A DNA stretch of 43,110 nt. Source: a virus. Taxonomy: Duplodnaviria; Caudoviricetes. The position numbers and the translations under genes are program-made. The stretch is from the IMG/VR virus record IMGVR_UViG_3300043117_000136, positions 1 through 43,110 of that record, one strand, 5' to 3'. Under the pieces are notes generated by a model. It searched no databases and was not told where the DNA came from. It saw only the letters and a list, made by a program, of their open reading frames with translations. Below, in pieces: positions 1 through 43,110 of this stretch; positions within the stretch are counted from its first letter, which is position 1; every line of letters starts with the position of its first letter.

Positions 1-272
1 GCGGAGTGTTTAGGGGGGAGGATGCCGAGTGCCCAGACGAGGACAAGCGGCAAAAAGCGTTAAGAGCAAGATTTTGGGCGGAGGTGGATGATGGCAAAGG
101 GGACACCCAAGCGGGACGGTAGCGGCAGAGGCGAGAGGCGGAACAAGGGGCGCGGTGGATGCAACCCCCCTAAAGACCGGGGTAGGAGATAATGCCTAGC
201 GAGCTTACGCTCAAACAGCGCAAATTTGTTGAGGCGTTTAAGGGCAACGCAACCGAAGCGGCACGGGTCGCA
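1..272 (+). repeat. Direct repeat copy 1 of 39723-39994 (cut by the window start)
   Basis: Manual alignment at offset 39722: identical except ggcagag/ggcaaag and gaggcg/gaagcg; diverges after ...cgggtcgca at 272/39994. Confidence 0.97.
91..192 (+). CDS. Small basic peptide MAKGTPKRDGSGRGERRNKGRGGCNPPKDRGRR (copy of 39813-39914)
   Basis: Manual translation; GGAGG upstream; stop overlaps the next ATG (TAATG). Confidence 0.6.
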   Translation: MAKGTPKRDGSGRGERRNKGRGGCNPPKDRGRR

Positions 273-287
273 AGAAGCCCCCACTAG
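192..287 (+). pseudogene. 5' fragment of the second terminase small subunit, truncated by an IS end
   Basis: First 27 codons encode MPSELTLKQRKFVEAFKGNATEAARVA as at 39914, then RSPH* read from the IS remnant. Confidence 0.9.
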
Positions 288-323
288 AATCGTGGCAACG
301 ATTTAGTGGTGGGAGTATGTCAC
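271..323 (+). mobile_element. Isolated IS200/IS605-family right-end remnant
   Basis: GAAGCCCCCACT-hairpin-GTGGGAGTATGTCAC; same layout as the right end of the TnpB element in this window (GAATCCCC...GGGGAGGACGTCAA). Confidence 0.65.
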
Positions 324-720
324 AAAGGGCGCAATAACTCAAAAAAGGGCGCAAAGTCTAAATTATTGCGCCCTTTTTGTAAGTTACCGTAATTATTCAA
401 GAATCGGCGTTCTCGTTTGTGGCAAAAGGGCGCAATAAAAAACTTTGCGCCCTTTTTGTAAGTTACCGAAATTATTATATTATCTCTTCTTATTTTTATA
501 AAAGGGCGCAATAATGTATAATAATAGTGAATTGGGTAGAGAATATAAAAAAAACGTATATTTTTAAAAATAGAAGTTATAGGGGTAAGGGATTGGTGTT
601 TTTTTGCGCCCTTGCGCCCTTTTGCCCCCTTTTAAGAGGTAAAAATCAATAACAACAAACACTTACACAAGGGCGCGATAATTTAGACTTTGCGCCCTTT
701 TGAAAAACATCGCGCCCTTT
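324..720. repeat. Iteron-like GGGCGC/GCGCCC array around an AT-rich core; origin-like
   Basis: 11 GGGCGC/GCGCCC cores in both orientations; ~41-bp imperfect inverted repeat 343-384 vs 661-701; AT-rich centre ~470-580. Confidence 0.75.
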
Positions 721-795
721 CGATTTTTGCACCAAATTGATGATTTTTGTGGTACTATTGAAGAAAACAAAAAAGGAGTATGTCACCATACCCTC

Positions 796-823
796 TTGAC
801 ATTCCCCGCCCCCGTGGTAGTAT
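796..823 (+). promoter_or_regulatory. Sigma70-type promoter for the virion operon
   Basis: TTGACA(796-801)-16 bp-TAGTAT(818-823) with extended TG. Confidence 0.55.
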
Positions 824-845
824 GTCGGGAGAGGAGTTGAGTATT

Positions 846-1262
846 ATGGCTACGAAAAAAAAGGGCCTCCCCGGACGCCCGACAAAATATAATAAAAAGA
901 TCGAGCAGGATGCGCTTGATTATGTGACGCGGCTTGAGGAATTAGGGCATGTCATCCCGTCACGCGCTGGACTTTGCTGTTACCTCGGTATTGCGAAGTC
1001 TACGAGCTACGAATGGGAGAAGGAACACCCGCGTTTTTCGGACGCTTTGAGGGCGGTAGAGGTGATGCAGGAGCACATGACGCTCAACGGCTCACTTGCG
1101 AATCAGCTTAACTCCACGATTGCAAAACTGGTATTGTCGAATAATCACGGCTATACCGAAAAGAGCGCAGTAGACAATACTTCGTCTGATGGCTCCATGT
1201 CACCCGGCGCAACCCAGGATGAAGTATTAAAAGCAATCGCCGCTAAATATAAAGACGAATGA
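846..1262 (+). CDS. terS: Terminase small subunit (P22 gp3-like DNA packaging protein)
   Basis: GRPTKY motif and HTH-like segment; stop overlaps terL start; start moved from 780 to the ATG after GAGGAG. Confidence 0.85.
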   Translation: MATKKKGLPGRPTKYNKKIEQDALDYVTRLEELGHVIPSRAGLCCYLGIAKSTSYEWEKEHPRFSDALRAVEVMQEHMTLNGSLANQLNSTIAKLVLSNNHGYTEKSAVDNTSSDGSMSPGATQDEVLKAIAAKYKDE

Positions 1263-2650
1263 CCGCGCAAGAGATAGCCGATTGCAGGACAGATTTATTC
1301 ACTTTCACAAAAGTGATGTTCAAGGCACGTAAAGGCATAGCGTTCTCTGAAAACTGGCATCAGGAAAAGATCTGCACCTCGCTTGAGCGTGTGGTTATCG
1401 GCAAGACAAAGCGCCTCATTATCACGATACCGCCACGTTCGGGTAAGACCGAGCTGGCGGTTATCAACTTTATTGCATGGTGCATGGGCAACTTCCCGGA
1501 ATCAGAGTTTATCCATGCGAGTTATTCAAAGCGCCTTGCGACGAACAACACTTACCATGCTCGTGCATTGATCCAGCACGATAAATATGCGGAGATATTT
1601 GGAGCGCCAAAGTTTCGGGGTGATAGCAACGCAAAGGATGAGTTCAGAACTCAACAAGGCGGAGTTGTTTATGCCACAGGCGCAGAAGGAACAATCACCG
1701 GTTACGGCGCTGGTGGCATGGGTGAACGGTTCAAGGGCGCGATAGTCATTGATGATCCGCACAAAGCGGGTGAAGGTAACTCCGAAACCATGCGCGAGAA
1801 TGTGCTGGATTGGTTCAGCACAACGATGGAGAGCAGGAAGAACAGCCCTGACACGCCCATCATTATTATCATGCAGCGCTTGCACAAGCGCGACCTTGCC
1901 GGTTTTCTGTTAGATGGTGGTAACGGTGAAGAATGGGAACACTTGAACATCCCAGCGATAACGGAAGGGGGTGTGTCGTTCTGGAAAAAACAGTTCCCGC
2001 TCGATGATTTGCGCCGCATGGAAAAGGCGAACCGCTACCGCTTCGCCGGGCAGTACATGCAAAGCCCTGCACCGATTGGAGGCGGTATCTTCCGGGATGA
2101 ATGGTGGCAGTTTTATAGCGTGACCCCGCGCATTAAGTATCGCATGATATACGCCGATACCGCGCAAAAAACAAAAGAGCAGAACGATTATTCTGTGTTT
2201 CAATGCTGGGGTAAAGGCAGCGACGGGAAAATATACCTGCTCGATATGATACGCGGGAAGTGGGAATCGCCGCAATTACTCCGGGCAGCCCGCGCGTTCT
2301 GGGATAAGCACAAGGCCTTAAACCGCAAGACGCACGGCACACTGCGCAAGCTGAAACCAGAGGACAAATCAAGCGGAACCGGGTTAATACAGCAGTTGCA
2401 ACAGCAGGGCGTGCCGGTAGAGGGCATACAGCGCAGCATTGACAAGGTAACGCGCGCAATGGACGCGGCCCCGCAGATACAGGCTGGCAATGTGATGTTG
2501 CCGGAATCAGCGCCTTATGTGTCGGACATATTATCAGAGGCTACAGGTTTTCCTAATGCCGCGCATGACGATACGCTTGACCCGCTCATGGATGCGATAG
2601 ACGACATGCTTACGAGTGATACAACCTTCGACTACTCACGCTTACTATAG
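1259..2650 (+). CDS. terL: Terminase large subunit
   Basis: Walker A PPRSGKT, Walker B IVIDD, IMQRLH coupling motif, RNase H-like C-terminus (YADTA...HDDTLD). Confidence 0.96.
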   Translation: MTAQEIADCRTDLFTFTKVMFKARKGIAFSENWHQEKICTSLERVVIGKTKRLIITIPPRSGKTELAVINFIAWCMGNFPESEFIHASYSKRLATNNTYHARALIQHDKYAEIFGAPKFRGDSNAKDEFRTQQGGVVYATGAEGTITGYGAGGMGERFKGAIVIDDPHKAGEGNSETMRENVLDWFSTTMESRKNSPDTPIIIIMQRLHKRDLAGFLLDGGNGEEWEHLNIPAITEGGVSFWKKQFPLDDLRRMEKANRYRFAGQYMQSPAPIGGGIFRDEWWQFYSVTPRIKYRMIYADTAQKTKEQNDYSVFQCWGKGSDGKIYLLDMIRGKWESPQLLRAARAFWDKHKALNRKTHGTLRKLKPEDKSSGTGLIQQLQQQGVPVEGIQRSIDKVTRAMDAAPQIQAGNVMLPESAPYVSDILSEATGFPNAAHDDTLDPLMDAIDDMLTSDTTFDYSRLL

Positions 2651-2659
2651 GCCATCATT

Positions 2660-3925
2660 ATGCACATAGCTCAAAAGTTCGCCGACGGAATTGTCAGCCT
2701 CACAAATAAACTTGCTAATCGGCGCAACGCTCAGGCAAGCAACCGAATGACAAGCACGCGCGTAGACTGGGACGAGTTACGCGCGATTTATCGTTCAGGG
2801 ATGGGGAGCAAGATTATCCGGCTCAAGACAGGCATTGCCCTGAAAGATACGCTACAGTTCGGGAGCGAGTCAGACCGTGAGTTTTATGAAGCACGCTTGC
2901 AACAGCTTGTCAAGGACGCATCTAAATACATGCTTGCCTTCGGCCGTGGGCTTATCGTTATCCATGAGCCTGGAGCCGACTTATCACAGCCGCTAGGCAA
3001 TATCAGCGACTGGAGCCGGGTGCGCTATCATGTGTTCAGCGGCGACATGGTATATGTGCAGTCCGTTGATTATAACCTTGACAGCCCGACATATTTCGAC
3101 CCAAAAGCCTACAGCGTGAGGGGCTTTACCATTCACCCGAGCCGCGCTGTAGACATGAAATATGTGGAGCCGGTAGAGTTCGACGCCCCAGAATACTTCT
3201 TCGGGGGTATCTCTGAGTTTGAGCTGATCCGCAATGAGTTGATAAGCGATCAGGTTGTACAGCGGGCGGTTCCGGCCATTCTTGAAAAGTCCGCAACAAT
3301 CTTCTATAAGATAAAAGGCTTTAAGGAACTGCTGGCCGATAAGCAAGAATCCTCCCTCATTACATACTTCACCAACCTTGAAAACCTGCGCTCAGTGTAT
3401 GGATCTGGCATCGTAGACCAAGAAGACGAGATAGAAGTCCACAATCAAATACTTTCCAACCTGGCCGAGTCCGACATGATAACCTTGCGCCGCCTTGCCA
3501 TGGTGACAGGGCTTCCGCTATCGTGGCTTGTGGGGGAAGCGGCCAAGGGCCTCAACTCCACAGGCGAAGGTGAGCGGCAGGTGTTAATGGAAACTATTAC
3601 TACCCTGCAATCTGATTACCTGCTCAATCCTATCAACATACTTATGCACATGCACGGGCGCGGGAGCGTATCGTTCAAAGAGAACCAGGGAGAACAGCCG
3701 ACCGACAGAATCAGGTACGAGGAGACGGTTATCAAGAACGCCGCACTTCTGTGGCAGATGGGCGAGGATTACACGAAATACTTAGAGGATCACGGCGTGA
3801 CAGAGCAGGACGCTTTCGCGCAGATGTTCGGCAAACCTGACCAGCCGGAGCCGCTACCAGAACCGGAAGCGGCGGAAGTTACGCTTGAATCGTTGTTAAG
3901 TGGTGAAGATGAAACGCGAGGTTAA
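2660..3925 (+). CDS. Portal protein (DUF1073-like)
   Basis: 421 aa after terL; GLPLSWLVGEAAKGLNSTGEGE motif typical of this portal family. Confidence 0.85.
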   Translation: MHIAQKFADGIVSLTNKLANRRNAQASNRMTSTRVDWDELRAIYRSGMGSKIIRLKTGIALKDTLQFGSESDREFYEARLQQLVKDASKYMLAFGRGLIVIHEPGADLSQPLGNISDWSRVRYHVFSGDMVYVQSVDYNLDSPTYFDPKAYSVRGFTIHPSRAVDMKYVEPVEFDAPEYFFGGISEFELIRNELISDQVVQRAVPAILEKSATIFYKIKGFKELLADKQESSLITYFTNLENLRSVYGSGIVDQEDEIEVHNQILSNLAESDMITLRRLAMVTGLPLSWLVGEAAKGLNSTGEGERQVLMETITTLQSDYLLNPINILMHMHGRGSVSFKENQGEQPTDRIRYEETVIKNAALLWQMGEDYTKYLEDHGVTEQDAFAQMFGKPDQPEPLPEPEAAEVTLESLLSGEDETRG

Positions 3926-4751
3926 AGCGCCCAACGGCGCACAACTCAAAGCACCAGAACCTCCGCGCGCAGAGATCCGCGAGTTTGGCAACGCCATTGA
4001 ATATATGGTTGATCAGATGGCGAAGCGCTGGCGCAATCAGGTGTTTGATGAGTTGAATCAGAGCACGGTCAAGAAATTTGCGGACGCGGTATCCATCAAG
4101 GACGCCAGTCAGATAGGCAACTTCGCCCGCGTGTTTCTCCGCATTGCAGACCGAGTGAAGCGTAAGCTGCTCAAACAGTTTGACGATGAACGCCTTGAGG
4201 ATCTTGCAAAGAAATTCACGAGCAAAGTAGACCGTCGCAACCAGAAAGAGTTTTATCGCCGCGCCGAAAAAGCCGTGGGGATCAGCCGCCAGGAGCTTGA
4301 AGCCACCGAAGGGCTGACGTACCAGATAAACGCATATAAGCTGGAGACATACCAGTGGATACGCAAGATGCGCGACGATACCCTCCAGATGTGGACAAGT
4401 CAAACCCTGCGCGATATGGCAGAGGGCAAAGGTCTGCCGGAGATATTGTCTCAGTTTGATGATATGGTGGAGAAGCGCAAAGGCCATGCGAAGATGGTAG
4501 CTCGTACTCAGATAAGCACGTTTAACAGTTTAACGAGTAAGGCGCGGGCGCAGAATCTGGGGATTGAAAGGGCTGTGTGGGTAACGTCCAAAGATGAACG
4601 CGTGAGAGCATGCCACCAGGCGCGAGACGGCAAAGAGTTTGACCTATCCGAGGGGTTGTATAGCTCGTGCGATGGTAAGACCCTGCTGCCTGGGGTGGAT
4701 TATTCTTGCCGTTGCGATTACAGAATGATTGTCCCCGAAATGGAGGAATAA
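3909..4751 (+). CDS. Minor head protein (Mu gpF / SPP1 gp7-like)
   Basis: ARTQ...W.TSKDERVR..H...DG...PG.DY.CRC motif. Confidence 0.9.
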   Translation: MKREVKAPNGAQLKAPEPPRAEIREFGNAIEYMVDQMAKRWRNQVFDELNQSTVKKFADAVSIKDASQIGNFARVFLRIADRVKRKLLKQFDDERLEDLAKKFTSKVDRRNQKEFYRRAEKAVGISRQELEATEGLTYQINAYKLETYQWIRKMRDDTLQMWTSQTLRDMAEGKGLPEILSQFDDMVEKRKGHAKMVARTQISTFNSLTSKARAQNLGIERAVWVTSKDERVRACHQARDGKEFDLSEGLYSSCDGKTLLPGVDYSCRCDYRMIVPEMEE

Positions 4752-4754
4752 ATA

Positions 4755-5357
4755 ATGGCTAACCGCTTCACGAAGTACCTCACAAATCTATTGTCCCGCA
4801 CCGGCCGTATTATTCAGGAAGACGGGAACTCTTTTAATGAGGCTGATTATTTAGCCTTAAAACAACGCGAGGAAATATCGAGCCAGTCATTGCTGGGATA
4901 TGCCTATATTGCATCATGGCGCTCAGAGATCCCAGCCGGAGAAACCCGCGACTTTGTACTTGAGATACCTGCGGGGATTCGCGTTTACTTCCATAGTTGT
5001 TCCCATACCGTTGTAGGAGGGAATCTAGAATGGGAGTTGCGGACGCGCCCGGATGCTGGATATCTGGTTGCAGACACAATAAAAGGCTGGAACGTAGATT
5101 CTGACCTCTATCAAGAATCGCAGGCATCTATTATCGAGGTTGACGGACTAACCACGGGGAGCGAGTTTAGACGCGAGAATATCCTCTACCCGGCGGGAAC
5201 CGGCACAAATGTGACTTCTTCAGTTTATACATCTGCCGATGCCATTCCGCAATATTCTACCAATTCAATCCCGGTTTTGCGTTTGAAAAACGTAAATGCA
5301 GACGCTATGGTAATCGTGGTCGACTTCGTTTGGGCGGAGCGTGAGATTGATGCTTGA
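4755..5357 (+). CDS. Hypothetical protein in the head module
   Basis: 200-aa ORF with GGAGG RBS filling the gap between gpF and the protease. Confidence 0.7.
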   Translation: MANRFTKYLTNLLSRTGRIIQEDGNSFNEADYLALKQREEISSQSLLGYAYIASWRSEIPAGETRDFVLEIPAGIRVYFHSCSHTVVGGNLEWELRTRPDAGYLVADTIKGWNVDSDLYQESQASIIEVDGLTTGSEFRRENILYPAGTGTNVTSSVYTSADAIPQYSTNSIPVLRLKNVNADAMVIVVDFVWAEREIDA

Positions 5358-5382
5358 CAAAAAATTGACGCTACTGTACGAT
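5354..5382 (+). promoter_or_regulatory. Internal promoter upstream of the protease/capsid genes
   Basis: TTGACA(5354-5359)-17 bp-TACGAT(5377-5382). Confidence 0.55.
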
Positions 5383-5414
5383 AGATAATAGTATTCAACC
5401 GCAGAGGTGCATAA

Positions 5415-6614
5415 ATGCCCCAAAAGATTGACGAATGTGTAAAATCTGTTATGGAGTCCGGGAAAACGGAGTCTGAAGCATGGGCTATATGTAAAGCCAA
5501 GTTTCAGGATTCTGCCCCCATTCATAGACAGTTTGCCGACATTGCGACATTCTCCGCATCGGAGCGTACCGCTGTGTCTGTGCGTGATGGTGTGCTTGAA
5601 TATTTGGGTTCAGAGATCGGACTAGAGCCTGCCGATAAGATTTTTACCGTCTACCGCTCCCCGGCCACCATCGCAAATGCTGCATGGGCTATGCAGGGTA
5701 TTCCGCTGACAGATGAGCATGTATCTCTAGATGAGCCTGCACCGGATGGCGGCGGACGCGTTGAGATGTCACAGGTTATCGACCAGGTAGACGAATCCAC
5801 ATACTCCCGCCTTGCTGTACGCAACAAATTGTCCGTTAGCGATCAATTATCCCCAACCCTTGAACAGAAACGCCAGCTATCCCTCGGATATGGTGCAGAC
5901 CTGATACCGCATGACCGCTGGGATTTTGAGCAAGTAGAGATTAAGCCGCATCATCTAGCTGTTGTCCCCGCTGGGCGGTGCGGGAAGTTGTGCAGCTTTT
6001 TAGACAGAAAACCAGATCTATCACAAAAGGAGCCAGAACAGATGGATAAACTACACAAAGCGTTCAAAGACGCGGAAGGCTCGGTAAACCTTGAGCAGAT
6101 CGTGGAGATTGCAACGTCTCTGCCCGAAGCAATCCGCAAGGTGCCCGTTGACCGGCTGCAAGAGCTGATGCCTGCTATGCAGGAGATCATGTCCTATGCT
6201 AAAGAGCAGGGCGCACTCCCGGAAGAGGAAGCCCCCACAGACGAAGGCATGGGAGATGAGGGCATGAAAGAAGGCGAAGAAGAAGACGAGAAGAAATTCT
6301 CTGACGCTGACTTTAAGGACGCACTCGAAAAAGAAAAACAGAAGTTTGCCGACGCTGAAGTAAAGCGTTATGCGCAAGTGGTAAACAAAGCGCGGAACTT
6401 CTTGGATGCTGAATACGATTTCACTGGCAAGACCGCGAATCAGGTAATGCGTGATGCTTTGGCTACCCAGTCAAGCGATCAGTTCGAGGATTCAGAGTTG
6501 CCCGTGGCATTTAAGATGCTGCGTAAACAAAATACCGATTATACACAGTTCGGAGACACCAAGCCCGAAGGCGGTCTTGCTGCCCGGATCAAAGCCGAAA
6601 TTGGGGAGGAATAA
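5415..6614 (+). CDS. Prohead protease/scaffold (DUF2213-like)
   Basis: P.TDEH, LSLGY and HLAVVPAGRCG motifs; acidic scaffold-like C-terminal half. Confidence 0.85.
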   Translation: MPQKIDECVKSVMESGKTESEAWAICKAKFQDSAPIHRQFADIATFSASERTAVSVRDGVLEYLGSEIGLEPADKIFTVYRSPATIANAAWAMQGIPLTDEHVSLDEPAPDGGGRVEMSQVIDQVDESTYSRLAVRNKLSVSDQLSPTLEQKRQLSLGYGADLIPHDRWDFEQVEIKPHHLAVVPAGRCGKLCSFLDRKPDLSQKEPEQMDKLHKAFKDAEGSVNLEQIVEIATSLPEAIRKVPVDRLQELMPAMQEIMSYAKEQGALPEEEAPTDEGMGDEGMKEGEEEDEKKFSDADFKDALEKEKQKFADAEVKRYAQVVNKARNFLDAEYDFTGKTANQVMRDALATQSSDQFEDSELPVAFKMLRKQNTDYTQFGDTKPEGGLAARIKAEIGEE

Positions 6615-6616
6615 TT

Positions 6617-7102
6617 ATGTCTTTTGCAAACACAGTGCTCCAAGACAATCCTGATCTGCCCGCTGGAGAGGTAATTGCAGCCAGCCCGCACAACATTTCA
6701 GCCTTCGAGGTTTTCGAGGACGGACTTATTGAAGGTCGCTTTTGTAAGTTTGATAGCGGCTCCATTGATAACCTGGATTCATCCGCCACGCCGACTATCG
6801 CGGGTATTGTACGCCGTAAAGTAACCGGCGAAGTTAACGCCGTTGGTACTTCGGGCGTGTACAGCGCAGACGGCCCCGAAGTGGATCAGGTTGCCGAGGT
6901 TATCAACTTCGGTTTTGCCACCGTTACCGTGACCGACACCGCCACCCCGGCCAAGTACGGGCAGGTGTATGTATCCAATACAAACGATGCTGATCGCGGC
7001 AAGGCTTCCGACCTTAACACCCTGCTCGAAGTTCCGGGCGTTGTGTTCTGGGAAGAGAAGTCCGATGGCGTGTGGCTCGTTCGCATTAACCAGTATCTCT
7101 AA
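6617..7102 (+). CDS. Head decoration/cement protein
   Basis: 161 aa between protease and capsid; position typical of this module. Confidence 0.7.
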   Translation: MSFANTVLQDNPDLPAGEVIAASPHNISAFEVFEDGLIEGRFCKFDSGSIDNLDSSATPTIAGIVRRKVTGEVNAVGTSGVYSADGPEVDQVAEVINFGFATVTVTDTATPAKYGQVYVSNTNDADRGKASDLNTLLEVPGVVFWEEKSDGVWLVRINQYL

Positions 7103-7121
7103 AAAAGGGAGAGTATAAAAC

Positions 7122-8096
7122 ATGAAACCTGATATCAAGCGTGTACAATCCCTTTACGGGGTTCAATCATTCGACAATGCCGCTGCTTATGCAAAAAAGC
7201 ATTTCAAGGACGAGGGCGGCATTATCCTTGCTCGCAATCTTGAGCATGTCTCAACTGAGATTTTTACCCAAGAGTTTGCAGGGCTTACATTCCTTCAGCA
7301 GGGTATTACTATCAATAACGAGGGCGGGTATGCCACCTCGATCCGTAAGCTGAAGCTTCGCACCGAGGGCGGATTCCGCGAGTCTGGCACCAAGACCAAC
7401 ACCGCTGGCAAAATCACCCTTTCCGGTGAGGATGACAGCATTCCAGTGTTTACCATGGAGGGCGAGTCCGATTGGTCAGAAATTGAGCTGAAGCAGGCAG
7501 AACTTGAGAACATCAACCTGCCAAGCCGGTTTTTTGAAGGCCACGCAGAGCTGTACAATCGCAAGATTGACGAGCTGGGCTTTACCGGGCAGGTGCGCAC
7601 CGATGGCACCCAGAAAACCCTGGGCCTGCTCAACTATGGCTTTACCTCCAACGCAGCGACCAACACCGCTGAGAACCTTACCGGACAAGAGCTTTACGAC
7701 GAGATTGCAGAGCTTATTACTAGTCAGTGGGCGGGTGTTCTGAATGTGGACACATACAAAGCTGATCGCGTGGTAATGCCTGACGATGTATACAACATCG
7801 CATCAACCAAGATCCTCAACAGTGCCGGTTCTGAAATGTCCGTACTCCGGGCGCTCCAGTCCAACTTCCCTGGCGTGACTTTTGGGCTTACCCCCAAGGC
7901 GCAGGACGTTGGCGGCGACTCTATCACCGTGGCATTCAGCTCCAACCGCCGGGCCATGCAGTTCCGTCTGCCGGTTCCGCTGAATATATCCAGTGTGGAT
8001 CAACGGGGGTTTAAGTATTACGTTGAATCATACTTCGGTGTGGCCGGATTGGACGTTATCGAGGACGACGCTGCACAGATTCTGACGGGGCTGTAA
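7122..8096 (+). CDS. Major capsid protein (DUF2184-like, HK97 fold)
   Basis: 324 aa; W...EL..A, G......GLLN and LPVPL segments; gene order. Confidence 0.85.
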   Translation: MKPDIKRVQSLYGVQSFDNAAAYAKKHFKDEGGIILARNLEHVSTEIFTQEFAGLTFLQQGITINNEGGYATSIRKLKLRTEGGFRESGTKTNTAGKITLSGEDDSIPVFTMEGESDWSEIELKQAELENINLPSRFFEGHAELYNRKIDELGFTGQVRTDGTQKTLGLLNYGFTSNAATNTAENLTGQELYDEIAELITSQWAGVLNVDTYKADRVVMPDDVYNIASTKILNSAGSEMSVLRALQSNFPGVTFGLTPKAQDVGGDSITVAFSSNRRAMQFRLPVPLNISSVDQRGFKYYVESYFGVAGLDVIEDDAAQILTGL

Positions 8097-8097
8097 T

Positions 8098-8265
8098 ATG
8101 GAAGATATGCCTGGATTCGAGGAACCGCAGGAAGAACCGAAGCCGAAGAAAACCACACGGCGCAAAAAGGAAGAGGTGAAAATGGAAGATATGCCTGGAT
8201 TCGAGGAACCGCAGGAAGAACCGAAGCCGAAGAAAACCACACGGCGCAAAAAGGAAGAGGTGAAA
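8098..8265 (+). repeat. Perfect 2 x 84-bp in-frame tandem repeat
   Basis: 8098-8181 = 8182-8265. Confidence 0.97.
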
Positions 8266-8412
8266 AACGTCGCTTCCATGCCGTTCAAGGTATATGGCAA
8301 GGTTGTACAGCCGGGGCGCACTTACGCCCCCAGCACTGCGGATAAGAAAGACGAGAAGGCTACACGCCGGATCGAGAACGCAATTAAAAAAGGCTATCTG
8401 GAGAGGGTTTAA
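8098..8412 (+). CDS. Hypothetical protein with a duplicated 28-aa N-terminus
   Basis: ORF between capsid and adaptor genes. Confidence 0.7.
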   Translation: MEDMPGFEEPQEEPKPKKTTRRKKEEVKMEDMPGFEEPQEEPKPKKTTRRKKEEVKNVASMPFKVYGKVVQPGRTYAPSTADKKDEKATRRIENAIKKGYLERV

Positions 8413-8415
8413 ATT

Positions 8416-8769
8416 ATGTCACTGATCGACGATTTCAAAGCGCGGTTCCCTGAGTTCGATGTTGATGTCGTCGATCAGTACATACCCATTCTTGAGGGAG
8501 TATATCCCTGCTACTACGGCGGGGATTACTCCGACCTTTGCGACAAGGAAATAATCCTGAACTTGCTCGGACACCTGCTTGTAAGCGAAACCAAAGCAGG
8601 CACGGGCAATGTAAAATCAACACAGAGCAAATCCGTGGGTAATGTGTCCATCTCATATTCGGCGGGCTACGCATCCACGAGTGAGCGCATGGCATGGTTT
8701 AAGACCACACGCTACGGCTCACGTTATCTACTTCTCACGCGCAAGCGTCAGGGCGGGGTGTTTGTGTAA
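8416..8769 (+). CDS. Head-tail adaptor (DUF4054-like)
   Basis: F.ARFPEF N-terminus; SVGNVSISY; T.YG.RY. Confidence 0.85.
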   Translation: MSLIDDFKARFPEFDVDVVDQYIPILEGVYPCYYGGDYSDLCDKEIILNLLGHLLVSETKAGTGNVKSTQSKSVGNVSISYSAGYASTSERMAWFKTTRYGSRYLLLTRKRQGGVFV

Positions 8770-9242
8770 TGGCTAACTTGACATTAGAGCAGATGCTCAA
8801 GAAAACCGGCGCTATGGCTAGAGCCATCGAGACAGCCCGCCGTGATCATGTTGCTGTGGGATTGCCGTCTGAGAGGGTTGGCGGGAAGATATACGGCGAC
8901 GGCGAAACGGTTATATCCGTTGGCGCGTCTCACGAGTTTGGCGCGGGCGTTCCGCGCCGTTCTTTTTTGCGCTTGCCATTCGCTGCCAAGTCTGACGAGT
9001 TAGAAAAAGCCATAGCTATCCAGTTCCGCGATGTGTTTATCAAAGATAAGCCGGTGAAACAGGCTTTAGGGCTGATCGGTGTAACTGCCGTGAATATCAG
9101 CAAGGGTGCATTTACAACACGCGGCTACGGCCACTGGCCGGACTTGTCGCAGGCGACCAAAGACTTGAAAGGCAGCAGTCAGATATTGATTGATACCGGA
9201 ACACTTCGGAACTCAATTACCTATGTGGTGCGGGGGGCGTGA
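8769..9242 (+). CDS. Neck/tail-completion protein
   Basis: HEFGA.VP.RSFLR and LIDTG.LRNSITY motifs. Confidence 0.8.
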   Translation: MANLTLEQMLKKTGAMARAIETARRDHVAVGLPSERVGGKIYGDGETVISVGASHEFGAGVPRRSFLRLPFAAKSDELEKAIAIQFRDVFIKDKPVKQALGLIGVTAVNISKGAFTTRGYGHWPDLSQATKDLKGSSQILIDTGTLRNSITYVVRGA

Positions 9243-9583
9243 TGATTCTTGACATGTCCGATGCACTCACCGAATGGGAGCGGCCCACACTAATCAAGAC
9301 CGTTACCACCACCTCTGTTGATTTTGTCGAGACTGAAGTGGTAGCGGGGCGCACTCAAGATTGCGTTGTACAAGTTGCCGAAAAAGAAAAGCTCAACCCG
9401 GACACCATAGACTGGACACTTGAATATTTAATGGTGCACAGCAAGGCAGGCATTGAGCAGGGCGAATATGTAGAGTACGACGGGCGCGATTATAAAGTTA
9501 TTGAGCGTGGCCCATGGCGCGGGTATGGATACACTGAAGTGATAGCAGAAGAAACAAAACGTCCATTGCTTGAGGTGACTTGA
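9239..9583 (+). CDS. Head closure/neck protein
   Basis: Gene order; beta-rich 114 aa; translationally coupled. Confidence 0.65.
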   Translation: MMILDMSDALTEWERPTLIKTVTTTSVDFVETEVVAGRTQDCVVQVAEKEKLNPDTIDWTLEYLMVHSKAGIEQGEYVEYDGRDYKVIERGPWRGYGYTEVIAEETKRPLLEVT

Positions 9584-10089
9584 TGAACGAACCCCTCCGC
9601 CTGACCGCCATCTTTGTACGCGACCTATTGAGCTATGACGAATCGCTTATAAAGATAGGACGCGACGGTGACACGATAACAGACTTTACTATCGGCTACA
9701 TTGCCATTGATTCACTCGGAGCTTCCCAGCGCCTAGCATCGGGCAAGAGTTACGACGGCGACACCGAGGTGATGACATACCAACAGCAGTGGCGCATGCC
9801 TGTTACTGTAACCTTTTACGGGGATGATGCATGGAGCAGGGCGACGAAATACGCGCTCCGCATACAATCACAGCAGGCGCTTGAACTCCAGGAGGTGCTA
9901 GGTATTGGAGTTTTTCAAGCAAGCAATATAACAGATGTCAAGATATTGACGGGGCAACAGTACGGCGAGCGGCTAGAACTGGCGCTTAATATCCATTACA
10001 GCACTCACGTTGATATTGACACGCGCAGAATAGATACAGAACAAATAAACCTTATCGCAGACCCAGAGCAGGAGATAATCTATGGCTAA
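9580..10089 (+). CDS. Tail terminator/neck protein
   Basis: Directly upstream of the sheath gene; coupled. Confidence 0.65.
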   Translation: MMNEPLRLTAIFVRDLLSYDESLIKIGRDGDTITDFTIGYIAIDSLGASQRLASGKSYDGDTEVMTYQQQWRMPVTVTFYGDDAWSRATKYALRIQSQQALELQEVLGIGVFQASNITDVKILTGQQYGERLELALNIHYSTHVDIDTRRIDTEQINLIADPEQEIIYG

Positions 10090-11578
10090 CATAAACAACG
10101 TTGTAAACGTTTCACTCGTTGAAGGCGGAGAGCTGGCGGCACGGGATAACCCCAATGTGGTTACTATCATGACCAGCCAACAGACCGGCCCGTTGTCAAG
10201 CGATAACCGCTATGCGCTCTATTCAGACGCGCAATCAGTAGCGGCGGATTTCGGCACGGCTTCCAAGATGGCCGACTTTGCAAACGCCTTTTTTGCTACA
10301 CAGCCGAACCCCACGAACGTGGGCGGGCTACTTGTGGCGGGATACTGGCGCGGCACTGACGAGGAAGTTGCAGCCACCGCCGCAGTGCTTGAAGGTGCGC
10401 AGATTTCGGAGGCAACCGCAGTCGGGCAGCTTCAGGAGATCAGCGACGGCACTTTTGATATTGACATTGACGGCGCAACAGAAAATATTACCGCGCTGGA
10501 CTTCCAGAGTATCACCACCATGGATGAAGCCGTTGCCGTTATCGATGCGGCACTGACCGGTGGCGTTGCGACCTTTGAGGATTCGCGCGTGGTTATTACG
10601 TCCAGCACTACGGGCGCTACCAGTGAGATTACATTTACAACCGACCCGGGAACGGGAACATATGTGGGTGAAATTCTGGCGTTGGCATCCGGCACAGGTG
10701 CAACTACTATACAGGGTGCAGCGGCTGAAACACTGACCGCAGAAACCAAGTTAGAAGCGGTGAACGAACTCGCGGGTCTTGTTAAATTCCGTGGCCTGAT
10801 GTTCATTGACGCACCTACCGACGAGGAAGCGAAAGACCTCGCAGAGTGGGGGCAAGCTAACAACGTCCTTCAATATGATGTGTTCGATCAGGCGGATCAG
10901 CTCAACATTGACCCGGCGAATATCGTGTGGGATATCAAGCTGTCTGGCCTGACAAATTACCGCATGTTGTACAGCAAGGCAGGCAATCGCAAGATGGCAG
11001 CCTCCTACATGGCCCGCACTCATACCGTTAATTTTAACGGGGAGAACACCGCGCTTACCATGCACTTAAAAGAGCTTTCAATTGCAGCAGAGGCTTACAC
11101 ACAAACCGAGATTACCGCGGCGAAGAATGTCGGGCTTGATATTTATACCACCATCAAGCGCACACCATGCATCCTGACCAGCGGCGCGAATGACTTTGTA
11201 GACAACCGTTATAACTTCATTGCTTATGCTGATGCGCTCCAGACAGATATGTACAACCTGCTTAAGCTGACCGGCACCAAGATCCCCCAGACGCGCCGGG
11301 GTGTTAATCAGTTGCTCGACCAGGCAGAAAAAACCACTCGCAACTTCCGCAGGGCTGGCGTATTCGCCCCCGGTACATGGACAAGTCCAGACTATTTCGG
11401 AGATCGTGAAACCTTCGAGCGTAACATTGAAGAGAATGGTTTTTACTGGATCGCGGGCAAGTTGGCAGACCAGCCGCAGAGTGACCGCGAGGCGCGCAAA
11501 TCTCCGGTGTTGCAGGGGGCTGTTAAGCTGGCGGGCGCAGTGCATAGCGTTGATATAATCGTCAACATCAATAAATAG
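10082..11578 (+). CDS. Contractile tail sheath protein (DUF3383-like)
   Basis: 498 aa; I.NVVNVS N-terminus; R.AR.SP...AGAVHSVDI C-terminus. Confidence 0.9.
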   Translation: MANINNVVNVSLVEGGELAARDNPNVVTIMTSQQTGPLSSDNRYALYSDAQSVAADFGTASKMADFANAFFATQPNPTNVGGLLVAGYWRGTDEEVAATAAVLEGAQISEATAVGQLQEISDGTFDIDIDGATENITALDFQSITTMDEAVAVIDAALTGGVATFEDSRVVITSSTTGATSEITFTTDPGTGTYVGEILALASGTGATTIQGAAAETLTAETKLEAVNELAGLVKFRGLMFIDAPTDEEAKDLAEWGQANNVLQYDVFDQADQLNIDPANIVWDIKLSGLTNYRMLYSKAGNRKMAASYMARTHTVNFNGENTALTMHLKELSIAAEAYTQTEITAAKNVGLDIYTTIKRTPCILTSGANDFVDNRYNFIAYADALQTDMYNLLKLTGTKIPQTRRGVNQLLDQAEKTTRNFRRAGVFAPGTWTSPDYFGDRETFERNIEENGFYWIAGKLADQPQSDREARKSPVLQGAVKLAGAVHSVDIIVNINK

Positions 11579-11587
11579 AGGTGACAC

Positions 11588-12022
11588 ATGGCAGGAATAA
11601 TTACACTTGCAGCAGATAGTACCACGCTGATTCTAAACGGCACGGCTATTACCGACCTGGTAGAAGGCGATACCATCGTGCTTGCTCCGGTTAACCCGTC
11701 TACATCGCACGTAAACGCGATAGGCGGTGGGGTGAACATCAACGAGCGCAGCGACAAAGGCGTTTATGATGTGACCATTAACGTGCAGCGGTTTTCAGAG
11801 TCTGACGTACTCCTGAACAGTTGGAACCGCCAAAGCCCGCCGGAACTCATCAACGGCAGCGCGAAAGAGGATTACACGCGCGACGGCACGGACGGTGTAG
11901 AATCGTGGGTACTTGAAAACGGCAGCATTACCACCCAGCCCACGGCAACGAAAAACAGCACAGACGGGAACGCGGAATCTCAATATGTGATTCGCTTCCG
12001 AAATGTTAGCCGTGACCTGTAA
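11588..12022 (+). CDS. Tail tube protein
   Basis: 144 aa right after the sheath gene. Confidence 0.8.
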   Translation: MAGIITLAADSTTLILNGTAITDLVEGDTIVLAPVNPSTSHVNAIGGGVNINERSDKGVYDVTINVQRFSESDVLLNSWNRQSPPELINGSAKEDYTRDGTDGVESWVLENGSITTQPTATKNSTDGNAESQYVIRFRNVSRDL

Positions 12023-12026
12023 GGTG

Positions 12027-12098
12027 TGATATACTGAATAGCGGATAGAGTCGCGCACTCGAAAAGCTGGATACCCGGCCAGCCTTCCGCTTTTCTTC
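12027..12098 (+). promoter_or_regulatory. Extended -10 promoter plus a structured leader (three-way junction)
   Basis: TGaTATACT at 12027-12035; stems AGCGGA/TCCGCT, GAGT/ACTC, GCTGG/CCAGC; T-rich tail. Confidence 0.5.
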
Positions 12099-12116
12099 TC
12101 CGGGATCGTTGCAAGG

Positions 12117-12500
12117 GTGAATGATATGACCGAACAAACCGAACAAGAACAATTCCAGCAAGCAAAAGACATGATGCGCGCAGTCCATGAGGACAAGTGT
12201 GCAACAATAAACGGGCGGGATTACAACATTACAAACATAAACCATGCCAAACGCCGTAAAGTATTCGCGTTTTTCTCACGCATCCAAAACGATCTTCAAC
12301 GCGGGGATTTTTGGTGGCTGGAGTCTGAGGAATGGCAGAGCGTGGAGAAAGTGATTGAGGACGTCGTCACATTTAATGGCAGTTTGCTTTCCCGTATCAA
12401 TAACCACTGGGATAATTATCCGAATGATTACTTGATATTTGTACAGACAATGCTGGGGGCAATCAGCTACCCTTTTTTGCCAGAAAGCGATGGAAGCTAA
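12117..12500 (+). CDS. Tail assembly chaperone (G)
   Basis: Between tube and tape measure; slippery site near the 3' end; ATG at 12126 is an alternative start. Confidence 0.8.
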   Translation: MNDMTEQTEQEQFQQAKDMMRAVHEDKCATINGRDYNITNINHAKRRKVFAFFSRIQNDLQRGDFWWLESEEWQSVEKVIEDVVTFNGSLLSRINNHWDNYPNDYLIFVQTMLGAISYPFLPESDGS

Positions 12501-12718
12501 AGGTATATGCTCCATCGGCGAATGATGATTATATCCAGCACACCAACTTAGACGATGACACAATGGCGGTGCTGTATCTCTCCAAACAGGGGTACGGCAC
12601 CCCGGCACAAATACGCGAATGGGATACACCAGACTTTCTGGACGCGCTGGAATATGAATCGATAGAGAACGCCATCGGGCGGCATTTGAGATGGAAAGCG
12701 GAGCAGGAAAGGAAATAG
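12470..12718 (+). CDS. -1 frameshift extension of the tail chaperone (GT)
   Basis: C CCT TTT TTG at 12470-12479; -1 frame open from 12470 to TAG at 12716-12718 (...NDDYIQHTNLDDDTMAVLYL...AEQERK). Confidence 0.8.
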   Translation, partial: PFFARKRWKLKVYAPSANDDYIQHTNLDDDTMAVLYLSKQGYGTPAQIREWDTPDFLDALEYESIENAIGRHLRWKAEQERK

Positions 12719-12719
12719 G

Positions 12720-14216
12720 ATGGCAACCGTCACGGAACTGGTCACAAAGTTTAGTTTTCAAGGCTCTTCCGCGCCGCTGTCGAAGTATAACGCCACGCTC
12801 GGAAAAGGCATTGGACTGCTCGCGGGATTTGCCACTACTACCGCCGCTGCGACAGCCGCCTTTGCAAAGTGGACGAGTGGCGTGCTTGCCGCAGAGCAGC
12901 CGCTTATCAACCTGTCCTCTCAAACCGGTATCGCGGTTGAAACCATCCAAGAATTAGGCTATGTGGCAAGCGTGAGCAACTCCAGTATAGGGGCTATGAA
13001 CTCCACGTTGGAGGGCTTGTCTGAAAAGATAGGCGAGGCGGCGCAGAAAGGCAGCGAGGACTTTTCCCGCCTGGGTATATCCGTGCGTGACGCTAACGGC
13101 AATATAAAAAATGCCAACACCCTTTTACTCGAAGTGGGGCAGAGATTCCGACAGTTAAATCTATCCATGTCAGAGCAACAGTCTTTTGCCGAGGCGCTAG
13201 GCATTGACCCTTCCCTGCTCACCCTTCTCAACCGATCGTCTTCCGAGATTCGGAACCTACGCGCGGAAGCCCGCGAGCTAGGCATACTCACAAAAGAGCA
13301 GACCGAGCAGGCCATGGAGTACAACGATTCTATGACTCGCATGAATACTGTAATGGATTCGGTGCGTAGGCTTGCAGCGGTGGGGCTTGCTCCGCAGATG
13401 GAAGAACTCACAAAGCGCTTTACCACCCTGATAAAAGAGAATAAAGATTGGGTAATTGACGGGATACAGGCCTCATCCAAAGGGCTGATGAACCTGATGG
13501 ATGCGTTCAAGCGCCTGGCCCCATTTATGGCCGTGCTAATTGCATCGTTCGTTACGGCAAAAGTTGCCACACTAGGATTCTCAGGGGCGCTCGGTGTTCT
13601 GTTTTCTCCAGCCGTGCTCATTGCGGCAGGTATAGCAGGGATTCTCCTTGTGCTGGACGACCTCATTGTGGCCTTCCGAGGCGGCAAATCTGTTATACGC
13701 GACTTCTTCCTTGAGTTTTTCAACTTCGATATTCAGCCGGTACTTGTTGGAATCGTTGACGGTTTTATGCAGTTATTTGAAACGCTGAAAGGTCTTGCCA
13801 ATGGATGGCTTGCGGCGCTCGGCGGCATATTCTCCGGCATTGGGAGCATTCTCAAGGGAAACTTTATGCAGGGGCTGGACGATCTGAACGAGGCGTACTT
13901 CATATGGATTGATAGTCTTGCAGAAGCGTTCAAGGACATGTTTGGCGGCGTGTTTGATTGGCTCAGAGATAAAATAAGCGGCCTTATACCTGACTGGCTT
14001 GTTGACTTTATCCGCATTGATGTTGCCTTGCCTGATCCCTCTATGCGCCCCGGTGGTGGTAATCAGGTGAGCAACCAGACAAGCAACCGCACAGAGGTGA
14101 ACGTGCAACAGAACATCCGCACAAACGACCCGGAGAGAGCGGGCCGTGTGGCGGCTGATTCTCTACAGCGCCAGCTTGAGGACACACAGACCCAGACTAA
14201 CCGAGGGGGTATGTAA
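12720..14216 (+). CDS. Tape measure protein
   Basis: 498 aa, Ala/Leu/Gly-rich helical, with a hydrophobic segment and periodic aromatics. Confidence 0.9.
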   Translation: MATVTELVTKFSFQGSSAPLSKYNATLGKGIGLLAGFATTTAAATAAFAKWTSGVLAAEQPLINLSSQTGIAVETIQELGYVASVSNSSIGAMNSTLEGLSEKIGEAAQKGSEDFSRLGISVRDANGNIKNANTLLLEVGQRFRQLNLSMSEQQSFAEALGIDPSLLTLLNRSSSEIRNLRAEARELGILTKEQTEQAMEYNDSMTRMNTVMDSVRRLAAVGLAPQMEELTKRFTTLIKENKDWVIDGIQASSKGLMNLMDAFKRLAPFMAVLIASFVTAKVATLGFSGALGVLFSPAVLIAAGIAGILLVLDDLIVAFRGGKSVIRDFFLEFFNFDIQPVLVGIVDGFMQLFETLKGLANGWLAALGGIFSGIGSILKGNFMQGLDDLNEAYFIWIDSLAEAFKDMFGGVFDWLRDKISGLIPDWLVDFIRIDVALPDPSMRPGGGNQVSNQTSNRTEVNVQQNIRTNDPERAGRVAADSLQRQLEDTQTQTNRGGM

Positions 14217-14987
14217 ATGGCGGTGATACGCGACTTTATAGATGGGCAGTTTAAAGATGATGCCGAAGAGCCGGTAGAGATTGGCGGGATTAAGACAATC
14301 GCCCGTGTGCGCGAGAAGGTATCCCGTACCCGCGAAGTACCCACGACATACCTTGAGGATGGCAGCCACGTAAACGACCACATCATCCGCAATCCGCTCA
14401 CGCTTCAGATCGAGGGGAGTGTGTCGAATGTATATCGCGCCCCATCCCCTGCGGTGGCTGCACAGCAAACACTCCAGAGCGAATTAGGCAACATAACACA
14501 ATACGCCCCCGGAAGAACACAGGCACAACTCAGCAGGATATCCGGACTTGTCGCAGACCTCACCGGCGTAATTGACCGGGTGGATACTGCCATTCAAAGC
14601 GGGCAGCAGGCGGCGCGGTTTCTTGGCTTTACAAGCGACGAGGGTAAAACAAACATTGAGAATTTCATTGACAAAATGGAAGGATGGATGAACAGCGACG
14701 CCCTCACAAGTATTGACATGCCTTTTCGCACTTACAGGGATATGGCGATTACCTCCCTCGATTATGAGCGCAATAATCAGACCGACAGCTTGACGTTTAC
14801 AATTGAGGCGCAGCAATTCAGATTTGTGCAGACGCTCTTTGTCGAAGCTTCAGCCGCTCCGAACCCCGCCGCAGGAAATAACGGCGCACAGGCTGGCGAA
14901 GCGGACAAGGGCGCACAAGAGGGCGAGGATGTGCCGGAGTCGTTGGGCAGTCAGGGTGTGCAGTTTATCAGGGGATTTTTTGAATGA
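14217..14987 (+). CDS. Baseplate / tail-tube initiator protein
   Basis: VP...LEDGS..NDH..RNP motif; follows tape measure. Confidence 0.75.
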   Translation: MAVIRDFIDGQFKDDAEEPVEIGGIKTIARVREKVSRTREVPTTYLEDGSHVNDHIIRNPLTLQIEGSVSNVYRAPSPAVAAQQTLQSELGNITQYAPGRTQAQLSRISGLVADLTGVIDRVDTAIQSGQQAARFLGFTSDEGKTNIENFIDKMEGWMNSDALTSIDMPFRTYRDMAITSLDYERNNQTDSLTFTIEAQQFRFVQTLFVEASAAPNPAAGNNGAQAGEADKGAQEGEDVPESLGSQGVQFIRGFFE

Positions 14988-15322
14988 AGCGAATCCAGAA
15001 TATCACAGATGAGCCGATACAGCGCCACACAATAATATTTGACGAGGAGCAGATTGTTTTACGCCTGCGATTCTATCCGCGTACAGAGATATGGTGCATG
15101 GATCTGGAGTACAAAAACTGGCAAGTGTTCGGGCTTAAGCTGTCCGTCGGTGGGTTGCACATGATAAGCCACAGCATGCCTTTTGATTTCGTAGTATCCG
15201 ACAACTCCGGCGAAGGGATAGACCCGTTCAAGCGTGACGATTTCCAGAGCAGACGCTGTACTCTGCTCATGCTTACCCGTGACGAGATGGCGAGCATCCG
15301 GGGAAATGAGGTGCCAGCATGA
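14984..15322 (+). CDS. Small baseplate protein
   Basis: Gene order; coupled ORF. Confidence 0.6.
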   Translation: MKRIQNITDEPIQRHTIIFDEEQIVLRLRFYPRTEIWCMDLEYKNWQVFGLKLSVGGLHMISHSMPFDFVVSDNSGEGIDPFKRDDFQSRRCTLLMLTRDEMASIRGNEVPA

Positions 15323-16143
15323 AACGCTTTAACCGCGAATTTGAATTAGTTGTACGCGCCCAGGGGGGTGATGTAATAGTGCGCCCGCCCCGGCGCATAT
15401 CGTTTCAAGGGGATAAATCCATACGCGGGCAGCTCAATAAAGTACAGATCCAGCTTTACAATCTCCCCGAAAGATACCGGCTTGCTATGGTTAAGGACGC
15501 AGAGGAAGTGAAACACATCCCCCTTACCCTTGCCGTGGGATACAAGGGCAGTCTTGACTTGGTATTTAAGGGCACAGTCCACAAAGGCAGTAACGCCCGC
15601 GAGGGTGCCGATATTATCACCACTTTGGAAGGGCTAGATGGCGGCTTTGACCAGCGCAACAGCTACACCTCCAGAGTTGTAGAGGGCGCACAGCAGGCAA
15701 TAAATGCGGCACTGGCTGACATGGCGAATACAACAGAGGGCAAGATACGCCCGCGCCCAGTGCTTACACGCCCGAAAGTGTTGATTGGCAACTCACTCAA
15801 ACTCATTGAGGACATGATCGGGCCGAATGAGTCATGGTATATCGACGACGAGCAATTATATATTGTGGCAGACAATGAGGTGGTGGGTAATTACATCCCC
15901 ACAGTAAGCGCGGAAACCGGCCTTATCTCCACGCCCACGAGGGAGAATCAAGAGGTGACATTCCAGACGCTCATGAATCCTGCGGTTAAGATAGGGCGGC
16001 GCGTTAATCTCATATCTGCCACGGCTCCGCACTTAAATGGTGTGTATAAAATCGACACAATAAGTTATCAGGGCGACAACTACGGAGACGAATGGAGCCA
16101 GACTTGCACCGGAAGACTAGCGGCGGGGGCGGTGATACTATGA
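15319..16143 (+). CDS. Baseplate hub protein
   Basis: LAVGY...F.G, TGLI.TP and GDN.G.EW motifs. Confidence 0.8.
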   Translation: MKRFNREFELVVRAQGGDVIVRPPRRISFQGDKSIRGQLNKVQIQLYNLPERYRLAMVKDAEEVKHIPLTLAVGYKGSLDLVFKGTVHKGSNAREGADIITTLEGLDGGFDQRNSYTSRVVEGAQQAINAALADMANTTEGKIRPRPVLTRPKVLIGNSLKLIEDMIGPNESWYIDDEQLYIVADNEVVGNYIPTVSAETGLISTPTRENQEVTFQTLMNPAVKIGRRVNLISATAPHLNGVYKIDTISYQGDNYGDEWSQTCTGRLAAGAVIL

Positions 16144-16817
16144 CACAGAAAAGACGCCAGCTTGTTGAGACTATAGACCAGGCGATACACTTCGCACTTG
16201 CGAACCTTCACACCTCCACGATTGCGCGAGTGGTTGCAGTAGATGAAACTACAATAGATGTGCAGCCGGTTATCAATCGAGTTGTGGAGGGTGAGTCTAT
16301 CCCGCTGCCGGTGCTAAAGAAGGTTCCTCCGGTGTTTTTGCAAGGCGGCGGCAGCTACTCAGCTCATCCTATTAATATTGGCGATTATTGCCTGCTTATC
16401 CTTACAGAGCGGTGCTTTGATCGGTGGTATGAGGGGCAGGACGAACGATCCCCTGCAGAGTTTCGCATGCACGATTACAGCGATGGGATTGCCATTGTGG
16501 GGCTTAATCCACGTGCAGGGGCGCTTACCATTCCGCAGGTTATTACGCACATTGGTGATACATATGCGGAAGGTAATTATGAGCAAAAAGGGAATTACAC
16601 GCACACTGGAGACCGGGAGCAGACAGGCAACCAGATAGTAAACGGCAATGTCACAATAAACGGTAGCCTGACTATAAACGCCTCAGAAGGTGACACCGTT
16701 GTGGTCAATGGCGTAACCCTTGAGGTATCCGGCGGTGATGTGATTGCAGACGGGGTAAGCCTTAAAACCCATACACACCCCGGCGACAGCGGCGGCACAA
16801 CGGGAGAGCCTAACTGA
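16140..16817 (+). CDS. Baseplate spike (gp138/gpV-like)
   Basis: GD.CL....ER, R.HD.SD, beta-helix repeats, terminal HTH iron-binding motif; start moved to 16140. Confidence 0.9.
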   Translation: MTQKRRQLVETIDQAIHFALANLHTSTIARVVAVDETTIDVQPVINRVVEGESIPLPVLKKVPPVFLQGGGSYSAHPINIGDYCLLILTERCFDRWYEGQDERSPAEFRMHDYSDGIAIVGLNPRAGALTIPQVITHIGDTYAEGNYEQKGNYTHTGDREQTGNQIVNGNVTINGSLTINASEGDTVVVNGVTLEVSGGDVIADGVSLKTHTHPGDSGGTTGEPN

Positions 16818-17179
16818 TGAAAGTATCACGCATTACAAAAGACGGAGACTGGACGTTTGGAAAAGGCCGGGCGAATTACACTCGCAACGAAAAAGCCATC
16901 GCACAGAATGTTGTTACGCGCCTGCGCTCATTTACCGACGATTGGTTTATCAATATCGAACACGGCATACCGTGGTTCGCTTTACTAGGCCAGCGCGGCA
17001 CAGAGCGGCGTATACTGCGCGCTATAGAGCGCACAGTGCTGCAAACTGAAGGTGTGCGGGAGGTAACGCGCCTTGAGATTATCCGGCGCGATGGCGACAG
17101 GGGCATACTGATTGACATCGAGTATGTAAATGTGTACAATAACAACACAGCATTAAATAATCTGGAGTTGCCCGTATGA
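16817..17179 (+). CDS. Baseplate wedge subunit (gp25/gp46-like)
   Basis: GDWTFG...Q...TRL....DWF....G.PW. Confidence 0.75.
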   Translation: MKVSRITKDGDWTFGKGRANYTRNEKAIAQNVVTRLRSFTDDWFINIEHGIPWFALLGQRGTERRILRAIERTVLQTEGVREVTRLEIIRRDGDRGILIDIEYVNVYNNNTALNNLELPV

Positions 17180-18354
17180 AACCACAATTTACGCCCGACG
17201 GCGTAGAAGTCCAGACATATCAAGAGATATACGACGAGTTAGCCGCAGGTTATCGGGACATATACGGCGAGGATATCAACCTCGACCCGGACAGCCCCGA
17301 CGGGCAGCGTATCGGTATCGAAGCACAGGCGCGACTTGATCTCCAGTCGTTCGGGCTACTCCTGTATCAACAGATTGATCCGGATTTTTCCCTTGGGCAG
17401 CGCCTTAACTCCTTGATTAAACTCTCCGGCATTACGCGCCGCCCCGCCGCACGATCTCAAGTTGATGTGACTATTACGACAGATAGAGCGCTCACGCTCC
17501 CGAAGGATTATGCCGTTGAGGATGACCTGGGGCAAGCATGGATTACATTGTCAGAGATCGACCTGGTATCTGGCGAGAATACCGTTACGCTGTTTGCCGA
17601 GGAGTTCGGCGCGGTTGAAGCCGATGCTGGAACCATAACAGAACAGGCGACCTTTGTTATTGGGGTGGAATCTGTCACTAACCCTGACGCCGCAACCGTT
17701 GGGCGCGACGAAGAAACAGACGAAGAACTGCGCATCAGGCGTAACAGATCGCTAGAAACACCGCGATCATCTAGTACAGGCAGGCTGTTTACTGCGCTAG
17801 CCGATTTATTGAATGTGACAGATGTGGTCGTGTATGAGAATGATACAGATGTTACTGATTCGAGGGGAATCCCCGCCCATAGTCTGTGGGTAGTAATTGA
17901 GGGCGGAGCGGTTGACAATATCGTTGAGACAATGGTGAAAAATAAGACCGGAGGGAAACCCATGATCGGGGCTATATCCGGCACATACGATGAAGCAGTT
18001 ATCCGTCCTGACGGTTCCGTTTTTACAATAGTCCATGAGATGTATTTTGATAGACCGACAATGGTTGACATCCATGTGCGGCTAAATGCCACGCGCAAAG
18101 AGGACGATTCTATTATTGATGAGGGATTAATTGCATCTGAAATAGCAAAAAAGACTTTTGTTATCGGAGAAAACTTACTTGCAGCTGACCTTTATCGCTA
18201 CGCTTTTAATGCGGGGAATTGTTTTATCCCCACTAATTTGGAGATAAGCGCTGATGGAGGTGCAACATGGACGGACGGGCGTTTAGTATCTGCGCTGGAT
18301 GAGAAGTACACCATTGATGCGGGTAATGTGACAGTTACAGAGGTAATACCGTAA
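17176..18354 (+). CDS. Baseplate J/gp47-like protein
   Basis: SPDGQ, G.DEETD.ELR.R and IPAHS motifs. Confidence 0.9.
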   Translation: MKPQFTPDGVEVQTYQEIYDELAAGYRDIYGEDINLDPDSPDGQRIGIEAQARLDLQSFGLLLYQQIDPDFSLGQRLNSLIKLSGITRRPAARSQVDVTITTDRALTLPKDYAVEDDLGQAWITLSEIDLVSGENTVTLFAEEFGAVEADAGTITEQATFVIGVESVTNPDAATVGRDEETDEELRIRRNRSLETPRSSSTGRLFTALADLLNVTDVVVYENDTDVTDSRGIPAHSLWVVIEGGAVDNIVETMVKNKTGGKPMIGAISGTYDEAVIRPDGSVFTIVHEMYFDRPTMVDIHVRLNATRKEDDSIIDEGLIASEIAKKTFVIGENLLAADLYRYAFNAGNCFIPTNLEISADGGATWTDGRLVSALDEKYTIDAGNVTVTEVIP

Positions 18355-19082
18355 TGACCGATTATGTGCAAGCATATGTTGATTTACTGATAAAGCAGTA
18401 TTGGCAGAATCCCAATGCCACCGCAGAAATTGCGTTGCAGGCTAGCACATGGGAGCGGGTGTTTAAATGGCTCGACAGTTTCCCTGATGAGTTCGACCTG
18501 GATATTGCTACGGGAGACAGGCTGGATATTATCGGGCGCATTGTAGGGATTGATAGGATTATTCCGTTTGTCGTCCCTAAGATTGCGTTTGGATTTGCCG
18601 AGAATCCTAATGCACGAGGATTTGACGATAAATTCTCACCACTTGCAAACTGTGCCCCGTTTCAAGATAAATTTGAAAGATCTTATACAAATTTACAGCT
18701 TGATGATGAGGGCTTGCGATTTTTCATCCATGCACGTATTGCTAAAAATGTAGGCTCGCCCTATATGGTAGAAGCTGATGAGACTCTGTCTATTCAAGAT
18801 GCTATAAATACGCTCTTTGATGGCAATGCTTATGTGCTCGATAATAAAGACATGAGCTTAACGCTTTATATATCACCATCTTATAATCTTGATAGATTGC
18901 AAGCAATTATAAAACTTGATTTGCTCCCGAAACCTCAAGGGGTGCAGTATAAATATATTGTTCAGGCTGAGCCGGGGGAGACTTTCGGTTTTTCTGATAA
19001 TCCTTATGCGCAGCCTTTTGCAGACAAATTTGATTTAGAAAATCAACCAGGCGGGCGATTTGCAAGAAAGGTGTTAATCTGA
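18354..19082 (+). CDS. Baseplate wedge protein (DUF2612-like)
   Basis: LD.A.G..LDIIG.IVG..R; LPKPQGV. Confidence 0.85.
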   Translation: MTDYVQAYVDLLIKQYWQNPNATAEIALQASTWERVFKWLDSFPDEFDLDIATGDRLDIIGRIVGIDRIIPFVVPKIAFGFAENPNARGFDDKFSPLANCAPFQDKFERSYTNLQLDDEGLRFFIHARIAKNVGSPYMVEADETLSIQDAINTLFDGNAYVLDNKDMSLTLYISPSYNLDRLQAIIKLDLLPKPQGVQYKYIVQAEPGETFGFSDNPYAQPFADKFDLENQPGGRFARKVLI

Positions 19083-19555
19083 TGGCAAAAATAGAGAGAT
19101 ATAATGGGGATTTGCGAGCGTTTGCAAGCGAATCAATAAGCACAGAGCGCACAATATTCGGTTCCACTGATCAGGGAGACACGCTCGACGAAAATATCAC
19201 CGCTGATTTTCTGCGCGGGTGGGGTATTGTCGGAGTAAACGAAAATCCCACAAAACAGGATTTTAACGGTTTTGCGTATACTGTTACGCAGCTTATTGCA
19301 TATCTACATCAGCAGGGTATTCCAGAGTGGAACACATATCAGGAATATTACGAGGGAAGCCGGGCGAAAGGTAGCGATGGCGCAATATATAAATCTCTGA
19401 GTGGCACGTCTGGTTCTCCGAATATGGGGAACGACCCGACTGCTGATACTGTAAATTGGTGGAATGAAAGTGAAAACTTTTTCAAAGATTTGACGACTAA
19501 GACGATATATAAAATGGCCGTCGATAACGGGGTTAGCGTTTTAATTGAGCAATAG
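19082..19555 (+). CDS. Short tail fibre anchor (N-terminal domain only)
   Basis: GWG.....P..QDFN...YL.Q.GIPEW fibre N-terminal motif; only 157 aa. Confidence 0.75.
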   Translation: MAKIERYNGDLRAFASESISTERTIFGSTDQGDTLDENITADFLRGWGIVGVNENPTKQDFNGFAYTVTQLIAYLHQQGIPEWNTYQEYYEGSRAKGSDGAIYKSLSGTSGSPNMGNDPTADTVNWWNESENFFKDLTTKTIYKMAVDNGVSVLIEQ

Positions 19556-19563
19556 GAGCATAT

Positions 19564-19899
19564 ATGTACGGATACCCAAAAACGATAGAAACCAAGACCG
19601 ATGTCGCCGCTTTGACGGACTACATGGGCAGCAAGTGGGCCACGCAGGAAAACATCGACAAAAGCCTCGACTTTTTGCGCGGCCTGATTGAGAGCCGCAA
19701 GGCTTATTTTTTCGACAAGAACCTTGCCGAAGGCGAAGAGCCGACGGGATCTGCACCGGAGTATATCGTTCTGGAGCAGGAAGACGGAACGCGCAGACAA
19801 GAGGCCCTGGCCGATGACCCTAACGCGCGCATCTACCGCATGGGTTTTACTGTAGATGAAGTGCAGGCGCTCATAGATCAGATTGAAGGGAGTAAATAA
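19564..19899 (+). CDS. Hypothetical protein, probable fibre/RBP adaptor
   Basis: GGAG RBS; coupled to the first Mtd-like gene. Confidence 0.65.
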   Translation: MYGYPKTIETKTDVAALTDYMGSKWATQENIDKSLDFLRGLIESRKAYFFDKNLAEGEEPTGSAPEYIVLEQEDGTRRQEALADDPNARIYRMGFTVDEVQALIDQIEGSK

Positions 19900-20978
19900 T
19901 GGTAGGAGATAAGATAATCGTACCCGCGCAGGCGGCAGGTTTTGCGAGCCTGTTCGGGCACATCGAAAAAGGCAGCGGCGACACCCTTAATCTGCCGGAG
20001 GGCATGCTGAACATCGGCGGCAATGGTAAAGGGTATCTTACATCTCAGGAGTCGAACTGGGACCCTTTTGACGCTGCAAACAATGACGGCAGCTTTAGTT
20101 CTGCAAACCTGGGCGATGATATATATATCTACGCCTGCCAGCACTCAAGTGGCACAGCCAAATGGATAGCAAGCAAAAACACTACCGTCCCCACCGGGTA
20201 CACCACCGGTGATAGCCGCAAGGTGGGCGGTTTCCACGTTGGGCGCTTTCGTGGGATAGCTAACCGCTACGATACCGCATACGTGCCGCCCACGCAGATA
20301 ATCCCCAACAGCTGCTGGGATATCCAGCACCGCCCTACATGCGACCCCACCGGGATGGCTGAGATCGTACCCGGTAGCCTTTGGGCAGATATCTATCTCA
20401 ACAGCGAAGGGTCAGGCACATGGCCGGAAAACGTCCCGGTCAGCAAGTACGGAGCCACCTTGATCCGCGACAATATCTATAGCCGCTCCGACTTCCATCA
20501 GCTGATAAATAACGCCGGAAAACGCCTGCCCACGCCGGAGGAGTTTCTGCGTTATGCTGAGGGTGCGCCCCAGGGGAGCGACACGGACAACGACACAGCA
20601 TGGAGCGATACCAGCAATACCGAACCCACTACAGCAGGCGGAGTTGCAAAGGCTGTCAGTCAGTACAATGTTGTCGACGCTGCAGGGAATTTGTGGGACT
20701 GGCTCGATGCGAACTACGATCTGGGCTTAGAAAATACGGTTGGATGGGTCGAGGATATAGTTAATGTCGGCAAAGATGAAACTATACCCAGGGGCTCGAT
20801 GTTCACATATCTGTATGGCACTAGCACATCTTCCTGGCGCTCCATCAGCGGCGGAGGCAACTGGGACTACGGCGTGGGCTGCGGTTCGCGCTGTCTCTAT
20901 TCGGCTGCGCATCCGTGGGTTTCGACTGGGTATGTGGGTTTGCGCGGCGTCTGTGACGAGATGAAGTGCAAGCGCTGA
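19899..20978 (+). CDS. Mtd-like receptor-binding protein 1 (CLec/FGE-type fold, DGR target type)
   Basis: W.DIYL.S, KRLPT..EF, D.AGNLW.W and GG.W...GSR...P......G.RGVCD motifs. Confidence 0.85.
   Translation: MVGDKIIVPAQAAGFASLFGHIEKGSGDTLNLPEGMLNIGGNGKGYLTSQESNWDPFDAANNDGSFSSANLGDDIYIYACQHSSGTAKWIASKNTTVPTGYTTGDSRKVGGFHVGRFRGIANRYDTAYVPPTQIIPNSCWDIQHRPTCDPTGMAEIVPGSLWADIYLNSEGSGTWPENVPVSKYGATLIRDNIYSRSDFHQLINNAGKRLPTPEEFLRYAEGAPQGSDTDNDTAWSDTSNTEPTTAGGVAKAVSQYNVVDAAGNLWDWLDANYDLGLENTVGWVEDIVNVGKDETIPRGSMFTYLYGTSTSSWRSISGGGNWDYGVGCGSRCLYSAAHPWVSTGYVGLRGVCDEMKCKR
20828..20958 (+). repeat. DGR-type variable region VR1
   Basis: Aligns to 21939-22069 with 13 substitutions in 10 codons and no indels. 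Confidence 0.85.
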
Positions 20979-21006
20979 TAGACCAGATTGAAGGGAGTGA
21001 ATAGAG

Positions 21007-22077
21007 ATGGCAGCAGGAGACAAGATAATCATACCCGCCCAGGCTGCGGGCTTTGCGAGTTTATTCGGGCATATCGAAAAAGGCAGCGGGGATACCCTCA
21101 ACCTGCCTGAAGGGATGCTCAACATTGGCGGGAACGGTAAAGGGTACTTGACATCGCAAGAGACAGACTGGGACCCGTTTGACGCTGCGAACAATGACGG
21201 TTCTTTCAGTTCCGTAACACTGGGCGATGATATCTATATCTACGCTTGTCAGGATGCGAGCGGCACAGCCAAATGGATAGCAAGCAAAAACACTACCGTC
21301 CCCACTGGGTACACCGCCGGGGATAGCCGCAAGGTGGGCGGCTTTCATGTTGGACGATACCGCGGGATAGCAAACCGCTATGATACAGCATACAACCCGC
21401 CGACTCAGATAATCCCCAACAGCTGCTGGGACATCCAGCACCGCCCCACATGCGACCCCACCGGGATGGTTGAGATCGTACCCGGTAGCCTCTGGGCTGA
21501 TATATACCTCAACAGCGAGGGCGTTGGCACCTGGCCGGAAAATATCCCGGTGAGCAAATATGGTGCTACCCTTATTCGCGACAACATCTACAGCCGCAGC
21601 GACTTCCACCAGCTTATAAATAACGCCGGAAAACGCCTGCCCACGCCGGAGGAGTTTCTGCGCTATGCCGAGGGCGCACCACAGGGAAGCGACACCGACA
21701 ACAACACTGCCTGGAGCGATGCCAGCAACACCGGACCCACCACAGCGGGCGGGGTGGCAAAAGCTGTCAGCCAGCACAATATTGTCGATGCCGCAGGGAA
21801 CCTGTGGGAATGGTTGGATGCGCACTATGATCTGGGCTTAGAAAATACGGTTGGATGGGTCGAGGATATAGTTAATGTCGGCAAAGATGAAACTATACCC
21901 AGGGGCTCGATGTTCACATATCTGTATGGCACTAGCACCTCTTCCTGGCGCTCCTTCTGCGGCGGTGGCTACTGGCACTACGGCGTGCACTGCGGTTCGC
22001 GCTGTCTCAATTCGGCTGCGCATCCGTGGGTTTCGGATGGGGCTGTGGGTTTGCGCGGCGTCTGTGACGCCTTATGA
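21007..22077 (+). CDS. Mtd-like receptor-binding protein 2 (paralogue of 19899-20978)
   Basis: Collinear and highly similar to RBP1; same CLec-type motifs. Confidence 0.85.
   Translation: MAAGDKIIIPAQAAGFASLFGHIEKGSGDTLNLPEGMLNIGGNGKGYLTSQETDWDPFDAANNDGSFSSVTLGDDIYIYACQDASGTAKWIASKNTTVPTGYTAGDSRKVGGFHVGRYRGIANRYDTAYNPPTQIIPNSCWDIQHRPTCDPTGMVEIVPGSLWADIYLNSEGVGTWPENIPVSKYGATLIRDNIYSRSDFHQLINNAGKRLPTPEEFLRYAEGAPQGSDTDNNTAWSDASNTGPTTAGGVAKAVSQHNIVDAAGNLWEWLDAHYDLGLENTVGWVEDIVNVGKDETIPRGSMFTYLYGTSTSSWRSFCGGGYWHYGVHCGSRCLNSAAHPWVSDGAVGLRGVCDAL
21939..22069 (+). repeat. DGR-type variable region VR2
   Basis: See VR1; shared invariant 3' end GTGGGTTTGCGCGGCGTCTGTGACG. Confidence 0.85.
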
Positions 22078-22104
22078 TAAAAACTTGAAAAAAGGAGACA
22101 AAAC

Positions 22105-22284
22105 ATGACTAAACAAATCCTGAAACTATTGAAAGAACCTTCAACTTACGCTGGCTTTGCTGGCATCCTTGCGTCAATCGGTGTGTGGGGCATGACTGAA
22201 GATCAGTGGATGCAAGTAGGCTCTGCCCTTGCTGCTGTAGCTGGCGCCGCTGCAATGGTAATCAGCGAAGCCACAAAAGACTAA
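22105..22284 (+). CDS. Holin (59 aa, not in the ORF track)
   Basis: MTKQILKLLKEPSTYAGFAGILASIGVWG...SALAAVAGAAAMVISEATKD; two hydrophobic segments; AAGGAG RBS. Confidence 0.75.
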   Translation: MTKQILKLLKEPSTYAGFAGILASIGVWGMTEDQWMQVGSALAAVAGAAAMVISEATKD

Positions 22285-22469
22285 TGTGGAAAACAATCGC
22301 TCTTGTGCTTGAGGTTCTGCTGAAACTAGCGGCTCTCTGGCACAAGGGCAAGCCCCAAAGGGATACACAAGATGACCGCGAGGACATTACAAATCGCGAC
22401 ACCGATGCTGTTTCTGCTCGTATTGATAAGCTGCTCACAAAAGCCCGCAATCGTGCTGAACGAAGCTAA
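22284..22469 (+). CDS. Inner-membrane spanin (Rz-like)
   Basis: N-terminal hydrophobic anchor plus charged helix; overlaps a lipoprotein gene. Confidence 0.6.
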   Translation: MWKTIALVLEVLLKLAALWHKGKPQRDTQDDREDITNRDTDAVSARIDKLLTKARNRAERS

Positions 22470-22575
22470 AACGGTGGCGCTTGAGCAGGGCGAAAAAGCC
22501 CCTTGGGATGGGTGGCTGCTGACCGATGGAGCATTGACGACACTGCTAGAGGAGGTTGAGGCTTGCCAGAAATAG
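22405..22575 (+). CDS. Outer-membrane spanin lipoprotein (Rz1-like)
   Basis: MLFLLVLIS-C lipobox; overlaps the Rz-like gene in another frame. Confidence 0.65.
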   Translation: MLFLLVLISCSQKPAIVLNEAKTVALEQGEKAPWDGWLLTDGALTTLLEEVEACQK

Positions 22576-22877
22576 ACAACAATCAACATCCATGCCCGCC
22601 CCCGCATGCCCGTTACACTGGATCAGACCGGCGTATCCATTGCTCTTACGCGGATGAAGCGGCAGACAAGGCAGCGCGTAAAGTGATTGCTGAGGTGTTC
22701 GGCGTTGATACGGCGCACCCTGAGCAACTGAAAAACTTGCGGCAATCGCTCATGTTTACGGAACGGCTGATGAAGTATGCAGAGAAAGGAGCGCTGAGCA
22801 TGGTTGCTACGATTGTAGCGTTGCTCGGTGCAGCGGTGTGGGCGAGCATTACATTCAAGTTTACGGGCGGTAAATAA
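22563..22877 (+). CDS. Membrane protein of the lysis region
   Basis: Single C-terminal hydrophobic segment. Confidence 0.6.
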   Translation: MPEIDNNQHPCPPPHARYTGSDRRIHCSYADEAADKAARKVIAEVFGVDTAHPEQLKNLRQSLMFTERLMKYAEKGALSMVATIVALLGAAVWASITFKFTGGK

Positions 22878-22881
22878 ACCA

Positions 22882-22988
22882 TTGACACAATAATCAATAT
22901 CAACTATTCTGAGGTTGCGCTGTTCCCCCTTTGTCCGGCGCTCCCAGAGTTCCCCGGTGCATTTCTCCTTCTGCACCGGGGATTTTTT
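22882..22988 (+). ncRNA. Candidate ~70-nt sRNA with its own promoter and terminator; two anti-SD loops
   Basis: TTGACA-17-TATTCT; hairpin 22917-22941 (loop TTCCCCCTTTGTC); 11-bp stem 22951-22982 (loop TTTCTCCTTC) followed by T6. Confidence 0.55.
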
Positions 22989-23025
22989 GTTTTATACGTA
23001 CATGATGCGCGTTTTGTTTCAACAT

Positions 23026-23598
23026 TTATTTGCCCACAACCAACACGCTAAAATAATGCCATATCGAGGACACATAAGTCTGCATTTGCCCATAATCAGG
23101 GCGCTTGCCGTGCTTTACGCAGTCCGGATGCTCCAGTAAGCGGGATAGCACTGGCCATGTCTGCCATGCGCCACGAGGGCGGCCTAGCTTATCCCATGTG
23201 CCGTATGATTCCGGTTGTCCGCACATATCACGGCCTAGCGCCATTGCTCTGTTGATATACCCGCGCCCACCGTTATACGATGCAAGCGCGGCGCTGATGC
23301 GATCTGAGCCGTAAAGTTCATGCAGCTTGTCGTACTGTTCGCCCAGGTAGGCAACCCCGAACTCTACGTTGTCTTGGATGTTGTGGACGTCGATGCCGTT
23401 ATCCTTTGCCGTTGCGGGCATTATCTGCATAAGTCCAACAGCACCGGCGGGCGACACGGCTTCAGGGTCAAAGCGCGATTCCTGCCACATTTGTGCTTTG
23501 ATTAGGAGCCAGCCGTGCTCCCCGTAGATGTCGAACAGTTCTGGGAACCAGTTTTTTGTAGATTGTTTGATTAGGTCGTCGTAGTAGTTTGTGGGCAT
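23026..23598 (-). CDS. Lytic transglycosylase (SLT domain), probable endolysin
   Basis: QESRFDP.AVS.AGA.GLMQIMP.TA; ALASYNGG. Confidence 0.9.
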   Translation of the reverse strand: MPTNYYDDLIKQSTKNWFPELFDIYGEHGWLLIKAQMWQESRFDPEAVSPAGAVGLMQIMPATAKDNGIDVHNIQDNVEFGVAYLGEQYDKLHELYGSDRISAALASYNGGRGYINRAMALGRDMCGQPESYGTWDKLGRPRGAWQTWPVLSRLLEHPDCVKHGKRPDYGQMQTYVSSIWHYFSVLVVGK

Positions 23599-23599
23599 G

Positions 23600-23935
23600 T
23601 TAAATCCTTTCTTGTGGATGTGGTGGCAACTCCATCCAGTGGGTTACCTCCCCGTAGGGCGCCAGGGTCAGCCGTCCCTTTGATTTTGCGGGGAACGACT
23701 TGACCAGCTTTCGGGCGTATTCCGAATAAAGGACGAAGCTCGAGCCGTCGGGCTGGCCGTGGGCGACCCGGCATTCAACATACGTCAGCCTGTGGCCGTC
23801 GGTAGCCACAAAGCGGAGCAAGTCCTCCGGGAGAAATTCCAGCAAAACGGCCATAAGCTCGGGCCGCTTTGGGTCCGTCCCCGCAGCGGCCAGGGCGCAG
23901 GACAAGGCGGCGTTAAATTCTGAAACGGGAATCAT
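23600..23935 (-). CDS. Single sliding-clamp (DnaN)-like domain protein
   Basis: RPEL..V.....L.FVATDGHRL motif. Confidence 0.65.
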   Translation of the reverse strand: MIPVSEFNAALSCALAAAGTDPKRPELMAVLLEFLPEDLLRFVATDGHRLTYVECRVAHGQPDGSSFVLYSEYARKLVKSFPAKSKGRLTLAPYGEVTHWMELPPHPQERI

Positions 23936-24441
23936 TATTTTTCACTCCGGGTAAAGTCCATCGGCATGATAATAGCGACGCTGTTTTCGCCTTTGAAATA
24001 AACGGGGCCTTTTCCGCCCCCCGCCGAAAACTCCGTCGGATTACCGGAAAGCGCGTCTTTAAAAAAATCAATTTGAATGGCGTACCCGCTGGGAAGGGCG
24101 CGGATAACTTCGCAGTAAATCCGCTCGAAATATTTGCTTACAGGGAGCGTAGAAAGCTCGGAATTTAGCGGGGTAACGCGATTAATATCCGGAAATTGAA
24201 GGCCCTCTTTATTTTCGACTAGGACAATTTCTTTTTTACTCTTCGAAACTACCTCATAAAGCCCCGCGGGTATTTCTTCGGATAGGTTAAACCTGTGCGC
24301 CCTATGACCGTCCGTGGCTTCGATCATGCGGCCCGTCGAATTTATAAGTCCGAAGTTAGGTTTGTTCGGGTCTTTTGAAAGAGCTGCAGCCACAAACAAA
24401 ACCCCGTAAAAATCGCAATACGTTTTGTGTATCCTGATCAT
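23935..24441 (-). CDS. Sliding-clamp-like phage protein
   Basis: ATDGHR, FPD..RV.P and AIIMPM motifs. Confidence 0.6.
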   Translation of the reverse strand: MIRIHKTYCDFYGVLFVAAALSKDPNKPNFGLINSTGRMIEATDGHRAHRFNLSEEIPAGLYEVVSKSKKEIVLVENKEGLQFPDINRVTPLNSELSTLPVSKYFERIYCEVIRALPSGYAIQIDFFKDALSGNPTEFSAGGGKGPVYFKGENSVAIIMPMDFTRSEK

Positions 24442-24507
24442 ATTGGCATTCTCCTGTGGTGGGGAAGCCCGGCCGCTCTGGTAGCCGGCCGGGCGTGTCG
24501 AAAATTC

Positions 24508-24732
24508 CTATTGCATGTAACCATTCGCCCGGAGCTGGTCGTCATTCCAGCCAGCAGCGATAAACGCCTCGTAGGACTGGCCCGCGGCTTTAGCGGTCAT
24601 AACGGGGCCGGCGGGAGGCGCAGGCGGAGCGGCCGGGGCGGAAGGGGGCGCGGGAGCTCCGCCGGGGGGATTCAGGAAATCGGGCGCGGGCGCAACGCCG
24701 GCCGGGACACCGGGCGCGGGGGGCGCCTCCGG
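24508..24732 (-). pseudogene. 3' remnant of a Pro/Ala-tailed phage protein, probably a DUF2815-type SSB
   Basis: Manual translation PEAPPAPGVP...AGPVMTAKAAGQSYEAFIAAGWNDDQLRANGYMQ*; 5' part missing; very high GC. Confidence 0.6.
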
Positions 24733-25258
24733 TTAAAATCTTCATAATATCTTCGGCCAATTCTTCCTCATATTTCTTTTCTTTTGTTTCGATTATTTCC
24801 ACGGTCACTTCAAGATTTGTAAAAATAGCATCAAGATATTCATAACCAAATCGAGCAAGCCTATCTTTGTATTCAATCAGCACCCGTTCAACTTTACCCT
24901 CGAAGCACATCTTGATTAGTTTGTGTATGCCGTTTCGCTTTTCATTTATCCCACTGGCAATCTCATCAATTAAAACATACTTATAACCTTTGGCTTCTGC
25001 GTGTTTTCTCAACCTGTCTTTCTGCCGTTCAAGGTTTTCTTTCTGCTTTGCCGTTGAACATCTTGCGTAAATCACCGTAACCTTTTCTTGCTTCTCTTTC
25101 TCGACACCCATATAAGCGTCTAAATCTTCCTGTCGGAAACGCCTATGTTCGCCAGTAGTCTTGAAAGATTTTATCTTTCCGTTGTTGGCAAGCGTCTTGA
25201 GCGTGTTTATTGACACACCAAGATATTCGCTTGCTTCGGTGATTTTATAGATTTTCAT
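24731..25258 (-). mobile_element. tnpA: IS607-family serine transposase, C-terminally truncated
   Basis: MerR-like HTH, YARCST catalytic Ser, DEIASG, DRLARFG, EELAEDIMKILT; then breaks into unrelated GC-rich sequence. Confidence 0.9.
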
Positions 25259-25797
25259 ACTTCGTTTCCCCAGACATCCCATCCGCTCTGTGGAAACCTA
25301 CAAAACAGCTCTATTCTTGGAATATCCCCACAAAGCCTTATAATTTCATCTCGTATTTCATCAGGCTTGCGACTATGTTCCCGTACTTTATGCCTTTGTA
25401 ATTGCCTAACTCCTGCCGAAAATCTTTTCGGTTTCCCTTTCGTTGCAAGAAGACACATCTCAGGGTTTTTTCTTGTCCACATACCAACACCAAAATGGTC
25501 TTTCCCATGCTTAGTTTCCTTCACCCAAGTGAAACCAATAGTCTTGAATGTAAAACCCCATGACTTTATTGTTTCAAGGGCGTCTTGCAGTTGTGTATCT
25601 ACTACCCACAGAAACAGAACACAGTTTTCATCTGCAATACTTTCAACAGGAAGATTTTTAATATCATCTATTGTCATCAATGGATAATGTTGCTCATTGC
25701 CTCTTTTTTTATCCCGACTAAACTGGCTATTGCTATCCCACGGCGGGTCAGCATAGATAATCTGATACTTCTTATTTGGAAATGGTATTTGTTCCAT
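25255..25797 (-). CDS. MT-A70 family adenine methyltransferase
   Basis: IYADPPW, LFLWV, R.N.E.CL and HSRKP...RIELF.R motifs. Confidence 0.92.
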   Translation of the reverse strand: MEQIPFPNKKYQIIYADPPWDSNSQFSRDKKRGNEQHYPLMTIDDIKNLPVESIADENCVLFLWVVDTQLQDALETIKSWGFTFKTIGFTWVKETKHGKDHFGVGMWTRKNPEMCLLATKGKPKRFSAGVRQLQRHKVREHSRKPDEIRDEIIRLCGDIPRIELFCRFPQSGWDVWGNEV

Positions 25798-25942
25798 CTT
25801 TCAACTCCCTAACTAATTTTTCATTTGCATCCACAATCTTCTGCATATCCTCAACGGATATTTCTTTTTCCAGTGGTTCAAAAAAGTAAACTTTCTCATC
25901 TTCCGTTTCAAAATATTCCTTCGTAACCTTAATGATCTTCAT
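25772..25942 (-). CDS. Small acidic protein (56 aa, not in the ORF track)
   Basis: MKIIKVTKEYFETEDEKVYFFEPLEKEISVEDMQKIVDANEKLVRELKDGTNTISK; AAAGGGG RBS. Confidence 0.7.
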   Translation of the reverse strand: MKIIKVTKEYFETEDEKVYFFEPLEKEISVEDMQKIVDANEKLVRELKDGTNTISK

Positions 25943-25957
25943 GTCTTATTCCCCTTT

Positions 25958-25986
25958 AATATAATCATTTTGCACCTGAAAGTCAA
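25958..25986 (-). promoter_or_regulatory. Promoter of the small ORF-MTase-tnpA cassette
   Basis: TTGACT-17 bp-TATATT on the minus strand. Confidence 0.6.
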
Positions 25987-26035
25987 GTGAATTTAACCGA
26001 TTTATAATGTTTTTGTTGGAATTAATCAAGCAGTT

Positions 26036-26263
26036 TCAACCTCCTTCAACTCGCATCAATGTCAATCGAAGCATCATATAATACCAGTTAATAATATCCC
26101 CAAAGAAGCCTCCGTCTTTTAGGCACTGAACAGCGCTGATAAGGAAAATCAATGGCGATAAAATTATCATCGTCACGCCAAAAATAGTATATAGATATGG
26201 TTTATTTCTGATCCAGCTTCTTAGCTCATGGCGTTTCAGATTTTTCATTATATTCCCCTTCAA
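26036..26263 (-). CDS. Small membrane protein
   Basis: Hydrophobic core; fits the minus-strand operon; ATG 26248 is the likely start. Confidence 0.55.
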   Translation of the reverse strand: MKGNIMKNLKRHELRSWIRNKPYLYTIFGVTMIILSPLIFLISAVQCLKDGGFFGDIINWYYMMLRLTLMRVEGG

Positions 26264-26276
26264 TCACTGGAATCGC

Positions 26277-26453
26277 TCATTTACTTATTCCGGTTGCTTT
26301 TATTTTTTCCAGCAAAGCGATTTTTTCCATGTCCCGTGCTCTTATTTTTTCCATCACCTTGCTTCCTTGAATATAATCGCATTGGTCAGCATGATACTTT
26401 TGCACTTCAATCATCCCATCGATTAATTCAATTTCATGCTCTGTCAGTTTCAT
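26277..26453 (-). CDS. Hypothetical protein (58 aa, not in the ORF track)
   Basis: MKLTEHEIELIDGMIEVQKYHADQCDY...; GAGG RBS. Confidence 0.6.
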   Translation of the reverse strand: MKLTEHEIELIDGMIEVQKYHADQCDYIQGSKVMEKIRARDMEKIALLEKIKATGISK

Positions 26454-26464
26454 TTTTTCCCTCT

Positions 26465-27130
26465 CTATCCGCTCAATTTCAGATCATTAAAAACCACTGG
26501 AATCCGCTTTGCAAACTCAGCCAGAAGTGGTATCGCAATCTCCCGCATCTGAGGGTGTGCCGTAGTATCTGTGCGCAACTTGAAAAAGTGTCTCCATTCT
26601 CTCAAGTTTGCGGTCATTACCAACTCAGTCTTTAAACTGCTAGGTAAAACAGATCTGGCTTGTTGAGGGGTCCAACCTTTTGCACGAAGATACTTATAAT
26701 CTTTTTCAGCCTCATTCATTGCTGTCATCCAAATAAACTCATCATCACCGAAATAAGACAGTTCTTCTTCACTACAAAAATCAAAGTCGTTGTACTCGCC
26801 AGGCTCAACGTCTACCCATGGTGGAAGAATAAAGGTAATGTGTCCTTCCTTATGGTCGCAGTACCGTGTGCTCTCCTGGCTGTAGCTCGCAATCCTATGG
26901 CGGACGATTTCATGCGACACGCCACGATCACAGATGATACGCACAGTGACTGTGACATGCTCAAAAACCGACTCATGCCCACGTGCTAGGAGCATCTCTA
27001 CAAACATTGGTGCGGAATCGGCAGTGATCTTGTCCTCGCTTTTGTAGCAGGTTCTGCCTGCAAGCTCGATCATCTGTAGTGGTTCTGGAGTAATGTGAAG
27101 AATCTTGGTAGAGGGTTTAATCAATAACAT
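26465..27130 (-). CDS. thyX: FAD-dependent thymidylate synthase
   Basis: GHESVFEH, RHRIASYSQESTRY signature, AR.VLP, NLREWRHF..LR. Confidence 0.97.
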   Translation of the reverse strand: MLLIKPSTKILHITPEPLQMIELAGRTCYKSEDKITADSAPMFVEMLLARGHESVFEHVTVTVRIICDRGVSHEIVRHRIASYSQESTRYCDHKEGHITFILPPWVDVEPGEYNDFDFCSEEELSYFGDDEFIWMTAMNEAEKDYKYLRAKGWTPQQARSVLPSSLKTELVMTANLREWRHFFKLRTDTTAHPQMREIAIPLLAEFAKRIPVVFNDLKLSG

Positions 27131-27144
27131 GGTTAATCCTCTTT

Positions 27145-27345
27145 CTATAAGAATTTACGAAGATATTCATGGAAACATTTTTCACAAACAATCCCGTCGC
27201 CGTGGTCGTTTGTTGAATAAAAATCATTTTCAAAGGTACATCTGGAAACTGTATTGCATACGCAGCATCGACAGTTTTTGTAACGGCGTTTTTCGTCTTT
27301 TTTTGTAACAATATGGTCATCTTCAAGGTTGTTGTATTCTTTCAT
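27145..27345 (-). CDS. Small Cys-rich (zinc-finger-like) protein
   Basis: CxxC...CxxC; GAGGGG RBS. Confidence 0.55.
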   Translation of the reverse strand: MKEYNNLEDDHIVTKKDEKRRYKNCRCCVCNTVSRCTFENDFYSTNDHGDGIVCEKCFHEYLRKFL

Positions 27346-27369
27346 TTTGTCCCCTCTTCCCCTTTCTAG

Positions 27370-27696
27370 TCATTCAATTTTAAAGTTTACTCGGTCCCCG
27401 TACTCTCCCTTTTTCCCCTTGTTCCATTGCTGAACAGGCCGGAAAAAGCCAACAACGCGGCTGTACACTTCAGGCGCCTCCTGGCATTTCATCCTAATGC
27501 TTTCAGCCCCACCTGAAGCCAACCGGGCACGCGCTTCTTTCAAGGGCCCATCGGGCAACTCGCCATGTATCAGCCCTTCACATTCAGGATGACAGCAGAG
27601 TTGGTTCTCGATTCCCTTTTCCCGGAAGAATACGGGACGCTGACGGTTGATCAGCTCCCCGCAAACGTCGCAGACATACCCTTTTGTCGTTCTCAT
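27370..27696 (-). CDS. Zn-finger protein with a class III RNR (NrdD) C-terminal glycyl-radical segment
   Basis: EVYSRVVGFFRPVQQWNKGKKGEYGDR matches the NrdD C-terminal consensus; N-terminal CDVC...CCHPEC. Confidence 0.75.
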   Translation of the reverse strand: MRTTKGYVCDVCGELINRQRPVFFREKGIENQLCCHPECEGLIHGELPDGPLKEARARLASGGAESIRMKCQEAPEVYSRVVGFFRPVQQWNKGKKGEYGDRVNFKIE

Positions 27697-27818
27697 TGCT
27701 AACCCCCCTTAGCTTGCAACAATCTCACCCCCTGGCCGTATAACCGCCGCTCCTGCAACCGGGCATAGAACCAACGTATAGCGCGCCCCGCTCTTGATAT
27801 TCTCGCCCAGCTCCACTT

Positions 27819-29164
27819 TTGACGTCCTCCCCTCCCTGAAGGAAGGGGATTCCCGATATTGCTACCAGGAACTTTCTGCTTCACAGAAAACAGCCTATGT
27901 CTCAAAGAGACACGGGGCTTACATTCTCTCCACAGACTGTTGCGGCAAGCCCTGCCGCCAATATGTTTTTGGCCGCGTTTATGTCGCGGTCATGATGGGT
28001 GTTGCACTCAGGACACGTCCACTCTCTTTTGGAAAGTGGCATGGATTCTTCTACGTGTCCGCAGTTCGAGCAACGTTTGCTCGATGGGTACCATCGGTCT
28101 ATCCCTATCAGCTCGCGCCCGTACCAGTGGGCTTTGTACTCAAGCTGTCGCAGAAATTCCGACCAGCTTGCGTCTGATATGGATTTTGATAGATGGCGGT
28201 TTTTCTGCATGTTCTTTACCGACAGTGTTTCAACCGCGATAGCTTGGTTCTCGCGTATCAAGCGGGTTGAAAGCTTATGCAGAAAATCCCTGCGTGTGTC
28301 TGCTATCTTTGCATGTAAACGCGCTACTTTCTTGCGTGCTTTGGCGCGGTTGTTTGAGCCTTTTTGCTTTTTGCTCAGGCGGCGCTGCAGCACACCCAGG
28401 CGCTTTTCATATCTGCGCAGGGTATTGGGTGCGGCAACCTTTTCGCCATTTGAAAGTACGGCGAAATGGCTCAAACCCAGGTCGATACCGACCTTGCTCT
28501 TGACCGCTGGCTTTGGCGCTACGCAGTCCTCGCACAGAAGCGATACGAAGTATCTGCCTGCAGGGTCTTTGCTTACGCTGACGGTAGATACCTTCGCCGC
28601 CTTGGGGATAGTGCGCGACCAGCGGATATTGAGCGGTTCTTTCATCTTTGCAAGATAGAGAACCTTACCGTCCCAGCGAAACGCGCTCGCAGCATAGGTC
28701 GCGCTCTGGCGTCCATGCTTGGACTTGAACGAAGGATACTGCGAGCGTTTTGCAAAGAAGTTATTGAACGCAGTCTGCAGGTGGCGAAGCGCCTGCTGGA
28801 TCGGGACGGAAGACACTTCCCCAAGCCATGTGTACTGCGGATCTTTTTTGAGCGCAGTAAGTAAAGCAGATGTTTCGTGGTATCCAACCTTTTCACTGCG
28901 CTGAAACCATGCGTCAGTACGCACACGCAGCATGTAGTTATACACAAAGCGAGCACACCCGAACGTCTGTGCAAGAACCTGCTCCTGCTCAGACGTGGGA
29001 TAGAATCGAAACTTATATGCTCGCTTGATATTCATAGTTTACATACTAACGTGTTCGCGTGTAAGATGCAAGTATTTAGAACCTCAAAACCAAAGCCATG
29101 ACTGCTGTCGCAGTCAGCACCTTATATCCCCGCCCTGAAGGACCGGGTTTTACGGTGCGGGTGG
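27819..29164 (-). mobile_element. Non-autonomous IS200/IS605-family element (tnpB only)
   Basis: TTAT immediately 5' of the left end (29165-29168); left-end hairpin ~29124-29156; right-end hairpin ending in TCAA (27819-27822); no tnpA. Confidence 0.85.
27902..29035 (-). CDS. tnpB: TnpB RNA-guided nuclease
   Basis: AYKFRFYPT, RuvC-I GIDLG, RuvC-II VETL, Zn finger CSNC...CPEC, RuvC-III DRDINAAKNI. Confidence 0.97.
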   Translation of the reverse strand: MNIKRAYKFRFYPTSEQEQVLAQTFGCARFVYNYMLRVRTDAWFQRSEKVGYHETSALLTALKKDPQYTWLGEVSSVPIQQALRHLQTAFNNFFAKRSQYPSFKSKHGRQSATYAASAFRWDGKVLYLAKMKEPLNIRWSRTIPKAAKVSTVSVSKDPAGRYFVSLLCEDCVAPKPAVKSKVGIDLGLSHFAVLSNGEKVAAPNTLRRYEKRLGVLQRRLSKKQKGSNNRAKARKKVARLHAKIADTRRDFLHKLSTRLIRENQAIAVETLSVKNMQKNRHLSKSISDASWSEFLRQLEYKAHWYGRELIGIDRWYPSSKRCSNCGHVEESMPLSKREWTCPECNTHHDRDINAAKNILAAGLAATVCGENVSPVSL

Positions 29165-29212
29165 ATAAGAAAATATCTTTTTGCTCGGCTGTCAACCCCA
29201 TAGCACCCCCTA

Positions 29213-29500
29213 CTAAAGTTTCACAAGATCATTACAATGAACCAATATCCAGAATCCGGGCCGCCCCTTTTCCGCCAGGCACACAACAGGAGTCTTGCCT
29301 TCCTTCACCGCCAGCTTTTTTGTGTCATCCCACAGCGTGACGGCAGAGTGTTTTTTCCTCCGCTTGGCCTCGATAAACAGCGTTTCGTGGAGCGTATCGC
29401 TCCGGGTCTGCTTCCCGTTCCCCCCTGATAAGGGTGTTCGTTCCGTTCCGAAATAGGCGGCAATGCGCCGTTCGTCCTTTTTCCATGCTTTATCACTCAT
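29213..29500 (-). CDS. PD-(D/E)xK nuclease, Holliday-junction-resolvase-like
   Basis: K..ER..A...SD.....IEAK motif; start at the ATG after AAGGAGG. Confidence 0.7.
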   Translation of the reverse strand: MSDKAWKKDERRIAAYFGTERTPLSGGNGKQTRSDTLHETLFIEAKRRKKHSAVTLWDDTKKLAVKEGKTPVVCLAEKGRPGFWILVHCNDLVKL

Positions 29501-29520
29501 TCGGCCTCCTTCACAAAAGA

Positions 29521-30195
29521 TTAAACCCATTTCCCGGCCTGAAGAATATCCACCAGCTTTTCCCTTTGGGCATTTCTGGCAGTAACATAGGCAGCGTTAC
29601 GGGCAACTGTCCAATAGGGAACCCTAGAAACTTCCCAAGAAAAATCTTGGGTAACATCCCACGAAGCATTAAGGACTGCGCCCAGAGCGAGGGTATGAGC
29701 GGCATCCTGCGAAACCGCACGTGCTGATTCCTCGGCAGATATATAAGCGGCATCCCACGGGGAAGTATGAGTAACATCCATTATGGCTCTAAGAGCAAGC
29801 CTCCAAGCAGAAACACGAGCAATATCCCAAAAGGAGGAACCTGTCATCTCCTCAAAAGCATCCCACACAGCATGCCAAGCTGTGTCATGAACGGCATTTA
29901 ATTCTCTGTCTGTCGCTTGCCCTTCAGCGTATCGCCATGCAACATCTAAAATATCTTTCCCCCGTTCTTTAGTTAACAGATGTTCCACAGGTCGAGCACA
30001 CCACACAGCATATTTTCGCCACAGGTTACTATACTCGGGTACAGTCCTCAGCGTCCATAGTGTGTCATCCAAACCGTTGCTTTCCAGAATAGTTATTAAG
30101 GGCAACATCTCATTATCGGCTTCTGTTTTACCTAGGTACCTCAACAGGTTTTTCCAGTCGGTTGTGGATGGTTGGTGTTCCCTTATCCGGTTCAA
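29521..30195 (-). CDS. Phage protein with periodic Ala/Trp repeats
   Basis: W..LL..LGKT.AD.E.L....IL.SNGLDD.LW.LR N-terminus; AW/AR repeats. Confidence 0.7.
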   Translation of the reverse strand: MNRIREHQPSTTDWKNLLRYLGKTEADNEMLPLITILESNGLDDTLWTLRTVPEYSNLWRKYAVWCARPVEHLLTKERGKDILDVAWRYAEGQATDRELNAVHDTAWHAVWDAFEEMTGSSFWDIARVSAWRLALRAIMDVTHTSPWDAAYISAEESARAVSQDAAHTLALGAVLNASWDVTQDFSWEVSRVPYWTVARNAAYVTARNAQREKLVDILQAGKWV

Positions 30196-30265
30196 TCTTC
30201 GTAGGGCATTTCGTTATGGTAATATTCCCCGAGCATAGCCAGGAACCCCTTGCAGTCTTTGGATG

Positions 30266-30853
30266 TCATGCCGGCGCCCCTATCCTCTTGAGGTCAACAA
30301 TCCCGTCCTCAGTCTCGTTCAGCGTGGTTAAAACCGCAAGAGCCTTTTTTTTGTCGCCAATGGTGAATGTTATCTCGCCGTATATCCCCGGCAGGCTTCC
30401 GAAATGTTTCACCCCTTGCCGGTGAAAAGCTCCGTAGGCTTTGGCGAACTCTTTCACGAACCACTTTTGTTCGCTTTCCACCATCTCCCGGCAGAGCTTT
30501 TGCCATCCTCCGTATATATCGACAATCACCGCCTGTGTTACCGGGTCGTCAAAAACAACATTCTGGTAGGCTCCCCGCTCCCTGATTGCCCGCCAGACTT
30601 TCCCGGACTCTACCAGGCCCTTGTCATCCGCCGAGCCGCCCATGATGTTCTCCAGAAAATCCGCCACGGTGGGCATGGTGGTAAACTTCCGGGAACCGAG
30701 CATCCGCAGGGACGCCTTGTTGATGTCCTCCAATGCACAACGCTTCAGTGCTTCAAATCGCAAAGCAACCCCAGCAGTAGACAACTGCACGCCAAAGTTC
30801 TCCGCTAAACCCTGCATAATCGTTCCAAACCTTCCCTTGTCGCTGTCAGTCAT
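30266..30853 (-). CDS. Replication partner downstream of the initiator (DUF6475-like, possible helicase loader)
   Basis: MPT.AD, G.Y..V.FDDP and GGW..LC motifs; coupled to the initiator. Confidence 0.65.
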   Translation of the reverse strand: MTDSDKGRFGTIMQGLAENFGVQLSTAGVALRFEALKRCALEDINKASLRMLGSRKFTTMPTVADFLENIMGGSADDKGLVESGKVWRAIRERGAYQNVVFDDPVTQAVIVDIYGGWQKLCREMVESEQKWFVKEFAKAYGAFHRQGVKHFGSLPGIYGEITFTIGDKKKALAVLTTLNETEDGIVDLKRIGAPA

Positions 30854-31704
30854 CAGTAATCCCCCTCAACAAACGCCCTGATTGCTTCGGCATTAACCCG
30901 CTCCCGGAAAGACTTCGGCTTTTCGTCCAGCCTGGCCGGGCCGCTCCGCCCGAACTTGCCGGAAACCTCGTTGCGAATCCAGGTGCGGCATGTAGCAACC
31001 CAGTCTAGTTTTTGGTTACCGGCCCCGCGGTGGAAGTCAAGGCATGCCTCAATAAGTTCCACTGTGCGGTTTGGCTGTAGGGGGAAACCTTTTTCGATCA
31101 CCCAGGCGTTTATTCCCTTTACCTGCTCAGGTGTCAACTGCTCAGGAGGAAGGGACTTCACCACCTTTTCTTTTTTGCGCTTTTCGGGCGTGGGGGGAAT
31201 AAAAGGGGGGTTCTTTTCTATTGACGGTTCTATTGGTGGTTCTAATGACGGTTCTAATGACGGTTCAAGGGGGGTTGTCTCAGGGGCCGTTACGGGGTTG
31301 TCTCCGTGGCCGTTACGGGGTTGTCTCCGTGGTTGTACGGGGTTGTCTCCGTTGTTGTTAAGTGGTTGTCTCAGGGGCCGTACAGGGTTGTTTTTGGGGC
31401 TGTACGCCCCCTGGTTTACCCCCCTATTTTCGTGCAATGCAAACGGGTTCACATGGTACAGGTTAGACCTTGATGACCCGTTTTCCCTTTGCCTGCTTTC
31501 TTTCAGCAAAAACCCTTTTTCGACAAGGGTTGAAATGTGGCGGTCAAGCGTTTTTATTGTGATACCGCATTTTTCCGCCACCCGTTTCCTACTCGGCCAG
31601 CATTCCCCGTCATCGTTGGCGTGATCACAAAACACCACTAAAACAAACTTTGTCACAACGGGAAGAGGCACAGCCCACACCGCGCCCATCAATTTAACGC
31701 TCAT
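30853..31704 (-). CDS. Replication initiator (lambda-O-like architecture)
   Basis: N-terminal HTH (D.ANDDG.CWPS...AEKC), central iterons, C-terminal DW.AT.RTWIRNE. Confidence 0.88.
   Translation of the reverse strand: MSVKLMGAVWAVPLPVVTKFVLVVFCDHANDDGECWPSRKRVAEKCGITIKTLDRHISTLVEKGFLLKESRQRENGSSRSNLYHVNPFALHENRGVNQGAYSPKNNPVRPLRQPLNNNGDNPVQPRRQPRNGHGDNPVTAPETTPLEPSLEPSLEPPIEPSIEKNPPFIPPTPEKRKKEKVVKSLPPEQLTPEQVKGINAWVIEKGFPLQPNRTVELIEACLDFHRGAGNQKLDWVATCRTWIRNEVSGKFGRSGPARLDEKPKSFRERVNAEAIRAFVEGDY
31271..31393. repeat. Iterons inside the initiator gene; probable origin
   Basis: GGGGTTGTCTC-type repeats at 31271, 31294, 31317, 31339, 31362 and 31384 (22-23 bp period). Confidence 0.85.
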
Positions 31705-31737
31705 TTTTAATTGCCTCCTAGGTTACATGAAGGGACT

Positions 31738-32058
31738 TCATTTATTCAGAAAAAGGTGTTCATCCGAAAACGCATACCATAACGTCCTGTCGTGGGCGTT
31801 TCTGTTGTAATTCCCTATTATCAGCACACCACGAGTTCTCAGGTGTTTAAGGACGCGCTCAATTTGTCTCCGAGTCCAATAAGGGAAATCTGTTTCAAAG
31901 TCGGCTATGGATTTATTTATCCATGTTCGTCCATCGTGGCAGTTATTGTCATTCGCTTTATTTGTAATCCAAAAAATCATGTGCTTAATAATGATTGCAC
32001 CATCGACACCGTATTCCTCGGCATGCTTTACATCGAAAAAATGGTCCATTGCAAACAC
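31738..32058 (-). CDS. Stand-alone N-terminal domain of a second type of phage initiator
   Basis: H.FD...A..YG...AI......FWI...HDGRTW...FPYW...DRT.WY. Confidence 0.7.
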   Translation of the reverse strand: MFAMDHFFDVKHAEEYGVDGAIIIKHMIFWITNKANDNNCHDGRTWINKSIADFETDFPYWTRRQIERVLKHLRTRGVLIIGNYNRNAHDRTLWYAFSDEHLFLNK

Positions 32059-32078
32059 TCCAAAAAGATTTAAAACCG

Positions 32079-32378
32079 CTAGAAAGGGAGGTCATCATCA
32101 CTGACATCAAAATCCGAGACCCGAACGTGGTAAAGATTTTCGATATTGGCACCGTTTTCGTCAAATTGCAGTTCTTTTGTTAAGAACCCTGTGTTTGCTA
32201 ACTGGGCGATATGCCTATCCACTGTTTTTGGTAATAATCCGCACTTTTTGGCAATCCACTTTCGGGTTACGCAACAATCGCCGTTTTCGTCTGCCGCATA
32301 AAGCAACGCCATCAGAACAAACTTTGTCATAGCAGGAAGGGCTAAATCCCATCCCGCTTTCATCGATTCAGCATTCAT
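32079..32378 (-). CDS. HTH paralogue of the initiator N-terminus, ending in an SSB-like DDDLPF tail
   Basis: Aligns to the N-terminus of 30853-31704; tail aligns to the SSB tail. Confidence 0.8.
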   Translation of the reverse strand: MNAESMKAGWDLALPAMTKFVLMALLYAADENGDCCVTRKWIAKKCGLLPKTVDRHIAQLANTGFLTKELQFDENGANIENLYHVRVSDFDVSDDDLPF

Positions 32379-32394
32379 TCCATTGCCTCCTTGG

Positions 32395-32664
32395 TTAAAA
32401 CGGCATCCGAACCTGGTAAAAGTTTTTGATATTGCCGCCGTTATCGTCGAATTGCAGCTCTTTTGTTAACCAATTAATGTTTACTAGCTGGGCAATACTC
32501 CTATCCACTGTTCCCAGTGTTACCCCACATTTTTCGGCAATCCACTTTCTAGTTACACTGCAATGGCCGCATTCATCCGCAGCATAAAGGAACGCCATCA
32601 GAACAAGCTTTGTTGTGGCGGGAAGTGGCACATCCCACGCTGTGCCCATCAACTCAACGCTCAT
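32395..32664 (-). CDS. HTH paralogue of the initiator N-terminus
   Basis: MSVELMGTAWDVPLPATTKLVL vs MSVKLMGAVWAVPLPVVTKFVL. Confidence 0.8.
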   Translation of the reverse strand: MSVELMGTAWDVPLPATTKLVLMAFLYAADECGHCSVTRKWIAEKCGVTLGTVDRSIAQLVNINWLTKELQFDDNGGNIKNFYQVRMPF

Positions 32665-32692
32665 TTTCCATCGCCTCCCCGGTTAAAAACCG

Positions 32693-33097
32693 TTAAAAGG
32701 GTATGTCATCATCACCGGCATCAAAAGCCGGGTGTTCCTCTCTCTGTTCCTCTCTGTATGCCGGGGCCGCTTGATCACCATTCGGCCAGTCGATCACCTG
32801 AATGTTTTCGGCGACCAACTCAACCGTTACTTTCGCCGCTCCGCTCTTATCTGTCCATTTTCTTGTCTGCTGCCTCCCTACCACAAGCACCCGCGCGCCT
32901 TTTCTTAGATTTCCGTTGGCGAACTCTGCGTTTTTCTCCCAGGCAACAACGTTAAACCATTCGGTTTCCTTCTCTTTACTAGCCAAATAAGAAGAGCATG
33001 CTATGCTAAAATTAGCAACCGCCTTGCCCGATTGTGTGTAACGCAATTCGGGGTCGCGGCCTAGCCTCCCTCCTGCGAAAACCTTGTTGATGTTCAT
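32693..33097 (-). CDS. ssb: Single-stranded DNA-binding protein
   Basis: GRLGRDPELRYT, TEWF.VV.W, DDDIPF tail. Confidence 0.96.
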   Translation of the reverse strand: MNINKVFAGGRLGRDPELRYTQSGKAVANFSIACSSYLASKEKETEWFNVVAWEKNAEFANGNLRKGARVLVVGRQQTRKWTDKSGAAKVTVELVAENIQVIDWPNGDQAAPAYREEQREEHPAFDAGDDDIPF

Positions 33098-33111
33098 ACG
33101 GCCTCCGAGTC

Positions 33112-33241
33112 AAAAAAAGCCCCGAACCGCGCAGGTGCGAGCTACGCGGAACGAGGCCATGTGGAAAACCTATTTTACGCCCTCGCACGGCGTTGTATTT
33201 TTGGGATGTGTTATTATCTGAAAATGAAGGGTAAAAGTCAA
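33112..33241 (-). promoter_or_regulatory. Promoter and attenuator-like leader of the ssb-replication operon
   Basis: TTGACT-17-GATAAT; two hairpins with complementary loops GTGCGAG/CTCGCAC; the second is followed by T7. Confidence 0.6.
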
Positions 33242-33255
33242 GCTTTTATCATCCT

Positions 33256-33618
33256 TTATTTTCCAGGGGTACGGGGTAAAATTCTTTTTCTTGCCAATTT
33301 TTGCATGTCTGCCCACGAGTGCACCCCGAATCGAGTGTACGGCAAGGAAGGCGGTATTTTGTATCTTTTGTACAGTTGAGTAGGGCTTGAAGTATCCAGT
33401 ATTCTTTTGAACAGATATGCGTCGGTGTATTTCTGATGGGGGGAAAGCTTGTTCAATTCCCTTCTGTGCATGGCCTTGAAAAATGCCATCTTTTTAACTT
33501 TTCCATCAAGCCCCATTGCCCGCCAAATGTCAAGCTGCCGCATTCCCCCTTGGGCAAGTTCGCGGATTTTGGCAACAGGCACAGAGACAGGGCCGTCTTT
33601 GCAATTGAATGTGATCAT
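33256..33618 (-). CDS. Hypothetical basic protein (possible DNA binding)
   Basis: 120-aa ORF in the minus-strand operon. Confidence 0.6.
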   Translation of the reverse strand: MITFNCKDGPVSVPVAKIRELAQGGMRQLDIWRAMGLDGKVKKMAFFKAMHRRELNKLSPHQKYTDAYLFKRILDTSSPTQLYKRYKIPPSLPYTRFGVHSWADMQKLARKRILPRTPGK

Positions 33619-33631
33619 TTTGTGGCCTTAT

Positions 33632-34018
33632 TTAAGAGACAATAATATTTGGAGCTGCCATAGTCCCGGCAGTTCTTACCGTTGAGATATGGGAAACCTC
33701 GCCACTTTCCAGCATAGCCAAGGCTTCCTCCCTGGTGTAGGTTTTAACCGCTTTCTTGATGTTCTCCCTTATTTTGTTATACTTGCGTTCGTAGTCGGGT
33801 ATCTCGAAAATCAACCCGCCTTGCCCGACGCGATACGGGCCGAATCTCTTGCAAGAGTCGCACATGATACGTTCCGGGGCTTTGTCGCCTTGCACATATT
33901 TTTTCAGTACATGCACAGGTTTTCCACAGAAACAACACGGAACTATGAATATGCGCGACGATACACTGTTTTTTTCTTTTGGTTTTGTCACCCTTTGCCC
34001 TCCATTGAAACAAATCAT
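33632..34018 (-). CDS. Hypothetical protein with CxxC pairs
   Basis: CCFC...CDSC. Confidence 0.55.
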   Translation of the reverse strand: MICFNGGQRVTKPKEKNSVSSRIFIVPCCFCGKPVHVLKKYVQGDKAPERIMCDSCKRFGPYRVGQGGLIFEIPDYERKYNKIRENIKKAVKTYTREEALAMLESGEVSHISTVRTAGTMAAPNIIVS

Positions 34019-34167
34019 TTATCACATGGTTGCTCTATTTTGACCGTGCGCAAACTCATTGAGTAAAAGTACGGTTTCGCGGGGTCGAGACCTTTGCCGA
34101 CTAAAAGTTTTAATACTTCTGACGGCTTTTGCTTGTATATCTGGTTGATAGGTATGGTAATCTCCAT
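34015..34167 (-). CDS. Hypothetical protein (50 aa, not in the ORF track)
   Basis: MEITIPINQIYKQKPSEVLK...; AAAGGGG RBS; ATGA overlap with the next gene. Confidence 0.55.
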   Translation of the reverse strand: MEITIPINQIYKQKPSEVLKLLVGKGLDPAKPYFYSMSLRTVKIEQPCDK

Positions 34168-34194
34168 AGCAACCCCCTTTCAGACAAAGTGTTT

Positions 34195-34728
34195 TCAGGC
34201 TTCCCACTTCCCGGTATCGTCTTTTTTTAAAGTCTTTTTGAAGCAAACCTTTGCTTTTGTATGGAAAATCACGATACCCTCGGGGTCCATAAACCCAGGG
34301 GCGGCAGTACTCCCAGTCAACCTAAGACTAACCATAACTAGAGACGGGTTAAAGTCATCGAAAAGCCCACGCCACAAAACCGGGACAACATGGCAACATG
34401 CGGGCCGCTCATTTTCCCACCGGGAAGTGTTGAAGAGGGAAAAGCGCCTTTTGCCTTTCGGAAGGCCATAACCGCGTTGGATACCGGAACCCCACCATTC
34501 ACCGAAATGGCGGCCAGCCCCAAGCGTGAGTAGTTCTTCTTTGTGTTCGTGTGCCCATTTGGAGAAACCGAAATTATCGGTTTCCGGCGTAATCCATCGG
34601 GTCCGGGAACCGGTATAAAAACCACCATCTTCAGTAATGAGGATCTGGGCATTAGTTCCATCAATTTTTTCAGTAACAATGACTTCTCGGCTATACCTTC
34701 CCATTTTGGGGAATTCACAAAAATCCAT
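34195..34728 (-). CDS. RNA-ligase-family nucleotidyltransferase (adenylation domain only)
   Basis: Motif I TEKIDGTN, III FGEW, IIIa FSLF, IV EGIV, V FKK. Confidence 0.85.
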   Translation of the reverse strand: MDFCEFPKMGRYSREVIVTEKIDGTNAQILITEDGGFYTGSRTRWITPETDNFGFSKWAHEHKEELLTLGAGRHFGEWWGSGIQRGYGLPKGKRRFSLFNTSRWENERPACCHVVPVLWRGLFDDFNPSLVMVSLRLTGSTAAPGFMDPEGIVIFHTKAKVCFKKTLKKDDTGKWEA

Positions 34729-34733
34729 AAAAG

Positions 34734-35144
34734 TTACTCCTTTTCAGTCTCACAGACGAGGGTGTATTCGGGATTAGGCGTAACGGAAACAAGTTTACAA
34801 TTGCCGAGAATTTCCTTAGGAAATTTCTCTGGTGGGCACTCTAGCCATAAATTAAAATGGAGGGGAAGAGGTAAATCTTCTGGAGGATAATAAACGGCAA
34901 TGACTTTTCCGCAAGCATAAAACTTGTTGCCTAGTGAATCGCTCCAGTTGTATTTGGCCTTAAGGATTTCCCGGGCCTTTTGGAGGTCATCGAAGGAATG
35001 AGTTATAAGCCGGTGTCTTTCGGGAGAGAAGATAAACTCTCCGGGAAGGTTATTATACTCAAGAAGAAAGTGTAATTGTTGGGCATCCTGGAGGGTTTGT
35101 TTTGCTTCTTTGATGATTTCCTCGACTGGTCGGTAAGTTTCCAT
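34734..35144 (-). CDS. Hypothetical protein
   Basis: AAGGAGG RBS; 136 aa. Confidence 0.7.
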   Translation of the reverse strand: METYRPVEEIIKEAKQTLQDAQQLHFLLEYNNLPGEFIFSPERHRLITHSFDDLQKAREILKAKYNWSDSLGNKFYACGKVIAVYYPPEDLPLPLHFNLWLECPPEKFPKEILGNCKLVSVTPNPEYTLVCETEKE

Positions 35145-35206
35145 GGTTTTCCTCCTTGTTTGATAAAAAGTTGAAGATATGTAAGGGACCGATACAAAAA
35201 CCCCCT

Positions 35207-35488
35207 TTATCCTTGTGCCATCAGCAAAGCCAAAGCTTTTTCGCGTAACATCATTGCCACGTTCGCAACGTCCACGCTCTCGTTTGTAATACCTACCAGG
35301 CCAGTGAAATCATTTGCCTCGGCGATCTCAATTTCAGTGAACAGTTCGTTAATTTCCTCTGCCAATTTGCACTTCAGTTCGGCCAGGCTCATTTCCAGCC
35401 AATCGCCTTTGTCTATGTTCTTGGGCAAATTCAGCGTTTCCACCATTTTCCGCCCGAAAAACTTTACCTCATTCTCGCCGCGCATCAT
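35207..35488 (-). CDS. MazG-like nucleotide pyrophosphohydrolase-like protein
   Basis: EE..EL...E.VDVAN.AMM motif. Confidence 0.6.
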   Translation of the reverse strand: MMRGENEVKFFGRKMVETLNLPKNIDKGDWLEMSLAELKCKLAEEINELFTEIEIAEANDFTGLVGITNESVDVANVAMMLREKALALLMAQG

Positions 35489-35489
35489 T

Positions 35490-35852
35490 TCAACACCCCC
35501 TGCCTTCCATCGCTAGTTTAATCACCCGCCGCACTCGCTCAAAATCCCAGCGCGAAAAAAATATTACCCCACTATCATTTTTATTTCGGCAATCCATTTC
35601 ATTGTCTAGCCAGCGCAATACCTCAAGCATTTCAGGTGCAGCGGCAATTAAATTTGCATTGGCTTGGTGCTCTCGGTCTCCTATCTCATAATCTGGGTAT
35701 TTGCAAAAATTTACCAATGCAATGTGTTTTACCGGCAAATTCGGCGTTGCAAATGTGTTTATCGCTGTGCGTACATGGCTTGCATCAGCCACCCACGGGC
35801 CAGGTGTGTGTGCAGGATTTTTTTTAACTGGGTTGTTGCTTTTGTTGTTCAT
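35490..35852 (-). CDS. Conserved-type phage early protein
   Basis: HTPGPW...ANANLIAAAPEML motif. Confidence 0.75.
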   Translation of the reverse strand: MNNKSNNPVKKNPAHTPGPWVADASHVRTAINTFATPNLPVKHIALVNFCKYPDYEIGDREHQANANLIAAAPEMLEVLRWLDNEMDCRNKNDSGVIFFSRWDFERVRRVIKLAMEGRGC

Positions 35853-36118
35853 TTCAACACCCCCTGTCTGACCGCCTGTACAACAGTACGGCACACCATT
35901 TCACACTGATCAAACTTTTCGGGGTTCTGGTGGATGAACCGGTGACATGCCATGCAAAGCGGTATTGCGAGGATGTCATCAGCCTTGAGACCGGCACCGC
36001 TAAAATTGCCCACGCCTTTGATGTGATGCGCCTCGGCTTCCGGGAATTCGCACACGCAACAAGGCTGTTTCCGTACCCAATCCAGATATTTTTGCGATCT
36101 CCAACGCACAGTGTTCAT
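35849..36118 (-). CDS. DUF968-like Zn/HNH-type protein
   Basis: KYL.WV..QPC.VC...AHH...K..D...IPLC..CH. Confidence 0.8.
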   Translation of the reverse strand: MNTVRWRSQKYLDWVRKQPCCVCEFPEAEAHHIKGVGNFSGAGLKADDILAIPLCMACHRFIHQNPEKFDQCEMVCRTVVQAVRQGVLK

Positions 36119-36519
36119 AGTTCCCTTTCTCCCGGGACCGGCAAGAATAAGTGGAGCCTGTCAGCACAGAACATTTCAATATTGTCCATGTACTCAGCAA
36201 ATTCCGCCGTGTCCATTTTTGTTGTTGTTTGCCTGATTTTCAGCGCTTGCCCCCCCACCGTGACCACCTTAGTGGGGAGAAAGCGCCCCTTAAAAAACTC
36301 GTGTATGTCCTCCGCGCTGTATATCTGCCCTGTGCTATCTGCTATGTGTAGCCGTATAACGTCCAGGCGCACCCAATACAGCGCGTTTTGTGACAAACTG
36401 CGCTTGCTTTTGTGCGGTCTAATTATTACTTCATGCGGCCCTTCCTCCGGCAACGCTCTGATTAGGTCGCACGCTCTTTCCGCTATTAGTTTGTTGGTTA
36501 TTACAAACTTCTGTTTCAT
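36115..36519 (-). CDS. NinB/Orf-like recombination protein
   Basis: KRSLSQNALYW...HE.FK..FL...TT.M...EF..Y...IE. Confidence 0.8.
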   Translation of the reverse strand: MKQKFVITNKLIAERACDLIRALPEEGPHEVIIRPHKSKRSLSQNALYWVRLDVIRLHIADSTGQIYSAEDIHEFFKGRFLPTKVVTVGGQALKIRQTTTKMDTAEFAEYMDNIEMFCADRLHLFLPVPGEREL

Positions 36520-36655
36520 ACAAAAGCCCTACCAATGCCGGGAAGTCATCCCCGAAATGTTTGACCGCACAGCTTAAACAAATGCTGTGCGTCTCCCCTT
36601 CCTCCCCCCCTTTTTCACCGATCACCTCACCGCACCATGCACAAATTACCTTCAT
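36431..36655 (-). CDS. Small Cys-rich protein
   Basis: CAWC...THSIC..C; ATGA overlap with erf. Confidence 0.6.
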   Translation of the reverse strand: MKVICAWCGEVIGEKGGEEGETHSICLSCAVKHFGDDFPALVGLLYETEVCNNQQTNSGKSVRPNQSVAGGRAA

Positions 36656-37284
36656 GCCGCGCCCTCAAATTTCTTTTTCAGCTCGTCCTTTTTGGCGTTA
36701 AACTGGGTCATTTCCTTTTTGTTGAAATGTTCCCGGGCCATCGGATACCGGTTCTTGTATATTGCGCCGAGGTCTCCAAGGTCCATAGCCCCTTCCATTT
36801 CGGTTATTACGTTTTCAAGCGGGATAAAATCAGGCAAAGGGGGCTTCTGAGTGGGCTTCTGCTCTTTCTTTTTGCCTTCCTCTTCGTGCTGATTTGTCGC
36901 GTCTGCGTCCTTGGCATCGTCAATCAGGAATAGGCCATTGAGAGCGTATTTTCTGGCGTAGCTGGACGCCGCGCCGGTGATCTGGCTTGCGTCCATGCCT
37001 TTTTTGGTTTCGGGTTCCCGGGCATATGCTGACACTTCCACCCCAAAAGCCCCAGCGCGGAAAATGGCATCTGCCTTGACGTATACCAACCCGCCAACCT
37101 CAACAATTGTGTCGGTCAGCGTCAACATAGCCCCGTATTTTGCCAACAGGGGCTTTACTGTTTCAAGAATATCTTCACAACTGCGGTAACTGTACCCCCC
37201 GAATTTATTAAACTGGGATTTCGGTACCTTGAGTTCTTCCTGGATTTTTTGCAATGCGTTTGCGGTTTCTTCTAGTTCGCACAT
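36652..37284 (-). CDS. erf: ERF-family single-strand annealing protein
   Basis: N.FG.Y.YRS.EDI; Q.TGAASSYARKYAL.GLF.IDD.KD.D. Confidence 0.93.
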   Translation of the reverse strand: MCELEETANALQKIQEELKVPKSQFNKFGGYSYRSCEDILETVKPLLAKYGAMLTLTDTIVEVGGLVYVKADAIFRAGAFGVEVSAYAREPETKKGMDASQITGAASSYARKYALNGLFLIDDAKDADATNQHEEEGKKKEQKPTQKPPLPDFIPLENVITEMEGAMDLGDLGAIYKNRYPMAREHFNKKEMTQFNAKKDELKKKFEGAA

Positions 37285-37295
37285 ATCCCCCCCTT

Positions 37296-37781
37296 TTATT
37301 TGATATCAATTCTGGTGTCTTGCACCAACTTGGCCCCTTTGACCTCTTCACCGCCCTTGATGGCGGCGGCTAGGGCAGATTTGTTCAACTGGAATTGTTC
37401 AGGAATAACAGTAAAGTACCTAGCCGGTATTTCCTCCTCATTGTCGATTGCAACCTTAGGCGGGTTTTTTTTGATTTTCACCGTGTGGGAGCCAACTTGA
37501 AGTTCATCCCTTCCCGCCGTCTCCATGGCCCGCTTGAGGTAGCTCTTGATATTGCCAATGCGAGCGTCTGCCGCCTTCCTGTGCGCAGCAATCCGGTTTT
37601 CCTCTTTTTTGCAGTAATCAACAAACGCTTGCAAGCGATCGGAAAAAACGGCTATTCCCTCGGCTTTTGCCTCAAGGGAAGTTGTCAGCTCCCCGAGGGC
37701 CGTTTCAGTTTCTTCCGTCCATTCTTCGGTTTCGAGTATTGACCTGATTTCCGCCGCGATCTCATAGAGTTTTAGTTCCAT
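37296..37781 (-). CDS. Siphovirus Gp157 family protein
   Basis: LYEI, KKNPPKV.I..E..IP and GA.LVQ motifs; start reassigned to 37781. Confidence 0.88.
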   Translation of the reverse strand: MELKLYEIAAEIRSILETEEWTEETETALGELTTSLEAKAEGIAVFSDRLQAFVDYCKKEENRIAAHRKAADARIGNIKSYLKRAMETAGRDELQVGSHTVKIKKNPPKVAIDNEEEIPARYFTVIPEQFQLNKSALAAAIKGGEEVKGAKLVQDTRIDIK

Positions 37782-38010
37782 CGGCTTTCTTTGCCTCCCG
37801 TTTGTATGCGACATAATTGACAAAGCGCGGGGGAGACGTACCAACATACGACGCCCCTTCAGATTTCGGCATGTCATGACAAACTATAAACGTGCCGCCC
37901 GTGCCATCGTTCGATAGTCTGACATAACTTTTGGCTCCGGTTTTGGCCCTGATCTTGTCGCAAAGCTCGGCCACCATGTTCCCCAATTCGATCAACTCTT
38001 GTTCTGTCAT
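37762..38010 (-). CDS. Hypothetical protein, paralogue of 39135-39356
   Basis: MTEQELIELG...KTGAK...DGTGG...CH.MPK shared. Confidence 0.75.
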   Translation of the reverse strand: MTEQELIELGNMVAELCDKIRAKTGAKSYVRLSNDGTGGTFIVCHDMPKSEGASYVGTSPPRFVNYVAYKREAKKADGTKTL

Positions 38011-38231
38011 TTCTCTCCCCTCTCTTTTTGGATTTCTTGCACTATCTCAGCAACGTAGCGCATATTGTCACTAAGCCTTTTGTTTTCTCTCCGTATCTCC
38101 CTCAATTTCTTTTTCCGGGACACCGCTATAGCTCTCATACTCTTTGCCCCCTATTGTTACACCCATTTTCCCGTTTGCCTGGGGGGTTCTGTTACGGTGA
38201 TACCAGTTTATTTCCCCGCGGGTATCCCCGA

Positions 38232-38402
38232 TCATTCCGTCACCTCCAACGCTAGAGCCACCGCTTCCCTGGCCGACTCTGTTCTTTGCTGCATTTCCGT
38301 AGGTATTGCGTATTCTACGGCAACCCACAAAATAAGCCAAACGAGGCCGCCCAGCAGGCAACCGTAAAGAATGCCCTCAAAAGGACTCAAGTTGTTTTTC
38401 AT
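38232..38402 (-). CDS. Small membrane protein (56 aa, not in the ORF track)
   Basis: MKNNLSPFEGILYGCLLGGLVWLILWVAVEY...; AAAGGGGG RBS. Confidence 0.65.
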   Translation of the reverse strand: MKNNLSPFEGILYGCLLGGLVWLILWVAVEYAIPTEMQQRTESAREAVALALEVTE

Positions 38403-38456
38403 GGTTTCCCCCTTTTGCGCCCCTGGCCGTAACCAGGGGCGTTGAAAACGGAATGT

Positions 38457-38744
38457 TTAAAACTCCGTTCCCATCATATTTTCCACGTTTGCCGCGCTTA
38501 TCGCGGAGATTTCGCCACAATCTTTGCAATTTACTATATCTCTTCGCGCCGCTCTTTCGCAGCGCAAGCGGGCGTTTTCTAGCGTTTTGTGGTGCTTAAC
38601 GGCGCTGTAAACGCTGTTCGTGATAATGCTGACGGTCCCCTCAAAAAAAGCACTCATTTCCTCGATTGTCCCATAAATGTAGGTGCCCTCGTTGGAAAAA
38701 CCCCTGGGTGAGTACCACGCTGACCTAAAACCTAATTTTTTCAT
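38457..38744 (-). CDS. Hypothetical early protein
   Basis: Strong RBS inside the repeat spacer. Confidence 0.7.
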   Translation of the reverse strand: MKKLGFRSAWYSPRGFSNEGTYIYGTIEEMSAFFEGTVSIITNSVYSAVKHHKTLENARLRCERAARRDIVNCKDCGEISAISAANVENMMGTEF

Positions 38745-38813
38745 CTCTCCCCCTTTCCCGGCTCCTGTGCCGGGGCTCCGTGCCCCTGGCCGTAACCAGG
38801 GGCGGTTATCACG

Positions 38814-39077
38814 CTAAATTTTTTTATCTATATCTGAAATAGCATTTTTTAATTGCTCCATAGCCTTAGACGATATGCCCGCATCATTGCCTGTTATTGC
38901 AAAAACAATTCTTTCATATATAAGTTTGTTTATTTTTGCTGTTTCGCTATTCAGGTCAGTAATACAAATTCTTCTGACGCTGGCTTCAGTCTGATTTTTA
39001 ATTCTAGCAACTGTTAATGTCGCTAGTTCAGAAATAGCAGCATTAATTTCGTCGGTTATCATATCAGCCAGAAACAT
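38814..39077 (-). CDS. Hypothetical early protein (AT-rich)
   Basis: Strong RBS inside the repeat spacer. Confidence 0.7.
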   Translation of the reverse strand: MFLADMITDEINAAISELATLTVARIKNQTEASVRRICITDLNSETAKINKLIYERIVFAITGNDAGISSKAMEQLKNAISDIDKKI

Positions 39078-39134
39078 AATCTCCCCCTTTCCCGGCTCTC
39101 CGGGGCCGGGACTCCGTGCCCCAAATGGGGCTTG

Positions 39135-39356
39135 TTATTTTTCGCAAACCGCGGCGTAATCAATCAAACGGCGATAGTTCCCTTCGGCAACATATGTTTC
39201 GTGCACCATTTTTGGCATTCCGTGACACGTGACCCACGAACCGCCCGTGCCGTCGTCCGCGAAATCAATAAAGCCCTTAGCTCCCGTTTTCTCTCTGATA
39301 AAATCGGATACCTGCGCAATCCGGTACCCAATTTCAAGCAATTCCCGTTCCGTCAT
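39135..39356 (-). CDS. First gene of the early arm; paralogue of 37762-38010
   Basis: AAGGGGGAGG RBS before ATG 39356. Confidence 0.75.
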   Translation of the reverse strand: MTERELLEIGYRIAQVSDFIREKTGAKGFIDFADDGTGGSWVTCHGMPKMVHETYVAEGNYRRLIDYAAVCEK

Positions 39357-39408
39357 AACCTCCCCCTTCCCCGGCTCCAGTGCCGGGTTTGTTGTTTGTG
39401 TTGTATAG

Positions 39409-39436
39409 ATAATAACACATTGCGGTAATGTGTCAA
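39409..39436 (-). promoter_or_regulatory. Leftward early promoter with a palindromic operator
   Basis: TTGACA-16-TATTAT; ACACATT-N5-AATGTGT at 39415-39433. Confidence 0.7.
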
Positions 39437-39480
39437 GAAGAAAATGAAGAATGAACAAAAAAAATGAATAAAAAAATATC

Positions 39481-39509
39481 TGGACAAAATAAAAAGCCTG
39501 TAATATAAT
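39481..39509 (+). promoter_or_regulatory. Rightward promoter
   Basis: TGGACA-17-TATAAT. Confidence 0.65.
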
Positions 39510-39603
39510 GTTGGCTAATCTTACAATTGTCTAAAAAGCACGAAACCGGCTCAACGGGGTAACCCGCTGGGCTTTTTTAGTTATACGGCCCTGTGTGGGC
39601 TGG

Positions 39604-39642
39604 CCCTGGTAGGTTTCTCTCCTCTCCCTGCCAGGGTTTTTT
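39604..39642 (+). terminator. Intrinsic terminator with a pyrimidine (anti-SD-like) loop
   Basis: CCCTGGTAGG/CCTGCCAGGG stem, loop TTTCTCTCCTCTC, T6; an earlier hairpin plus T-run at ~39548-39578. Confidence 0.65.
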
Positions 39643-39658
39643 ATTAAGGGGCGTGTGT

Positions 39659-39844
39659 ATGGCATGTAATCGTGATCGTTGCTGTGCTGCATGCCCTGAG
39701 CGTTGGCGATGTAGCCAAGCATGCGGAGTGTTTAGGGGGGAGGATGCCGAGTGCCCAGACGAGGACAAGCGGCAAAAAGCGTTAAGAGCAAGATTTTGGG
39801 CGGAGGTGGATGATGGCAAAGGGGACACCCAAGCGGGACGGTAG
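39659..39844 (+). CDS. Small Cys-rich protein
   Basis: MACNRDRCCAACPERWRC...; AAGGGG RBS. Confidence 0.55.
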   Translation: MACNRDRCCAACPERWRCSQACGVFRGEDAECPDEDKRQKALRARFWAEVDDGKGDTQAGR

Positions 39845-39994
39845 CGGCAAAGGCGAGAGGCGGAACAAGGGGCGCGGTGGATGCAACCCCCCTAAAGACC
39901 GGGGTAGGAGATAATGCCTAGCGAGCTTACGCTCAAACAGCGCAAATTTGTTGAAGCGTTTAAGGGCAACGCAACCGAAGCGGCACGGGTCGCA
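39723..39994 (+). repeat. Direct repeat copy 2 of 1-272
   Basis: See 1-272. Confidence 0.97.
39813..39914 (+). CDS. Small basic peptide MAKGTPKRDGSGKGERRNKGRGGCNPPKDRGRR
   Basis: GGAGG RBS; stop overlaps the terS ATG. Confidence 0.6.
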   Translation: MAKGTPKRDGSGKGERRNKGRGGCNPPKDRGRR

Positions 39995-40327
39995 GGGTAT
40001 AAGGGCAATGATGTGACATTGGCCGCTGTTGGTGCCGAGAACCTCAGAAAGCCTCAGATACTAGAGGCTATTCGGCAGCGCAACGCAGGAGAGCAAAAGA
40101 AGCGGATAGCGACGAGGGAGGACCGGCAAGCGTTTTGGACAGGCATTATGCGAGATGAAGCCAAGGAGTTGCGCGACCGCCTCAAAGCGTCCGAGTTGCT
40201 GGGCAAAAGTGAGGCCGACTTTATCGAGCGCAGGGAGGTAAGCGGCCCCAAGGGCGGGCCCATCCAGACCGCTACGATGGATGTCCAGGCTCTGGAGGCA
40301 GCGATTGGAGCCGAAGGGACCGAATAA
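39914..40327 (+). CDS. terS: Second terminase small subunit
   Basis: LT.KQ.KFV...GNATEAAR.AGY...ENLRKP.I...DRLKASELLGK. Confidence 0.92.
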   Translation: MPSELTLKQRKFVEAFKGNATEAARVAGYKGNDVTLAAVGAENLRKPQILEAIRQRNAGEQKKRIATREDRQAFWTGIMRDEAKELRDRLKASELLGKSEADFIERREVSGPKGGPIQTATMDVQALEAAIGAEGTE

Positions 40328-41942
40328 GGAGTACGCGCGGCAGGCTATAGAGTACCTGCAGGGAGCAACCTACAAGGGAGCGCTCAAGGTCTACTTAGCC
40401 GTTGCGACGGACCCCCACCTTGATGATGGCGTGCTGGCCGAGATCGGGAAGGCAGACCGGTATTTTCTCTTAACCCAACTGCTGAGGCGCAAGGACGCGC
40501 TCCATCCGTGGCTGTATGAGCGCTGCCGGGAGGTGGAAGCCGACCCCGATAACCATCTGGACCTGTGGGCTAGGGAGCACTACAAGAGCACGATCATTAC
40601 GTTTGCCGGCTGCATTCAGGAAATATTGAGGGACCCGGAAATAACAATCGGGATATTTAGCCATACCCGCCCAATCGCTAAAGCGTTTCTCTATCAAATT
40701 CAGGGAGAGCTGCAAAACAACGATACGCTGATACGGCTATATCCTGACGTATTATGGGCAGACCCACGCAAAGAGGCGCCTACCTGGAGCCTGGACAGCG
40801 GCATAGTCGTAAGAAGGACCGGGAACCCGAAAGAGAAAACAATTGAGGCGTGGGGGCTTGTAGATGGGCAACCGGTTTCAAAGCATTTCCGGCTGATGGT
40901 CTACGATGACGTCGTGACGTTGACGTCTGTTGGCTCTCCCAACATGATCTTAAAGACCACTGAGGCGTGGGAGCTGTCGCGGAACCTCAGCGCGCAGAAC
41001 GGGGCGGAAAGCAGGCGCACTTGGTATATCGGCACTCGATATAATTTAGCCGACACATATCGTGTGATGCTAGACCGCAGGGTGGCAATTCCCCGCCTTT
41101 ACCCTGCAACCGATGACGGAACGCCAGACGGCAAGCCAGTTCTTTTGAGTCCGGCCGATTGGGACGAAAAAAAGACGGAGTCTAGCACATACGTTATTGC
41201 TTGTCAAATGTTGCAAAACCCAATAGCGGGCAGCGAGCAAGAGTTCAAACCGGAGTGGTTGCGGCGGTGGGAGGTAAGACCGGAGACCCTCAACGTTGCG
41301 ATTGTGGTTGACCCCGCTAACAGCACAAAAAAGGGGAGCTGCAACACTGCCATGGCGGTGCTTGGCGTGGACAGCGCAGGCAATAAATACCTTCTCGACG
41401 GGGCCTTGCACAAGATGACCCTTGCCGAGCGGTGGACCATGCTTAAAGGCTTGCGGTCAAAATGGATACAGCAACCGGGCATACAGACCGTGACGGTAGG
41501 GTATGAGCGGTACGGGATGCAGGCCGACATTGACCACTTTAACGAGATGATGCGGCTCGAGAAGAGCTTTTTCCCTATCGAGGAGGTTTCGTGGGTGCGC
41601 GATGGGGAGAACGCAAAGGATGACCGCATCAGGCGTCTGGTCCCCGATCACCAGAATTGGCGGTTTTTTTATCCTTACGACGGCCCGGCAACCTCGACAA
41701 TGCGCGAAGCCGAGAGCACGCACAGGGGGCACCTAGTCGCGAAGCCCATCAAAAGGAAGAACGCAGAGGGGCGGCTATACGACCTGGTTGAGTGGTTCGT
41801 GGCCAATGAGTACTTGTTTTTCCCTGCAACCACTGCCAAGGATTTTTTGGATGCCATGAGCCGTATCTACGATCTGGACATCCAGCCGCCGGTGATCATG
41901 AGCGAGAGGGACGTTTTACCGGAATACGCCGGGGATTTTTGA
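40281..41942 (+). CDS. terL: Second terminase large subunit (different family from 1259-2650)
   Basis: Walker A variant AREHYKST, Walker B VYDDVV, IGTRY, nuclease VDPA; TTG at 40305 after GGAGG may be the real start. Confidence 0.9.
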   Translation: MSRLWRQRLEPKGPNKEYARQAIEYLQGATYKGALKVYLAVATDPHLDDGVLAEIGKADRYFLLTQLLRRKDALHPWLYERCREVEADPDNHLDLWAREHYKSTIITFAGCIQEILRDPEITIGIFSHTRPIAKAFLYQIQGELQNNDTLIRLYPDVLWADPRKEAPTWSLDSGIVVRRTGNPKEKTIEAWGLVDGQPVSKHFRLMVYDDVVTLTSVGSPNMILKTTEAWELSRNLSAQNGAESRRTWYIGTRYNLADTYRVMLDRRVAIPRLYPATDDGTPDGKPVLLSPADWDEKKTESSTYVIACQMLQNPIAGSEQEFKPEWLRRWEVRPETLNVAIVVDPANSTKKGSCNTAMAVLGVDSAGNKYLLDGALHKMTLAERWTMLKGLRSKWIQQPGIQTVTVGYERYGMQADIDHFNEMMRLEKSFFPIEEVSWVRDGENAKDDRIRRLVPDHQNWRFFYPYDGPATSTMREAESTHRGHLVAKPIKRKNAEGRLYDLVEWFVANEYLFFPATTAKDFLDAMSRIYDLDIQPPVIMSERDVLPEYAGDF

Positions 41943-42043
41943 TTTTGTACCATATATGGAAGTGGTTAAAATCACAGGTGTTAAATGCGTTTTCTCCCGA
42001 GGGCGGATACCATGTCCCATACCAAATATGGTAAAGGTGATTT

Positions 42044-42244
42044 ATGAGTCGGCAACTAACGTGGTTAGCGCAGGTCCTAAGCGCCGACCCTGATCATTAC
42101 AAGAAAGATTGCGCTTACAAGTTCTCCAACGGGCGGCGGTTTGAGTCGGCAGACGCTAACAGGACGTGGGCGTATGATGACGACCTACCAACGGGCGGTT
42201 CGTATATTGTCGATGAGAGCGGCAACGCGATTGTTTGGGAGTAG
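42044..42244 (+). CDS. Hypothetical protein
   Basis: AAGGTG RBS; fits the operon. Confidence 0.6.
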   Translation: MSRQLTWLAQVLSADPDHYKKDCAYKFSNGRRFESADANRTWAYDDDLPTGGSYIVDESGNAIVWE

Positions 42245-42251
42245 CTGGGAT

Positions 42252-42602
42252 ATGATGGTAAACTGGACTTTCGACGGAACGCCGAGCTTAGATGAGATTG
42301 ACATGGCAAGGCGGATACATGACAAGCTGGCGCAGTGCTACCCGGGGCATGTGTGGGGCGTTAACGTGGACGCGACCGGCGGAATTGTGGATATTCGCAA
42401 TTTTGGCGTATCGTACGGATATGGTTACAGGCTTTTGTTGACTACTGTCTACAGTGACCCCGGCTTGCGGTGCGTTGTCATGGCCGGAGGTGAAATTCTA
42501 GAGCGCGCCAGGCTGGCAAGGGGCGTGTCCGACGGTAGTCAAGCGGTTCATATCGATGGCGTACCGGACAAACATCAGCCCATAGGCGGTATTATTCAAT
42601 GA
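42252..42602 (+). CDS. Hypothetical protein between terL and portal
   Basis: YPGH.W.V...AGGEILERA.L.RG; ATGA overlap with the next gene. Confidence 0.7.
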   Translation: MMVNWTFDGTPSLDEIDMARRIHDKLAQCYPGHVWGVNVDATGGIVDIRNFGVSYGYGYRLLLTTVYSDPGLRCVVMAGGEILERARLARGVSDGSQAVHIDGVPDKHQPIGGIIQ

Positions 42603-43110
42603 CCGAAACCGGCAAAAACAATATCTGGTTGCAGCGTGCCAAAAGCGCTTACGATTCCTCGACCTCCTACATAGACAACAACTACAGGGAGCGTTGGGAG
42701 GATAACCTGCGGCATTTCCAGAACAGGCACCACGGAGAGAGCAAGTATTACAAGGACTCGTACAAGTACCGTTCAAAGATATTCCGTCCTAAAACCCGGT
42801 CAGCAGTAAGGAGCAACGAAGCTGCAGCGATGGCGGCGTTTTTCGGCAACATGGATGTAGTTGACGCCGAGGCGATGAACACAGACGATATCAACCAGGT
42901 TGCGAGCGCAGAGGTTGCTAAAGCCCTTCTTAACTACCGCCTGCAACATACGATACCCTGGTTTATGCTGTGCATTGGCGCAGTCCAGGAAGCGCAGGTT
43001 TACGGCGTTGTTTGCAGCTATCAAAAGTGGATTTACGAGGAAAAGATCACCCACGTGGAAATGCCCGTCTTGGGGATGGATGGGCAACAGCTTATTGACG
43101 ATCGCACCGG
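42599..43110 (+). CDS. Portal protein, podovirus-type (5' part; runs off the window)
   Basis: Manual translation MTETGKNNIWLQRAK...YRSKIFRPKTRSAVR...ALLNYRL...; open to the window end; follows terL. Confidence 0.75.
   Translation, partial: MTETGKNNIWLQRAKSAYDSSTSYIDNNYRERWEDNLRHFQNRHHGESKYYKDSYKYRSKIFRPKTRSAVRSNEAAAMAAFFGNMDVVDAEAMNTDDINQVASAEVAKALLNYRLQHTIPWFMLCIGAVQEAQVYGVVCSYQKWIYEEKITHVEMPVLGMDGQQLIDDRT

Follow-up and report, generated by a model that had tools for sequence, protein, structure and literature searches.

The window is the whole stretch of DNA analysed, 43,110 nucleotides long, and the IMG/VR record behind it carries two terminases and is rated complete. Its genes and features are listed below, with A for the myovirus, B for the podovirus lineage and C for a third phage.

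1-272, plus strand: left copy of a shared stretch, holding codons 1-27 of terS-B (192-272).
260-272, plus strand: crossover word of 13 nt, common to terS-B (codons 23-27) and an IS tnpB tail.
260-323, plus strand: right end of an IS200/IS605-family element, with a hairpin (z -4.3).
324-720, no strand assigned: AT-rich stretch in which a short motif occurs 11 times, facing both ways.
780-19555, plus strand: XM1/VBM1/Athena1-like myovirus module (TerS, TerL, portal, protease, capsid, neck, sheath, tube, tape measure, baseplate).
19899-22077, plus strand: tandem pair of Mtd-like receptor-binding genes whose 3' ends show DGR-like variability.
22105-22877, plus strand: small hydrophobic ORFs, whose translations had no family match.
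23026-23643, minus strand: SLT transglycosylase, preceded by the final codons of a DUF551-type gene (E 0.009, below the family's cut-off).
23644-24731, minus strand: fragment of phage C, with the last part of a Gp2.5-like SSB, a gene for 168 aa and a beta-clamp-like gene that breaks off at 23644.
24732-26045, minus strand: mobile cassette (56-aa ORF, MT-A70 methyltransferase, IS607-type serine recombinase truncated at 24731).
26046-39722, minus strand: early arm of phage B (ThyX, replication initiator, SSB, RNA ligase, NinB, ERF, Gam-like).
27819-29164: solo tnpB insert within the early arm.
31268-31403: iterons of the replication initiator, within the early arm.
39723-39994, plus strand: right copy of the shared stretch, carrying the alleles of the minor phage.
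39914-43110, plus strand: start of a podovirus-type late module (TerS-B, TerL-B, portal), at 9.8x in sequencing run X1.

Downstream of the left copy, a further TerS/TerL and the complete myovirus module were found, as the initial annotation had described, and the myovirus label was borne out by the XM1-like order of DUF3383 sheath, tape measure, Baseplate J, DUF2612 and XM1-type capsid genes. The module, 22 ORFs of which match Athena1 in the same order, is colinear and full length, and it is intact and XM1-like. A further sequence, G001, is 100% identical to 806-17964 and covers only that span. As in the Vibrio myoviruses XM1, VBM1 and Athena1, the gene order is kept, the capsid is 77-79% identical and the sheath matches PDB 7KH1, but TerL differs (29% to Athena1), the fibres are Mtd-like and the early arm is another one. 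Athena1 (RecT, O-like) and locus L028 (AAA_24 ATPase, primase) likewise pair an A-type module with other arms. Past its primase, L028 has a layout similar to that of 324-720, a stretch for which the search returned no sequence match and which probably represents a post-primase, origin-like region of the myovirus donor. In the Mtd-like variable repeat, 11 of 13 differences fell at codon positions 1-2 (elsewhere, 33/131); within the window this repeat has just two copies, and neither an RVT_1 match nor a template repeat of a diversity-generating retroelement was found. The ORFs at 22105-22877 may encode holin/spanin-like proteins.

At the right copy, terS was intact as annotated (137-aa ORF, 39914-40327, Terminase_2), upstream of TerL-B and an SU10-type portal. 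Three related loci (L001, L002 and L200) extend this late module with scaffold, capsid, SU10 adaptor, Hc3 closure and DNA-ejection genes; in L200, of which 10 kb were seen and whose capsid is 99% identical to that of L002, the adaptor, Hc3 closure and DNA-ejection genes lie past the capsid as a podovirus type 3 neck. The podovirus label was likewise supported. The module resembles those of the Vibrio phage 1.232.O/D279 group and the SU10/P22-type podovirus necks (portal 41%, capsid 51%, Ad3/Hc3 neck), although phage B is distant from that group, and no close cultured relative was present in the phage collection searched. The TerL proteins of the two modules share 24% identity over 183 aa and their portals gave no significant alignment; the second virion module is unrelated to the first and complete. 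Within the early arm (26046-39722), no integrase or repressor match was obtained.

The repeat described between 1-272 and 39723-39994 was recovered with its two SNPs (positions 128 and 233 of the repeat). We rejected a natural terminal repeat of 272 bp, as run X1 passes 39723 without a break. The first 127 bases of the left copy are likely an assembly-graph overlap: a branch at k=127, for which we assume the corresponding assembler behaviour, fits because the first SNP lies at base 128 and L001 begins at the identical base. Both left-copy alleles also precede an intact terS-B in runs X2 and X5, so they are not specific to a hybrid.

In the left copy, the terS frame stops four residues past codon 27, in agreement with the annotated cut. 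An IS end is present there too, but IS-derived sequence begins at 260 and not at 273. The segment 260-323 is 97% identical to G002/L191, and a 78% match lies after tnpB, beside a Y1 tnpA, in L190; the 13-nt word is 12/13 identical in L191, and in run X5 a contig of 268x depth matches 251-308 apart from three differences. Insertion of the IS200/IS605 element into terS-B, as 'cut by an IS end' had implied, was rejected, since it is the IS interior and no element end that abuts terS-B, and the joint sits in a word common to both. Judged from the sequence, the left joint is a crossover within the 13 nt shared by terS-B and the IS200/IS605 tail, with no transposon insertion.

On the other side of the block, the described joint at 24731 was confirmed: a gene remnant of high GC content (81% in 24601-24700) adjoins an IS607-type tnpA that breaks off after residue 184 of 213. 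This tnpA is IS607-type and truncated as proposed, but it belongs to a methylase-recombinase cassette also present in other phages (L085, L089, L090, L115 and L118). As in IS607-family elements, the cassette TnpA combines an HTH with a serine recombinase, and GG is found at the 24731 joint and at the left edge of the cassette, GG being the IS607-family target according to PMC6188088. Unlike them, the cassette carries MT-A70, no TnpB match was found beside tnpA in those five related loci, and the joint falls inside tnpA. A single IS607 split around the A block was also discarded, as the remnants belong to different families and face opposite ways. An additional joint, beyond those first annotated, was detected at 23644. 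The assignment of all of 324-24731 to phage A has to be withdrawn, since 23644-24731 matches a third, PolA-type phage: L165 is 95% identical over 24478-23644 and continues into a PolA gene, and L171 has the same gene order plus a Mu-like baseplate. In run X3, the third-phage fragment was found at 7-8x without 1-20000.

The evidence on the joints consists of assembled contigs and their depths, and run X1 may be the window's own data. There, a 7301-nt contig (39.8x) spans 32694-39994 with the left-copy alleles and has two exits, an 81-nt contig covering 243-323 (52.1x) and the B late module (9.8x); its continuation into the IS end agrees with the ~39.7-kb closure that had been proposed. A 2944-nt contig (21909-24852, 37.9x) crosses 24731 by 121 nt with zero differences. 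Joints 272/273 and 24731 are each contained in a single contig. The myovirus block was found at 35-38x (A block 34.6-36.5x), and its ~35x against 9.8x for B late favours the assembly path that had been offered as the alternative to a tandem. In the early arm, pieces of the major form only were at 27.8-32.9x, minor-form joints at 7.1-10.9x and shared pieces at 37.5-42.8x.

In runs X2 and X4, compared outside 1-20000, arm pieces with 0-53 differences from the early arm of the window had depths matching B late (13.5x and 14.6x in X2, 11.7x and 14.2x in X4), and 23111-24444 reached only 0.2-3.6x; runs X5 and X19 were compared on 1-20000 only, and the comparison covered six of the 24 listed runs in all. 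The early arm is therefore near-identical to an arm paired with another virion module, which upholds the proposed direction, an A block grafted on a B arm. The podovirus found alongside is not the arm donor itself but its sibling.

Quite probably, the window is an assembly walk round a circular 39,722-bp mosaic (1-39722) and then into a rarer podovirus that shares its early arm. With the same probability, this mosaic joins a podovirus-lineage replication arm to an intact XM1-like module, with contractile-tailed virions predicted. Its 39.7 kb fit the XM1-like group, since the closest cultured relatives have 37.1-39.8 kb. Against the mosaic count the path itself, which the contigs leave unphased across the 64-nt IS end and ~960 nt of the cassette (24853-25813), the inexact depth sum in X1, where A plus B late give 44-48x and the shared arm 37.5-42.8x, the presence of most of 20500-29500 in only one of 24 listed runs, and the failure of the searches to find a parent A with its own arm.

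The mosaic could also be real but resident and non-infectious: a cluster of prophages or a cointegrate, flanked by two copies of the cassette on a chromosome or plasmid, which the assembly graph would turn into a circle. The three scars that break genes, the two remnants of IS elements and the loss of DGR machinery do resemble prophage decay, A depth lies ~5x above that of the hybrid-only arm pieces, and the crossing of the cassette, which is multi-copy in the sample (bins at 126-147x in X1), is unphased. We consider this unlikely, because the structural genes are all full length and colinear, origin, terminase and lysis-like genes are retained, the length fits the capsid group, and neither an integrase match nor host genes were found. 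Pure misassembly of separate phages A and B through shared IS and cassette repeats is highly improbable: both joints touch multi-copy elements and the IS end has at least four exits in X1, but a second assembly has one contig each for 243-323 and 21909-24852, the joint is the only listed exit for ~30x of arm depth, and the repeat, at 64 nt, falls short of the inferred k of 127. One molecule, either the tandem of hybrid and parent first envisaged or a genome stably bearing both terminase sets, is barely credible, as only the single record speaks for it, against depths of 35x and 9.8x, B late without the A block in X2, X4 and X5, and both structural sets in none of 291 fetched loci.

For the circular mosaic, a B-lineage podovirus would have infected a cell with an IS-scarred myovirus element that already bore the C fragment. 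The first crossover would have occurred in 13-22 nt that terS-B has in common with the IS605 tail, probably through single-strand annealing by ERF/NinB, and the second probably within the methylase-recombinase cassette or at its edge. The resulting phage would retain the origin and divergent promoters of B and the terminase, head and tail of A. Against this mechanism, 13 nt falls below the Red-beta minimum of 23-27 bp quoted in PMC3945230. It is suggested only tentatively that, in the wild, a podovirus exchanged its entire virion module by way of mobile-element homology (IS605 tail, methylase-recombinase cassette) and so turned into an infectious myovirus, giving a three-donor hybrid that outnumbers its podovirus sibling ~3:1 and whose joints can both be read to the base.

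Myovirus hybrids of P22 and Fels-2 are known. In P22/Fels-1 hybrids of the P221 type, a podovirus early region is joined to virion genes of a long-tailed resident phage (PMC10461980). The window mosaic would have the same arrangement, but it is environmental and predicted to be contractile-tailed, with a third donor and a joint in an IS tail. It also resembles the exchange with defective prophages by Rad52-like recombinases described in PMC3945230, as genes for ERF and NinB/Orf lie in the arm, the partner resembles an IS-scarred prophage and the joint has short imperfect homology; unlike in that work, where the substrates tested had hundreds of bases, 13-22 nt are involved here, at or below the minimum quoted, and the partners are without structural homology. 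How unrelated phages trade whole modules, by short homology or by homology-free joining, is still debated according to that source.

Literature searches of partial coverage did not bring up an account of this phage. In metagenome contigs, the search for a parent A with an arm of its own was negative, TerS-A giving three distant loci only and SLT none; a 43,960-bp candidate (P0002) was rejected, as it shares only the Mtd-like fibre and differs in TerL and capsid. Relatives were not found in genome contigs with portal-B and the initiator, and a prophage of A or B was not found in 233 genomes of the order of G002, which gave short or single-gene matches only.

The mosaic is likely a particle-type swap of the kind known from laboratory hybrids, here natural. 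Old mosaics have lost their joints, whereas those of the window are fresh, with a sibling in the same sample, and one lies in a word of 13 nt contributed by the tail of an IS, which makes the mechanism testable. Two genomes can stand behind a single record that has two terminases and is rated complete, and classification by capsid or terminase would separate near-identical replicons. As for the host, a CRISPR repeat near two X2 arm matches was dismissed, as it led to five unrelated genomes with window matches of 14-18 nt. The IS end was also found in a Desulfuromonadaceae MAG, which offers a hint, and only that, of the host.

The 272 nt that open the record, which is the window itself, recur at 39723-39994, the two copies differing at positions 128 and 233. 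As initially annotated, terS-B is intact at the right copy and followed by TerL-B and a portal gene, and at the left copy it is broken after codon 27, with its frame ending four residues further; from 780 come another terminase pair and the genes of a myovirus module (A block). The two TerL proteins share 24% identity over 183 residues, and no alignment was obtained between the portals of the two modules. Residence of both terminase sets in one larger genome, the alternative named initially, found no example, as none of 291 fetched loci carried both structural sets.

By sequence, the left module is XM1-like. Its capsid is 77-79% identical to those of 8 Vibrio phage records (XM1/VBM1/Athena1 group; whole genomes of 37.1-39.8 kb), its sheath matches PDB 7KH1, and comparison with Athena1 covered 22 ORFs with conserved order and similar lengths. 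Two features were located within it, and a third follows it:

8095-8266: near-perfect 84-nt tandem duplication within the 104-aa gene after the capsid
12038-12105: hit to Rfam int-alpA (50.2 bits), with the tube gene on one side and the chaperone gene on the other
19854-22077: two Mtd-like genes in tandem, sharing 86.5% identity

The 3' ends of the Mtd-like genes diverge in a DGR-like pattern; no RT or template repeat for them was found in the record, and a near-identical fibre gene (P0002) lies in a separate 43,960-bp contig. The right module (B late), judged podovirus-type from its genes, is identical to the separate record L001 over 39723-43110 and is prolonged in the related locus L200 by genes for an SU10-type adaptor and for closure (Hc3) and DNA-ejection proteins. 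The early arm (26046-39722) carries iterons and genes for an O-like initiator, SSB, ERF, NinB and a Gam-like protein; no integrase or repressor was matched in it.

Sequencing runs were compared as assembled contigs, not reads. X1, an oil field metagenome by its label and possibly the origin of the window's data, covered 0.97 of 20500-29500, and the remaining runs at most 0.30 (24 runs listed). A 7301-nt X1 contig (39.8x) spans 32694-39994 with the left-copy alleles and has two exits, an 81-nt contig matching 243-323 (52.1x) and B late (9.8x). Base 39722 is therefore followed by base 1 and then by the IS end, which supports the proposed closure of 1-39722 into a hybrid circle. The joint at 24731 is likewise as first described, crossed by 121 nt without difference in a single X1 contig (37.9x); A block depth was 34.6-36.5x. 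Arm pieces specific to the major form were at 27.8-32.9x, the two joints of the minor form at 7.1 and 10.9x, and pieces common to both at 37.5-42.8x. It is the minor form that occurs in X2 and X4, where arm depths (13.5x and 11.7x) match those of B late (14.6x and 14.2x) and 23111-24444 reaches just 0.2-3.6x; therefore, the arm is native to the podovirus lineage. Counting against the join, A block plus B late (44-48x) lies about 5x above the shared arm, X1 offers at least four exits from the IS end, and no listed contig bridges a stretch of about 960 nt in the multi-copy cassette.

The first SNP is base 128, and L001 begins at the very base that opens the repeat. In a k=127 de Bruijn branch, two edges have 127 bases in common and diverge at the next, and the window start fits such a branch. 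The assembly path would have started on the hybrid edge, made one circuit and left along the podovirus edge; the X1 arm contig differs from the window at 34751 and 37263, as expected of a mixed path.

At the left joint, IS sequence begins at 260 (97% identical to sequence G002 over 260-323) and looks like an IS200/IS605 element end. Its first 13 nt double as terS-B codons 23-27 (12/13 in L191), and an IS contig in X5 matches 251-308 with three differences. Insertion of the IS into terS-B, as initially proposed, would place the element end at the gene; instead, the IS interior abuts it within a word common to both, an arrangement pointing to recombination. Immediately beyond the right end of the IS, the would-be TnpB guide (324-343) matches the repeated motif of 324-720.

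A single origin of 324-24731 in phage A was not borne out. The sequence at 23644 joins a beta-clamp-like gene to the tail of a DUF551-type gene; the related locus L165 is 95% identical to 23644-24478 and reads on into a PolA gene, L171 shares this gene order and has a Mu-like baseplate, and X3 carries the piece from 23644 at 7-8x with the A module uncovered. This piece stems from a third donor.

At 24731, tnpA ends after residue 184 of 213. It is part of a cassette (56-aa ORF, MT-A70 methyltransferase, serine recombinase) that also occurs in five other viral loci, where no TnpB was matched. Compared with L085, the window's copy is 99-100% identical from 25800 to 24731 and 67-86% above that, which allows a crossover within the cassette that would leave 24731 as an older scar. 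GG, the IS607 target (PMC6188088), stands at 24731, two bases being weak evidence. The cassette, with its IS607-type recombinase but no tnpB (24732-26045), is phage-borne with a conserved left edge (L085, L089, L090, L115, L118, L122 and L086, rearranged in the last) and at high copy in X1-X4.

Alongside the joints, depths and module identities observed, we infer two recombination events between a podovirus of the B lineage and a myovirus element scarred by IS sequences. That element was probably resident, since virulent phages are reported to carry transposases only rarely (PMC8136500). The arm-encoded ERF and NinB are the likely agents (PMC3945230); the 13-22 nt of homology at the left joint is at or below the minimum quoted in that paper. 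The hybrid would retain the B origin with divergent promoter-like sites (39409-39509) and the A terminase with a promoter-like site (796-823). Its length fits the capsid group, and it is predicted to make virions. Searches including TerS-A and SLT against metagenome contigs did not recover a parent for the A module, and no host emerged from the CRISPR repeat in X2 or from 233 genomes of G002's order. Phages combining the early region of P22 with virion genes of Fels-1 are known (PMC10461980), and this natural hybrid is of that kind; XM1-type modules are already paired with other arms in Athena1 and L028. The present case stands out for its fresh joints and its co-occurring sibling.

Several blocks of about 570-1350 nt set the hybrid and sibling arms apart, which makes the sibling a relative of the arm donor rather than that donor. 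In X2 and X4, the arm lacks a solo IS605-type tnpB insert (27819-29164), skips 672 nt of 31631-32688, where three additional short ORFs resembling the initiator's N-terminal HTH lie upstream of that gene, and skips 673 nt of 38419-39387, where the first early genes have short repeats between them. Two small ORFs (39135-39458 and 37762-38010) are alike. In X2 contigs, CRISPR repeats adjoin matches to about 39690-39723 and to 29908-29943, the latter within a 571-nt block present in the hybrid arm and absent from X2's own phage B.
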